The notes under the pieces were generated by a model. It was given only the letters and a program-made list of their open reading frames with translations, had not been told where the DNA came from and did not search any database. Source: a virus. Taken from it: a stretch of 64,000 nt of DNA. The stretch is taken from positions 32,001 through 96,000 of IMG/VR virus record IMGVR_UViG_3300023184_000030, one strand, 5' to 3'. Both the position numbers and the translations under genes were made by a program. This document shows positions 1 to 64,000 of this stretch, piece after piece (positions within the stretch are counted from its first letter, which is position 1; each line of letters starts with the position of its first letter).

Positions 1-324
1 TGGCTCTTGAGATCTTTTACTCTGGCCATTGAAAAACGATGAGAAGTCTCCGCTTTGAAATGGATTTGTTCCGTTCCAGTATTGTTCAAATGGATTACCA
101 CCACCCGCTCCAGAGAAGGGACTTGGGTTATCATATTTTGATTTTTTGTTTGGGTCAGATAAATTATCATAAGCCTCCGAAACCTCTTTAAATTTTTTCT
201 CCGCTTCAGGATCATTTCCTGTTTTGTCCGGATGATATTTTATAGCTAGCTTTCGGTAAGCCTTTTTTATCTCTTCTGGTGAAGCTCCTCTAGGAACCCC
301 TAATATTTGATAGTAATCTTTCAT
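1..324 (-). CDS. dnaJ: DnaJ co-chaperone (3' end runs off the window)
   Basis: Translated manually from the ATG at 324: [34 protein letters not shown]...[14 protein letters not shown]. This is a J-domain with HPD followed by a G/F-rich region. Absent from the ORF track because it is truncated. Confidence 0.93.
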
Positions 325-328
325 ATTG

Positions 329-670
329 TTATTCCTGAGATTTAAAAAGGTTTTTTATTCTAGAAATACTAGGAGATTCCTCAATGGATTCCCTGTTTTT
401 CCATCTTTCTTTAAATTCTTTGCTTAAGTCCAGAACTTCCTTACAAACTTCATAATCTTCTAGCTCTTCCCAATAATGGAGGATCCTTTCGGTAAATCCG
501 TCTATCTGAGACTCTTCATTAAACACATAAAGTAAATCTTCGGTTTTGCTTCTCAAAGAATCTATAAAAAGATCCTGAACAGCTCTTTCTATATGCTTCT
601 TTATGACTTCAAACTGAGGGTGCTTCCCTCCGTTTCTGAAATCGTCTATTTGAAAACCACCACTGTGCAT
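329..670 (-). CDS. hypothetical protein with UVR-like C-terminal motif
   Basis: 113 aa ORF tightly packed in the operon; [15 protein letters not shown] resembles the E.YE.C..I.D UVR-type motif. Confidence 0.65.
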
Positions 671-673
671 ATT

Positions 674-907
674 TTATATCGAAGATTCATTTAGTATTCC
701 AGCTACAGTGTTGAAATTATCAAGATCATGAAGATCAGTCATTTCTAATCCAGATTCTTTGATAGCAGAATCTGTTTTTTCTTTACTGAAACTGTCGCAA
801 AGATATTCATATCTTACCAAAGCTTCCGTATTACAATCAACGGTATATTTAATTTCTTTTGTATTAAGAATAATATTCTCAAAGTTCTGTATGTTATCTT
901 CCATCAT
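674..907 (-). CDS. hypothetical protein
   Basis: 77 aa ORF with 1-3 nt gaps to its neighbours. Confidence 0.6.
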   Translation of the reverse strand: MMEDNIQNFENIILNTKEIKYTVDCNTEALVRYEYLCDSFSKEKTDSAIKESGLEMTDLHDLDNFNTVAGILNESSI

Positions 908-908
908 T

Positions 909-1823
909 TTAGCGATTTTTATTTTCTTTTAGGAATTTGAGCAAAGCCAAATCCTTCATTTTTACTTCAAACTCTATATCAAAATTAAGTCCATAAGTTT
1001 CGACATTTCCCCATATCCAGTCTGTATGCGCAAGCTCTTTTGATGTTTCATCCTCATAAAGTTTCTTAGAATCCGAGTAGTGTGTAATGGCAGGGATTTC
1101 TTTAGGCCAAGTAGATAGGCATAGAGCTAGTGCTTCTTCCTCATTAAGTATTGACGGGTTACATTGATTATGCAAATAATCAAAGGTAATTGGGATTCCT
1201 ATATTTTTATGTATTAAATGCAACAGATCAACCACTGTATATTGAGATTTCTTATCATCAACTTCAACAACCAGTCTTTTCTTAACAGAATCTGACAGTC
1301 TTTGGAAATTTAAACAAAATCTCTCTGCAGCTTCTTCCTTGGATGGTTGTGTTGTATTTACGTGTATATTTATGGGATAAAATAAACTCCTATCTAAACC
1401 CATCAAATCGAAGATTTCCCCGTGCTGGTTCAATTCTTTTATTGCCTTAGTAACTACAGATGGATTCAGTGAAGCTAAAACCCCATATGGTGATGGATGA
1501 AAAGTTATTCTCTGATCCGTTACCTTTGCAATTAATCCGCAATTTTTCAAGACTCCTACTATCATCGGGTAATCAGGAAGATCTTTTATTTCATATTCTG
1601 AACACCAGGGAAAGATATCGCTTGACATCCTATACATTTTAATCCCGTTATTGCCATTCCACTGTAACACCTTGCTTAGATCCATCACATTCTTCAAAGC
1701 AAGTTCAGAGGCATAAGCAATACCTTTTTCTTCAAAGGTCTTTTTGACCATTCCTCTATTTGTAGAAATTTTGTCTTTCGCTAAACTTAAATTTATACAA
1801 CAATAACCATATCTTCTTTCCAT
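909..1823 (-). CDS. uvsE: UV damage endonuclease UvsE
   Basis: Motifs GYCCIN, MYRMSSDIFPW, RITFHP, NIHV, RLVVEVDDK, PITFDYLH, HYSDS, AHTDWI, EVKMKDLA. Confidence 0.93.
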   Translation of the reverse strand: MERRYGYCCINLSLAKDKISTNRGMVKKTFEEKGIAYASELALKNVMDLSKVLQWNGNNGIKMYRMSSDIFPWCSEYEIKDLPDYPMIVGVLKNCGLIAKVTDQRITFHPSPYGVLASLNPSVVTKAIKELNQHGEIFDLMGLDRSLFYPINIHVNTTQPSKEEAAERFCLNFQRLSDSVKKRLVVEVDDKKSQYTVVDLLHLIHKNIGIPITFDYLHNQCNPSILNEEEALALCLSTWPKEIPAITHYSDSKKLYEDETSKELAHTDWIWGNVETYGLNFDIEFEVKMKDLALLKFLKENKNR

Positions 1824-1827
1824 TCGG

Positions 1828-1860
1828 TAAATATATTAAAATCCCCCGGGATAAAAAAAA
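1828..1860 (-). promoter_or_regulatory. putative class I (host sigma, Bacteroidetes-type) promoter for uvsE
   Basis: T8-N17-TATATTTA, 4 nt before the ATG; same layout as 12798-12829 and 15151-15180. Confidence 0.45.
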
Positions 1861-3648
1861 TTAAACGATGGAACTTAGCCATTTTTTTCTCTCCATCGCA
1901 GACTTACCAAATGCCATATCCAAATGGTACTTAGTTTTCTTGTCTTCAATCAAGATTGTTATCCTTTTATTCTTCATAACATAATCCCAGTCTTCAAGAG
2001 ATAATGAACCAAGACCTTTTAGGTATCTTACGTTTCCTTTATCAGATTTACCAGATCCTTTCTTAAACTCCTCAAGTGAGTAGAAATACTTTTTAGCCTT
2101 ATCCCCAGTAGTAACTAAGGGGGTTTCTAAAAACTGTATTCTCCCTTGCTTGATCATCCAAGGAAACCAAAGATAAAATAGATTTATTAAGAGCGAGGTA
2201 ATGTGTGCCCCATCCGGATCCTGATCTGTAGCTATAACAACCCTATCAAATGGGCATTGAATATTTTGCCCCTCCGGGTCCAGATTTAATATCTGCATCA
2301 ATTCTAATATTTCCCTGTTATCAGAAAGGTCAGATAAACTCCTTGCATTTTTAATCTTTCCCTTTAAGGCATAAACTGCTTCTTTCTTAGGATCTCTTTT
2401 CTGTAATATAGATCCCATGGCGCTAAGTCCTTCCACTATAAAAAGTGTTTCTGGTCTGGAAGATGCAGAAGGAAAATATTTATTTGATTGCTTTATTCTG
2501 ATAGATTTCTTATCTTTTCTAATCTTTTTTAGCTCAGTTTCTTTCTTTCTAGTATCTACCGCCTTCTTAATGTTCTTATAGACCTCACTTTTAAAGAATC
2601 TGGCCAATATAGGATCAAAGTGTTTTGCTATGGTTGGTTCCACTTCTTCTCTCTTAGAAACAAATTTAGTCTTATTCTGATCGCCGAATCTAACTATGCC
2701 TGGCGAAAGATTCAATACTATCAATGTGTCATAAAAATGATGTCCTAAAGAATCGTCCAGCTGTCCATTGATTCTATCAAGTATTATCTTTTGGTGAATT
2801 CCAGTACAAAGAGCACTATTTACAAAAGAGAAAGATCCGGACTCCGAAGTTTTTTCCCAGATTAATATTTCACCTATTGGGGTTTTTGCAGTCCAATCAG
2901 GGGAAAGTAGACTTGTTATATTTTCGGTTTTCCCATCCCAAATAAAATCAATCTTAAGGTTGGTAGTTTTAGATTCGGTTTCTAGTACTCTTTTCTTTAA
3001 ACAAAGGTACGATTTTATTGTTTGGTAATCCCATTTCGAGTTATCAAAAACCTGATGATTGGGTATGAAGGTTACCCTAGTCCCAGTTTGCTTACTCTTT
3101 GCTTTGGGTGTAACCTTAGCAGTAGATGCTTTAAATGTTTTCCAAGTCTGTAAATAAGCTTCTTTTGGATTGACAGTTTCAATCTCAAACATATTCGATA
3201 AGGCATTAACTAAACTAACACCCATACCATTTGTACCTACCAGGGTTTCTGTAATCGAATCATTATCGAAATTGGATCCTGCACGAAGCATAGAAACGGC
3301 AGTTTCGATGTTACTTAGACCGCTCTTTTTGTTTATTGAAGATCCGTTGGTAAATCCGTCACCAGTATCAGTAATAGAAACCGAATTCTCTTTTACGTCA
3401 ACCTCAACTATTATTTTCTTCATCGGCGTAGACATCCTTTTTGCTTCGTCTACTGAGTTTGAAAACACTTCATCGAATAACTTATACATTCCAACCGAAT
3501 GTTCTTTTACGACGCTCTTAATGATGCCTGCGTCAATTATAGGAAGAGTTTCCTCGCTCCTTTTGACACTACCGACATAGATTGTTGGTCTTTTTATAAT
3601 GTGTTCAAAATCCGTAAGGACCTCGATGGTCTTATTAACTTTACTCAT
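1861..3648 (-). CDS. type II DNA topoisomerase large subunit (GHKL ATPase + TOPRIM; T4 gp39+gp60-like)
   Basis: Motifs EHIIKRPTIYVGS, KLFDEVFSNSVDE, DTGDG, GTNGMG, VEGLSA, LKGKIKN, ATDQDPDGAHI, RYLKGLGS. Confidence 0.92.
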   Translation of the reverse strand: MSKVNKTIEVLTDFEHIIKRPTIYVGSVKRSEETLPIIDAGIIKSVVKEHSVGMYKLFDEVFSNSVDEAKRMSTPMKKIIVEVDVKENSVSITDTGDGFTNGSSINKKSGLSNIETAVSMLRAGSNFDNDSITETLVGTNGMGVSLVNALSNMFEIETVNPKEAYLQTWKTFKASTAKVTPKAKSKQTGTRVTFIPNHQVFDNSKWDYQTIKSYLCLKKRVLETESKTTNLKIDFIWDGKTENITSLLSPDWTAKTPIGEILIWEKTSESGSFSFVNSALCTGIHQKIILDRINGQLDDSLGHHFYDTLIVLNLSPGIVRFGDQNKTKFVSKREEVEPTIAKHFDPILARFFKSEVYKNIKKAVDTRKKETELKKIRKDKKSIRIKQSNKYFPSASSRPETLFIVEGLSAMGSILQKRDPKKEAVYALKGKIKNARSLSDLSDNREILELMQILNLDPEGQNIQCPFDRVVIATDQDPDGAHITSLLINLFYLWFPWMIKQGRIQFLETPLVTTGDKAKKYFYSLEEFKKGSGKSDKGNVRYLKGLGSLSLEDWDYVMKNKRITILIEDKKTKYHLDMAFGKSAMERKKWLSSIV

Positions 3649-3684
3649 ATGTTTATGTAATTAGATCTGGCCAATCAGGCCAAG

Positions 3685-3712
3685 ATTATATGACCCGATC
3701 GGTCAAAGTTTC
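3685..3712 (-). promoter_or_regulatory. putative class II (middle) promoter GAAAC-N17-TATAAT
   Basis: GAAAC at 3712-3708 and TATAAT at 3690-3685; the layout recurs before the SET and Hc1 genes. The spacer contains the inverted repeat TGACC-N5-GGTCA. Confidence 0.5.
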
Positions 3713-3715
3713 AAC

Positions 3716-3749
3716 AAAAAACCCCAACATTTAAAAAATATTGGGGTTT
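3716..3749 (-). terminator. intrinsic terminator
   Basis: AAACCCCAATATTT / AAATGTTGGGGTTT stem followed by a T-run, downstream of the 3773 stop. Confidence 0.7.
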
Positions 3750-3772
3750 ATAGTATTTAAGGGTTCAACTAA

Positions 3773-4309
3773 TTAAGCTTTAGTGAAATAAATTTCAAGC
3801 ACTTGATCCGGAGATATCTTAACTGTATAATAGTCTTTTAAGCTTGGCTCTCTTTCAACCTTACCTACAAAAGAAGCTGGGATACCGATTAGATAATCCT
3901 TTCCAATTTCCCTAACAACACCTTCGATAGCATATTCAGAGTCAACAAAAACGTTGATTTCATCTCTATATTCTTCATCTTCCGGTCTGTCAGCTCTTTC
4001 AATTCTGCTACCATGAATAGCTTGTTGTCTTTGAGCCATTCTTGCTCTTTCCTTTGTCATTAGTTCTTTAACATACTCAGGAGCGTTTTTACCTTGAGTT
4101 GGTAAATCTGCAATAACATTAACAGAAGCAAGCTCTCCAGATTCAACTTTAGATAAAAATCCTTCAATAACTGCAGGAATTTGAGTCCATTTAATTTCCA
4201 TTTCTGGTTTAGACTGTGTATTTTTGACGAATTCAGCCTCATCATAAACAGGGATAGCGCCTTCGTTTACTTGATTTTCGTAAGATTCGTATTCTAGTAA
4301 ATGTTTCAT
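3773..4309 (-). CDS. hypothetical protein, putative internal head protein
   Basis: N-terminus MKHLLEYESYENQVNE is capsid-targeting-like; late motif 19 nt upstream. Confidence 0.75.
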   Translation of the reverse strand: MKHLLEYESYENQVNEGAIPVYDEAEFVKNTQSKPEMEIKWTQIPAVIEGFLSKVESGELASVNVIADLPTQGKNAPEYVKELMTKERARMAQRQQAIHGSRIERADRPEDEEYRDEINVFVDSEYAIEGVVREIGKDYLIGIPASFVGKVEREPSLKDYYTVKISPDQVLEIYFTKA

Positions 4310-4328
4310 TAATTTGATATTTTTTCTT

Positions 4329-4336
4329 TATATATC
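4329..4336 (-). promoter_or_regulatory. late-type promoter motif GATATATA
   Basis: Exact octamer in the intergenic gap; one of about 14 copies. Confidence 0.65.
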
Positions 4337-5602
4337 TTATCTTCTCTGCATTTGTTGTGCTTTTTCAGCTGCCTGCATCTGCTGGATCTTCTTCATTTTC
4401 TCTTCTGCACCCTTTTTATAGAAGTCCATATTTTTTCTTAATCTTATCTTCTCATCTTCAGGTAAAGTGTTAAAGAATGGCGCATTTACAATTGCTGCGG
4501 TCTTTTCTACAGATAAATCTGGATTTCCTATGTAATAAGCGCAAAGTGAGTATTCATCCAAAAGTCTCCATTGCCATATTTCTGGCTCAACAAATAAGAT
4601 ATCCCCGGTTCCTCTTGTTTTTATAGCAATATCTCCGTAAGCAAAAGCAATAAGGAATCTTTTTTGATCTCTAAGCTTTCTCATAGTATGGAAAACAGCT
4701 TCTAATCTTTCTGGCCTGTATTCCCAAGCTCTAGAATAACACTCGGTAACTTCCTCGTTAGATGCACCAATTTTCTCTTTGATCTTACCGATCATGTACA
4801 TTGAGTAGTAAACCTCCTCTGGCCATTCCCCCATGTCAATTCTTTTCTGATAAGCTTCAATAGCTTTATCGTGTTGCTCTGAATCTCTATAGCTTTGTGC
4901 TAAATAAAACATGTATCTTGTGTTACTAGGTTCATCTTCTAAAGCTTTTTCTAATATAATAGCATCATTAGCGTATTTCTCTTGCAATGAATTAGCTCTC
5001 TTTAAAGGGGAGATGTCCGCAATAACATAAGCTACCGGAACTATACCCTGTTTAATCTCAGGTTTGTCCAAATGCAGATATTCATGAAGTACCCCTTTAT
5101 AAACCCAGTCCTGATCAGATTTTACAATCTGTACTCTATGATATTGTAAAGCGTTTAATTTATATAGGATTTGATATCCGTCTGGCTCTTTTGTTAATCC
5201 AGCAAATGGATTAGTCCCTATAACTTCAGGGTAGAATGTGTCATCCGCATCTATTATCCACCTGTAATCACATCTTCCTTTTGCTAGTTCCAAACTCTCT
5301 GTTCTATTAACCTCAAAGTTAACCCAAGGTCTTTCGTGAAGTTCACCCTCGATATTAAGTTCCGCCATCGTTTCTCTGATGACATTCAAAGTATTATCCT
5401 TAGATCCTGTATCAACTATAACCCAATACGAAATATACGGTGCAACAGCTTTTAAACATTTTGCTATTGTATCCTCCTCGTCTTTTACTATCATAACCAA
5501 ACATAAAGTGATATCTTGTTTGTTAGATAATGGTTTTGGAATTGATGCAGTAATGGGTTTTATTTTACCCATAGGGACTGCTTTTTTCTTCGATTTATTC
5601 AT
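4337..5602 (-). CDS. GT2 glycosyltransferase with C-terminal TPR repeats
   Basis: LCLVMIVKDEEDTI, VIVDTGSKDNT, IDADD (DxD), GVLHEY, followed by TPR-like RYMFYLAQSYRD. Confidence 0.88.
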   Translation of the reverse strand: MNKSKKKAVPMGKIKPITASIPKPLSNKQDITLCLVMIVKDEEDTIAKCLKAVAPYISYWVIVDTGSKDNTLNVIRETMAELNIEGELHERPWVNFEVNRTESLELAKGRCDYRWIIDADDTFYPEVIGTNPFAGLTKEPDGYQILYKLNALQYHRVQIVKSDQDWVYKGVLHEYLHLDKPEIKQGIVPVAYVIADISPLKRANSLQEKYANDAIILEKALEDEPSNTRYMFYLAQSYRDSEQHDKAIEAYQKRIDMGEWPEEVYYSMYMIGKIKEKIGASNEEVTECYSRAWEYRPERLEAVFHTMRKLRDQKRFLIAFAYGDIAIKTRGTGDILFVEPEIWQWRLLDEYSLCAYYIGNPDLSVEKTAAIVNAPFFNTLPEDEKIRLRKNMDFYKKGAEEKMKKIQQMQAAEKAQQMQRR

Positions 5603-5629
5603 TGGTTGTATATTTTAATTATTATAGAT

Positions 5630-6280
5630 CTATTTTTTGTTTTTCCTCCTCTTTTTTGGAAATAAATTAAATGTATCGAGTTCACCTATTTCATTAAAGG
5701 TTATTGTGATTTCATGTCCGGATTCTTCGCTAGATACACTAATTTTTTTCATGTCCCTATTAAAATCTTTAAGCTTTATTGATTCAACATTTATCTCTGA
5801 GTTTTCATAGAACCAGTATTTTATTTCGTGGTAATTCTTTTCAAAGACTGAGTATGCAAATTTATAATCGCAGTGTGATAGTTTAATCTTAAAAGTTCTA
5901 AGTCTCTTAGAAAAAATCTCTAATGAAATTATGTTGTGCGGATTACCTGATGCTACCAATCTATTTTCCAAATCCAATATAAATAAACACTTATATTCTC
6001 CTATCATGGATGACTTGCTAGATATTTCTGATTTTTCTAATAAGTTCTTTATGCTTTCATATGGATCTTCTGGTGAATATACATCAACAAAGCAAGATAT
6101 TTCCGATGTTTCAAAATCCCTAATTGTTCTCACCTCGAGATCAGGATGTTCCTTAAATATTCCAAGTATTATATTAAGAGAATCCTGTAATAGAATTCTC
6201 TTCTTTTGTATTTGGTTTTTTTCTTCCGAAATCTTTTCTTTTAGAGACCTCACAAAATTCCCAGATATACTTTCTGCCAT
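5630..6280 (-). CDS. hypothetical protein
   Basis: 216 aa ORF in the operon; no motif recognised. Confidence 0.7.
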   Translation of the reverse strand: MAESISGNFVRSLKEKISEEKNQIQKKRILLQDSLNIILGIFKEHPDLEVRTIRDFETSEISCFVDVYSPEDPYESIKNLLEKSEISSKSSMIGEYKCLFILDLENRLVASGNPHNIISLEIFSKRLRTFKIKLSHCDYKFAYSVFEKNYHEIKYWFYENSEINVESIKLKDFNRDMKKISVSSEESGHEITITFNEIGELDTFNLFPKKRRKNKK

Positions 6281-6289
6281 GGTCTAGAT

Positions 6290-6916
6290 TTATTTTTTTG
6301 ATTTCAAACCAAGTCTCTCTCTGACTTGTTTTAGTACTTTATCCTTTCCCTCGTTAGCTTCTACCTTTATAAGCTTACGACTTTTTTGATAAAAGTCTAA
6401 TAATGGAAAAGTCTTCTCGTGATATTCTTTGAATCTTTTCTCGACGATTTCTTCGCTAGCATCATCTTTTCTATTCTCTTCCTTAGCTCTGCTTTTTATT
6501 CTTTCCTTAGCTACCTTATCTGGAAGATCTAGGTAAATTGCATGGTTTAAACCTAAGCCCATTCTACCTAGAAGAGAATCTAGTCTTTTTGCTTGCTTTA
6601 TCGTTCTAGGAAATCCATCAAGAATAACATTAGAACTAGGATCAACCTTTTTAAGTTCTTTCCTAAGAATCTTGATCATCATATTATCGGGAAGTAGATT
6701 TCCAGCATCTATGATTTTTTTTATATCTTCGTCTTCTGAATTTCTTATAAGATCCCCTGTTGACAAATGTATAAAGTTATAGTCTTTTTTTAATTCTTTA
6801 GATAACGTTCCCTTACCTGATCCAGGTGCTCCTAATATAACAAGGATTTTACCCTGGTTATCAGGAAGCTGTCTTTCGTTTAGTGCAAAATCGTCAAAAG
6901 TTTTTATTCTTTCCAT
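6290..6916 (-). CDS. adk: adenylate kinase (short LID) with N-terminal capsid-targeting-like extension
   Basis: Motifs GAPGSGKGT, HLSTGDLIR, LDGFPRT, RKDD. Start moved to ATG 6916 (MERIKTFDDFALNE) to remove the overlap with nrdA. Confidence 0.92.
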   Translation of the reverse strand: MERIKTFDDFALNERQLPDNQGKILVILGAPGSGKGTLSKELKKDYNFIHLSTGDLIRNSEDEDIKKIIDAGNLLPDNMMIKILRKELKKVDPSSNVILDGFPRTIKQAKRLDSLLGRMGLGLNHAIYLDLPDKVAKERIKSRAKEENRKDDASEEIVEKRFKEYHEKTFPLLDFYQKSRKLIKVEANEGKDKVLKQVRERLGLKSKK

Positions 6917-6930
6917 CTTTTTAATATTTT

Positions 6931-9408
6931 TTATGATCCGCAGGCGATACAATCGTCTGGGTTGTCCAAGCTACAAACTATGCCAGAGGTAAGCTCTTCT
7001 GCTGCTTTGCTTAATTCCTCGCTAGTCATGTTTCCTAAGTCTATTTTTTTAGATTCTGTTTCAACGTCCTCCATTCTCTTAAGAGATTCTTTAGCTTTAG
7101 TCATATCTATCCCTAATCCTGCAATTGCGTCAACAGCAGATTTAGTTCTTAGATAGTACATACCAGTTTTAAGTCCTAGCTCCCATGAGTGAAAATGTGC
7201 TGCAGTTAATTTAGCAGAGTTAACACCCTCAATAAATAGATTTAGAGACTGTGACTGGCAAATAAATTTACCTCTATCAGCTGACATTTGAATTAGATCC
7301 TTTTGTTTGATCTCCCATACCGTCTTATAGACCTCTCTGATCTCCTGAGGTATTTGCGGGATACCCTGAACAGATCCTTTATGTAAGATAATAAGATTTT
7401 TCATATCCTCACTCCAAAGGCCTAATGAGATTAGATCCTTAACAAGATGCTTATTAACTAAAATAAATTCTCCGCTTAATGTTCTTCTTGTGTAGATATT
7501 AGATGTGAAAGGTTCGAAAGCTTCGTTATTTCCCATGATCTGAGCTGTTGAAGCAGTTGGCATAGGTGCTAACAATAAAGAATTTCTAGCTCCATTCTTC
7601 ATAACATCTTTTCTTAATTTAGACCAATCCCATCTTCCTGAAAGTTGCTCGTCTTTGAATCCCCAAAGGTTGAATTGGAAATCACCTTTACTTAATGGTG
7701 ATCCGTCGAACGTTTCATATTTACCATCTTTCTTAGCTAATTCCATTGAAGCTGTCATAGCTGCAAAGTATATAGTTTCGAAAACTTCCTCATTAGTTTT
7801 CATAGCTTCTTCGGAAGTAAATGCTATTCTCATATTAGCAAAAAGATCTGCTAATCCTTGAATCCCAATACCGATTGGTCTATGTCTAAAGTTTGATTTC
7901 TTTGTCTCTGGTGTTGGATAATAATTAATATCAATAACTCTATTTAAGTTGACTGTTGTTTGATAAGCAACGTCATATAAGGCTTTATGATCAACTTCAC
8001 ATTTACCTCTGTTAATCTTAGCAGTTCTTGCATCAGTTGATTTTAAGAACTTATTAACAGGTATAGAAGCTAGGTTACAAACTGCTTGCTCGTCTTTATC
8101 TGTATATTCTAATATCTCTGTACAAAGATTTGAACTTTTAATAGTACCAAGATTTTGTTGATTTGATTTTCTGTTAGCAGCATCTTTATAAAGCATATAA
8201 GGTGTTCCAGTTTCGATTTGGGAATCGATCACCTTGGTCCAAAGTTCTCTAGCTTTAATAACCTTTCTTGCTTTACCTGCAGCTTCAGCTTCAATATAAG
8301 CTTTTTCGAATTCATCACCGTAAAGTTCCCAAAGTCCGGGAACGTCGGAAGGAGAGAATAATGACCAATCCTCACTGGCCTTAACTCTCTTCATGAATAA
8401 ATCAGAGATCCAAAGGGCTAGAAAAAGATCTCTTGCTCTTAGTTCTTCTTTACCTGTATTCTTTCTTAGGTCTAAGAAATCTTCAATATCTGCATGCCAG
8501 GGTTCAATATAAATAGCAAATGATCCTTTTCTTTTTCCCCCTCCTTGATCTACGTATCTAGCAGTTTCATTGAATACTTTTAACATCGGAACGATACCAT
8601 TTGATGTGCCGTTTGTTCCTTTGATGTAAGAACCTGTACTTCTAATATTATGTATGGCCAAACCTATACCTCCAGCATTCTGTGATATGGTAGCTACATC
8701 GGTTAAAGTTTTATAAATACCCTGTATAGAATCATCAGACATCGTTAAAAGAAAACAAGAAGATAACTGAGGTTTTCTAGTACCTGCATTAAATAATGTA
8801 GGTGTAGCATGTGTCATCATGTGGGTAGATAAAAGCTCGTATGTTTTAAGAACGTTTTTCGTATCTTCTCCCCAAATTCCAGCAGCAACTCTCATGTACA
8901 TATGTTGAGGACTTTCAGATGGACTCCCGTTCATCTTTAACAGATAACTTTTCTCTAGCGTTTTAAATCCAAAATATTCAAAATTAAAATCTCTCTCATG
9001 AATAATAGCACCATCAAATTTCTGCTTGTTTTTCATGACAGAGCTATAAGTTTCTTCATTAATTAAACCCGCAGGTTGATTAGTTTCTGGATCTATATAA
9101 GAATATAAATCTTGGATTGTCTCCGAGAATTTTTTCTTAGTTGATTTATGTAGTTTAGATACTGCAATTCTAGATGCCAATACGGAATAGTCCGGATGTT
9201 TTGGAATTAAAGAAGCTGCAGTTTCTGCTGCAAGATTATCCAGTTCATCGGTTGTAATACCATCATAAATTCCGGCGATTACTTTTTGTGCTATTTCAAT
9301 AGGATCAATATAATCAGAATTTAGACCATAAGTCATTTTTCTTACTCTATTTGATATCTTCTCGAATCTCACTGGCTCTTTCGAACCATCTCTTTTTATT
9401 ACCTGCAT
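6931..9408 (-). CDS. nrdA: class Ia ribonucleotide reductase alpha subunit with ATP cone
   Basis: Motifs MQVIKRDG, TPTLFNAG, QLSSCF, SNLCTEI, VCNLAS, APMPTASTAQI, KTGMYYLR and C-terminal CIAC. Confidence 0.97.
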   Translation of the reverse strand: MQVIKRDGSKEPVRFEKISNRVRKMTYGLNSDYIDPIEIAQKVIAGIYDGITTDELDNLAAETAASLIPKHPDYSVLASRIAVSKLHKSTKKKFSETIQDLYSYIDPETNQPAGLINEETYSSVMKNKQKFDGAIIHERDFNFEYFGFKTLEKSYLLKMNGSPSESPQHMYMRVAAGIWGEDTKNVLKTYELLSTHMMTHATPTLFNAGTRKPQLSSCFLLTMSDDSIQGIYKTLTDVATISQNAGGIGLAIHNIRSTGSYIKGTNGTSNGIVPMLKVFNETARYVDQGGGKRKGSFAIYIEPWHADIEDFLDLRKNTGKEELRARDLFLALWISDLFMKRVKASEDWSLFSPSDVPGLWELYGDEFEKAYIEAEAAGKARKVIKARELWTKVIDSQIETGTPYMLYKDAANRKSNQQNLGTIKSSNLCTEILEYTDKDEQAVCNLASIPVNKFLKSTDARTAKINRGKCEVDHKALYDVAYQTTVNLNRVIDINYYPTPETKKSNFRHRPIGIGIQGLADLFANMRIAFTSEEAMKTNEEVFETIYFAAMTASMELAKKDGKYETFDGSPLSKGDFQFNLWGFKDEQLSGRWDWSKLRKDVMKNGARNSLLLAPMPTASTAQIMGNNEAFEPFTSNIYTRRTLSGEFILVNKHLVKDLISLGLWSEDMKNLIILHKGSVQGIPQIPQEIREVYKTVWEIKQKDLIQMSADRGKFICQSQSLNLFIEGVNSAKLTAAHFHSWELGLKTGMYYLRTKSAVDAIAGLGIDMTKAKESLKRMEDVETESKKIDLGNMTSEELSKAAEELTSGIVCSLDNPDDCIACGS

Positions 9409-9425
9409 TTTTTAGTTATTTTTAT

Positions 9426-10409
9426 TTAGAAGTCTGTGTCGAAGTCGAACGAATCTTCCGATTTGTTCATCACTCCTGATTTTTGATACTCGCCAACTCT
9501 TTTTTCAAAGAAGTTAGTTTTCCCTTGTAGTGAAATGTTTGCCATGAAATCAAAAGGATTTTCTACATTGTATACTCTAGAACATCCTAAATCCATAAGC
9601 AATCTATCAGCTACAAACTCAAGATATTGTTTCATCAAATCTGAATTCATTCCTATTAGTCTAACTGGAAGTGATTCGGTAATGAACTCTTTTTCAATCT
9701 CTAGAGCGCTCATAATAATTTCTTTGATTCTCTCCTCCGAAACTTTATTTGATAAATGATTGTTATGTAACATAACAGCAAAATCTGTGTGCATTCCTTC
9801 GTCTCTTGAGATTAGCTCATTAGAGAAGGATAGACCTGGCATAAGTCCTCTTTTCTTTAACCAGAAAATAGAACAGAAAGATCCACTAAAGAAAATACCT
9901 TCAACTGCGGCAAACGCCACGACTCTTTCTTGAAAGTGAGGGGAGTCTATCCATTTAAGTGCCCACTCAGCTTTTTTCTTAACAGCAGGAATCGTATCAA
10001 TTGCATGGAGAAGTGTATTTTTTTCTTCTGGGTCCTGGATGTATGTGTCAATTAAAAGAGAATAAGTCTCTGAGTGTATATTCTCCATCATTATTTGGAA
10101 ACTGTAAAAGAACTTTGCCTCCGTGTATTGAACCTCAGATAAGAAGTTCTCAGCCAGATTTTCATTTACTATACCATCTGAAGCTGCAAAGAAAGCTAAA
10201 ACGTTCTTGATGAAATATCTCTCGTCGTCACTTAATCTGTTTCTCCAATCGTTTAAATCCTGTGCCAGATCGATTTCCTCCGCTGTCCATATGCACGCTT
10301 GTTGTTGTTTATACATCTGCCAGATGTCGTGGTGCTCTATTGGAAATAAAACAAACCTATCTGGATTTTCTTGCAGAATAGGCTCAGGTATAGAATAAAG
10401 ATCTTCCAT
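9426..10409 (-). CDS. nrdB: class Ia ribonucleotide reductase beta subunit
   Basis: Motifs [45 protein letters not shown]. Confidence 0.97.
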
Positions 10410-10427
10410 TTTTTTAATTAATTTTTT

Positions 10428-10907
10428 TTAGTAATTGTTTTCTTGTCTTCTGATATTTTCTTTGTTCTTACTTAAATAATAATTATAAAGCTCATCTGGT
10501 GTCATACCGACAGAGACCATCATATTAAATAAGAAATGCTGAATATCAACCAGCTCCATTTTAAGTTCTTTAACATCCTCAGGTGACAGATCAGATATTT
10601 TCATGGAATAAGCTTTCTTATGATTACTTTTCCATGGTTTCCAAACTGCGTTACCGATTGATGTTTCTCCGTTATTAGAAACACCGCCTAAAGCGTCATA
10701 TGCTTCCGATATTTCGTCATCTATTGCTCTGGTGTTCCAGAGCCAGAAGTCCTTAATCTCTCCCAGTGAAAGATTTGCGAAATCGTAACCATAGACTTTC
10801 TCCTGAGTGTTCTTTTGGAGTGTCATTAATGTGCCCAAGTGATGCGTGGACTTTACGTAGTCATCCTCAACGGGAAGATCTTTGCATTGATTGTCTGTAT
10901 TTGCCAT
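10428..10907 (-). CDS. dimeric all-alpha dUTPase/dCTPase (T4 gp56/MazG-like)
   Basis: Motifs DEISEAYD, WKPWK, ELVDIQHF, KNKENIRRQENNY. Confidence 0.8.
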   Translation of the reverse strand: MANTDNQCKDLPVEDDYVKSTHHLGTLMTLQKNTQEKVYGYDFANLSLGEIKDFWLWNTRAIDDEISEAYDALGGVSNNGETSIGNAVWKPWKSNHKKAYSMKISDLSPEDVKELKMELVDIQHFLFNMMVSVGMTPDELYNYYLSKNKENIRRQENNY

Positions 10908-10960
10908 ATTTGTGATTTTTTGACTAGGTTTTTTTGTCTATGTCTCCACCACCGGGTTTT

Positions 10961-10968
10961 TATATATC
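10961..10968 (-). promoter_or_regulatory. late-type promoter motif GATATATA
   Basis: Exact octamer 53 nt upstream of the dUTPase-nrdB-nrdA-adk run. Confidence 0.55.
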
Positions 10969-11008
10969 GATCCGATTCCGGGGGACAGGGACCTGACTTG
11001 CTTTATTT

Positions 11009-12409
11009 TTATGTTTTGCTGATCTTTTTTTTCAGCTGATCGATTTCATATTCTAACTCTAACATTCGGTCCTTGGTTTTACGACGTTTACTATACAAAT
11101 CCTTAATAATTATTTTAAGGATAGGGTCTTCTTCGTCGGAGGCAAAGCATGCACCGGATGCGGTTCTAATCCAATCATCCTTGGGATTTACCGGATTTTT
11201 ACCTCTATATGCCTCTGGTGAGATGTTCCATTGAACCATTGTATTTGGATATAGCGATGCAAAGTCATAGCATGCTACCCATTCATGTAATCCCTTTATT
11301 GGCTCTTTAACATATCCACCAGCAAATTTTACATGTACTTCCTCTCTATTCTCTACAACAAATAACTGTTTGCGGTCTAAGAATTTTCTAAGCATCAATA
11401 CTTCGGTTGACCAAACTGGGGAAAGACATCGATTTATCTCCACCCCACTAATCATAGCGATTTTAAAGAAAGTCTGCATGGTCTTTAACTTCTGGTCAAT
11501 GTAATGTACTAAAGCACAGTCAACTACGTTATAGTAAATAAAGTCCTCAAAGTTTGATTGGTACAGGTCTCGAAGTGTTCCGTTATATTCTATCTTTTTG
11601 AGCCCTATTGCTTTGTCCGCTACGTAATCCAATCTATTACTTTCTTTGATCTTAATAACTCGGTCCCACTTTTTGTAGATTTCCAAGTAGTCAAACATTA
11701 ATAAATGAACAGGCAGCTGTTGTTTTCCGATAAGGTATCCTCCGGGAGAAATGATCTTCGGATCAATACCAAGCTTCTTTGCTCTATTGATAAGATAAGG
11801 CCAGTCATACCCTAGCCAGTTCCATCCTGTCATGACTGGCATTTTCGGACCAAGTTCTTTAAAGAACGTGTACATCATATCATATTCAGTCTCGAACTGT
11901 TTATATTTAAAGGACCATTCATCTCCAAACTTCTTGAAATATTCATTGGTCTTCTTGTAAATATTAGCTTGTTGCTCTGGCGTCAATGGATCTAGTCCTA
12001 AAACGATCAATTTACATTTATCTGTCGCAATACCTATTGATATAACACGATTTTTAGCATTCTCTGTGTCTAGAGCTGCTGCCATATCTTCCGTGATCTC
12101 AACCTCAATATCGACGAAGTATTTCTTAGGGTTTTGGTATACCCAAAGTGGAGCTGTTAATTCAGGATCTGCTTCAATTAAGATCTGAGCCATCCTATAT
12201 TTGTCGTATTTTTGAGTTTTTAGTTTCTTTACTGAATCACCTGTCCAGGTTTTCCATTCTTTATCCTTAGAGGAATTGCTGGGGCTGCACTTTTCCCAAA
12301 CGAATCTTTCCGACTCTGGAATGGGCACATCTAAAAAAGCTAAGTCGCCTTCTTCTGTGAAATGTGATACTTTAAGATATTCCCCTCTGTTCTCAATGTC
12401 TACGATCAT
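11009..12409 (-). CDS. family B DNA polymerase, N-terminal subunit (exonuclease + motif A; split gp43A-like)
   Basis: ExoI DIEVE, ExoII GWNWLGYDWPYL, ExoIII YNVVDC and motif A YDFASLYP are present. The ORF ends in the fingers helix and lacks KxxxNSxYG and YGDTDS. Confidence 0.88.
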   Translation of the reverse strand: MIVDIENRGEYLKVSHFTEEGDLAFLDVPIPESERFVWEKCSPSNSSKDKEWKTWTGDSVKKLKTQKYDKYRMAQILIEADPELTAPLWVYQNPKKYFVDIEVEITEDMAAALDTENAKNRVISIGIATDKCKLIVLGLDPLTPEQQANIYKKTNEYFKKFGDEWSFKYKQFETEYDMMYTFFKELGPKMPVMTGWNWLGYDWPYLINRAKKLGIDPKIISPGGYLIGKQQLPVHLLMFDYLEIYKKWDRVIKIKESNRLDYVADKAIGLKKIEYNGTLRDLYQSNFEDFIYYNVVDCALVHYIDQKLKTMQTFFKIAMISGVEINRCLSPVWSTEVLMLRKFLDRKQLFVVENREEVHVKFAGGYVKEPIKGLHEWVACYDFASLYPNTMVQWNISPEAYRGKNPVNPKDDWIRTASGACFASDEEDPILKIIIKDLYSKRRKTKDRMLELEYEIDQLKKKISKT

Positions 12410-12446
12410 TTTTTTTATTTACGTATGTTTTATACCAATACCATCT

Positions 12447-12473
12447 TTTTATTTCGATCTTTACTTAAGTTTC
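12447..12473 (-). promoter_or_regulatory. possible class II promoter GAAAC-N17-TAAAA for the polymerase gene
   Basis: Imperfect match to the class II layout. Confidence 0.3.
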
Positions 12474-12478
12474 AGGAA

Positions 12479-12486
12479 GATATATA
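12479..12486 (+). promoter_or_regulatory. late-type promoter motif GATATATA
   Basis: Exact octamer on the + strand, 5 nt before ATG 12492. Its orientation follows the gene orientation. Confidence 0.65.
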
Positions 12487-12491
12487 AAAAT

Positions 12492-12797
12492 ATGAAGAAT
12501 TTAAAAAATATTTCCCAGTTTATCAACGAATGGCTCGATTCACCTGGTAGTATAGACGTTCCCGGCCAGAATTCGGAAATTAGAGTCAACTCAAGGAATT
12601 ATAAAACACAGAATCAGCAACTTCCTGAAGTTGTGGATGCCATGTTTGAAGCAGCATATTTTCATGATTTTCTAGACGAAGAGGGTAAATCTGAGAAATT
12701 CAATAAATTTTTAGACGAAGGTAAAAAATCGGGTGCTCAGGTAACAAGCTATATAAAAGACTCTTTTAAAGACAAGTCATCTAAAAAGAGAGATTAA
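12492..12797 (+). CDS. hypothetical protein, putative internal head protein
   Basis: Likely start is ATG 12492 (MKNLKNISQFINE). The longer track ORF from 12276 overlaps the polymerase gene. Confidence 0.7.
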   Translation: MKNLKNISQFINEWLDSPGSIDVPGQNSEIRVNSRNYKTQNQQLPEVVDAMFEAAYFHDFLDEEGKSEKFNKFLDEGKKSGAQVTSYIKDSFKDKSSKKRD

Positions 12798-12829
12798 TTT
12801 TTTATATCCGCATTAAAACATTAGATTTG
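12798..12829 (+). promoter_or_regulatory. putative class I Bacteroidetes-type promoter
   Basis: T6-N18-TAGATTTG, an exact TAnnTTTG -7 box, 13 nt before ATG 12843. Confidence 0.55.
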
Positions 12830-12842
12830 TAAGAAAAACAAT

Positions 12843-13841
12843 ATGTACTCAAAAATATACGACTTTTGTAAAGTTAAAAATTTAGGAAATTGCTACAGAA
12901 ACGGTGAAATCCCAACCCCAAGGGTAAACTTCATATTGGATCTTTGTGATCAAATGGGACTTAAATATGAGTTGGACACTTTTGCCGACAACAAATCTAA
13001 TGCTGGTGAGGAGATGACAATGAGGGATTTCCGCTATATACTAGATACTTTGTCACCAGATAAAAGAAAAGAGGCTTTAGCTCTATATAAAGAATTCAAC
13101 CAAAAAGTAGAAGATCTTGATTCAGACTTCGAAGAATCAGGGTTAGAAGACGATGATGAGGCTATCGATTTTCACGAAGAGCAATACTACCAGCTGGAAG
13201 ATGAATACTCTGAAAAATTAAAAGCAATTGCAGGAGAGATAAAAAGAGGAGTTAACAACTACTTCAATATAGTTCTTCCTGGATCATCAGATAAATTCGT
13301 CGTAGCACATCATGATATCGTAAATAAAGATTCAGATAATGCTAATGACAATTCTTGCTCAGTTATAAACGCTTTAATGATTAAGAAGCTAAGACCTGAG
13401 GTAAACGTCGTTATATTAGATGGAGAGGAATTCGGAGGTATAGGATCTAACCAATTAGCAGAAAGAATTAAAGCAGGTGATTTCAAATGTAAATGGGTGC
13501 TTAATTTAGAGCTAACAGGTAAAGGGGGAAAAAGCTTCTTCGTTGGAGCTATGGGAACACCTTTAACAGATTGGATCGCAAATAGATTTGAATGTCCAAT
13601 CGTAAATGTGCCATTCAATGATTCGGTGATCTTTAAGAAATATGGGATAAATAGCACAGTGATTAATCCACTACCTGTAACAGAGGAAAAAAGCCCAGTT
13701 ATAAATAAGGATGGGGAATACTTAAACTTTAAAATGTTATTCAACTGTCACAAAATGACAGACTCTGTAGACACTATAGATCCTAAAGATATGGAAGAAT
13801 TCGTTAACGAGGTTTGCTTAAAAATAATAGACGAAGCTTGA
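12843..13841 (+). CDS. M28-family zinc peptidase with acidic insertion
   Basis: Motifs VAHHD, ANDNSCS, DGEEFGGIGS, LNLELTG, PFNDS, CHKMTD. Confidence 0.82.
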   Translation: MYSKIYDFCKVKNLGNCYRNGEIPTPRVNFILDLCDQMGLKYELDTFADNKSNAGEEMTMRDFRYILDTLSPDKRKEALALYKEFNQKVEDLDSDFEESGLEDDDEAIDFHEEQYYQLEDEYSEKLKAIAGEIKRGVNNYFNIVLPGSSDKFVVAHHDIVNKDSDNANDNSCSVINALMIKKLRPEVNVVILDGEEFGGIGSNQLAERIKAGDFKCKWVLNLELTGKGGKSFFVGAMGTPLTDWIANRFECPIVNVPFNDSVIFKKYGINSTVINPLPVTEEKSPVINKDGEYLNFKMLFNCHKMTDSVDTIDPKDMEEFVNEVCLKIIDEA

Positions 13842-13942
13842 GACGTATAAAACTATTCGAAGAATTTATAGAGTATGTTATGCCAGTAAAAAAGCGTAAC
13901 ATGAAAAACATAGTCATTATACCTAATTGGAAGGTCTATTAA
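13838..13942 (+). CDS. 34 aa micro-protein with capsid-targeting-like N-terminus
   Basis: TTG start overlaps the peptidase TGA (TTGA): MRRIKLFEEFIEYVMPVKKRNMKNIVIIPNWKVY. Below the ORF-track cutoff. Confidence 0.5.
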   Translation: MRRIKLFEEFIEYVMPVKKRNMKNIVIIPNWKVY

Positions 13943-14324
13943 TGGCCTTTAAATAAGCATCCAGCTTTTTATCAGCAACCTCTATATTTAAGTTGCCATT
14001 AATGAAGATTTCCCAGGAATCTCTTCCGTATTTACCTATACCAGGAAGCTCTATAGCATCGATAAATCCATCAACCCATTTCTTACTTAACTTTATTATT
14101 CGGGATGCTTTTACATTCTGAAATCCGGTTGTTTTTATGACCGCTGCTAGTCTTTCGGGATCACACCCAATAGTAGATATGGGTGTTGGGATAAGTTCAA
14201 ATACGGAGCTTAAAATCGGTCTAACCTGCTTGTTATTGGTTTGGTTCAATAAAATACAGCAAACCATCATTTTCCATGGATTATCTAAGTAATCCTCCTG
14301 GATTAAAATCTCCCTTTCCTCCAT
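13923..14324 (-). CDS. MBD4-like HhH-GPD DNA glycosylase
   Basis: NPWKMMVCCILLNQT, IELPGIGKYGRDSWEIF and DKKLDAY closely parallel the MBD4 catalytic domain (IELHGIGKYGNDSYRIF, DHKLNKY). Confidence 0.85.
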   Translation of the reverse strand: MEEREILIQEDYLDNPWKMMVCCILLNQTNNKQVRPILSSVFELIPTPISTIGCDPERLAAVIKTTGFQNVKASRIIKLSKKWVDGFIDAIELPGIGKYGRDSWEIFINGNLNIEVADKKLDAYLKAINRPSN

Positions 14325-15136
14325 TACTTTTGAATTTCAGGAACCCAGTGAGTCATTCTACCATCCGGTGTGATCTCGTGAATAACCTTGTTTCCTAGAG
14401 GATCTGATTCTTTACGGTATACGTTGAACGAGAAAACAAAGTCTCCGTGATTGTTATCCATATCAGTATAGGTGGCTAATGTTGCACCTCCTTGTTCATA
14501 AGAAGTTTTTATTATGGTTCCTATCCAGCTCCAAAGCGACTTTATCTGCTGATCATTCATCTCAGCTGGTGTTATATGTGGATTGATGCCAGCACGGTAA
14601 AGTGCTTCTGATTTTATATAGTTACCAACTCCTGAGATAACCTTCTGGTCCATGAGCAATTGGCAGATATTTTTATTAGATCTTTTATATAGTCTGCTAA
14701 TAAAGGTCTCCAGGCTAACATTCTCATTCAGCATATCAGGTCCTGCCTGTTTTAATTTATTCTCAATTTCCTGGTAGGTGCGATAAAATGAAATGTTACC
14801 AAATCTCCTAACATCCTCGAAGAAAACCTCAGAAGAATCAGGAAATCTAAGAACAAAATGTGAATGCTTACCTCGTAGATCTCTCCATCCCCCGCTCATG
14901 CCTAAGGTGTTCCACATGTACAGATCCCCTATTTTAACATAGATAAATTTACCTTTAACCCTGACCCAATCCACCCGGAGCGGTCCTGTCGATAATGCTT
15001 CCCTAATAAGTGAGACCCCGGTGGGTTCTTTCTTTAGCCATTTTCCCCCGAGTATCTCGGCTTCTACTAGCTCCTTACCAACTATTCTTTTGGCTAATCC
15101 CTCAGCCATTCTTCTTACTTCTGGTCCTTCTGGCAT
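14324..15136 (-). CDS. Fpg/Nei family DNA glycosylase/AP lyase, zincless-finger type
   Basis: Motifs MPEGPEV, KGKF, LGMSG, DVRRFG, LMDQKVISGVGNYIKSEALY; C-terminal GRMTHWVPEIQ lacks Zn-finger cysteines. Confidence 0.92.
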   Translation of the reverse strand: MPEGPEVRRMAEGLAKRIVGKELVEAEILGGKWLKKEPTGVSLIREALSTGPLRVDWVRVKGKFIYVKIGDLYMWNTLGMSGGWRDLRGKHSHFVLRFPDSSEVFFEDVRRFGNISFYRTYQEIENKLKQAGPDMLNENVSLETFISRLYKRSNKNICQLLMDQKVISGVGNYIKSEALYRAGINPHITPAEMNDQQIKSLWSWIGTIIKTSYEQGGATLATYTDMDNNHGDFVFSFNVYRKESDPLGNKVIHEITPDGRMTHWVPEIQK

Positions 15137-15150
15137 TTTTCTTCTTTTTG

Positions 15151-15180
15151 CAAATATAAGGAATAGACCCGGTACAAAAA
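15151..15180 (-). promoter_or_regulatory. putative class I Bacteroidetes-type promoter
   Basis: TTTG-N16-TATATTTG upstream of the Fpg/Nei ATG, a -33/-7-like arrangement. Confidence 0.55.
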
Positions 15181-15210
15181 AATAAAGCCGAGCTTTTTAG
15201 CCCGGCTTTA
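15176..15210 (-). terminator. intrinsic terminator after ferritin
   Basis: TAAAGCCGGGCT-AAAA-AGCTCGGCTTTA followed by T7. Confidence 0.75.
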
Positions 15211-15231
15211 TCGTATAATTTGTTTATGTGA

Positions 15232-15804
15232 TTAGAAATATCTTTCTTCGAAAAATAAAAGATCTAATTTGTTGTCAATGTTAATTAGCATAAGAGCATT
15301 TAGTAGATCTGAGTATTCCCCAACAGCTTCATTTTGTATATCGACATACTTTTGGATGAAATTGAATGTTGCTGGGTGAACTTCACAAAGTGCATGTTGC
15401 ATAGCAGCATAATTCTGAAGTAATTTATATTCGATGTCGTATGCCTCGTCAATAATGTTAACCAAAGAATCAAATTCATTGGGTACGATTACTGCAGGAA
15501 TTTGGGGAAGTATATTCCACTGTGTTAAATAATCCTGTAGACCTTTAGCATGATCCAATTCAGATGCTGCCTCAGCTTCAAAATAAGCAGTTGCTTTTTT
15601 GTAATTTGCGTTTCTACACCAGTTAGCTGCATTTCTGTATGTATAGTGAGCAGTATATTCATCTGCTATTCTTTTTTCGAATACTGCAACGATATCAGCA
15701 GGAAGAGATTTTGGTGTGCTGATCATCGGTGTAGCTGTTATTTCTACCCCTTCTAGCTCTAGCCCTTCATTAGTACCGCCTTTGAAATGTTTAAATGTTT
15801 TCAT
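15232..15804 (-). CDS. ferritin-like protein with N-terminal extension
   Basis: Four-helix ferroxidase pattern (IADEYTAHYTY, EAASELDHA, AYDIE, IQNE) preceded by about 30 extra residues starting MKTFKHF. Confidence 0.85.
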   Translation of the reverse strand: MKTFKHFKGGTNEGLELEGVEITATPMISTPKSLPADIVAVFEKRIADEYTAHYTYRNAANWCRNANYKKATAYFEAEAASELDHAKGLQDYLTQWNILPQIPAVIVPNEFDSLVNIIDEAYDIEYKLLQNYAAMQHALCEVHPATFNFIQKYVDIQNEAVGEYSDLLNALMLINIDNKLDLLFFEERYF

Positions 15805-15826
15805 GTATTAACTTTTTTTACATTAC

Positions 15827-15834
15827 TATATATC
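15827..15834 (-). promoter_or_regulatory. late-type promoter motif GATATATA
   Basis: Exact octamer 22 nt upstream of the ferritin ATG, directly after the dnaK terminator. Confidence 0.65.
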
Positions 15835-15836
15835 AC

Positions 15837-15870
15837 AAAAAAAGCCAGGATAATCAAATCCTGGCTTTTT
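15837..15870 (-). terminator. intrinsic terminator after dnaK (bidirectional-looking)
   Basis: AAAAAGCCAGGAT-N6-ATCCTGGCTTTTT, a perfect 13 bp stem. Confidence 0.8.
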
Positions 15871-15888
15871 AATAATTAATATAGTGTA

Positions 15889-17772
15889 TTACTTGATTTC
15901 TTCGTACTCTACATCTTGTAGATCTTCCGCACTATCGGAGGTTTGTTCAGAAGGTGCTTCAGTTGCTTGAGCTTGCTGATCTGCTGCGTATACAGCAGAA
16001 GCTATCTCATTCATCTTATCTGAAAGGGCCTTCATTGTAGATTCGATAGCATCTAAATCGTCACTGTCCATGATTTTTCTTAATTCTTCTATTTTATCAG
16101 AAATCTCTTGTTTATCCGAATCACTTACTTTGTCTCCAAAGTCGCTAATCGCTTTTTCCATTTGGAAACACATAGAAGAAGCCTCATTAGAAAGCTGTGA
16201 TTTTCTTAGCCTCACTTTATCTGCCTCTGCATTTGCTTCAGCATCATTTTTCATTTTTTCGATTTCTTCGTCGGTTAACTTAGATCCGGATTCAATTCTG
16301 ATATTTTGTACTTTACCTGTTCCCTGGTCTTTAGCAGAAACCTTGATGATACCGTTAGCATCAATATCAAATGTAACCTCGATCTTAGGAATACCTCTCA
16401 TTGATGGTGGGATATCGGTTAATTGAAATCTTCCAAGTGATCTATTATCGATAGCCATTGCTCTTTCCCCTTGTAATACGTGGATTTCCACTGCTGGCTG
16501 ATTATCTGCAGCGGTAGAAAATACTTCACTCTTTGTTACGGGAATAGTAGTATTGGATTCTATCAATTTGGTAAATACACCACCTACTGTTTCGATACCT
16601 AATGAAAGAGGGGTAACGTCTAATAAAAGAACGTCCTTAATATCACCAGCTAAAACACCTCCTTGAATAGCAGCACCAATAGCTACCACCTCATCGGGAT
16701 TAACCCCCTTAGAAGGTTTTTTACCAAAAAGTTTTTCAACCTCTTCTTGTACCTTAGGTATTCTTGTAGATCCACCTACTAGGATAACCTCATCAACTTG
16801 AGCAGCTGTTAATCCCGCATCTTTCAGTGCTTTCTTACAAGGTCCTAGAGTTCTTTTAATTAGGTCCTCGCACATAGACTCAAATTGAGCTCTAGATAAT
16901 TTTTTTACAAAGTGCTTAGGTCCGTTTGAATCCGCACTTAAATAAGGAAGATTAATTTCCGTCTCGGTAGAAGCAGAAAGTTCAACTTTTGCTTTCTCTG
17001 CGCCTTCTCTAATTCTTTGATAAGCCATAGGATCTTTAGAAGCATCCACACCAGTTTCATCTTTAAATGCAGCAACTACCCAATCAATAATCATCTCATC
17101 AAAGTTGTCACCACCTAAGTGGGTATCGCCGTTTGTAGAAAGAACCTCAAATACTCCAGATCCTATTTCCAGGATCGAAACGTCAAATGTACCACCACCT
17201 AAGTCATATACTGCAACCTTAAGATCTTTATCCCCTTTATCCAAGCCATAAGCTAAAGCAGCTGCTGTTGGCTCGTTAATAATTCTTAATACTTCTAAAC
17301 CTGCAATCTCACCTGCTTCTTTTGTCGCCTGTCTTTGACTATCATTAAAATATGCAGGTACAGTGATGACTGCTTGTTTAATTTCTTCACCCAAATAATC
17401 CTCTGCTGTTTTTCTTAGATTCTGTAGAACCATAGCTGAAATCTCTTGCGGAACGTATTCCTTTCCGTTTGCTTCCACAATTACTTTTCCTTTAGAGTCC
17501 TTAACTTTATAAGGCATCTTCTTTGCCTCATTTTTAATCTCACTGTACTGTGATCCGATAAATCTCTTTACTGAATAAACAGTGTTCTCGGGATTAGTAA
17601 CCGCTTGTCTCTTTGCAGAGTCTCCGATTCTAATGTCACCGTCTTTAAAAGAAACCACACTAGGTGTAGTTCTTTTCCCCTCCGAGTTAACAATAACTAC
17701 GGGTGTGCTTCCTTCAATTACAGAAACACATGAATTTGTTGTTCCTAGGTCAATACCAATTACTTTTGCCAT
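15889..17772 (-). CDS. dnaK: Hsp70 chaperone DnaK
   Basis: Motifs [50 protein letters not shown]. Start moved to ATG 17772. Confidence 0.97.
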
Positions 17773-17875
17773 TTGTTTTAAATTTATTATTTTTAGTTGA
17801 TTTTTGAGAAAAGATTCCACTACTTGATCATATTCTCTAAAGTAAGTTATCAAAATGAGTTCCGAAAGTAATTAA

Positions 17876-17920
17876 AAGACATTTTGTCTTCTATATTATA
17901 CCTATGCAGACATTTTGTCT
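17876..17920. promoter_or_regulatory. two copies of the palindrome AGACA-TTT-TGTCT upstream of dnaK (operator candidate)
   Basis: Identical 13-mers at 17877-17889 and 17908-17920, 31 bp apart. Confidence 0.5.
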
Positions 17921-17932
17921 ACTAAAGACCAC

Positions 17933-17958
17933 AAAAAAACCCCATAATTACGGGGTTT
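17933..17958 (-). terminator. intrinsic terminator
   Basis: AAACCCC...GGGGTTT stem with T7 on the minus strand. Confidence 0.65.
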
Positions 17959-18022
17959 AGAATTTTAACTTTTTATGTCTAATCCGGTTGGGTAACCATA
18001 TTGTTTACATAATAAAATCTAT

Positions 18023-25882: not shown

Positions 25883-27421
25883 TTAAAGTTTTACCTTGTA
25901 TATCTTATATTCAAAGGATTCGTTCTTATAAATCTGGATTCTTGCTTCTGAGTGTTTAAGGAGATAGTTTTGGTACTTAGGTGAAGAAAAGTCGTCAACA
26001 AAGTCTATTATATTAACCTTTTCCTTACCCTCCATCTGTCTCATTCCCCTTCCTAAACTTTGCTTAATCAGGACCTCACTCTTATATGACTCGACCAAGA
26101 AGATGTTATGTAAGTTGTTTATTGAGATTCCAGTTGAGAATGTGCCATAGGTTGCAATAAGTATTTTATTATTTCCTGACGCCATTCTTGACTTATATTC
26201 CTCCCTTAAACCTTCGCTTGTGTCACCATCTACATAGAAGACCTCTTTTTCGCTATTTTTCTCCCTAAGTAGATTCCATATCTGCTTACCGTATTCATCC
26301 TTAACTGACTGGAAAAGAACTAGTGAATTTTTCGATGTTTTGCTTATGAAATCCACCACATAGTTAAGTCTCTTCTTACTTTCAACAACAAGCTTTCTCT
26401 CAAGATTATAAACTTCGTTTCCTTCTAAATTGTTATTATTAAGTTTTAGATCCGCGAGTTTGTCCTTATATTCTTTTTCTAACCAATCCATTATAACAAC
26501 CTTGATAGAAACCGGAGTTGCATAATTATTATCAAAAAGAAAACTAGGGGGTATTTCGACTATGAGAGGACCGAGAAATTGCTGTATGGTCAAATAATCA
26601 GCTGTGCCTCTTTTAGTTAGTGTTCCGGTTAATCCAAATCTCCATCTAGAGTGCATACAGTTTGCAACAATTTTTTTAATGGACATACTGTTTGTATGAT
26701 GTGCTTCATCGACAAAAACCAAATCAGCTTCTTCGAAGAATTCTGGATCCTGTTTAACCAAAGATTGGAATGTGCCTATAATAACATCACACCCTTCTCT
26801 TAATTTAGATCCTCCACCTATTTGTTGTATCTTAGATCCTAGCTTATGTAATCCATAATCTTCGAAATCTTCGCTACCTTGAAAAACTAGGTTTGTACTA
26901 GGAACGATCATAAGGAACTTTCTAATAAGACCTTTCTGTCTAAGATATGCAAATATCATAAACGAAATTAGGGTCTTGCCTGAAGATGTGGCAACCTCCG
27001 AAATTGAGTATCTATATTTGATTAGCTTCCATGCTGTTTCAATCTGATAATCTCTTGGCATCTTATTAGGATCACCCCCAATCCCTCCTTCAAAAAATTC
27101 ATTAACCCATTCGGTATATTCCTCCAAGGTCAAGTCTTTACTAACTATTTTATCGAGACCCTTTATCTCAATCTCTATTCTATAATCTTCCCCAATTTGT
27201 AAAACTTCCCTCCATAAACCTATAGGAACTTTCCATGCCCCGCCCTTCTTTTCGATGAAGCATATGTTTCCGTCCCAGATTTTTTTCTTAACTAAAGGGT
27301 GGAAGTAGAAGTTGTGTATCTTCTTGGTTAATGATATGTCTATTTGCTTCTTCTCGACCTCGTCAAGTGCTTCAGTTAGCACTATCCATTGATGGTCGTC
27401 AGAAACTTGGAATTTAATCAT
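25883..27421 (-). CDS. uvsW: UvsW-like SF2 DNA helicase
   Basis: Motifs PRDYQ, ATSSGKT, VDEAH, GLTGT, ATYGTFSTGISI, QSLGRGMR. Confidence 0.9.
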   Translation of the reverse strand: MIKFQVSDDHQWIVLTEALDEVEKKQIDISLTKKIHNFYFHPLVKKKIWDGNICFIEKKGGAWKVPIGLWREVLQIGEDYRIEIEIKGLDKIVSKDLTLEEYTEWVNEFFEGGIGGDPNKMPRDYQIETAWKLIKYRYSISEVATSSGKTLISFMIFAYLRQKGLIRKFLMIVPSTNLVFQGSEDFEDYGLHKLGSKIQQIGGGSKLREGCDVIIGTFQSLVKQDPEFFEEADLVFVDEAHHTNSMSIKKIVANCMHSRWRFGLTGTLTKRGTADYLTIQQFLGPLIVEIPPSFLFDNNYATPVSIKVVIMDWLEKEYKDKLADLKLNNNNLEGNEVYNLERKLVVESKKRLNYVVDFISKTSKNSLVLFQSVKDEYGKQIWNLLREKNSEKEVFYVDGDTSEGLREEYKSRMASGNNKILIATYGTFSTGISINNLHNIFLVESYKSEVLIKQSLGRGMRQMEGKEKVNIIDFVDDFSSPKYQNYLLKHSEARIQIYKNESFEYKIYKVKL

Positions 27422-27425
27422 TATC

Positions 27426-27433
27426 TATATATC
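27426..27433 (-). promoter_or_regulatory. late-type promoter motif GATATATA
   Basis: Exact octamer 4 nt upstream of uvsW, which is also a late gene in T4. Confidence 0.65.
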
Positions 27434-27886
27434 TTATTTTACTGTAGACCCTCTTAAATAGTCCTCTAACGATATGCGTGATTTCACCCCGTACAGCATG
27501 TGATCAACAGTTTGTATAGTTTGATCTATAAATTTTCGGTGGCTTTCTACAAGCTCTACTTTTTCTGCGATTTCAGTTAAGTCACCCTCAATTAATACGG
27601 TTTTTTCATTAGCACCATATCTAACATCGCTTCTTTCGGAATAATCTTTTAATTTCTTTGCTCTCTCTACTCTTCCCTTTGAATTCAATTTAGATACAAT
27701 AGCTGCTAGCTTATAACTATACTCAAGTAAAACCTGGCGTTGGCTAAAAAGATCAACCTGTGCTTTAGCTAGGGTTTTTATATCCTTCATCAGGATGGCT
27801 ATAACTTGTATTTTTTCCCTCCATTCAGCTCTCTCGTTTTCGAAGATCTTGCTAAAATCAGTCTTTTCAGTTTTTTCTGTTGACAT
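27434..27886 (-). CDS. UvsY-like recombination mediator
   Basis: Helical 150 aa protein directly upstream of uvsW, as in T4-like synteny. Confidence 0.55.
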   Translation of the reverse strand: MSTEKTEKTDFSKIFENERAEWREKIQVIAILMKDIKTLAKAQVDLFSQRQVLLEYSYKLAAIVSKLNSKGRVERAKKLKDYSERSDVRYGANEKTVLIEGDLTEIAEKVELVESHRKFIDQTIQTVDHMLYGVKSRISLEDYLRGSTVK

Positions 27887-28219
27887 CTAAAATAGTTTAT
27901 TTTTATCTTTATTTTTACTGCTAGATAGATTTACAACCTTAACAGTATTCTCACTTTTTTCTTTCTTCTTTTCTTTAGGCTCATCGACTACAGGTTCCGC
28001 AAATTCCATGCTGACCTGATCTATTATATTGTCTTTTAGCTTAAGTGGAAATTTTATGCGGGGAGAACTTCTCTCATCGCACTGTTTTTCCCATTCGCCA
28101 GTTTTGTCTGTGCCTGAGCTAGGATCACTTATCAATAAAATATCTAAGGTCAAGTGCTTCGTTGGTAAAGTAGTTATCAAATCTCTTAATTTTTTTCCCG
28201 GTAGTTCTAAGATGAACAA
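27887..28219 (-). CDS. hypothetical protein (true start probably near 28135)
   Basis: Fills the gap between primase and the uvsY-like gene; the 5' part overlaps primase. Confidence 0.5.
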   Translation of the reverse strand: MFILELPGKKLRDLITTLPTKHLTLDILLISDPSSGTDKTGEWEKQCDERSSPRIKFPLKLKDNIIDQVSMEFAEPVVDEPKEKKKEKSENTVKVVNLSSSKNKDKNKLF

Positions 28220-29189
28220 CTAGATCATTAAGATCCCATTTTCTATTCTTTGTTATATTATTCTCTTCTAGGAATTTCCCCCAGTTGAAAACTGTAAATC
28301 CTTTAGCTAAAAGATCTACGCTCTTTTCTATTCCTGCTTTATCCCAATCATACCAATATCTTAGATCCTCAAATTCAAACGGAAATTTATTCTCTATCGA
28401 GCAAAGTCCTGCAGAATTTGTCCACATCCAAGAATCCATTGGTCCTTCAAATATTGTAATAGGCTGACCGAAGTCCAAGAATCCTATACCAAAAACGTGA
28501 GATATCGGATCGATAGTTCTTGCTTTTTCTATAAGTTCTACATCTTTCCAATTTAAGAGTTTTTCGTAAATACCACTTAATTTGTAAGTGAGATATTTAG
28601 ATGAGCCTTTTATTGAATTCATGTTTCTAACCTGTAGCCCCATTATCTTATCATCGGGAGTAAGATTAAAAAGAAATAACCTTTCTTTCTTTCCATCCCA
28701 GGCAAATCTTGAATCTATTCTTTGATTTCTTTTCTGGATGTATCTTTGTATTTTAGATCCCCAAACTTCCTGGAGACCCAAAGCATTCATAAAGTCTATT
28801 CTCTTTATTAAAATATCAGAGATGTCATTATCGAAAAAATAGCTGATATCAACCTTACCGTATACAGTTCTTCTTTTGGTTCTGTTTTCTTCGATAATAG
28901 CTTTTATCTGATCCTTCTCACTTCCAGTTAGTTTATTAAACAAACCAAAATCCTTCATGAGTGTTATAGAATCTTTGAATATTCCACAACCTCCATTATA
29001 GCATTTATATGCCATAGTATCCAAATAGAAATTCCCACGTTTCTTTTTACCGTCGTTGGAATCACCACAGTACGGACAGGAGAAATTCAATCTGTTACCC
29101 GCCTTATAAACAATTTGTTTTGCCGGATTACCCTGAAATTCTCTGCTGAGTATTACCCCAATTAGATCTTCTATTCTTTCTGGTTGCAT
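28125..29189 (-). CDS. DNA primase (T4 gp61-like)
   Basis: Zn ribbon NFSCPYCGDS...YKCYNGGC and TOPRIM IFEGPMDS, YDWDKAG. Start moved to ATG 29189, because the track start lies inside a terminator. Confidence 0.88.
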   Translation of the reverse strand: MQPERIEDLIGVILSREFQGNPAKQIVYKAGNRLNFSCPYCGDSNDGKKKRGNFYLDTMAYKCYNGGCGIFKDSITLMKDFGLFNKLTGSEKDQIKAIIEENRTKRRTVYGKVDISYFFDNDISDILIKRIDFMNALGLQEVWGSKIQRYIQKRNQRIDSRFAWDGKKERLFLFNLTPDDKIMGLQVRNMNSIKGSSKYLTYKLSGIYEKLLNWKDVELIEKARTIDPISHVFGIGFLDFGQPITIFEGPMDSWMWTNSAGLCSIENKFPFEFEDLRYWYDWDKAGIEKSVDLLAKGFTVFNWGKFLEENNITKNRKWDLNDLVVHLRTTGKKIKRFDNYFTNEALDLRYFIDK

Positions 29190-29194
29190 AGGAT

Positions 29195-29223
29195 AAAAAG
29201 GGGACAGCAATAAAGCCGTCCCC
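29195..29223 (-). terminator. intrinsic terminator after ssb
   Basis: GGGGACGGC-TTTATT-GCTGTCCCC followed by TTTTT. Confidence 0.75.
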
Positions 29224-29237
29224 GGTTAGGTTATCTA

Positions 29238-30215
29238 TTAAAGATCGTTATAAAGATCTTCTAATGAAGATGAAGTTGAACTAGTGTTGGGTCTAGATGG
29301 AGCTTCAGTTTGAGGTGGTTCTTCTCTTTTAGTTGATCCAACTTTAGTCTGAGCAGCTTCAGCGTAGATATCATTTGATGAATTAGAAGGTGCACTAGAC
29401 GACGCACTTTTGGTAGGTGCTGTAGTAACACCGCCTATGATCTCATTAATGATACGAGCTTCAGGTACCGTGTTCTTAATAACACCCATAATTTTTTCGG
29501 TCATATCATCATCCCAATCTTTGTAGTCAAAGCTTGTTAGATTTTTTGGGCCTTCATTTAGGTATTCCAAGATAGTGTTCATGTCATCCTGATTTTTCTT
29601 CATTGGTTTGCCATTCACTTGGATTGGGCATTTATCACCAACGAAAGAACATAAATCGTAGTTGTTCCATTCTCCTACCTTTCTAACTTGAACTGCAAAT
29701 AATTTACCTTCAAATAAATCGAAAGGATTTGATGGCTCGCCATACTCAGGCTGAAGCTGTGCTTCAACAAGTTCATTTAATTTTTTACCGAATTTGAAGA
29801 TCATAATTTTACCCTCTAATTCTGGTTTGTTCTTGTCCTGAACGATTTGGATTAAAGAATAGTAATCCTCTTTTCTAGCAAATTTCTTAGCAAGCTCTTG
29901 ATCTGCTGCAGAATGAGAATTTTTTAATTTCCAGAAAAGATCTTTAAGGATTGATCTTTTTCCCACTGTTGAAGGGCAATCAGCTGAGAAAGCATTTCCA
30001 CTGATAGGATCGTTTAAGTAAACGTAGTACTTGTGAATTTTGGATTTTGCTGGATTAACAGGATTCGGAACGAATCTAATTAAAGCTTTGTAAACCCCGT
30101 CTTTACCATCCTCTGGATAAGGTTTGTAAAATTCAAGGTCTTTTCCACCGCCTTGTTTAGCGGTTGGTGTTACGAACGCCTCTGCGTCGAGATTGAAGAT
30201 GTCTAAATTGCTCAT
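29238..30215 (-). CDS. single-stranded DNA-binding protein (T4 gp32-like)
   Basis: Motifs ALIRFVP, NKPELEGKIMIFKFGKKL, NPFDLFEG, WNNYD and an acidic tail SLEDLYNDL. Confidence 0.88.
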   Translation of the reverse strand: MSNLDIFNLDAEAFVTPTAKQGGGKDLEFYKPYPEDGKDGVYKALIRFVPNPVNPAKSKIHKYYVYLNDPISGNAFSADCPSTVGKRSILKDLFWKLKNSHSAADQELAKKFARKEDYYSLIQIVQDKNKPELEGKIMIFKFGKKLNELVEAQLQPEYGEPSNPFDLFEGKLFAVQVRKVGEWNNYDLCSFVGDKCPIQVNGKPMKKNQDDMNTILEYLNEGPKNLTSFDYKDWDDDMTEKIMGVIKNTVPEARIINEIIGGVTTAPTKSASSSAPSNSSNDIYAEAAQTKVGSTKREEPPQTEAPSRPNTSSTSSSLEDLYNDL

Positions 30216-30232
30216 GTTTTTTTAAAATTTAA

Positions 30233-30268
30233 TTTTTGTTTTACTTTTTGTTTTTGTTTTACTTTTTG
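30233..30268. repeat. perfect 18 bp tandem repeat x2 in the A-rich ssb leader
   Basis: TTTTTGTTTTACTTTTTG at 30233-30250 and 30251-30268. Confidence 0.8.
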
Positions 30269-30327
30269 TTTTCTGTTTGTTTCTCTTAATTTCCTATTTT
30301 TCCATTAAAATTTTCTTTTTTTTCTAC

Positions 30328-30615
30328 TTATATCTTTGTGATGTTGTATTCTTTTGTAATTAGCCTACATGTACGAGGACTGTTTTGTGCTGAATGTGTT
30401 TTTATTAGAGCACTAGTTATGTCTCCGTAGCGAGCTTGTAAATGACCGTTACGATTGACGTGGGATGCTGTTATCTTTGGGATAATGCTAAATGTATTTA
30501 AAGATAGGGAAGATGCCTCTCCTGCAGAGCATAAATGCTCTGACCTTTTAGAAAAATAGTTTAGATTACTAGAGGCTTGCTGTGTGTTCTGTTTCAAAAT
30601 TTCCTTTAATTCCAT
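30328..30615 (-). CDS. possible hypothetical protein
   Basis: 95 aa ORF overlapping the RuvC-like gene by 47 nt; atypical composition, may be non-coding leader. Confidence 0.3.
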   Translation of the reverse strand: MELKEILKQNTQQASSNLNYFSKRSEHLCSAGEASSLSLNTFSIIPKITASHVNRNGHLQARYGDITSALIKTHSAQNSPRTCRLITKEYNITKI

Positions 30616-31276
30616 AAATTTCCTTTAATTCTTTCTTTAAATACAATGTTATCCAAGTTGCGTCCACAATATCATCAATCGGTTTGTTAACTACCTTAGC
30701 TGGTGTTATCCACTCAGTTTTGTTAGTTTCTAATATATTAGCAAAGATTGCTAAATTTGTTTCATCCTCTTTGTAAATACATAGAGAATTATAAAGTTCG
30801 TCCTTTTTAGCATTACCCTTTAAGGCAAACTTTTTAATTGAGGTAGGGGAGAAAACGTGGAACTTGTCTGCTCCAACCCTATCTATTATTTTTTTCCTTA
30901 GTAATGCGGTAGCCATAGAGATATCTATAAGTGCATTACCGTTAGAGGAGAAGCTTAATCCCTCCATTGCAACATGGAAATCAGAATCACCCATAACTTC
31001 CTCTATGCTATTCCAAAACGAATCAACAATTTCCAAGAAGTAAACTATTTTGATTCTTTCCCTGCCTGTGTAATCATCCGGCAATTCCTTCTTATCGAGG
31101 AAGATAAATTTAAAATCCTTCTCCATTTCTAAAACGGCAAAGGGTTTCTTTAAACTCTTTCTTAGCGATTCTGGGCTTCTATCTGATCTGGTTAAAGATC
31201 CCCAAATATACTTACCGTCCTTATAGCAGCAAAATGCAGGAGAGTTTATAGAAAAATCTATTCCTACTATATTCAT
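30569..31276 (-). CDS. RuvC-like Holliday junction resolvase
   Basis: Motifs IVGIDFSINSP, VAMEGLSF, PTSIKKFA.KGNAKKDEL, DDIVDA. Confidence 0.8.
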   Translation of the reverse strand: MNIVGIDFSINSPAFCCYKDGKYIWGSLTRSDRSPESLRKSLKKPFAVLEMEKDFKFIFLDKKELPDDYTGRERIKIVYFLEIVDSFWNSIEEVMGDSDFHVAMEGLSFSSNGNALIDISMATALLRKKIIDRVGADKFHVFSPTSIKKFALKGNAKKDELYNSLCIYKEDETNLAIFANILETNKTEWITPAKVVNKPIDDIVDATWITLYLKKELKEIYGIKGNFETEHTASL

Positions 31277-31291
31277 ATAAAAATTTAGGGA

Positions 31292-31525
31292 TTAAGAAGG
31301 GTGAACAATTTGACCAACCGCTCCTGTATATCCATAAACTTTAGAAAGCTTCTCGAAACAAGATTTCATTTGTGCATCCGTTAAACAGTTTACCAAGTCG
31401 TTTAATACTCTTTGGTCGTTACCTGCAGCAGATACCAAAAGGTTTTTCATTTGGTCCTTTTCACCACCCAGTGGCTGACCATACTTCATTTCGTTTAATT
31501 CTTTTACGTCTGAAAACTTTTTCAT
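31292..31525 (-). CDS. small hypothetical protein, putative internal head protein
   Basis: N-terminus MKKFSDVKELNE; late motif 19 nt upstream. Confidence 0.7.
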   Translation of the reverse strand: MKKFSDVKELNEMKYGQPLGGEKDQMKNLLVSAAGNDQRVLNDLVNCLTDAQMKSCFEKLSKVYGYTGAVGQIVHPS

Positions 31526-31544
31526 CTTTATTGTTTAATTTAAT

Positions 31545-31552
31545 TATATATC
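31545..31552 (-). promoter_or_regulatory. late-type promoter motif GATATATA
   Basis: Exact octamer in the intergenic gap. Confidence 0.65.
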
Positions 31553-32101
31553 TTACCTAGCTTCAAGAACTATATCTAGATAGTTACATTTAAAACCTAG
31601 GTTAAATGATGTGTATGCAGGGTTATTGTTGGTGTAGTTTAATTCTAGTTCAGAAAAGGAAGTAAATAAAACCTCTTGGAATGTTACCGACATAACTATA
31701 TTACCCTCATTGTCCATTATTCTTAGTGGAAGTGCCTGGATAAAGACCTGATCATTAGCAAAATTAAGAAAATCTAAAACAGTGTCAAGCATTATAAAAT
31801 AGTTTATAAATCCATCAGCCATTTTAAAGTTCATACTAAAATCCTTAGAGAAAAGATCCTGTATAGGGGTAGAACTCTTATAAGCTACCTTTTTACCCAA
31901 GTTTCTAACCTGCTCTACTGAATCTATTGACAATCCTGGGAATCCCACTGATTGTATTGTACTATTTACATATTGAGCAACATCATCAAATGGAATAGGT
32001 TGTTTCTTAATATAGTCTTCATACTTATTGGTCACCCTTTCAGAGAAGAATCCTCTAGGGAAGTTGAAGTAAAAGCTATTTGATTTTGGATTAAGTAGCA
32101 T
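31553..32101 (-). CDS. tail tube-fold protein (T4 gp3 tail completion-like)
   Basis: Size and pattern (IQSVGFPGLSI, FINYFIM, LRIMDNEGN, FTSFSELEL, FKCNYLDI) resemble the gp3/gp19 family. Confidence 0.55.
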   Translation of the reverse strand: MLLNPKSNSFYFNFPRGFFSERVTNKYEDYIKKQPIPFDDVAQYVNSTIQSVGFPGLSIDSVEQVRNLGKKVAYKSSTPIQDLFSKDFSMNFKMADGFINYFIMLDTVLDFLNFANDQVFIQALPLRIMDNEGNIVMSVTFQEVLFTSFSELELNYTNNNPAYTSFNLGFKCNYLDIVLEAR

Positions 32102-32103
32102 GC

Positions 32104-34389
32104 TTAAACTTTAATATTTGATAATGTTGGGGTAGAAAGAATTCCATTTGCAGCTATTTTAAACTGAGCTCTGGTTAATCCAGGATATTGGATGTATCCA
32201 GGTTTGCCTGGGGTTAAGAAGTAATCAACTATCGTTTGATCTGCCCATCCAGTAGCAACAAATCCTTGCATCTGAGCAGCTAAAGCACTTGTTAAAGCAC
32301 TACCTTTTAATTGCTGGTTGGTGTTTCCGATAGATGATGTGCTTGATGCATTACCGAGGTATGCGGAAAGGTTACCGCTAGATGCTGGCAGAATACTCTG
32401 AACTATATTTTTAGGAGCTGCCTGTGTAACTGATCCAACCAGTTGATTTCCTGATGTTACTGTTACTGTAGGGGTAACAACAGTAGTCGTATCAGTAGGT
32501 AATACTATAACTTCACCTTCTTTTTTCCAATATCCCCAGAATAAAACTGATGTTGATTCATTAGACATCGGTGTTTGTGTTGTTAGCGGAATTGAGGCAG
32601 CAGCAGTCCCGCTAGAAGATATAGATCTTTGTTCCGAATTAGAAGAAACTAAATTAGTAGCTTGTGCCTGCACGCTTTGTGTGTTGACAGTTGCATTAGA
32701 TTGAGCAGTTACGTTACCGTTTGTTATAAAGAATCTTCTGTCCGTAAAATTAAGTATTTTAGTTGATTGGGTTTCATCTATCTTGAAAGCAAGCTCTCCT
32801 AAAGCAGGTTTTGCTATATTATTATCAAGCAATGATGGAACATAATTCTTATTTCCTGAATTGTCAAGGAAAGCAATCTTATAAAGGCCGCTATTGCTTA
32901 AATCTATTTCAACAGGTATACCATTAGGACCTTCTTTAATAAATTTGAATTTATAATAGTTATCAAAAGGAGAAAGAGATACGGTAAGTTTACCTACACC
33001 TAAAGCGGTAACATTTGATGTCCCGTTATTTTGGGTTAGATTGCCATTGGTGAAAGTTAAATTTGCTGCAGTAGCAGTTACGTAGTTTTGCTGTATGAAA
33101 ACATTGGTGTACTTAATAATTTCCTTAGGTGCTGCCGTGTTATTAGATCCTACGCTAATTGAAGAAGCAGAATAAACTCTGTTATATATTTTCTGAACCT
33201 GTGGCAGATTCTGAAGCTTTATTGGGGTTATAGTCGTTCCCCATTGTGCAGGATTATTAGAAGCATAAGATGATATTCTAACCACCCTACTTTGATCGAC
33301 ACTGTTTATCAACGACATTGTGTATCTTAAAAAGAATGACGATGAATATGCTGCATTTCTTACGATAGGTCTATAGTAATTAGGTGAATCATAGGCAGTT
33401 GTTTGGGTTGACTCGAATCTAGAGGTCTCGATTATAGCAGCTCCTATTTGTTCAAGAACTTCTATTTGGTGACTTATATAATAACTATTGCCTATCGAGT
33501 TTTGAAAAAGTATAAAATCCTCAGTAAATCCTTCGTTATCTGTTGCATAATACTCGAAGAATTGACCGCTATTAGATTCTTTTATAGTAGCACCGATATT
33601 AGAAAATGGATCTTCTTGCTCTAATGAAAGCAGAGAAATTCTTGAAGAATCATATCTTGAATACCCCTCGAAGTCCGTAGTGCTTTGCACCTGCCATGCA
33701 GAGATTCTAATAGGTGCATCAGAAACAAATCCGTCCCCGCTCTGACTTATTAGAGAAGCTAAAGTTTGAGGTCTAAAATAATCTGAAGCAGAAAGATACT
33801 TATAGTTCATATCCTTAAGATTAGGTATCTTAATCTCAAAATATTTATCATAAATATTTGATCCTATAACTACTGGGTTAGGATTAAGTTCATAATCTTG
33901 CTCAGTTCCTTTCTTAAGTAGTATCTGAGAAGCAGTTACGTAATTTAAGTTCTGATCTTGAAATTCTATTTTAAGAATTAAACCATCTATGTTAGAAAGG
34001 TTATATCCAGCTCTAATGTGGTATCTAATAGTGTCATAGATCACTAATAGATTTGAAGGAAATACTATTGGTAGATCTACTGTATTAGTTAGCTGGTCTG
34101 AATAATCGTTAAATGGAATTATTAGATTTGAATCCAGGGTAACAAAAGAATTAGTACTAATCTGTACAACACTATTGCTTGCAGTATTTCTACTTAGATC
34201 ATAATCAGCATTCGGGTTGAATATCTGTACAGCATTATCCTGATAACCATTGATAAGTTTATCATATCCTATTGTTGATGGTCCGCTGTTAACAAAGTAC
34301 TCCTCTGGCTGCGGTTGATCAGCATACATATACTCCATTAGGAGATATGGGGTAAGCTGAACGAATTTTGATGTTGTGCTGTAAGCCAT
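32104..34389 (-). CDS. putative virion structural protein
   Basis: 761 aa, Ser/Thr/Asn-rich, within the structural module. Confidence 0.6.
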   Translation of the reverse strand: MAYSTTSKFVQLTPYLLMEYMYADQPQPEEYFVNSGPSTIGYDKLINGYQDNAVQIFNPNADYDLSRNTASNSVVQISTNSFVTLDSNLIIPFNDYSDQLTNTVDLPIVFPSNLLVIYDTIRYHIRAGYNLSNIDGLILKIEFQDQNLNYVTASQILLKKGTEQDYELNPNPVVIGSNIYDKYFEIKIPNLKDMNYKYLSASDYFRPQTLASLISQSGDGFVSDAPIRISAWQVQSTTDFEGYSRYDSSRISLLSLEQEDPFSNIGATIKESNSGQFFEYYATDNEGFTEDFILFQNSIGNSYYISHQIEVLEQIGAAIIETSRFESTQTTAYDSPNYYRPIVRNAAYSSSFFLRYTMSLINSVDQSRVVRISSYASNNPAQWGTTITPIKLQNLPQVQKIYNRVYSASSISVGSNNTAAPKEIIKYTNVFIQQNYVTATAANLTFTNGNLTQNNGTSNVTALGVGKLTVSLSPFDNYYKFKFIKEGPNGIPVEIDLSNSGLYKIAFLDNSGNKNYVPSLLDNNIAKPALGELAFKIDETQSTKILNFTDRRFFITNGNVTAQSNATVNTQSVQAQATNLVSSNSEQRSISSSGTAAASIPLTTQTPMSNESTSVLFWGYWKKEGEVIVLPTDTTTVVTPTVTVTSGNQLVGSVTQAAPKNIVQSILPASSGNLSAYLGNASSTSSIGNTNQQLKGSALTSALAAQMQGFVATGWADQTIVDYFLTPGKPGYIQYPGLTRAQFKIAANGILSTPTLSNIKV

Positions 34390-34400
34390 TTAATTTTAAA

Positions 34401-35246
34401 TTATTTTCCGAATTGTAAAAATCTTGGTGAATAATGAACTCCAAATCCAATATAAAAACCAGGAGAAAGACCAGTAGCAGATCCAGAAATACCATATCCA
34501 AGTTGAATGCCCAGTCCGAATTCCTTTCTAGCTGCTTTTAAAGCCTTTCTAGTATCTGCATTATCAGTAATATCAAACGAGTTAATATCATTAAAAGTTA
34601 AACCTGGATAAGTTGTGGTCACTCTTGTCATCATTCTTTTAGTTTTTGGATCCCTGTATATTCCAGTTGTAATATCTATATTTTGTTCCAGATTCAAAGA
34701 TGTGAGTCCAGGTAAAATTGTAGCTATGTATTTGGTTGAATCTAAAGGATCTATACGAAGACCCATTGTATATGGGGTTTTTCCCGATATCATTAATCTG
34801 TTTTTCCCTGTCATAATTGGACTATGTAGGAAATTAATAGATTCTTCTCCATTAGGGTCCCTAATAATCGTAGATGCTATCTTAACGCTATCTCTAATCT
34901 CTGTAACAATGTTTATCACTGAGTTTGGCGTGTTACCTCTTCTGCTAGATTTTAAACCTAATTGATGAATTAGTTCTTTCTGACTTTTAGAAAGTTCAGA
35001 AGCTTTTAGCTCGTAAGCTGATTTCTCTTGAATCAGATGTCCATTTTCAGACTTAATGGTTCTTACACTGTCTAAAGATGCAAGATAATTATTGTGCTCT
35101 CTCTTAGCTTCTGCCTCCATATGGGAGGTTTGCCCGCACTGTTTTAAGAACATAAGAATCAAAATAACAATAACAACAAGCATAAAAAATCTGCTGGTTA
35201 TCACCGAATATATGCTTGATATAGATTCTTTACTTAATGACTTCAT
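34401..35246 (-). CDS. membrane protein: N-terminal TM, coiled coil, C-terminal amphipathic beta-hairpin (spanin-like candidate)
   Basis: TM FFMLVVIVILILMFLKQC; C-terminus FGLGIQLGYG...FYIGFGVHYSPRFLQF. Confidence 0.55.
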   Translation of the reverse strand: MKSLSKESISSIYSVITSRFFMLVVIVILILMFLKQCGQTSHMEAEAKREHNNYLASLDSVRTIKSENGHLIQEKSAYELKASELSKSQKELIHQLGLKSSRRGNTPNSVINIVTEIRDSVKIASTIIRDPNGEESINFLHSPIMTGKNRLMISGKTPYTMGLRIDPLDSTKYIATILPGLTSLNLEQNIDITTGIYRDPKTKRMMTRVTTTYPGLTFNDINSFDITDNADTRKALKAARKEFGLGIQLGYGISGSATGLSPGFYIGFGVHYSPRFLQFGK

Positions 35247-35496
35247 ACACAGCTTCCTCCTTTTTCCATTTCAGACCCATAGAATCAAGTTGTCCTTCCC
35301 CATATTTTTCGGATAAAGAATCGGAAAAATATTTTTCTCTTCTTCTGCATTCTTCAAGTTCTTGAATCAACTCGGAGGATCTAATCTCCATCTTCTTAAT
35401 GGTTTCCTCTACTGTCATTATTTCACCATGGATTCTGATAAACTCCTGGGAAATACTTAAAACCTCTTCTTTTTCTTTTTTATCTAGATCTGTCAT
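35230..35496 (-). CDS. small coiled-coil protein
   Basis: 88 aa helical ORF ending LSEKYGEGQLD. Confidence 0.65.
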   Translation of the reverse strand: MTDLDKKEKEEVLSISQEFIRIHGEIMTVEETIKKMEIRSSELIQELEECRRREKYFSDSLSEKYGEGQLDSMGLKWKKEEAVYEVIK

Positions 35497-35511
35497 TTTA
35501 TTTAATTTTTA

Positions 35512-37263
35512 TTATGTACTTGTTTTCGCTGTTGTTGTTGATCCTGCATTTCCCGTTGACTTTCCAGATACAGTAACAATGCTTCCTACGCTATATCTAT
35601 CCGTCAATGGTATGTATCCGCTAATACCATCACACGTTTTCCAGAATAGCCTAGGATTTCCGTTTGTAGTGCTAGCAGAACCAAGAAAAGTTAAATCAAC
35701 ATAGCAACTTTGGGTAGGAAAAGCGTTCATTGAAGGCTGATACCTAAATCTCATAAAATATTGTACCGATTGTATTGTTGTTGTTTTTCCTACTGTGAAA
35801 TCCCAATAATTAAATACCAATCCTGCTATTTTATAATTCTGCCCACTTATAGTTGTAGTATCGTTCAAGAATATTCTATATGTGTTGGTGTATCCTGTAT
35901 TATAAAGTCCTTCCACATTTTGCTCATATGAGGTAGGTATTCTAAGGAAAACCTCTTTACTAGCGGGAAGATTGTATGTGCTTGGTGTAACTAGGATCAT
36001 GTTGCTGTCCCATAAAGAAATAGATGTTAAATCGATTACGTTATAAACGGTTGGTGTAAATGATGTGGCTGCATCCCAAATTCTTGCAGTCAAAGTGATA
36101 GTTGAAGCATTGACCTCTCTGACCTTCTTAACCGTATAAAGATAAGGTCCTCCTGTAGCTCCAGCAGCCTGTCCTCCGGTAGATCCAAAAGTGGTCTGAA
36201 TATGTTTCCCTGAAGAAACAGATCCTCTTGCTTTAGCTGAGAATATTGGTGCGTTTTTAAGATCGAAAAATTCAAAAGCAGAGTCTTGAGTGCTAGAAGC
36301 TAGGATTGATATGCCTGATGCTGATGTAGATCCGCCAGAAGGGAGATTCTTAGTAGCATCGAAAACTAGCTGACCATATTGCGAAACTGTACTTGGCTGT
36401 ACTTTTATAGGAATTCTAGAAGTTAAAGAAGATGAAGATAGCGTTATGTTCGAAGAGGCTAACGAAAGGTTTCCCCCAAGCCCAATAGTTGTGTTTGAGT
36501 ATAGATAAAAATCACCAGTTCCCCCAATAGTAACATCCTGAATGGAGCTTATTTCTGCCCGATCCCCGTATAAAATGGATCTTGCTGTATATGAATCTAT
36601 ACTAAGACCGTTTAAAGCAGAGATCTCGAGATTGCCTGTTGAGTAATATCTTAGAGAAGCTGAATTTCCTACCGTTCTCCAATAGAAACCCGGTACTCCT
36701 GTTGAGGTTGCTCCGGTTTTAGAGAAAGTAAATATGGGTCTGGTTATTTGATCGTCGGTAGAAACTAATAACTTGCTTCTATTTGGATTTATTCCAGCTA
36801 TTGTGTTATAATCATCCCCTATAACTAAAGATGTATTAGATGCAGTTAAACCTGCCTTTATACCTATTGCATACTTATCAGTTACACCGGCAGGTCCTAT
36901 TATGCCACCATATACAGAAAGATATGGTGAAGTGAATAAAGAATATCCACTGTATGCCCAAGAACCCCCAGTACCTAATGTATTTACTTTATAATCACTA
37001 GTGCTAGAATCTATCCACAAGTCAAAAGGATTACCTGAAATTGGTGCAGCATCAGATTTAGTCCAAACAGTACCTCTTAAACCAGTAGTTCCTGTTGCAC
37101 CCTTTCTCCCTGACGGACCATCATATCCGGCTGAACCCTTAGGTCCTTGATGTCCATTAGGTCCAACGCCAAAAGAAAGTATCTGGTCGAAATTATAATT
37201 GATCTTTCCTTTTATCTCAGAAGCTGAATCACCAGCAAAAATATATTTAGTATTAAAGTGCAT
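35512..37263 (-). CDS. tail fibre/appendage protein with short collagen-like repeat (paralog 1)
   Basis: GD...KINYNFDQI, a (Gxx)n run, then RGTVW. Confidence 0.65.
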   Translation of the reverse strand: MHFNTKYIFAGDSASEIKGKINYNFDQILSFGVGPNGHQGPKGSAGYDGPSGRKGATGTTGLRGTVWTKSDAAPISGNPFDLWIDSSTSDYKVNTLGTGGSWAYSGYSLFTSPYLSVYGGIIGPAGVTDKYAIGIKAGLTASNTSLVIGDDYNTIAGINPNRSKLLVSTDDQITRPIFTFSKTGATSTGVPGFYWRTVGNSASLRYYSTGNLEISALNGLSIDSYTARSILYGDRAEISSIQDVTIGGTGDFYLYSNTTIGLGGNLSLASSNITLSSSSLTSRIPIKVQPSTVSQYGQLVFDATKNLPSGGSTSASGISILASSTQDSAFEFFDLKNAPIFSAKARGSVSSGKHIQTTFGSTGGQAAGATGGPYLYTVKKVREVNASTITLTARIWDAATSFTPTVYNVIDLTSISLWDSNMILVTPSTYNLPASKEVFLRIPTSYEQNVEGLYNTGYTNTYRIFLNDTTTISGQNYKIAGLVFNYWDFTVGKTTTIQSVQYFMRFRYQPSMNAFPTQSCYVDLTFLGSASTTNGNPRLFWKTCDGISGYIPLTDRYSVGSIVTVSGKSTGNAGSTTTAKTST

Positions 37264-37278
37264 CTATTTATTTTTAAT

Positions 37279-39282
37279 TTATACCCCTGAAACTGTTATT
37301 TGATAAGCTGTTTGACTCGATAAAGATAAGCCAGCAAATTCTATTGTTCTTGCCGTTCCAGATCCCGTAACGGTTCCCTCGATAGTAATTCCTGCTGGAT
37401 AATAAATTAAGGTAGAAGTTACAAAGCTTGGGGAAGAAGCGAAGGTTACAGCCAATTCTATTTTAGTAACCCCACTATTAAAGGTTGCAGTTAATGCTGA
37501 GGTTGGTGATATATTAGCAGGTCCTGCAAGGTACGAGAAAAAAGGAAGAGTTGAATATAATGTTGCACTTACTATATAAATTCCACCCGAATTATAAACA
37601 TAAGAATTTGATGCAAATGTATTATATAAAACACCGCACTTAGTTCCTGATATATTACCTCCATATGCACTATAATAAACAGAAAACCATTTTCTGTTAC
37701 CCGCAGTAGAACCAACACCAGCTATATTCATTATAGTAAAATCCACATGGGAAGCTCCTAGAGCATTAGAAGATGTTAAATCCACAATCTGCGGATATAT
37801 CGAAGCGGGTGAATTTGAAAATGTATTTGATGTATTCAGTCCTAAGAATCTAATAAACTTGCTTTCAGTATCTATTCTAACTCTAAAGTTGATTGCCTCA
37901 TAGTTATTTAACATATTTAGCCATCCCCCATTATTATTACTTCCGCTTCCTCCAGTTGCTGGAGTCCACAGGCAAATTCCTATTGGATCGGAAGGTCCAA
38001 ATGTTGAAGGACTGATAACAAAATCAGTTCCGTTATTTGCATTTATCCTAGCTGTTGATGTTCCGTCTGAATAAATTGCACCTGGTATTATAGTGTACCA
38101 TTTAGTTGAAGCTACAGACAGTGCACTAGCGGTAACTGTTGGGGTAACCGGCTGAACCGGCTGTATTGAATTAATTCTCTTATTATAATAAACCTCTCCA
38201 TTAGCCTTCACATCAAATATAACTTCACTTGATGTATAGGCTAAGAATAATCTGGAAACATTACTGGATATTACGTTTGCTTTAAATCTTAGATTACCTA
38301 CGCCTGACTTAGTACTTTCTAACCAAAGAGGGGGAAGATCACTATTTAGGGTATTAGTAAAATCGAAAGCTATAGGCATCGTAAACACATTCCCTGAATA
38401 TGTGTTAGTGATATAACTTATGTTTCTATTGGACAGAAAAGAAGTACCTGCAGAAGAGAAATTTAATATAAATTTTCCTCCTGTCGTTACAGAAAGACCC
38501 TGATTTCCTGATAAGTTTAAATTAAAACCAGTAGATCTATATGTTGAATTCCCTCCTCCATTGGTAGTTGTAGAAAGCTTTAATTGTCCAAATGGTATAT
38601 CAAAAAATAACGAATCCCCATTTTTCCAAGAAAGACCATATTTCAAAGCAGCTGTTGTTAAAGTAGAAGTCCAATAAAATCTAGGGGTCTTTGTATTAAA
38701 TGAGGTAATTGCTGAATAACTACCCTTGGTAAATTCCATCAGATTTTTTCCAGTAGCTCCACCGTTTATTGCAATAACAGTCTTAGAATATTGCGGATTT
38801 GCAATCGGTCCAGCAGATAATGGATTATCGCTAAGTACTAAAGTGTAGCTGGATGGATTTACCGAAGTTAACGTGTACCCATTATATGCAGAATTACCTG
38901 CAGAGGTGGGGATATTAGAATAAACTCTAAATATGTCCTGCGAAAGGATTCCGAATCCGTATCCGTTCCATCCAGAGGAAGAAAATTGATAGATCTGATT
39001 ACCCGATCCTGTTCTTGTATTTAACCAGAAGTCATTATTAATATAGCCAGTTAATCCTGGATCAGTAGCTCCTATGGTCCAGATGCTACCTCTACTTCCC
39101 ATATCTCCATAAGAACCGACTGGGCCAGTTTGTCCGGATTCCCCCTGCGGACCCCGGTCTCCTATCTTTCCATAAGGACCACCACCAAAAGTTAATATAT
39201 CAGAAAAATTAGAGTTGACCTTGTCAGCTAAAACTTTTTGATTGTCCCCTTCTTCTATTCTTAGTAATTTTAAATCTGGCAT
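37279..39282 (-). CDS. tail fibre/appendage protein with short collagen-like repeat (paralog 2)
   Basis: GD...KVNSNFSDI, a (Gxx)n run, then RGSIW. Confidence 0.65.
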   Translation of the reverse strand: MPDLKLLRIEEGDNQKVLADKVNSNFSDILTFGGGPYGKIGDRGPQGESGQTGPVGSYGDMGSRGSIWTIGATDPGLTGYINNDFWLNTRTGSGNQIYQFSSSGWNGYGFGILSQDIFRVYSNIPTSAGNSAYNGYTLTSVNPSSYTLVLSDNPLSAGPIANPQYSKTVIAINGGATGKNLMEFTKGSYSAITSFNTKTPRFYWTSTLTTAALKYGLSWKNGDSLFFDIPFGQLKLSTTTNGGGNSTYRSTGFNLNLSGNQGLSVTTGGKFILNFSSAGTSFLSNRNISYITNTYSGNVFTMPIAFDFTNTLNSDLPPLWLESTKSGVGNLRFKANVISSNVSRLFLAYTSSEVIFDVKANGEVYYNKRINSIQPVQPVTPTVTASALSVASTKWYTIIPGAIYSDGTSTARINANNGTDFVISPSTFGPSDPIGICLWTPATGGSGSNNNGGWLNMLNNYEAINFRVRIDTESKFIRFLGLNTSNTFSNSPASIYPQIVDLTSSNALGASHVDFTIMNIAGVGSTAGNRKWFSVYYSAYGGNISGTKCGVLYNTFASNSYVYNSGGIYIVSATLYSTLPFFSYLAGPANISPTSALTATFNSGVTKIELAVTFASSPSFVTSTLIYYPAGITIEGTVTGSGTARTIEFAGLSLSSQTAYQITVSGV

Positions 39283-39312
39283 CTTTTTCTATGGAATCTT
39301 AATAAGTTATTG

Positions 39313-39320
39313 TATATATC
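39313..39320 (-). promoter_or_regulatory. late-type promoter motif GATATATA
   Basis: Exact octamer overlapping the upstream stop codon, 30 nt before ATG 39282. Confidence 0.6.
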
Positions 39321-40890
39321 AATAAGTGAAAGATCCCCCGGAACCTCCAGTAGATCCTATAGCACCAATCGATGAGTAAGGTGCATAAGCACGATAATAA
39401 ACTGTGGTTAAACCAGATCCTGTCATTCCCCTAGCAACAGTAAGTTCAACGGTTGGAGATAGGAAGGGTAATGTTACCTTAGTTACGCAAGAAGCTGAAG
39501 CCCCTGTTCCTACCCCAATAAACTTAAACCCCGAAGCTGATGTTGTTGGAGAATCTGAGCTATTATGAACCGTTATATCTATTGATTCCCCCATTCGAAG
39601 TCCTCCAGATCCACCCCATCCTAAATCAGAATCGTTATATAGGCCAATTCCGACATGTTGTCCCGAAACTATAGCCGGATTGATTATCATAGTATTTCCG
39701 TTATCTAAAGGGGACCCTACTGTTGCAGAAGTCCTAGAAATAAAATACCAATTTATTGCAGTAGCTCCTGAATAACCAATCGTTCCCGCACTAGTAGACG
39801 GATATGATATACTCTCCAATGTTTTATTCATTTTAAGCTTTCCCCTGGTTGAAAGCCAAACTTGATTTCCTGTAGAATTCTCTAGTGTTAAGTGATAAAC
39901 ACTTTGTGAAAGTGTGCTATATGTGTCACCTGTTCTTGTCGATCTGAATCCAGCTGTTCCTGATGGTGTTATCTGTGTATGTGGGGATGAAGATGCTACT
40001 GTTGCTATTGATTTAATAGGATCAAGGAAACCTCCAGATACCCCAGACACGTTAAGGTACTTACTTGTTACATTAAACTGTCCAGTTGAGCTAATATTAT
40101 ATCCACCAGTAGCATAGATGCCTGATCCTGATGTAGCTCCGTAATTTATATCTGTACCTTTTTGTGATTCCATCTTCAGAGAGGAAAACCCTGATTCAAA
40201 TCCTCCGGAAACACCAACATCTAAAGTACCACCAGGAACTCTTATACCTAATGAATTGTCTGTTGGTATAGGGGAAGGCCAATAGAAAAATGGATGCAAA
40301 GAGTAATCCGCTATGGTTCCATCTGCCAAGTCACTCCTAGAAAATTCTAAAAGAGGTGAATCATTCACGGTTGAATCTGTGGAAATAGAGAATTTAGAAA
40401 GCAATTCATTTATAACACCATTCTCTGGTGTAACATCACTTAATACGAATAAGTAATTCTTGGGCAATACCTGGGACATCTGTATAGCAGTACCAGTTCC
40501 TCCTACGTAGGTGCTACCTCCGTTATATGTAAAATTGTCTATCCTGAATAGATCTGCTCCTGATCTTATATTATATCCAGTGGAATTCCATCCAGTTAAT
40601 TCTAGGATGTATATGTCACTGCTTGTTGAATCTATCCAATAGTCTCCTTCCTGAGCTGATCCAGCAGGAGCTACAGAAGTAACGAACCATCTAGTTCCCC
40701 TTGCTCCATCTAATCCAGTAGGCCCAAAAGTTCCCGAATCTCCTATTGCTCCTCTGTCGCCAGTAGGGCCTAAAGTACCCTGACTTCCTCCGTGTATTTC
40801 CACGGTTTCGTCAAAGTTATTGTTCAGCTTATTTATTAGTTGGCTTTGGTTGTCGCTGTAATCTAAGGCCTGTATATTAGTATTTGGCAT
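39319..40890 (-). CDS. tail fibre/appendage protein with short collagen-like repeat (paralog 3)
   Basis: SD...KLNNNFDET, a (Gxx)n run, then RGTRW. Confidence 0.65.
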   Translation of the reverse strand: MPNTNIQALDYSDNQSQLINKLNNNFDETVEIHGGSQGTLGPTGDRGAIGDSGTFGPTGLDGARGTRWFVTSVAPAGSAQEGDYWIDSTSSDIYILELTGWNSTGYNIRSGADLFRIDNFTYNGGSTYVGGTGTAIQMSQVLPKNYLFVLSDVTPENGVINELLSKFSISTDSTVNDSPLLEFSRSDLADGTIADYSLHPFFYWPSPIPTDNSLGIRVPGGTLDVGVSGGFESGFSSLKMESQKGTDINYGATSGSGIYATGGYNISSTGQFNVTSKYLNVSGVSGGFLDPIKSIATVASSSPHTQITPSGTAGFRSTRTGDTYSTLSQSVYHLTLENSTGNQVWLSTRGKLKMNKTLESISYPSTSAGTIGYSGATAINWYFISRTSATVGSPLDNGNTMIINPAIVSGQHVGIGLYNDSDLGWGGSGGLRMGESIDITVHNSSDSPTTSASGFKFIGVGTGASASCVTKVTLPFLSPTVELTVARGMTGSGLTTVYYRAYAPYSSIGAIGSTGGSGGSFTY

Positions 40891-40893
40891 TTT

Positions 40894-43800
40894 TTATATC
40901 TTAGCTATTCTTATATTAAACATTAAAGAGTAATAAAAACCAAATTCGGTTGGATATTCAAACTCATATATTAAATTAGTGATCGGCGTTAATTTATAGT
41001 TGTTATCTATAAAATATTCCAATTTATATCTATCACTAGAAAATAGATCGCCTCTAACTATTTCAGAATCGGGAATTGCTGCGTTTGCAATTTTCTTAAC
41101 ATAAAGATCAAATACGTCACCTCTGTATATAGGAGCAACGTTTAAATCGATATAAGTGTTGATATCATCATTTATTGATAGTGGATCGCCTACTCCAAAC
41201 TGTGATATTATATTATCGATAAAAACTTTCTTTATCCCTGAATTTAATAGGAATCTTCTAAGTATTCGATCTAATCTTATTATTCCTTTTATCTTTTTCT
41301 GTTTTGGAAAATTTTGCCAAACAACTTCTGCATTCGAGAATATCTTAAGGTCGAGCTTATTATAATCTACTCCAGAAAGGTATGGACCAACAGAGCCTAT
41401 ACCAGTTCCTGAATCTGCCTTACCTATTTCTTGAACGCTCTTGATAAAGCTGTCAATTCTAGAATTTAATCTACTTACATTTGTGCTACCTGTTGTTCTA
41501 GAAATCTGGAGAGTTATATAATTATTAGCCTGTATAGGATCAGGGGTCTGCATAACTTTAGAGCCAAAGAAAGTTTTATATTCTTTCATGGATCTTGTTC
41601 CTGCAACAGGTGATCCTGAATTACTACTAACATATCTGTCATAATATCCAGGATCCCATGAAGAAGAAAACAAATTAAAATTCTTTCTTGATATTGGGGT
41701 TAATCCTATTAAAGGATAAACTGGGCCTTCCGGATATGAGCTTGCAGCAGCCAATATATTAGATCCTTCTGAAACCTTGGTGTATCCTAGATTTCTTGAA
41801 ATACCAAAGTACTGTTTATCTGGTGCAAAATTACAGTTTCTGAAAGAAAGATCTATTGAATCAGATCCTATTAATGTGTCGGTCTTATCTCTGTCGAAAT
41901 GTATGACCTTTCTGAAGATTGGCTCGTATTCGCCCGAGTATCTGGTTAAAATAGAGGGTATTGTTGGATCTGGTGTTCTTATAGCATAACCAGTTTCTAC
42001 CCTTGCACCCTTTAAAATTCGAGGTCCGTTATACTCTTTAAAAACCAAAGATCCGCTAGGTTTAGTTATCTTAGTAGGTTTTTCGAAATAAAGCTCAAAA
42101 CCATTAGAAGTAAATATGGTTGATCCCGAAGTAGCGTCCTGTTGGTAGCTGGAGTATTTTATATAGGGTGAGCTTTTATTAAATTTATCTGCTATATAAG
42201 AAACAGAGCACCTCGAGAGTAATTCTTTATAATAGTTAGATCCACCTCCTATTTGTGTAACTGGCTTTCCCCTATATACAGAAGATGGTCCAACAGGAAC
42301 TGTCACGGGATTAGATGTAGAAAAGGGAATGGTAAATAAGTACGCTGATCCGGTAGCTACCTTTCCAAATTCTATAAAACTAGGACCAACCCCGGTTGGC
42401 CAAGGGTAAGTTGTTGATAAAGTTGAAACACTAAAACTTCCAGTACCAGTAGAGCTTGGACCTCCGGTAGCACCATCCGCATTGGGAACATATGTTGTGT
42501 GGATTTCCTCTCTTAGATCTGTATCATAATCAGAATTTTTTACTATGTTTATTACCCCAGTAGTTCTAGTTGTATTAACAACACTACCTGATACCAACGA
42601 AAGATCCAATGCAGCACTTAATTTTATATCGTCTACAGAATAAAACTTTTGTGAAGAAACCAGGGGAGACCTTAGTTTCTCTTTATCATTTAAAGTGTAA
42701 AGAAGCGTGTAATCTAAAATCGGATTACCCCCTGTTCCTCCGGTATAACCAAGATCAAAAGTTTTTTGATCCTTTATAACAAAGTCACAAACGAAAAGGA
42801 CAAACTTCTGCTGATCGTTTTCTATTACTTCGTATTTAACTGGAGCTTGTATAATTGTATTATCCTCAGGAATTGCTCTTAATATGGCAGAGAACTTATA
42901 ATCCTCGTAGCCTCTATAATATTTTATGTACCTGTCTGATTCAACAGATCCATCAAAAAAAGTATCAGATCTTTTTTTCAATACTATTTTACAACCTCTG
43001 AATATCGTCTCATAATATCCTGATGCTTCGTTATAAACAAGAGGAGTGAATAGCTCCTTGGTGTAAAATGAGGCATCACTAAATTCTAAAGCATAATCAG
43101 AGGGCTCCACAGTAAAGTATGAAGCTAAATATAAAGCATCATATGGGTCGGAGCTTCTAGCTTTATCTAAATCTATTTTATAAGGTAGATAACTATTCTG
43201 ATCGTTCATAAACTCTTTAGGAAAATCCCTAGGAGGTTGCTCAAGCAAAAACCATTCGTGAGTTAAATATTTAGGATCAGGAGTTATTCTTTCAAAACTT
43301 GGTGAAAAGTTAGTAGGGGAAAAAGCTGGGCTACTATTTAGCCTATATCGATTTCCTCTAGAATCTGTTCCCAGAGAAGATCCCCATTTACTTATATAAG
43401 GAACTATTTTTGATATATTAGCTCTCTGCGTTGTGAAATTCTCTTTCAGATATTCATATTCGGTATTAATCTTGCCGTAATAAAATACCTCTTCCTTTGT
43501 TGGATCTACATTCTTAGGATCTAGAAGAATCGCCTGTATGCCTATAAACCCATTAAAGGCTTCTAAGTCTCTTGTGTATCTGATGCCAGAATATGTAGTA
43601 GTAGAAGAAGAATAAATAACGTCAGAATATTGGGCAGGAAAGACAACGACATTTCCTGATGAAGAAGTTCTAGACTGAATGATATTTAATGCCGCAGATG
43701 ATTCGCTCAGATTTAAACTAGGATCGGAGACAGCAAACGAAGTATATCCAGTTGCGCCATAAAACAAATTACCGGCATTATAGATATTTCCAGTTGCACC

Positions 43801-46434
43801 ATAACTTATTTGTCCCCTTTCTACAAAGTATGGGACATTAGGTTTTATTACGTCATCCGTATTAGGTTTTATTTGGAAGTATTTATAAGTCTCCGGTGTT
43901 GGCGAATAGCTATAGTCAGAACTAAAGAAATCGAAATTAAATTCTTTGGTATCAAAGAAAGTAAATACCCCTAGATTTAAAGAAGCGGAATCGTATACAT
44001 TGAAAGATTGATCTGAACCTAAATTTATCCGAGAATATATGTCCTGTAGATTCAATACAAGCTTATATTGGAAATCATTAAAGCCTATAATCTTTCGGGT
44101 AACCGGATCTATCTCAGGATCATCAACATATTTATTAACTGAATCTATCATGGAAAATCCAGATTCTGTCTTAATATAATACCCTGCTAAAACCTGATTT
44201 GAATATTTGTTATCAAATACTATTCTATTGTTTCTATTTACCGTTCCGCCTACAAAGTTAATATTTTGCTTTATTTCTGAAGCATCCGTACCGTTAATCT
44301 TAATGTATCCAGGGTAGGAAAATGTTGAATACTCATTCCAACTGCTAGAAGTGTCGGGGGAATTTGTAAATTGGATACCCCCAGTTGGACCAGTAGATCC
44401 TACTATCGAATAATATGTATTATTATAAAGAACTATGTCATCAGATATGTAATTTGATTTATTATCCCACGCCCCCTTATATTTTTTAATAAATTCCGGA
44501 TAGTTATCAAATATTGATATAGAGTAAGAGTTATTACCATATAATCCTGAATTTTTAACTCTAATAATAGAGGATTCTTCAGAATTACCATAATCCATTG
44601 TTGAGGTATCAACATCAGAAAGAACAGAAGATAAAGCTAAAGCTATCTCAGCTGTTGTACCTGTAGATGCATTGAAATAATATGAATTTCCTGTTGAGTA
44701 ATAAGACCCTCCTGTCCATATCATCATCGAAGAATAATCAGCAGAACTTATTAAATCATATTTTCTTGATCCCTCCTTTCTTGATCCATTTGGCCAATAT
44801 AATTTAAAGGTTAAAGGTGTATTATTATCATACGCCTTTAGAAATTCTATCTCAGCGTAAGCTTTACCAGCTTCTACTGGTAAATCACCTTTAATAGTAA
44901 CAAGTTTATCGTCGCTTCCTGTGAAATTAAGTAGATCTATTGTTTGATTTTGAATTACTAATGATCCCGATGTTGCTCCTGTTGAGCCTGTTGCAGAGAA
45001 TTGTCCTGTCGTATAATCAAAGGGCCCATATGAATATTTAGGTTCGGAACCCCCATATCCACCATAATCTTCAGTTCTTTTTAAGTTATAGAAACTGTCA
45101 TTTTTATCAGTTAGATAGAACAATTTATTAGGATCCAATAGATTAACATTATCTGAGCCGGGTAAAAATCCAGTTGCGTTTTCATAGAATAATCTAATTC
45201 CAGATGTAGCACCTATCTTATATGGCTCATTGTTATAATAATATCCCACATTATCCCTCGAAGGTATCGGGGTGTTTTCATTTCCTGCTAAATTTCTGTA
45301 CTCGTAGAAAAATTCGCCATTAGTTCTGATTGTTGCAATGTCGTTTCGTGATACATACATTCCAACATACCTGTTTATAGTATATAAATCTGAATCAGCA
45401 TCATCAAAGAAGAATTCCAGGTTTAATAAATTGGGACATATTATACCATTTCTAGAAAATCCTGAAGTTATATAATCTTCTAAATCTATCATAGGGTCAG
45501 ATTTAGCAGATGAAAGATATTGATTTAAAAGTTCACCCTTTCTCGTATAGATCCCATCAGATACGCTGGCTCCCTTATAGTAAGTATATGAATTATATCC
45601 CCAACTTACCTCCAATGGTGAATTGGAAAATTGCTTATTATTAAATATCGATCTTATGTATTTACCAATTTTGGTATTTTCTCTAAGATCAAATGTCTTT
45701 ATAGCAGTTGCGTTATTTAATATCTTATTTTTAAAAGTAGAAGATACATCATTTACAAGTGGAAGATTTTCCAATTCAGCATAAACAGCAACCTTACCTG
45801 TACCACTTATTATACTATAGGTTGTGTTGTTTGTGTTACCTTGAAATATTTGACCGTCATAGTAATAAATATCATTACCTGAAGTATCCTTACCGTATGC
45901 AATCTTAAATTCAGATGCAGTATCATAATCTGCAATCACCTTATAACTCTTAGTAGCATCTATCTGTGTTACGTTTGTTGAATATGAATAGTCCAGAGGA
46001 TTATCCAGCTTAAATATAACGAAAAAATCAGGTATCTCATTTTTAATCCATATCGGAGCAAAGTAGCTAAAATCCTCAGGATAGTTTTTATCTATTAAGG
46101 CAGAAGCACCGCTTGCGTAGAAGAAATCATATTGATCAGAGAAATATTGTGCTGGTTCATTTTCTCCATTTGTGAATTTCCCAACCTGAAATATTATATC
46201 ATTAGAGATTTTACCGTCGGAGAAAAAAGTAGAGACGTCGCTGGCATAGGAATTCTCTCCTGTTACCGTGTATTTTTTAAATGCGTCGTTGCTCAAAGTA
46301 TTATTAACGTCCATTGAGTTAAACCAAACTCCACCTTGAGAATCTATAGAAATTTTAAAATTTCCAGTCAATTTTGGATTTGTTCTGATAACAGAAAAAG
46401 AAGAATTATAATCAAAAAGTCTGGATTGAGACAT
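40894..46434 (-). CDS. large putative virion structural protein
   Basis: 1846 aa, beta-rich composition, within the structural module. Confidence 0.6.
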   Translation of the reverse strand: MSQSRLFDYNSSFSVIRTNPKLTGNFKISIDSQGGVWFNSMDVNNTLSNDAFKKYTVTGENSYASDVSTFFSDGKISNDIIFQVGKFTNGENEPAQYFSDQYDFFYASGASALIDKNYPEDFSYFAPIWIKNEIPDFFVIFKLDNPLDYSYSTNVTQIDATKSYKVIADYDTASEFKIAYGKDTSGNDIYYYDGQIFQGNTNNTTYSIISGTGKVAVYAELENLPLVNDVSSTFKNKILNNATAIKTFDLRENTKIGKYIRSIFNNKQFSNSPLEVSWGYNSYTYYKGASVSDGIYTRKGELLNQYLSSAKSDPMIDLEDYITSGFSRNGIICPNLLNLEFFFDDADSDLYTINRYVGMYVSRNDIATIRTNGEFFYEYRNLAGNENTPIPSRDNVGYYYNNEPYKIGATSGIRLFYENATGFLPGSDNVNLLDPNKLFYLTDKNDSFYNLKRTEDYGGYGGSEPKYSYGPFDYTTGQFSATGSTGATSGSLVIQNQTIDLLNFTGSDDKLVTIKGDLPVEAGKAYAEIEFLKAYDNNTPLTFKLYWPNGSRKEGSRKYDLISSADYSSMMIWTGGSYYSTGNSYYFNASTGTTAEIALALSSVLSDVDTSTMDYGNSEESSIIRVKNSGLYGNNSYSISIFDNYPEFIKKYKGAWDNKSNYISDDIVLYNNTYYSIVGSTGPTGGIQFTNSPDTSSSWNEYSTFSYPGYIKINGTDASEIKQNINFVGGTVNRNNRIVFDNKYSNQVLAGYYIKTESGFSMIDSVNKYVDDPEIDPVTRKIIGFNDFQYKLVLNLQDIYSRINLGSDQSFNVYDSASLNLGVFTFFDTKEFNFDFFSSDYSYSPTPETYKYFQIKPNTDDVIKPNVPYFVERGQISYGATGNIYNAGNLFYGATGYTSFAVSDPSLNLSESSAALNIIQSRTSSSGNVVVFPAQYSDVIYSSSTTTYSGIRYTRDLEAFNGFIGIQAILLDPKNVDPTKEEVFYYGKINTEYEYLKENFTTQRANISKIVPYISKWGSSLGTDSRGNRYRLNSSPAFSPTNFSPSFERITPDPKYLTHEWFLLEQPPRDFPKEFMNDQNSYLPYKIDLDKARSSDPYDALYLASYFTVEPSDYALEFSDASFYTKELFTPLVYNEASGYYETIFRGCKIVLKKRSDTFFDGSVESDRYIKYYRGYEDYKFSAILRAIPEDNTIIQAPVKYEVIENDQQKFVLFVCDFVIKDQKTFDLGYTGGTGGNPILDYTLLYTLNDKEKLRSPLVSSQKFYSVDDIKLSAALDLSLVSGSVVNTTRTTGVINIVKNSDYDTDLREEIHTTYVPNADGATGGPSSTGTGSFSVSTLSTTYPWPTGVGPSFIEFGKVATGSAYLFTIPFSTSNPVTVPVGPSSVYRGKPVTQIGGGSNYYKELLSRCSVSYIADKFNKSSPYIKYSSYQQDATSGSTIFTSNGFELYFEKPTKITKPSGSLVFKEYNGPRILKGARVETGYAIRTPDPTIPSILTRYSGEYEPIFRKVIHFDRDKTDTLIGSDSIDLSFRNCNFAPDKQYFGISRNLGYTKVSEGSNILAAASSYPEGPVYPLIGLTPISRKNFNLFSSSWDPGYYDRYVSSNSGSPVAGTRSMKEYKTFFGSKVMQTPDPIQANNYITLQISRTTGSTNVSRLNSRIDSFIKSVQEIGKADSGTGIGSVGPYLSGVDYNKLDLKIFSNAEVVWQNFPKQKKIKGIIRLDRILRRFLLNSGIKKVFIDNIISQFGVGDPLSINDDINTYIDLNVAPIYRGDVFDLYVKKIANAAIPDSEIVRGDLFSSDRYKLEYFIDNNYKLTPITNLIYEFEYPTEFGFYYSLMFNIRIAKI

Positions 46435-46458
46435 ATTCTAAGCTCGTATTATGTTTTA

Positions 46459-49400
46459 TTAAAAAGTAAATGTTTTAGCACCACTATCGAAATTAGGAGC
46501 TACTAAAGTATCATTTTGGTAAGATCCGCTAACTTGAATATCAAAAGAAAATGCGTCGTCATTTCTTATCTGTATATCTATACCTAATTTCTTTATGTAT
46601 GTTATATTAGATAAATTCCCTGCCTTTCTCCATCCCCCAATATAGCCTAATTTATCAACTGCTCTGAATTGAAATATCACTGGGATATTTATAGCATTTG
46701 TTTCACCTTCGCCCAGATAGGTAACCGATAAAGCAGTTGTTCCTGGAACTTGCAATGACGTATTTGAAACCGGGCCAAGATAAAGATAAGCACCGCATGA
46801 ATATTTACCTATTAGATATTCGTCATTTGATGAGAAACCTAACTTATCAGCATACATATTGTCTTCTCTAGAAGCAGTTGCACCAGTGGCAAAATCTATA
46901 GGTGTTCTTGATGACTGTTGAACCAAATACTGGGATAAAGTTGAATCCCCCCAAAAAGTTTGTGTATGTCTGAAGGGAGCATAACTTACCGATGTTGAGC
47001 TAAAAGGTTTAACCATATCTGGATAGTTAGTGAAAGAATACGTACTACCTACTGATAGCAAATAAGGGTGACTTGTATGAATACAGAATTCTGATAGTTG
47101 CCCGCTACCAACCGGTGTTCCCCCTGTCGTACCTGTAAATGTCCCATTCCAAACCGCTGCTGCAGTTCCACCCGTTACAGTAGCATAACTTGCAGATAAA
47201 GTGGGATTATAAGGAGTAAAGATCGTTCCGTTTTGAGGATAAATCCCTCCTATACCAAAGTTGGTTTGTGAAGAAGAAGAATTACCATCATATGCATAGG
47301 ATGGACTGTACGAGTTAGAAAAAAATTGTCCTAAATCAGTCAGAGCTGGATTATAATAAAGTACCTGATTGAATCCGATATTTCTATATCTAGGATAAAT
47401 GTACTGTGAATATGCGCTTGAAGAAGCATACGGTGGTGCCTGTCTAAAATCGGTTGAGCTTTCAACATCATTAGTTACTAGGGCTGTTAGAGATATAGGG
47501 CCATCGCCATATCTTAGATTAGTATTATAACCTGCAGGAAATGCCGAAGATATAGAAGAAGGTGCTGCAGTTTCCAATCCCCCTGGTATTATTGAAGCAA
47601 GTTCAACAGGTGAAGCCTGTGCGTTAAATAGCTGAATGTTATAAGATATAGAAGCTATTTTACCTGCGTTTGTAGTCGTTGGACTAGTAAAAATATCATT
47701 ATAAAATCCCGCATTAAGCTTGATCGTAGATCCCTTAGAAACTTTTATCTTATTATTACTTGAATCTATGATATAAACTTGTAATAAGCCCTTAGCGTTA
47801 CTTAATTCAGCTTTCATTAATGTTAACTGATTCTGAAGATCGGTTAGCTTATCAAACAGATTTAAAACAGTTCCTGCATTCGTATAGAATCCGCTGGCAA
47901 TACCTACTGCATTGTGATAATAAGTAGTATCACCCACTGTGAATTGTTCTGATAAATGCGCGGGAAGTCCCTGTGCATCTAATTCCGATTGCATTCTCGT
48001 AACTGCAGAATCCTCGGTATTAGTTCTTAGTGCTACATCTACTCCAGTAACCGATAAGTTATCAGGGAAAGAGATTATAACAGACTGAGAATAATCAGAG
48101 GTTAATGGATTATCAGGCCAACCTGCTTCTGATACAGAAGCTATTTGGATTTCTACCTTTTCACCTTTAGTGATAGCTAGATCTAATTGGTTGATGTTCT
48201 GTACATCAGAATTCCCTGGGTCTTCAGGGGACCAAATATAAATTCCTCTTTTAGGATCATAAACTTTTTTCCTGATATCGGTTTTATATTCTGTCCAATT
48301 TGAGAAGGAAGCATTTTTCATAGTTCCGTCATTGTCAAGGAATTCTATCTGATCGTTAGGCTGTGCAGATCCGCTGTCGCTAAGATACCTATATCTAACT
48401 TTAAATTGAATAACTTCCTGAGCTCCCGTAGATGGACTAATTTGAGGAGAAGGAAATGCCCAAAATCCTCTAATTCTGTACTTAGGTGGTGTTACTATTT
48501 GCGGAACATCCACGCTTAGAGTCTTAACTTCGGATACTAGAGATGCGTAAAGTTCAACCTTTTTAACTCTCTCTTGTATCAATGAGCTTAGATTTGCTTT
48601 AACAGCCTGCACATTAACACCAATAGGTGTTGTTTTTTGTCCTGTTACGCTAACTGGGCTCAAATTAGATCCTAGTATAGTACTAGTATTTACGTTTGTT
48701 AACTGTAAGGATCCTTCGTTTATAGTGGAAAGTCCGGTATTTAATTGAAGCTTAGATTGATTGATAGATTCATCTAACTGATTTATCTCGCTCTTTATCG
48801 AAGACTTCATTTCTAACTTATCATTAACAACTTTTATTGGTGTCGAATCAGTTATCTGTTTGTTTATTTGTACTACTCTAAAGTTAGTCTGATCAATCGT
48901 AGGTGGTGTTGGGGTTAATCCTTCGATAGCAGGAACTTTATTTTCTTTAGCAGCTCCAAGAAAGATCTTGCCTAAATCTGATACTTCGGTTAAATAATAT
49001 GTTTCAAGATTTACTACGGTACCGCTAGAATTTTTGGTCTGAAGCTCATTGCTCCAAAATACTATTCCTGTTGACCAAACTGCTCCGACAATATTAAAGT
49101 TATCATCTATTGCTTTAAAGAAAATACCTTGTCTTTCATTGTATCCTATGTTAACTTGTGCATATCTTGGGCCAAAATCTGTTGATGATATAGAAAGGGT
49201 ATTCGCTCCTATCATAATAGGCTGATATCCAGAAACTCTCTTAGCTTGAATAGATGCTTGATCCCTGTCAACTGAGGTTATTTGATATTGCGTTCCGTCA
49301 TTAGTAGAAATTTTATCATCTATATTAAGTGATCTTCCATCAACAAATGTGCTAAGTGTGTCGGTATAAGTGAGCTTATCTAATTTATAGTTTCTTCTGG

Positions 49401-50109
49401 TTTCTTGAAATTGATTTCCTGCTGCATCGGTAATGGTAACCAAATCATCATAATAATTTGTTACACTAAATCCACCTACGAATCTTATCGTTCTTAGCGG
49501 TAGCTGTTCAATCGATTCATCTACAAAATAACCAATACCATTATCGGTTAAATCCTGAATGAATTGATTATAAGAAAGATCGTTTCTTCCTTTTAAACTA
49601 GAATCAAAATAGTTTTTCTGCTCATCGGTTGTAGTGTTAGCGATTATTCTCTTAACCACTATTCTATCTGCTGCATCAGGAACTTGACCTGTTACATTGA
49701 CATTTATATACAAAAGGGGGGTAAGGAAACTTTCAAAAAACCAATTGTCCTTAACATCGAATGTACTAGGTACTGCTAAATTTGTTAATCTAGCGGGTTC
49801 TTTTAAAGGTTCACTTTTATAAACCTGTGTGTATGTGCCGTCAGGATTTCTAACAGTTGCAGAGGATTCGCTAATACCAGCTAAAGCTTGTATGTTGTTA
49901 TCGATTCTTTGAATTTCTCCTCTTAGAAATCCATAGGAAGGAATATTTTGATTTTGTGGTAAACCTTGTTCGTCAAGATATTCTATCGTAACCGTGTTAT
50001 TAGTAGATACCGCAACCTCATTTAATCCATTTATGATTTCTAATGAATTTCTTTGAAGTCTCAAAAACTGAGCTACTAATGAACTTATTGAATTTTGTGT
50101 GCCTGCCAT
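46459..50109 (-). CDS. putative virion structural protein with coiled-coil segments
   Basis: 1216 aa within the structural module. Confidence 0.6.
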   Translation of the reverse strand: MAGTQNSISSLVAQFLRLQRNSLEIINGLNEVAVSTNNTVTIEYLDEQGLPQNQNIPSYGFLRGEIQRIDNNIQALAGISESSATVRNPDGTYTQVYKSEPLKEPARLTNLAVPSTFDVKDNWFFESFLTPLLYINVNVTGQVPDAADRIVVKRIIANTTTDEQKNYFDSSLKGRNDLSYNQFIQDLTDNGIGYFVDESIEQLPLRTIRFVGGFSVTNYYDDLVTITDAAGNQFQETRRNYKLDKLTYTDTLSTFVDGRSLNIDDKISTNDGTQYQITSVDRDQASIQAKRVSGYQPIMIGANTLSISSTDFGPRYAQVNIGYNERQGIFFKAIDDNFNIVGAVWSTGIVFWSNELQTKNSSGTVVNLETYYLTEVSDLGKIFLGAAKENKVPAIEGLTPTPPTIDQTNFRVVQINKQITDSTPIKVVNDKLEMKSSIKSEINQLDESINQSKLQLNTGLSTINEGSLQLTNVNTSTILGSNLSPVSVTGQKTTPIGVNVQAVKANLSSLIQERVKKVELYASLVSEVKTLSVDVPQIVTPPKYRIRGFWAFPSPQISPSTGAQEVIQFKVRYRYLSDSGSAQPNDQIEFLDNDGTMKNASFSNWTEYKTDIRKKVYDPKRGIYIWSPEDPGNSDVQNINQLDLAITKGEKVEIQIASVSEAGWPDNPLTSDYSQSVIISFPDNLSVTGVDVALRTNTEDSAVTRMQSELDAQGLPAHLSEQFTVGDTTYYHNAVGIASGFYTNAGTVLNLFDKLTDLQNQLTLMKAELSNAKGLLQVYIIDSSNNKIKVSKGSTIKLNAGFYNDIFTSPTTTNAGKIASISYNIQLFNAQASPVELASIIPGGLETAAPSSISSAFPAGYNTNLRYGDGPISLTALVTNDVESSTDFRQAPPYASSSAYSQYIYPRYRNIGFNQVLYYNPALTDLGQFFSNSYSPSYAYDGNSSSSQTNFGIGGIYPQNGTIFTPYNPTLSASYATVTGGTAAAVWNGTFTGTTGGTPVGSGQLSEFCIHTSHPYLLSVGSTYSFTNYPDMVKPFSSTSVSYAPFRHTQTFWGDSTLSQYLVQQSSRTPIDFATGATASREDNMYADKLGFSSNDEYLIGKYSCGAYLYLGPVSNTSLQVPGTTALSVTYLGEGETNAINIPVIFQFRAVDKLGYIGGWRKAGNLSNITYIKKLGIDIQIRNDDAFSFDIQVSGSYQNDTLVAPNFDSGAKTFTF

Positions 50110-50122
50110 TTAATTTTTAATA

Positions 50123-52327
50123 TTATTGGTTGTTTGTTAAACTTTTTCCTACTATATCTACTTGGAATTTCAGATTTTTCTCATCGATACAAACTATTTC
50201 AAAAACTGGCATATAATCATATCCAGAGAATGAGCTGTCATCAAGAGAGACTATCAATGTAGAATAACCAACTCCCGAAGGATTGCTTAATGGATATAAT
50301 CCATCAGCATTGGTGATTATGTTTATTATAAAACCATTTGGATATACTTGATCTCCAAAAGATATTCTAAATCTTTGTCCTAATTTCCATCTAGCATTGG
50401 AACTGTCTTTCAGTCTTATTGTTAGATCACCTGTTAGTGTTAAAGGAGTGCTGTTATTAACATGTTTAAAATAATTGGAATAGTTAATTAAAGGAATTTC
50501 GTTTAATCCGCTTTGTGTTAATGTTCCTTTGCTTTGAGTATTAGAGATGTTAAAATCTTGAACCGCATTTATTACAGAAAGTTGATTGGGTACACTTCTA
50601 TCTACGATGATACCAGATCCTTGCTTAACCAGATCAAGATCATATGATATTTCTACGCTAGTCTGATTATTTAATATAGCCCTTACTAAATCATAATTCT
50701 GATCAATAAGTCCCATTATAGACTGTGTATTGTTAAATAAAGCCTGGTTTGCAGCTAATGTTTGTTCGATGTTTCCTATTCTTATGTCCATGTTGATAGA
50801 AGTAGGACTACTGAGCGTTATATTCTCTAAATTAGTTACCCTATTACTTAACTCTATAAAATCGGAAGAAGCATTATTCAATGTTGAACTCGCATCTTGT
50901 AAAACGTTCATAGCATCCATGAACATAGAAAGAGAAAAAGGAGAATAGTCATTAATTGCCTGTTCTACCCCCGTCTGATCAACATCAGTATCAAATTTAA
51001 GATTAAGCTTAAACCCGTATGAGTTTCCATTTAATTTTGTTACTGGATTAGGTCTATGCTTCTTTAATCTTGGAATGTAAATGTCTCCGCCTTCGCTATT
51101 TACGTCATCTAAAAATAAGACACCATATAGGTTCGTAGCGGACGTAGCAGGTTCTGCAGGATCATACACATCATAATAGATCAATACTGCGTTAAACTCA
51201 AAGTCTGCTGCGTCTGCGGTGGCGTTAAACTCTTCTAGCGTAGAGATACTAGAATTTGTTAATATTTGTTGATATGAATTAGGATCGAAATCAATACCGA
51301 CTGAATCCAATTTGCTTCTAGTGTAAACTAGTGTGTTAGCATTATCGGTCTTAGTAAGAATATAGTTAGAAGGATCTGTAAAAATATTTTCTGAAAAATA
51401 AGTGTTTGCAGTGTCCCTCGGTGAATACCAATTGCCAGCTATCGATGATCCATTTACTCCAGTATCATAATAACTAGCAGTAGGTGAACCCAAAACATCA
51501 TCATCAAAAATTGCTAATGTTGTTAATCCGCTAGGATTTGTTTCATCGTAATTTCTACTAAATAGATATTCGTCATTTAAAGGATTATTTGGGTTATTTG
51601 TCCATTGATAATCTGGATAATAGTTTTTATCAGTTACATTCTTAAATAAGACATATGGTGTATTTCCGTCCTTAGTTGGAATATAAACATAAACCTCAGA
51701 ATATGCGTTTGTTGAATTCTTTACCGAGTTAACAATATCTAAATTACCAACATACTGAACCACTCTATTATATGGTGCTCCAGTCATTCCATAAGCTCCA
51801 GTAGTTCCGTAAACTGCGTCGCCTTCCACGTATCTTTTCTGTGTTATAGGAACGTCATTTACAATGGTAACAGTATTCTGATCCAATGCAGGGGAAACCT
51901 CAGTCGAATCAGCTGCTGAATATCTGATCGCTCCTATTTCCTTTAACCATTTAAAAAATATTCTTTCTGAAATATTTTGCTTTAAAGAGGAATCGTATTG
52001 ATCGTTTCCTGTTATGGTAGACTCTATATTTAAGCAATAGCTCTGAAAACTTTGAGAGAAATCTATATTTGCATCACCAGTTATAATTTGCTGAGTGCTA
52101 TTAGCCCAATCGAGAAATGCACTATCAGGACCATTCAATCTCACATAGTTGGTTTGTGTAGATGCACTGTTATCTATATTAGGTATGTTCAATAAGGCAA
52201 ACTTGGAAAATCTAAATTTACTATCTGAATTATTGAACGTAAATGAAAGATCCTCCGCAGATGAAGAGAATGTATAAAATGTTCCGCCTTGTACTTGTAA
52301 AGGTCTTATAAATGGTGTCTTTGCCAT
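50123..52327 (-). CDS. putative virion structural protein
   Basis: 734 aa with a central coiled coil (ELSNRVTNLE). Confidence 0.6.
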   Translation of the reverse strand: MAKTPFIRPLQVQGGTFYTFSSSAEDLSFTFNNSDSKFRFSKFALLNIPNIDNSASTQTNYVRLNGPDSAFLDWANSTQQIITGDANIDFSQSFQSYCLNIESTITGNDQYDSSLKQNISERIFFKWLKEIGAIRYSAADSTEVSPALDQNTVTIVNDVPITQKRYVEGDAVYGTTGAYGMTGAPYNRVVQYVGNLDIVNSVKNSTNAYSEVYVYIPTKDGNTPYVLFKNVTDKNYYPDYQWTNNPNNPLNDEYLFSRNYDETNPSGLTTLAIFDDDVLGSPTASYYDTGVNGSSIAGNWYSPRDTANTYFSENIFTDPSNYILTKTDNANTLVYTRSKLDSVGIDFDPNSYQQILTNSSISTLEEFNATADAADFEFNAVLIYYDVYDPAEPATSATNLYGVLFLDDVNSEGGDIYIPRLKKHRPNPVTKLNGNSYGFKLNLKFDTDVDQTGVEQAINDYSPFSLSMFMDAMNVLQDASSTLNNASSDFIELSNRVTNLENITLSSPTSINMDIRIGNIEQTLAANQALFNNTQSIMGLIDQNYDLVRAILNNQTSVEISYDLDLVKQGSGIIVDRSVPNQLSVINAVQDFNISNTQSKGTLTQSGLNEIPLINYSNYFKHVNNSTPLTLTGDLTIRLKDSSNARWKLGQRFRISFGDQVYPNGFIINIITNADGLYPLSNPSGVGYSTLIVSLDDSSFSGYDYMPVFEIVCIDEKNLKFQVDIVGKSLTNNQ

Positions 52328-52351
52328 TAAATTTCTTTTATTTTTATTCTA

Positions 52352-53266
52352 TTAAACCGTTACGTTGTTAGCAGATAAAACGATCCAAGAACCGTTTTGG
52401 TTTGCTTGTCCCTGTCCAACTCTCGTTTCCCATTGTAGAGTTATTGATGAACGATAGGACTTACTAGCAGTTACCGTTATACCGGATGTAGAATATCCGC
52501 CATAGGCTCCATAGGTATTAAATCCTGTATAGTAACTTGACGATGTACCTGTTATCCCGGTGTAAATAAATCCGGCTGCTGCTGAAGTGTTAACGATAGT
52601 TACCCTAGTTCCTTGAGGAATATTAGGTAGCGTTCCACCTACTGGTGATGTGCCATCAACAACTTTCATAAAGAATCCAGTAGGACCGCAGTTTGCGTAG
52701 ATAACATCTTCTAAACCAGTTATAGCATAAGGTGAGTTTACCGATGTTACATATCCACCGCCACCAATTCCTGATGTGTTTGCTGCAAATGCTGAACCTG
52801 CTGTTAGTCCTGTTTTATAAGTTGTATTTGAACTTATAATATGTCCCTGGGTACCTAAGGTAAATGCTCCATTAGCGCTAAAACTTCCATTGAAGCTAGA
52901 GGTTCCGCCTGCTACAAAAATAGAGGATGTTCCTAAAGTTATCGTTCCGTTAAAAACTACCGCTCCTGAAGCTGTTACGTCCGTTGATTGTAAGCTTACG
53001 AACGAAGCTGCACCTAGATTATTTACTGATGCTGTTGGGGTTCCTGTGGAAGGAATAGATAAAGCATCAAATGATCCGATTTTTGCCTGAACCTTACCGG
53101 TTGAGGCTCCACTAAGATCTAATATACCATTTACCGTGTCTATACCGAAAACTGTAATGTATCCGTTTATCCAGTTTTGTAAGATTAGAAAGTTGGAGTT
53201 AATTGTTACTCTCGAGCCTGATATTGAATCAGTACCTAAAATTTCTGTAATGTTTACTGTTGCCAT
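52352..53266 (-). CDS. putative fibre/structural protein
   Basis: N-terminal TDSISGSRVTINSNF is related to the D...N.NF anchor of the three fibre paralogs; Gly/Ser/Thr-rich. Confidence 0.6.
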   Translation of the reverse strand: MATVNITEILGTDSISGSRVTINSNFLILQNWINGYITVFGIDTVNGILDLSGASTGKVQAKIGSFDALSIPSTGTPTASVNNLGAASFVSLQSTDVTASGAVVFNGTITLGTSSIFVAGGTSSFNGSFSANGAFTLGTQGHIISSNTTYKTGLTAGSAFAANTSGIGGGGYVTSVNSPYAITGLEDVIYANCGPTGFFMKVVDGTSPVGGTLPNIPQGTRVTIVNTSAAAGFIYTGITGTSSSYYTGFNTYGAYGGYSTSGITVTASKSYRSSITLQWETRVGQGQANQNGSWIVLSANNVTV

Positions 53267-53294
53267 TTTATTGTTTTATTTCTTTTTGAAGTGA

Positions 53295-53304
53295 AATATA
53301 TATC
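53295..53304. promoter_or_regulatory. bidirectional late-type motif (AATATATA on +, GATATATA on -)
   Basis: AATATATATC sits between divergent genes. Confidence 0.6.
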
Positions 53305-53327
53305 TACGTCTCAGACAACACTTAAAT

Positions 53328-53495
53328 ATGGCAATACACAAAAACGAACTTACCATAATGGACGCCAAAGACATATCTTTAAGTCCAAAACCAGTGATTT
53401 ATTTCCCTAAAACACTAAAAAATATCAACAATTTTACTAGCATTAAAAAAACCACTCCGATTGGGAGAAATCTGTGTGGTTACACCAAAAAATAA
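53328..53495 (+). CDS. 55 aa hypothetical protein
   Basis: Manual translation MAIHKNELTIMDAKDISLSPKPVIYFPK...CGYTKK; fills the gap and ends 7 nt before phoH. Confidence 0.45.
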   Translation: MAIHKNELTIMDAKDISLSPKPVIYFPKTLKNINNFTSIKKTTPIGRNLCGYTKK

Positions 53496-53502
53496 ATATA
53501 AT

Positions 53503-54270
53503 ATGGCTAACAGAAAAAAAAGAATTACTGACGAAGAATTTTATGAAGCTTTCCCTCCTGGATATCAATCTACTAGCGGATCTAGATTCGATTTACAAAA
53601 ATTAAAGGTTGACTTTAAATTTAAAAACGAGAATCAAAAGAATCTCGCAAATCTGATAAATGATAATAAGATTACTATTGTAGCTGGTCCAGCAGGAACA
53701 GGTAAAACTTATTTAGCATGTGCTCAAGCTTTAAAGCTCATGAAGAGCGACCCAAGGTTTAAAAAAATAATACTTGTAAAAAGTGTAACAGTTTTAGAAG
53801 GGGAAGAGGTAGGATTTCTTAAAGGGGATCTTAAAGAAAAAATGTTACCATTTACCATATCTTTCCTTGATAACTTTCATAAAATCATTGGTGAGGGGTT
53901 AACCCAAATTATGTTGGATCAGGGTTACATCGAGGTATTGCCTTTAGCTTTTATTAGAGGAAGATCGATAGACAACGCAATAATAATAGTAGATGAAGCC
54001 CAGAATATAACTCAGAAAAATATGAGATCTACTATGACTAGGATAGGCACAGATACTAAGATGATTATTACAGGTGACACCAAACAGATAGACATGAAAA
54101 ATCCAAAGTTATCATCTCTTGATCTAGTTGTTAAAATATTCGAAAATAAAGATAATATCGGAACAATGCACTTTGGTGTTAATGATATAGTTAGGGATCC
54201 GATAGTAAAACTTATAGAGGAAACATTCGATGATTGGGACGAAAAAAATTCAAAGCCAGGTAAAGGATAA
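53503..54270 (+). CDS. phoH: PhoH-family ATPase
   Basis: Motifs GPAGTGKT, GFLKGDLKEK, LAFIRGRS, VDEAQN, TGDTKQID, DIVRDP. Start moved to ATG 53503. Confidence 0.93.
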   Translation: MANRKKRITDEEFYEAFPPGYQSTSGSRFDLQKLKVDFKFKNENQKNLANLINDNKITIVAGPAGTGKTYLACAQALKLMKSDPRFKKIILVKSVTVLEGEEVGFLKGDLKEKMLPFTISFLDNFHKIIGEGLTQIMLDQGYIEVLPLAFIRGRSIDNAIIIVDEAQNITQKNMRSTMTRIGTDTKMIITGDTKQIDMKNPKLSSLDLVVKIFENKDNIGTMHFGVNDIVRDPIVKLIEETFDDWDEKNSKPGKG

Positions 54271-54290
54271 ATCCTCGAATTTATCCTTTA
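54261..54290. terminator. hairpin between convergent genes (candidate bidirectional terminator)
   Basis: TAAAGGATAAAT-CCTCGA-ATTTATCCTTTA, a perfect 12 bp inverted repeat containing both stop codons. Confidence 0.55.
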
Positions 54291-57200
54291 TTAAATGTTG
54301 AATCTGGATTATTAGGGATAACTATAGCAGATCCGAATTGGCCTCTGTTAGATTGCAATATTTCCATTTCCTGATACATTAGATCTTTTCCTAATCTCAT
54401 TGCTTGATAATCTCTTGCAAGGAAAGGAGGATTAGGATATCCATAATCACTAGAATCAACGAAATCAGGTCGCAGATCATCAGGTCTTTTGTCCTTATGA
54501 TTTATTACTTTTATAAATCCTGGTTTAGAAACCTCATAGATATTTCCTGCAGAATCTTCTACCTGATTGTATATCGTATAATATCCAGGATCGACAAAGG
54601 TGTAAATAAAATATGGGCTTCCTTTTATGTTAAGAAGCTCGTCTTTTGTTTCGGAGTTGCTTAATATCCATTTGTTATTTTTCTTACCGTAAATGTTAGA
54701 AGCATAGTTATTAAAAACAACAGTAGATAACAGCGGTATCTCCATATAGTTATCCGTTGAATGAACATCACACCAGGTCCAAGCTCCTGATCCGGGTCTA
54801 GATATTATATTACCTAAATTTATACCAAGTTCTGGCTTATATTGTTCTATTAATGTGGCAAATCCTCCGGTAGCACCGAAGTAAACAAGGCTCCCCGTTC
54901 CGCCTGTAGTTCCGCTGGTATTTATACCAGATGAAAATATATTAGATCCGCTGTCTTTGGTAAATGTTATATCTCCTTCAAATAATCCAAGATTTTCCAA
55001 ATCGAGATTTTTTCCTGAATCGTTTGTTTTTAATAATGCAACGTTATATCCGGTTAAACCTGGCGTGTTTACTTTATAAGATGATATGAATTGATTGTCA
55101 TCAAGCTTATCGAAATAAATAATCCCCATTTCCCTATCAAGTACGCCTGTACCGTTTGAGAATATATTTTTAACTGTACCCTGATCTGTTATTTCTGCAG
55201 TGTAAAGATAGTTTTCTCCGGTTGATCCCAAAACTATTTGATTAAAAGCATAGTCTCCCGTTAGGCCTTGTCCATAATCTCCGATTATTGTATTTATATA
55301 ATATCCTGATCTATCTTTGGCTGCGTATATCTTATTAATATTTGAATTAGATGATGTTCCGCCTATGCCTATTATTTCACCTCTTATAAAATTTCCTGTT
55401 GCCCCTGCTATAATATAAAAGGGGTAGCTTGAATAATCCGATGGCGATGGATGAATTAAGCCAGCACCAAACATGTCAAAGGAACCTTTAGATTGACCAG
55501 TAATAAGAATACCTGATTCATTATCGGATGATTTTATACCGCTGATATAAAATCCACCGGTAGTTCCTGTTGTATTCACAACGTTACTTAAAGAAAGATT
55601 ATCGCAATCTAATTTGACATAAGAGCCAAAGATATTTTCAGACGAATTCCCTATAATACTAGGTGATGTACTTAAATCATCGTTTCTATCCCAAGCATTC
55701 TTTAGTGTGTTAAATGTTACTGGCGTACTTGCTTCGTGTGTAATAGCAAGATTCACATGATATTTGCTAGAATCAACCGACGTGTAAGCAGTTCCACCTG
55801 GATAGGTTGATGTTGGTACAAAATGCCTAAATGAATTTATCCTGTATGATTTTTGGATCGAGCTATTATAATCTCCAGTAATACCGGCAAACGATGAAAT
55901 GTCACCTAGATCTCTTCCTATTTTAGCAACAAATATAGCTTTAGAATCTGGTTTAGCCCCGTCATTAGCTATAGTGTATGGATAAACGCTAGGGGTATGT
56001 AGTGAAATTTGAATAGTAATAGAGGTTCCGTTTGTATATGGAAATGCTGCTGTCGCACCGCTCTGATAGGTTGTACGTATTCCGTATGAATTTGAATCTC
56101 TATAAATCTGATCTATTCTATAGTAAGCAGTGTTACCCCCCTCTATGATTGACAAAGTTTGACCTGTCAGTCTGTAGTTAATATTCAAAGATTGATCGAC
56201 TCCTGACGAGTCTTCAAAATTAAGATAGACCAAATTTACATTATTGTAGCTACCCCCCGTTCCTGCGGGGAATCCAATAAACCCAAAGTCACAGTAAGTG
56301 CTTCCCACTGAATCACCGCTACCTACTGAAACTTTCCATGGTCTATTTAAAACCAGGGTACCAAATGCAGGTACACCTATTCCGGGGTATGCCCCCGAGG
56401 TAGCACCAGGTACATTGGGATTAGTAACTCCTACAGGAGCTCCAGTTGCACCTCCTGTTGTAATCGGGCTTCCATATGCTCCCCAAACAAATTCTCCGAT
56501 CTCTATAAATCTATTAAATATTCCAGAAGCATATATGTAAAGTCCATCCTCACTTGAGCATATACTCTGAATCTCTGTGCTAAATCCTTTGAATGGCAGT
56601 ATTGATTCAACCTTTCCCCTTTCTGAATAAGCCACTATAAATCCAGTTTTACCATTATTCTCGGAATTGTGTGTTGATAAAACACCAGAATTTAAGCTAG
56701 GACCAATATCTGATAATATAGCCGGAGTGTTGTCTGAATAATATCCAAATTGAACCGAATAGCTCCCTGTATAAATATCAGGTTCTACACTGCCAGAAAT
56801 ATAATATCTTTTCTCCCCCAGAAATGTTTGTGAAGTTGATGATGTTATGCTAACCATTCCAATATTTCCTGATGCTCCTGCAATATATGATATCGATTCA
56901 TCCCATAAAGGAGATTGTATACTTTCTGTTATCAGATCCTGTTCAAATGTCGGGATCGAAAAATTATTCCAATATGGCTGTTTACCTGCTCTTCCATCAG
57001 CGATATCACTTAATTTTGTAGTCAGGAATAGATTACGGGGATCGAGTCCAGGATGCTTATATTCAAGAAAAGAATTATCATAAACCATCCATTCAGGATA
57101 ATCCCATGTGTATTTATTTATTTTAGGTAGAGGTGCTCCACCTCCCGTCGCTGTATAATATGTGAAATTCCATCCAGTAGCACCAGCATATTTCGATGAT

Positions 57201-58294
57201 GCATAAACGTGGGGTAAGTCATAGTCGAAAAGCGAAAGTGAATTATACTCAAGAACCCAAAAATCATTTTCATGTATGAGTAATCCATCTTGGGATGTAT
57301 TGTGACCTATTAGCTCTATACCAAGCACAGAATTAGAACCCAGCGAAGAATTCAAGGTATTATATTGAGTGTGTGTAGTGCCATTAAAATGCCAAATACC
57401 CGTGCCTTGACCTAATTCACCATCTCCCTTTGAATAAAAAACATGTCCATTGTTTCTTGACTTTACTGAAGTTATAGATCCTCCGCTAACTCCATAATTC
57501 CAGAATTCAACTCCATCAAAATAAGAAAGACCTACATCCGTTCCAATCCAAAGATTGCCATTCTCGTCAAAATCTAAGCAGTAGACATTGTCTGATATTA
57601 TTCCACTTGTGCTAGTGTTATAAACCTTTGCCTGCTGAATATATTTAGATCCATTGGTTAGAGTTAGGGTCTGCAGTTTTCCCTGCGGAACAACAAAAAG
57701 ACCCTCAGAGGTTCCCATATAGTAAAAATAGTCCTTACCTTTATATCCTTTTGTTTCGATATCATATATGTGAGGCCAAGTGTAGTCATCAATAGTTTCG
57801 TTCCATTGATCAGTTTCTTTAAGGTAGTAGAATAATCTTCCCCCTGTTGCTCCTTCTATTCTTGTGTAAGCAGATGCACCAGTTCCCCCTACTCCATTAA
57901 GAGGGTTTATGAATGCAAGTATGTCATCTCCAAAAGGACAAGCATAAATTAAAGAAACCTCCTGCTGCTGGTCAAATGTTCCAAGTGCTTGGAATGTCCA
58001 ACTGTCACCTTCATCAACCTTATTGGTATTGATCCAAAAAACAGCAACCTGATTTATACTTGGGTTACCAGCAGTTGGTCCCTGTGCTACCCCCACCCAG
58101 GCTTTATCCTCAGGATCTATTGATATACATCTAGTATCTAGATAATAGGGGGAAACCTGAGGTACAGCAGAGTTTGTGCTGTTATAGTATTCCCAGCTTG
58201 ATCCATTAAATCTCCTAACATCCTGGCCGGAAGCCCAAACATAAAATTCTTGATCTAAATCTATTTGATTAATATAAAGTGAGCTATTAGGCAT
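54281..58294 (-). CDS. virion protein with Reg_prop-like beta-propeller repeats and a C-terminal PKD-like segment
   Basis: SDNVYCLDFDENGNLWIGTDVGLSYFDG, YNTLNSSLGSNSV; YTFVDPGYYTI. Confidence 0.65.
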   Translation of the reverse strand: MPNSSLYINQIDLDQEFYVWASGQDVRRFNGSSWEYYNSTNSAVPQVSPYYLDTRCISIDPEDKAWVGVAQGPTAGNPSINQVAVFWINTNKVDEGDSWTFQALGTFDQQQEVSLIYACPFGDDILAFINPLNGVGGTGASAYTRIEGATGGRLFYYLKETDQWNETIDDYTWPHIYDIETKGYKGKDYFYYMGTSEGLFVVPQGKLQTLTLTNGSKYIQQAKVYNTSTSGIISDNVYCLDFDENGNLWIGTDVGLSYFDGVEFWNYGVSGGSITSVKSRNNGHVFYSKGDGELGQGTGIWHFNGTTHTQYNTLNSSLGSNSVLGIELIGHNTSQDGLLIHENDFWVLEYNSLSLFDYDLPHVYASSKYAGATGWNFTYYTATGGGAPLPKINKYTWDYPEWMVYDNSFLEYKHPGLDPRNLFLTTKLSDIADGRAGKQPYWNNFSIPTFEQDLITESIQSPLWDESISYIAGASGNIGMVSITSSTSQTFLGEKRYYISGSVEPDIYTGSYSVQFGYYSDNTPAILSDIGPSLNSGVLSTHNSENNGKTGFIVAYSERGKVESILPFKGFSTEIQSICSSEDGLYIYASGIFNRFIEIGEFVWGAYGSPITTGGATGAPVGVTNPNVPGATSGAYPGIGVPAFGTLVLNRPWKVSVGSGDSVGSTYCDFGFIGFPAGTGGSYNNVNLVYLNFEDSSGVDQSLNINYRLTGQTLSIIEGGNTAYYRIDQIYRDSNSYGIRTTYQSGATAAFPYTNGTSITIQISLHTPSVYPYTIANDGAKPDSKAIFVAKIGRDLGDISSFAGITGDYNSSIQKSYRINSFRHFVPTSTYPGGTAYTSVDSSKYHVNLAITHEASTPVTFNTLKNAWDRNDDLSTSPSIIGNSSENIFGSYVKLDCDNLSLSNVVNTTGTTGGFYISGIKSSDNESGILITGQSKGSFDMFGAGLIHPSPSDYSSYPFYIIAGATGNFIRGEIIGIGGTSSNSNINKIYAAKDRSGYYINTIIGDYGQGLTGDYAFNQIVLGSTGENYLYTAEITDQGTVKNIFSNGTGVLDREMGIIYFDKLDDNQFISSYKVNTPGLTGYNVALLKTNDSGKNLDLENLGLFEGDITFTKDSGSNIFSSGINTSGTTGGTGSLVYFGATGGFATLIEQYKPELGINLGNIISRPGSGAWTWCDVHSTDNYMEIPLLSTVVFNNYASNIYGKKNNKWILSNSETKDELLNIKGSPYFIYTFVDPGYYTIYNQVEDSAGNIYEVSKPGFIKVINHKDKRPDDLRPDFVDSSDYGYPNPPFLARDYQAMRLGKDLMYQEMEILQSNRGQFGSAIVIPNNPDSTFNKG

Positions 58295-58317
58295 TTATCT
58301 TTTTTTAAATTATATTC

Positions 58318-58325
58318 TATATATT
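58318..58325 (-). promoter_or_regulatory. late-type promoter variant AATATATA
   Basis: 23 nt upstream of ATG 58294. Confidence 0.5.
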
Positions 58326-58345
58326 TGAATTCCAATAATCCCGAA

Positions 58346-60058
58346 TTAGTAGCCAAACTCCCATCCTCTTTTAGGTTGTGGATCTGAGGTAACATTTAAT
58401 TGATGTGGGTTTGCTATTCTATTTGTATTGAAAGAAATCCAATTTGATCTACCAGGGGTATTGGGAACACCAGGGTAACTCTCATAGGGAGGCCAGGGTC
58501 CATTATCGCTTAAATCCACAGCAGTTATATAAGGGGAACTGCCTCTATCTATTATAGCTATCTTAAGCCCGTTAAATGTATTGGCGTCATATGATAAAGC
58601 TCCGGTAAGTCCTGATGCCCAAGCATAATCAGGTGATGCAGAAGCAACGATATTAGAGTCATAGCCAGCTAATACCAAAGCATTATTTATAGCTGTTGCT
58701 ACACCCGTTCCATCTGGGTTATCCTGCATAAATACTAGATTTTTATCGGGGGAATTCCCTAGTCCCGCATTAATCGTGGGATCCGATACCACTACATTTA
58801 CTACGACATCTAAACCAGGATCTATACCATCTATACTACCATCATAGCTAAATTTTATTGTTAAATTTAGCTCAATGCTAGGTAATCCGGTAAAATTTGA
58901 CGAAGGAAGACAAGCTCCTCCGAGACCTCCGCTTGCTCCCCCAGCACCATCAAGTCCTATTCTATAAGCTGTGGGTTGTTGGACACTCGAAATATATAAC
59001 TCTAGTGCTCTAGAAGATTGATAACCAAAAGATGCTTCATTAAATATAAGTGCATCTACTAAATCTCCAGTCCAATACCTGTTAACTAGCAGCGAATTTC
59101 CATATGCAAACACATCACCAAAGTAAAATATATTACTAAAATAAGTTCCAAGATCCCCGGGGATCATATAGTTTCCAACCATATATCGGCTTAAAGATTC
59201 CCATCCTGTTGGGGTAACCCCTAGAAATTGGAATGCTGTCTTGGAAGCAACATATTGACCAGGATAATATCCATATCTTCCTGGCAAAAATTCAATATCC
59301 TGGGATGACGAAAAATAGCCAACAATCTCACCTTGAGCTCTAAATTGGGTATTATCAATAGGTAATGCCGAATAGTAATTTGTATTAACCAAGAATATGT
59401 CACCAACCCCTGCCATTCCCACTGCACCCGTTTTAATCCCTGTATTAGTAATATAATAGTAATTTGCTCCTATTGTATAAACATCAGTTAGATAGTTATA
59501 TGGCTCAAATCCACCATTTTTACTGTATGCTACGTTGGTATTAGATACCGATGTGTTACCAAGAAAGCTATTAAACACCACCGAAGATGTTGATGTATAT
59601 GTAGAATATGCCGCTCCTGAATCAGATCCGGTCAGGTTAAGCCAACTTAAAATGCTCGTAGATTCATTTGAATTGGTCCCCGTGAATCCTGCTACACCAG
59701 CAAGGGTCCAGCTATAATAAGAAAGACTAGCGGTAGATCCTACAGCTGTATATGTTACCGCTGTTCCCATTGGAATAGTAGTGACCGTGGGAATGTTACT
59801 AGTTAATGTTACTGAAATATTCTCTGGTGTTACTATGATTATATTTGTATCCTCCTTAAATGTATTAATCGGTCCCTTTGTTATAGTTAATTTAGCACCA
59901 AATCCAGCAGTGGAGGGGGAAAGATATCTAACAATAGGATTAGTTGCCGTGGCACCTGTCGGGGTTCCCCCTGGAAAATTCCAGACTCTACCTGTAGGAC
60001 TACCTAATGAGGTATCCTGATACAAAACGTAATCTCCTTGGGCTATTGATATCGACAT
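58346..60058 (-). CDS. PKD-domain virion protein
   Basis: YQDTSLGSPTGRVWNFPGGTP...NPIVRY is a PKD-like N-terminus. Confidence 0.65.
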   Translation of the reverse strand: MSISIAQGDYVLYQDTSLGSPTGRVWNFPGGTPTGATATNPIVRYLSPSTAGFGAKLTITKGPINTFKEDTNIIIVTPENISVTLTSNIPTVTTIPMGTAVTYTAVGSTASLSYYSWTLAGVAGFTGTNSNESTSILSWLNLTGSDSGAAYSTYTSTSSVVFNSFLGNTSVSNTNVAYSKNGGFEPYNYLTDVYTIGANYYYITNTGIKTGAVGMAGVGDIFLVNTNYYSALPIDNTQFRAQGEIVGYFSSSQDIEFLPGRYGYYPGQYVASKTAFQFLGVTPTGWESLSRYMVGNYMIPGDLGTYFSNIFYFGDVFAYGNSLLVNRYWTGDLVDALIFNEASFGYQSSRALELYISSVQQPTAYRIGLDGAGGASGGLGGACLPSSNFTGLPSIELNLTIKFSYDGSIDGIDPGLDVVVNVVVSDPTINAGLGNSPDKNLVFMQDNPDGTGVATAINNALVLAGYDSNIVASASPDYAWASGLTGALSYDANTFNGLKIAIIDRGSSPYITAVDLSDNGPWPPYESYPGVPNTPGRSNWISFNTNRIANPHQLNVTSDPQPKRGWEFGY

Positions 60059-60080
60059 TAAAGAATAAGATAGTTTAATT

Positions 60081-60088
60081 TATATATC
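60081..60088 (-). promoter_or_regulatory. late-type promoter motif GATATATA
   Basis: Exact octamer 22 nt upstream of ATG 60058. Confidence 0.65.
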
Positions 60089-60101
60089 CTGATTAAAACT
60101 A

Positions 60102-63100
60102 TCATGGATAAAGTTGGTATGTGAATCCAGCAATTAATAATCCACTACCACCTATCTGTGAAGGAGGTGAAGAACTTGCTGAATTGAATACTTCTGAATT
60201 ATTTATAGAAACATTTATCGGTGGGCTATTTAAAGGCAGATTCCCGCTTTCGTTAGGAATAGGTCGGTAATAAAAATTCTGAATATTGGTATCCGCTGAA
60301 TTGTTTAGTTGATCAGATAATTCTCCTATAGTCAAAGAAGCCGATCCTGGCTGTATAGTCATTCCTGTTGGATATGGATAAAATTCGTTGCCTGTGCTGA
60401 TCTTTAAGAAATCCCCGGGAGTTATGTTGTGTAGTTCATATCCGCCAAGCCAATCGTTATTAAATTCGTAATCAAGCCACGTATGTGCATACCCTTCGTC
60501 CCATCCATTATCAGTGAATACGTCCCAATTTAGCTTTTTAGTTCCCCAATACTTTAGATTAGCGTTGGGTAAGGATTCACTAGATTCTGACCAATAAACA
60601 TAGGTTTCAGCAGGACTAGATCCTCCTGATAATTCACCAGAATCCGAAATTATCGAAATTGATCCAGTAGTTTCGTATGTTAGTAATACCCCGTTTTGAT
60701 CCGCACCCATTTCATCGGGTGCAGCAATAACTAAAGTGACAGGATCATTTCCTGGATCTGTACAAGAAGCAAAATAATCAGGATAAGTCCTAAGTGAATT
60801 AACAGAAGATGTTATACCATTTACCGTCCTGTATAGGGAATCCCCAGAATTGCTGGAGCCTATCAATCTTCCGCTCACATAAACTGAAATACTTCCCGCT
60901 CCGGTAACATATTGATTAGTAAATATAGAGGAATCTACAGATAATCTGGAAGGTCCAGTTAAGCCTATTGTATTGTTCCACGAAGAACTCATTATTGTAG
61001 GTATGGTAAAACTATTATTAGAACCAGAAGGAACCGTTATTATCCATCTTCCTACTAATTGTGGTATAGTATTCAATAAAGTTACTTCTTCACCTGTGCT
61101 AAGGTTATGAGGCGTAGCACATATCACTGTGGCAAAACTATATTGGCCAGCTATAATTAAATAAGATGTTATCTCCGTTATAGCTATATTCTCTTGTGTA
61201 AATGAAATATACCCCGTTGCTCCGATAGGATCTGTGTTTACCTTAACATAAGCATCTTGGCCCTCTTCAGATTTGTTTCCGTATGTAGCAAAATCTAGAA
61301 TCTCGCTAGGTATGGTCTTTTCTAAAATCTCTATTGTCTCTCCCTCAGCAGGATATTCCCATATTGAATTATAATCTTCCCATCCCTTAAATACATTTCT
61401 CCAAGTGTAATCCTCAACCTCTCTATATCTAGTCCATGCATCAATATCAATGATCTTCGGACTAACTGTTATAGCTCCATTCTTTATCGCTACCGTTTTA
61501 GCGTTAAAGGCATCATAGACGTTGCATGTTACCTGATAAACTCCAGTGTATGGTACAAAGTGGGCTAAGGTATAAAAGTCCAGTATAGACCCTCTAAATT
61601 GGAAATTATAGGGACTTCCTTGTTGTGTTGCTGACTTATTTATTATCCACTCAATATCAACCATATTAGAAAAATCTACGTTTCTCCAATTGAGTAAAGA
61701 ATAATTCTGTATAGTTGAAAATAATGATGCTTCATCAGTGTTTACAGTAGTTGAGTTATCAAGGAAAATCGTATAAACCCCAGTTGAATAGCTAACTGCT
61801 GTTACAGTCCCAAATATGTTTGTTGGTTTGTATAAAACTCTACTCCCAACTTTAAATACCGGGGTCAAAAGGGAAGACCAATTTATATTTAATTCGTCCC
61901 AACTCCATCTGTCTAAAATAAGCTCCAATACTATTGGCATGCCCAGTGGGGTATCGTATGTTAATCCTGTTGTTGGATCAACATAAGCCGGAGGATCATA
62001 TTTCCCATCACCCAATTCAAGCAATTCCCCATTCTGTTTGAGATCATAGAAATTAGTTATTGCATTCAATAAAGAATTGTTCTGAGGAGCTGTGTATATC
62101 TGTTGATTTGATAAAGGATCCACTATATTGCCCAGATCAGAAAGCTCTGCGGGAGCAACCTCTATTACTCCATTGAGAAGGGTTTTATTGGTTGATGAAT
62201 AATAATATACCGGTGAAGTCTGCTGTGGAGTTACGTTCCAGATTAAGTTAGGTCCGCCAGAGGTAACCCCATTATTAATTATACCTAATGGATCTATCTG
62301 GGAAAGACCTGGATCTGTTGTTATGTAAAAATCAGATCCTGCTGTAGAAATACTAAATTCATAGGTGTTACCAGCATTAATATTTAATACAGGATTGGGC
62401 CCGGTTAATCCAGTTGCTCCGGTAAGTCCAGTTATATAAAGAGCACTTCCGGTTCCACCCAATACATTTACATAAGCATCAAATGTATTATAATAAGAAG
62501 AAGGAGTCTGTATAGAAGTGCTTAAAGGTCTGATGGAAAAATTTCTAAGATCCCCGATAAATCCAAAATCTGGGGTAACCTTAATGTCAGTATAAAATCC
62601 AGATTCAATATCGGGTCTTTGCATGACATCTGTCCATGCTTTAGTATTATAAACATTGAAATAAATACCTTCACCTGTTATATCTATAATTCTTGCATTC
62701 AGAGGTAGATAATCTCTCTTAAGCCTTTCCTTAAGAGCGAACATTTTTATAAGAACTTCTTCTTGTGTAAATTGAAAATTATCAACAACCCCAGGATATC
62801 CATAATCTGAATCATATCCAGTTAATTTATTTATATCATAATACAGTCCAAATAGCGAGGTCTTTTTATAAGTTCTGCTAGGTAGAATTGTGGTATCTGA
62901 AGAAACATCAAGAACATATTGTCCATCAGCATTCGGACCATATGTCTGAACCAATTTATATTTACCTGAATTTGGATTATCTAAAACATCACCTACCTGA
63001 TAACTCTGACTATATCCAGTAGACTGTTGTTCTTTTATCTGATTTAGGAATCTTTGATTCTGCTGAAGTGGCGATTCTAATCTTGCGCTTTGATACTGTA

Positions 63101-64000
63101 GATTTAGCCAATACTCTTTTATCCTTAAATCCTGATAACCAAAGAATCTAATCGCATTGATCAGACCTTTATAACTTCCTATATAGGGAAATATTTCTTC
63201 ACCTGCTATTAATAGTTCTTTTCTCTTGTCATTTATTTCTATGTAATTAGGAAGGGGTTCAACCGGATCGTGATCTCTAAGTATAATTGAATCGTCCTGA
63301 TAGAAAGCTCTACCCATGTTTTGTAACATGACGCTAAATCTTTCATCCTCGCCAACTATCTCTCCATAAAAATCCATCTCGATTATTTTTACCGGAGTTC
63401 CGGTACTAATATCTTCTATGATTAATTTTCTCTCGTAGATATTGGATGCTAAGTCAGTTGCATTAATAGCAACATTTATAGATAAAGCCTCAGAATTTAC
63501 TGAAGATGTAGAAACGTAACCATTACCAGAAAGGGTATCGGTAGGATCGAGATCCACATTATAGACTAGATTGGGATAACTAACTATCAAAGGGTATCCG
63601 TCTCCACCCTCAAGCTGGTCTTCTATTTTATATGTGAATAGGATTTCTGAAACATCTGTTTCGCCATAGCTATCATTATACCATCTGGATCTCCATTTAC
63701 CAGCGGTAGCCCCAGTGGCTCCTGTATGAGGAAGCCCATATTCTAGGTTACCCCCATTATTAAGCGTCTGTACTATAAATATTTGTTGGTTCTCATAAAG
63801 TCCGGAAGAAACCGGATCAAAATATATGTTACCTTTAAAATACCCACCCGGTCTATTAGAATATGTTGTACTAAAATAAATTTGATTATTTAGACTTATT
63901 AATCTTTGGCCATTAATGGTATCAAGTTCAAAGCTAACAGTTAAGTATGTTGAATTATTTACAACAGCGGATATTTTAGCTTCAAATTCCCCTTGGTTTG
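60102..64000 (-). CDS. large baseplate wedge-like structural protein (5' end probably outside the window)
   Basis: The frame stays open upstream of the track start at 63590 (...GYFKGNIYFDPVSSGLYENQQ...). IGSYKGLINAIRFFGY resembles wedge/tail protein I motifs. Confidence 0.6.
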   Translation of the reverse strand, partial: NQGEFEAKISAVVNNSTYLTVSFELDTINGQRLISLNNQIYFSTTYSNRPGGYFKGNIYFDPVSSGLYENQQIFIVQTLNNGGNLEYGLPHTGATGATAGKWRSRWYNDSYGETDVSEILFTYKIEDQLEGGDGYPLIVSYPNLVYNVDLDPTDTLSGNGYVSTSSVNSEALSINVAINATDLASNIYERKLIIEDISTGTPVKIIEMDFYGEIVGEDERFSVMLQNMGRAFYQDDSIILRDHDPVEPLPNYIEINDKRKELLIAGEEIFPYIGSYKGLINAIRFFGYQDLRIKEYWLNLQYQSARLESPLQQNQRFLNQIKEQQSTGYSQSYQVGDVLDNPNSGKYKLVQTYGPNADGQYVLDVSSDTTILPSRTYKKTSLFGLYYDINKLTGYDSDYGYPGVVDNFQFTQEEVLIKMFALKERLKRDYLPLNARIIDITGEGIYFNVYNTKAWTDVMQRPDIESGFYTDIKVTPDFGFIGDLRNFSIRPLSTSIQTPSSYYNTFDAYVNVLGGTGSALYITGLTGATGLTGPNPVLNINAGNTYEFSISTAGSDFYITTDPGLSQIDPLGIINNGVTSGGPNLIWNVTPQQTSPVYYYSSTNKTLLNGVIEVAPAELSDLGNIVDPLSNQQIYTAPQNNSLLNAITNFYDLKQNGELLELGDGKYDPPAYVDPTTGLTYDTPLGMPIVLELILDRWSWDELNINWSSLLTPVFKVGSRVLYKPTNIFGTVTAVSYSTGVYTIFLDNSTTVNTDEASLFSTIQNYSLLNWRNVDFSNMVDIEWIINKSATQQGSPYNFQFRGSILDFYTLAHFVPYTGVYQVTCNVYDAFNAKTVAIKNGAITVSPKIIDIDAWTRYREVEDYTWRNVFKGWEDYNSIWEYPAEGETIEILEKTIPSEILDFATYGNKSEEGQDAYVKVNTDPIGATGYISFTQENIAITEITSYLIIAGQYSFATVICATPHNLSTGEEVTLLNTIPQLVGRWIITVPSGSNNSFTIPTIMSSSWNNTIGLTGPSRLSVDSSIFTNQYVTGAGSISVYVSGRLIGSSNSGDSLYRTVNGITSSVNSLRTYPDYFASCTDPGNDPVTLVIAAPDEMGADQNGVLLTYETTGSISIISDSGELSGGSSPAETYVYWSESSESLPNANLKYWGTKKLNWDVFTDNGWDEGYAHTWLDYEFNNDWLGGYELHNITPGDFLKISTGNEFYPYPTGMTIQPGSASLTIGELSDQLNNSADTNIQNFYYRPIPNESGNLPLNSPPINVSINNSEVFNSASSSPPSQIGGSGLLIAGFTYQLYP

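Follow-up and report, generated by a model that had tools for sequence, protein, structure and literature searches.

Judged by their sequences, 14-20 unrelated proteins of a large, uncultivated Bacteroidota phage of the T4 type (IMG/VR record IMGVR_UViG_3300023184_000030; genome of 173 kb with 35% G+C) carry a common short N-terminal tag. This leader is probably a T4-like capsid-targeting propeptide that is cut off by the prohead protease, and the tag most likely directs the proteins into the capsid in the way known for T4 internal proteins; that the tagged proteins dock, are cleaved and packaged and are then ejected is what we infer. The preliminary description of the 64,000-nucleotide window (positions 32,001-96,000 of the record) had proposed such a portable leader with a prohead-protease site, similar to the T4 capsid-targeting sequence (CTS). 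Several independent computational lines support this proposal, since the phage encodes both a capsid protein of the gp23 family and an S77 protease, the leader is conserved at the protein level in orthologues and lies outside the enzyme folds, the [LIV]-N-E at its end is found again in the capsid propeptide, the protease and further head-module proteins, and the tagged genes show linkage to a late-type promoter.

The core of the leader, I/L-x-x-F-x-x-F at residues 4, 7 and 10, was found in 14 genes genome-wide, with I/L at residue 4, F/Y at residue 7 and a shift of one or two residues in some members; the whole leader comprises 11-23 residues. The strict regular expression ^M.{0,4}[ILVM]..[FYW]..[FYW] matched 15 of 178 genes, whereas shuffling gave 2.1 (and never more than 9 in 1000 rounds) and the internal rate predicted 2.7. 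Using a leave-one-out matrix, whose scores were bimodal, 11 of the 178 N-termini reached at least 6 bits where 0.9 were expected; the enrichment relative to internal positions was about 12-fold, and the count was reached in no shuffle. A six-frame scan of 3,723 possible starts gave 17 with at least 10 bits, every one on the coding strand, which correspond to 14 genes and one internal chance match; no start in a wrong frame or on the opposite strand scored as a leader. As claimed beforehand for tail, fibre and core replication genes, none of the tail, fibre and replication genes reached 6 bits with the leave-one-out matrix. About 150 genes from the head regions of four distant phages, MaF61, PTm1, Lak-B5 and LR756500, contained no match of at least 6 bits either, and the absence of this leader from distant relatives whose protease is of the same family counts against the capsid-targeting reading.

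A leader without function could result from AT-rich codon bias at gene starts, a nucleotide-level element, shared ancestry or chance, and codons for Lys, Asn, Ile and Phe are indeed common near starts in a genome of this low G+C content. We give this explanation next to no credence and regard it as already refuted, because, in addition to the enrichment unmatched by any shuffle, conserved leader positions are encoded by synonymous codons (TTT/TTC; ATT/ATA/ATC/TTA/CTA) and the intervening residues vary, the mature parts of the tagged proteins show no mutual relatedness by BLASTP, AT-rich control phages are devoid of matches, and Glu14 is invariant in the adenylate kinase (Adk) orthologues. The tag is under selection at the protein level.

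Eleven leaders had been listed for the window. All of these N-termini were present at their positions, and seven fit the pattern strictly (genes starting at 4309, 6916, 18844, 19971, 22338, 25312 and 25851), three loosely (12492 on the plus strand, 15804 and 31525) and one doubtfully. All seven strict members are encoded on the minus strand. In the following, a slash marks the predicted cut. A 178-aa protein without Pfam or PHROG family (3773..4309), which has a leader-bearing orthologue in the relative G003, starts with MKHLLEYESYENQVNE/G (14.3 bits). Adk (6290..6916) carries a 22-residue N-terminal extension, MERIKTFDDFALNE/RQLPDNQG, and a 273-aa protein without family match in Pfam or PHROG (18023..18844) begins with MEKVLDFDRFLNE/K (12.2 bits leave-one-out). 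The leader MKFLLEYEKY of a 141-aa protein (19546..19971), again with an orthologue in G003, has no h-x-E site close to it, and that of a 187-aa protein (21775..22338), MGRIISTFEQFKIND (7.5 bits), has Asp at the usual place of Glu. The remaining two strict members are a 310-aa protein (24380..25312; MSNRILNFSGFSKIFE/G; 10.8 bits), possibly a nucleotidyltransferase, for which the sole lead is the nearest named cluster in the Atlas with PF01909 on 33% of its members, and a 179-aa protein (25312..25851; MRIKKFDAFTESLTE/G; 11.1 bits), which heads a four-gene run. The loose members have low matrix scores but share hydrophobic residues at positions 4 and 7 followed by [ITL]NE. They comprise a 101-aa ORF on the plus strand (12492..12797; MKNLKNISQFINE/W; 3.4 bits) with Ile instead of the first aromatic residue and INE at residues 11-13, a ferritin/Dps-like protein on the minus strand (15232..15804) with the variant leader MKTFKHFKGGTNE/G in a 42-residue extension, and a 77-aa ORF on the minus strand (31292..31525; MKKFSDVKELNE/M; below the matrix threshold) with LNE at residues 10-12. 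The doubtful case is a 34-aa mini-ORF on the plus strand (13838..13942; 7.8 bits) with a TTG start and the N-terminus (M)RRIKLFEEFIE, which overlaps the stop codon of the gene before it and is doubtful as a real gene.

The enzymes among the tagged proteins place the leader outside the folded domain. In Adk, the PF00406 domain starts at residue 27 and residues 1-22 lie outside the fold of the predicted structure (pLDDT about 53); among 32 orthologues with 68-91% identity, M1, F10 and E14 are invariant and F7 is nearly so, and the leader is present in almost all of the best 120 homologues. The ferritin domain (PF00210) starts at residue 43, and the variant leader MxTFKHFK..TNE is conserved across a large phage ferritin family, the gene itself being absent from five large relatives. 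A RimK-type ATP-grasp ligase is likewise tagged, with its domain starting at residue 21. The mature parts have pI values of 4.1-9.7 and, unlike the T4 internal proteins, are not uniformly basic, which counts against the capsid-targeting reading.

Beyond the window, seven further strict members were found (genome coordinates 7764-8171, 23891-24208, 24738-26195, 113620-114549, 114542-114982, 116216-116878 and 122715-123863). The profile scan of the full genome and of related genomes bore out the leader, with 14 genes here, 24 in the 270 kb scanned of G003 and at least 33 in the 381 kb scanned of G005. Tandem arrays of small tagged ORFs occur, at 147-158 kb in G005, and a tagged protein of G003 contains an SLT lytic transglycosylase domain, whose function is typical of ejected proteins. 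Three tagged genes are located immediately downstream of the capsid gene and are kept in the relatives. Their products are charged and coiled-coil-like, have additional h-x-E sites, and resemble T4 gp22, gp67 and gp68 in this; since the core proteins of T4 are cut and cleared from the head (PMC9026906), the leader might mark protease substrates, among them proteins of the prohead core or of assembly, that serve while the head is built and are later degraded or expelled, with no payload for the next cell. We consider this unlikely, as Adk, ferritin and the RimK-type ligase are folded enzymes with one cut site before an intact domain and thus look like cargo, the SLT-domain member of G003 suits an ejected function, and the variable tandem arrays of G005 are reminiscent of polymorphic internal-protein loci.

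With regard to the cut site, the usual end of the leader is [LIV]-N-E with S/G/A as the next residue, and the Glu is mostly at residue 12-14. The xxE site that had been described as the usual sequel of the leader was recovered as h-x-E in 53 of 70 leaders of the three genomes, with L/I/V at P3 in 44, Asn at P2 in 31 (compared to 10% in other genes) and S/G/A at P1' in 26 of them. A nearby hydrophobic-x-Glu is missing in the other 17, including 3 of the 14 leaders of this phage, which counts against the capsid-targeting reading. The capsid protein (PF07068 Gp23 at 2.6e-40, domain from residue 97) has an invariant HSLNE43/SAGAY in its propeptide as a predicted cut site. The protease matches PF03420 S77 (gp21 family) at 31.1 bits (cut-off 27), PF20034 S80 and the PHROG head maturation protease (3.7e-37); it forms part of a 654-aa fusion with a scaffold of thirteen 14-residue repeats. 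Most relatives retain the [LI]NE near the N-terminus of the protease and the sites at 198, 499, 531 and 552. Nine head-module proteins, together 6.4% of the proteome, contain 10 of the 22 [LIV]NE[SGA] sites of the genome (p = 3.6e-7). Further head genes encode two gp20-type portals, and there is a gp55-like late sigma factor.

The preliminary description had assigned a (G/A)ATATATA motif directly upstream to six of the leader genes, and all six assignments were correct. On the minus strand, the GATATATA motif precedes the 178-aa leader gene (4329..4336; 27 nt), the ferritin gene (15827..15834; 30 nt), the 179-aa leader gene (25868..25875; 24 nt) and the 77-aa ORF (31545..31552; 27 nt), and a AATATATA motif lies 12 nt upstream of the 141-aa leader gene; on the plus strand, GATATATA (12479..12486) is located 13 nt before the ORF at 12492. 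The suggested enrichment of tagged genes behind this (G)ATATATA late-type promoter was confirmed for the source phage (odds ratio 9.4, p = 3e-4) and for G003 (odds ratio 29.6, p = 9e-13), but was not significant in G005. The motif is also present upstream of the protease, portal, sheath and head-closure genes and before a UvsW-like helicase gene, and is therefore not strictly structural. The designation of the tagged genes as late is in line with this linkage but too strong for Adk, whose gene in this phage lacks its own promoter and lies behind a MazG-like gene and a ribonucleotide reductase (RNR) gene, both neighbours from nucleotide metabolism. The setting of Adk, the motif before the helicase gene, the missing significance in G005 and the loose fit of the ferritin, the 77-aa ORF and the 101-aa ORF likewise count against the capsid-targeting reading. 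The Adk neighbourhood, the DnaK- and DnaJ-like N-termini encoded by the phage and the lack of a cut site in some leaders would agree with an address or control tag for a process outside head assembly, for example recruitment to a chaperone or to a complex of replication or metabolism, or a pro-sequence by which enzymes stay inactive until they are cut in the cytoplasm. We judge such a role to be quite improbable, given that capsid propeptide and protease-scaffold protein share the end motif, which clusters in head proteins, that linkage to the promoter of head and tail genes is strong, and that the acidic flanks of the stripe are unlike DnaK-binding or membrane-binding helices.

In the capsid-targeting reading, the leader would consist of an address, the hydrophobic stripe at residues 4, 7 and 10 (I/L-x-x-F/Y-x-x-F/Y), and a cut site, [L/I/V]-N-E then S/G/A, 1-9 residues past the stripe. 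Tagged and head proteins would be produced together from the (G)ATATATA promoter read by the gp55-like late sigma factor, and the stripe would dock the tagged proteins on the prohead core built by the protease-scaffold fusion. After closure of the gp23-type shell, the protease would cut the tagged proteins after Glu as well as the capsid propeptide (SLNE43/S), itself and the scaffold. The mature proteins would remain in the head and probably enter the cell with the DNA.

[quoted passage not shown] The leader described here is likewise a short (10-20 residues), portable N-terminal tag on otherwise unrelated proteins with hydrophobic or aromatic residues at 4 and 7 and a hydrophobic-x-Glu end, and it occurs together with a gp23-family capsid protein, a gp21-family protease, gp20-type portals and a gp55-type late sigma factor, although the match to MKTYQEFIAE is one of pattern by inspection, the peptides being too short for a homology test. 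It differs in its longer consensus (13-19 residues), a third aromatic residue at 10 and a strong Asn at P2, in the number of tagged proteins (14-20 here and at least 33 in relatives versus a handful in T4), in a cargo with cellular-type enzymes among it and without a uniformly basic character, in the fusion of the protease to a repeat scaffold and in the host phylum Bacteroidota, and is a system known from sequence alone. Comeau and Krisch (2005) reportedly described polymorphic internal-protein (PIP) loci of T4-like phages. These are variable sets of small proteins, sometimes in tandem, that have only a CTS-like N-terminus in common. The arrays of G005 have the same appearance, whereas the tag described here, unlike the MKTYQEFIAE-type tag of the PIP loci in T-even phages of Enterobacteria (alluded to in PMC9026906), is also found on large enzymes scattered through the genome. 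In phiKZ, 201phi2-1 and SPN3US, propeptides of head and ejection proteins, inferred to direct these proteins into the prohead, are processed by gp175/gp245, a self-cleaving gp21-related protease that cuts many head proteins after Glu at a short motif (PMC5694885, PMC10052503). A gp21-related protease and a short Glu-ended motif, with cleavage predicted, are present here too; the propeptides of those phages, however, mostly exceed 100 residues, share no recognisable tag and end in A/S/G-x-E, and we rejected assignment to this long-propeptide class based on leaders of 11-23 residues with L/I/V at P3. We found no paper describing the tag reported here. A short terminal peptide also loads enzymes, classically ferritin-like ones, into the HK97-fold shell of encapsulins, where it is usually C-terminal, uncleaved and bound directly to the shell protein; the tagged ferritin resembles such cargo in working principle, with no family membership implied.

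A tag of such short length, placed outside the folded domain, could convert any captured gene to cargo. We tentatively suggest that in these Bacteroidota phages an evolvable address label may make any captured gene, including those for host-type metabolic enzymes, into virion cargo delivered with the DNA; the cargo would then comprise Adk, ferritin/Dps, the RimK-type ATP-grasp ligase and the nucleotidyltransferase-like protein, as well as the SLT lysin of the relative. Going by tag counts, the injected proteome would scale with the genome, from 14-20 tagged proteins at 173 kb to 24 at 270 kb and at least 33 at 482 kb. The tag and cut motif would be a ready-made tool to load foreign proteins into capsids of Bacteroidota phages, and metaproteomes are predicted to contain semi-tryptic peptides beginning right after [LIV]-N-E. 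If the capsid-targeting reading is true, T4-style protein loading would reach beyond the T-even phages as a general, expandable delivery system in widespread, uncultivated large aquatic phages, packaged metabolic enzymes such as Adk and ferritin would represent virion cargo of a new kind, and sequence alone would predict which of the many unknown genes are active within the first seconds of infection.

The preliminary description had assigned a common N-terminal leader to eleven genes of the window, and all 11 N-termini were found in place. Seven of them conform to a strict pattern (^M.{0,4}[ILVM]..[FYW]..[FYW]; a hydrophobic stripe around residues 4, 7 and 10, usually followed by [LIV]-N-E) and three fit it loosely, namely those at 12492 (plus strand), 15804 (a ferritin) and 31525; the one at 13838, a doubtful 34-codon mini-ORF with a TTG start, was left out of the count. 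The corresponding regular expression matched 15 of the 178 called genes, two of the matches being plain hydrophobic N-termini, compared to 2.1 for residue-shuffled N-termini and 2.7 predicted from how often the core occurs at internal positions. A leave-one-out position matrix returned 11 N-termini of at least 6 bits versus 0.9 expected, well separated from the next score down (3.7). In a six-frame scan of each ATG, GTG or TTG with at least 25 codons after it (3,723 starts), all 17 starts scoring at least 10 bits lay on the coding strand and comprised 14 genes, two alternative starts within those and one internal match.

Beyond the window lie seven of the 14 strict members, among them the gene of a RimK-type ATP-grasp ligase (genome 24738-26195). 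The capsid gene is directly followed by a strict member of 382 aa and by two looser ones of 312 and 90 aa, and three further strict members are located in the head module at genome 113.6-116.9 kb. The six-frame scan also recovered the strong leader (M)GRIYDYSAFSS of a 146-aa product with a GTG start (genome 114542-114982, minus strand; L004:1542-1982), which ATG-based gene calling shortens to 121 aa. This gene has its own promoter motif 27 nt upstream, and its orthologues in relatives start with ATG. Between tagged genes, window 22348-24369 codes for a 673-aa protein with two weak matches, one RNA-ligase-like at residues 26-224 and the other cytidylyltransferase-like at 477-523, whose N-terminus, MAGISHLYDLY, has hydrophobic residues at positions 4, 7 and 10 and scores below the threshold.

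The leader is a protein-level, portable tag. In 36 related loci, where 57 of 615 genes carry it, the conserved positions show synonymous codon variation (TTT/TTC; ATT/ATA/ATC/TTA/CTA) and the residues between them vary freely; a nucleotide-level element or start-codon context as its origin is ruled out, because it is the codons of the conserved residues that vary synonymously. Paralogy was rejected as well, since the tagged proteins without their 25 N-terminal residues are unrelated by BLASTP, apart from one weak coiled-coil match between two head-module proteins. The Pfam domains start at residue 27 in adenylate kinase (Adk), residue 43 in the ferritin and residue 21 in the RimK-type protein. 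Among the best 120 Adk homologues (at least 67% identical), nearly all carry M-x-R-I-K-x-F-x-x-F-x-[LI]-N-E-R-E-L-P-D before the P-loop, and in an alignment of 32 sequences M1, F10 and E14 are as invariant as the catalytic residues. The AlphaFold model of Adk places residues 1-22 outside the fold (pLDDT about 53), with the lowest confidence at residues 12-16.

The window covers bases 32001-96000 of a single virus contig of 172,849 bp and 35% G+C, nearly all of whose genes are on the minus strand. According to Pfam and PHROG, this contig encodes a T4-type morphogenetic gene set. This set includes a major capsid protein of the Gp23 family (PF07068, E = 2.6e-40), a prohead protease of the gp21 family (PF03420, S77, above the Pfam cut-off; PHROG head maturation protease, 3.7e-37), two gp20-type portal genes, homologues of a head-closure and a DNA-end-protector gene, and a tail sheath. 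By capsid protein, the nearest named relatives are only 30-44% identical: Lak megaphages of Prevotella, the LR7565xx huge phages, Flavobacterium phage MaF61 and Tenacibaculum phages PTm1/PTm5, of which MaF61 and PTm1 are the nearest cultured phages (30-37% identity). Megablast returned no close cultured relatives; the close relatives, with 58-95% capsid identity, are IMG/VR contigs from uncultivated viruses, the longest of 482 kb. The lineage may correspond to the 'moraphages', for which Bacteroidota hosts are predicted and some of which encode DnaK and DnaJ (PMC12619734). Upstream of early-looking genes (genome 8205-8230, 47140-47165, 131980-132000 and 138455-138475) we observed TATTTGCAAAAAG, TCTTTGTAAAAAA and similar sequences, which are like the Bacteroidota TAnnTTTG -7 promoter element and would agree with a Bacteroidota host.

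The scan of related genomes proposed in the preliminary description revealed enrichment in two uncultivated relatives as well as here. G003 (270 kb) contains 24 tagged genes versus 2.3 expected, and G005 (482 kb) has 33 in its first 381 kb versus 2.8 expected. The leader has a stereotyped form in G005, M-K-H-I-K-L-F-E-x-F-L-N-E. About 15 small ORFs (61-296 aa), all starting with this form, make up a tandem array at 147-158 kb of G005 (L070-L071), an arrangement similar to the polymorphic internal-protein loci of T-even phages. The distant phages MaF61, PTm1, Lak-B5 and LR756500, which have a related capsid and whose AT-rich genomes served as negative controls for the leader, lack the tag in the vicinity of their head genes, so that it is specific to this lineage.

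With regard to the end of the tag, hydrophobic-x-Glu follows the second aromatic residue within 13 residues in 53 of the 70 tagged proteins of the three genomes, the Glu being most often at residue 12-14. In these 53 leaders, P3 is L, I or V in 44, P1' is S, G or A in 26, and P2 is Asn in 31, compared to 10% in untagged genes. The N-terminus of the major capsid protein carries a putative cut site, HSLNE43/SAGAY, ahead of the Gp23 domain, which is invariant in 21 distinct aligned N-termini. The protease itself has the motif at its N-terminus as [LI]NE9, the equivalent place to LIE-9 of T4 gp21 (PMC9026906), and again, within the 654-aa protein that joins it to a scaffold, at 198, 499, 531 and 552, kept in most relatives. 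Nine head-module proteins, 6.4% of the proteome, contain ten of the 22 [LIV]NE[SGA] sites of the genome (p = 3.6e-7), and 8 of 18 when internal sites only are counted (p = 7e-6). The tag thus appears to end in the putative motif of the head protease. Four [LIV]NE[SGA] sites (residues 275, 409, 461 and 718) also occur in an 839-aa protein of no known family (L005:12659-15178, genome 143659-146178), encoded behind two promoter motifs, which is possibly a polyprotein or one more head protein processed by the protease.

The C-terminal half of the protease-scaffold protein consists of thirteen tandem 14-residue repeats, YSEYLAENLDKxIx, each with a protease-type L-A-E site (L004:13259-13813, genome 126259-126813, minus strand, outside the window). 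All close relatives have 12-14 copies; the repeats are degenerate in LR756500, and that of PTm1 is different. An origin of the leader as a copy of one such repeat ([FY]xx[FY]L[AN]E compared to YSEYLAE) is unsupported, as a matrix of the 13 repeats misses the leader N-termini (Mann-Whitney p = 0.07); the leader matrix in turn gives low scores to the repeats.

As for timing, 30 of the 31 copies of GATATATA are on the coding strand, and the broader RATATATA set comprises 48 sites (41 on the coding strand), mostly intergenic and located 12 or 24-40 nt upstream of a start codon. The motif is found in front of the protease, portal pair and sheath genes, a head-closure-like gene and fibre-like genes, and also of a UvsW-like helicase and the MazG-like gene at the head of the RNR-Adk run. 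Since a 119-aa homologue of the gp55-type late sigma factor is present (L005:12036-12395, genome 143036-143395; PHROG 234, 4e-15), the motif is best read as a late promoter. The sigma gene adjoins the head-closure, DNA-end-protector and two portal genes. The motif lies upstream of 8 of 13 tagged versus 24 of 165 other genes (odds ratio 9.4, p = 3e-4), and in G003, where it directly precedes the Adk orthologue, of 19 of 24 versus 38 of 334 (p = 9e-13); in G005, where the tagged ORFs stand in tandem runs, the link is not significant. In five genes the motif starts just 12-13 nt, not 24-40 nt, ahead of the start codon (window 19976-19983, 27426-27433 and 12479-12486; genome 24213-24220 and 134020-134027), so close that the late mRNAs would be leaderless or nearly so.

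The potential cargo is diverse. The ferritin variant of the leader, M-x-T-F-K-H-F-K..T-N-E, is conserved across a large phage ferritin family. The members of this family, to which the ferritin/Dps of the window (15232-15804) belongs, each have a conserved N-terminal extension and are encoded on contigs as long as 372 kb; five large relatives, complete or near-complete, have no orthologue. Eight window proteins have no family in Pfam or PHROGs, and a 310-aa protein, without a match in a PDB sequence search, gave a weak nucleotidyltransferase lead from Atlas only. In G003, one of the tagged proteins (272 aa; L062:9560-10378, minus strand) has an SLT lytic transglycosylase domain (PF01464, 27.9 bits), a function typical of ejected virion proteins.

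The literature searched contained no paper linking a capsid-targeting sequence (CTS) to huge phages, megaphages or Lak phages, and the terms 'N-terminal', 'adenylate kinase' and 'ferritin' are absent from the main text of the 'moraphage' paper (PMC12619734). In T4, the internal proteins and Alt carry a CTS of 10-20 residues, MKTYQEFIAE in IPII and IPIII (PMC8442874); targeting needs residues 4 and 7 and processing residues 8 and 10, gp21 cleaves after Glu, and foreign proteins can be loaded via the CTS (PMC9026906, PMC5694885, PMC3012670). The tag described here follows the same logic, with the same positions 4 and 7 and the same protease and capsid families, but it is longer and has a third aromatic residue and Asn at P2. 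Unlike the uniformly basic T4 internal proteins, the tagged mature parts have a pI of 4.1-9.7, and the tag is found on many more proteins than in T4, including cellular-type enzymes. We infer that these proteins would dock to the core, be cleaved, be present in the virion and be ejected from it.
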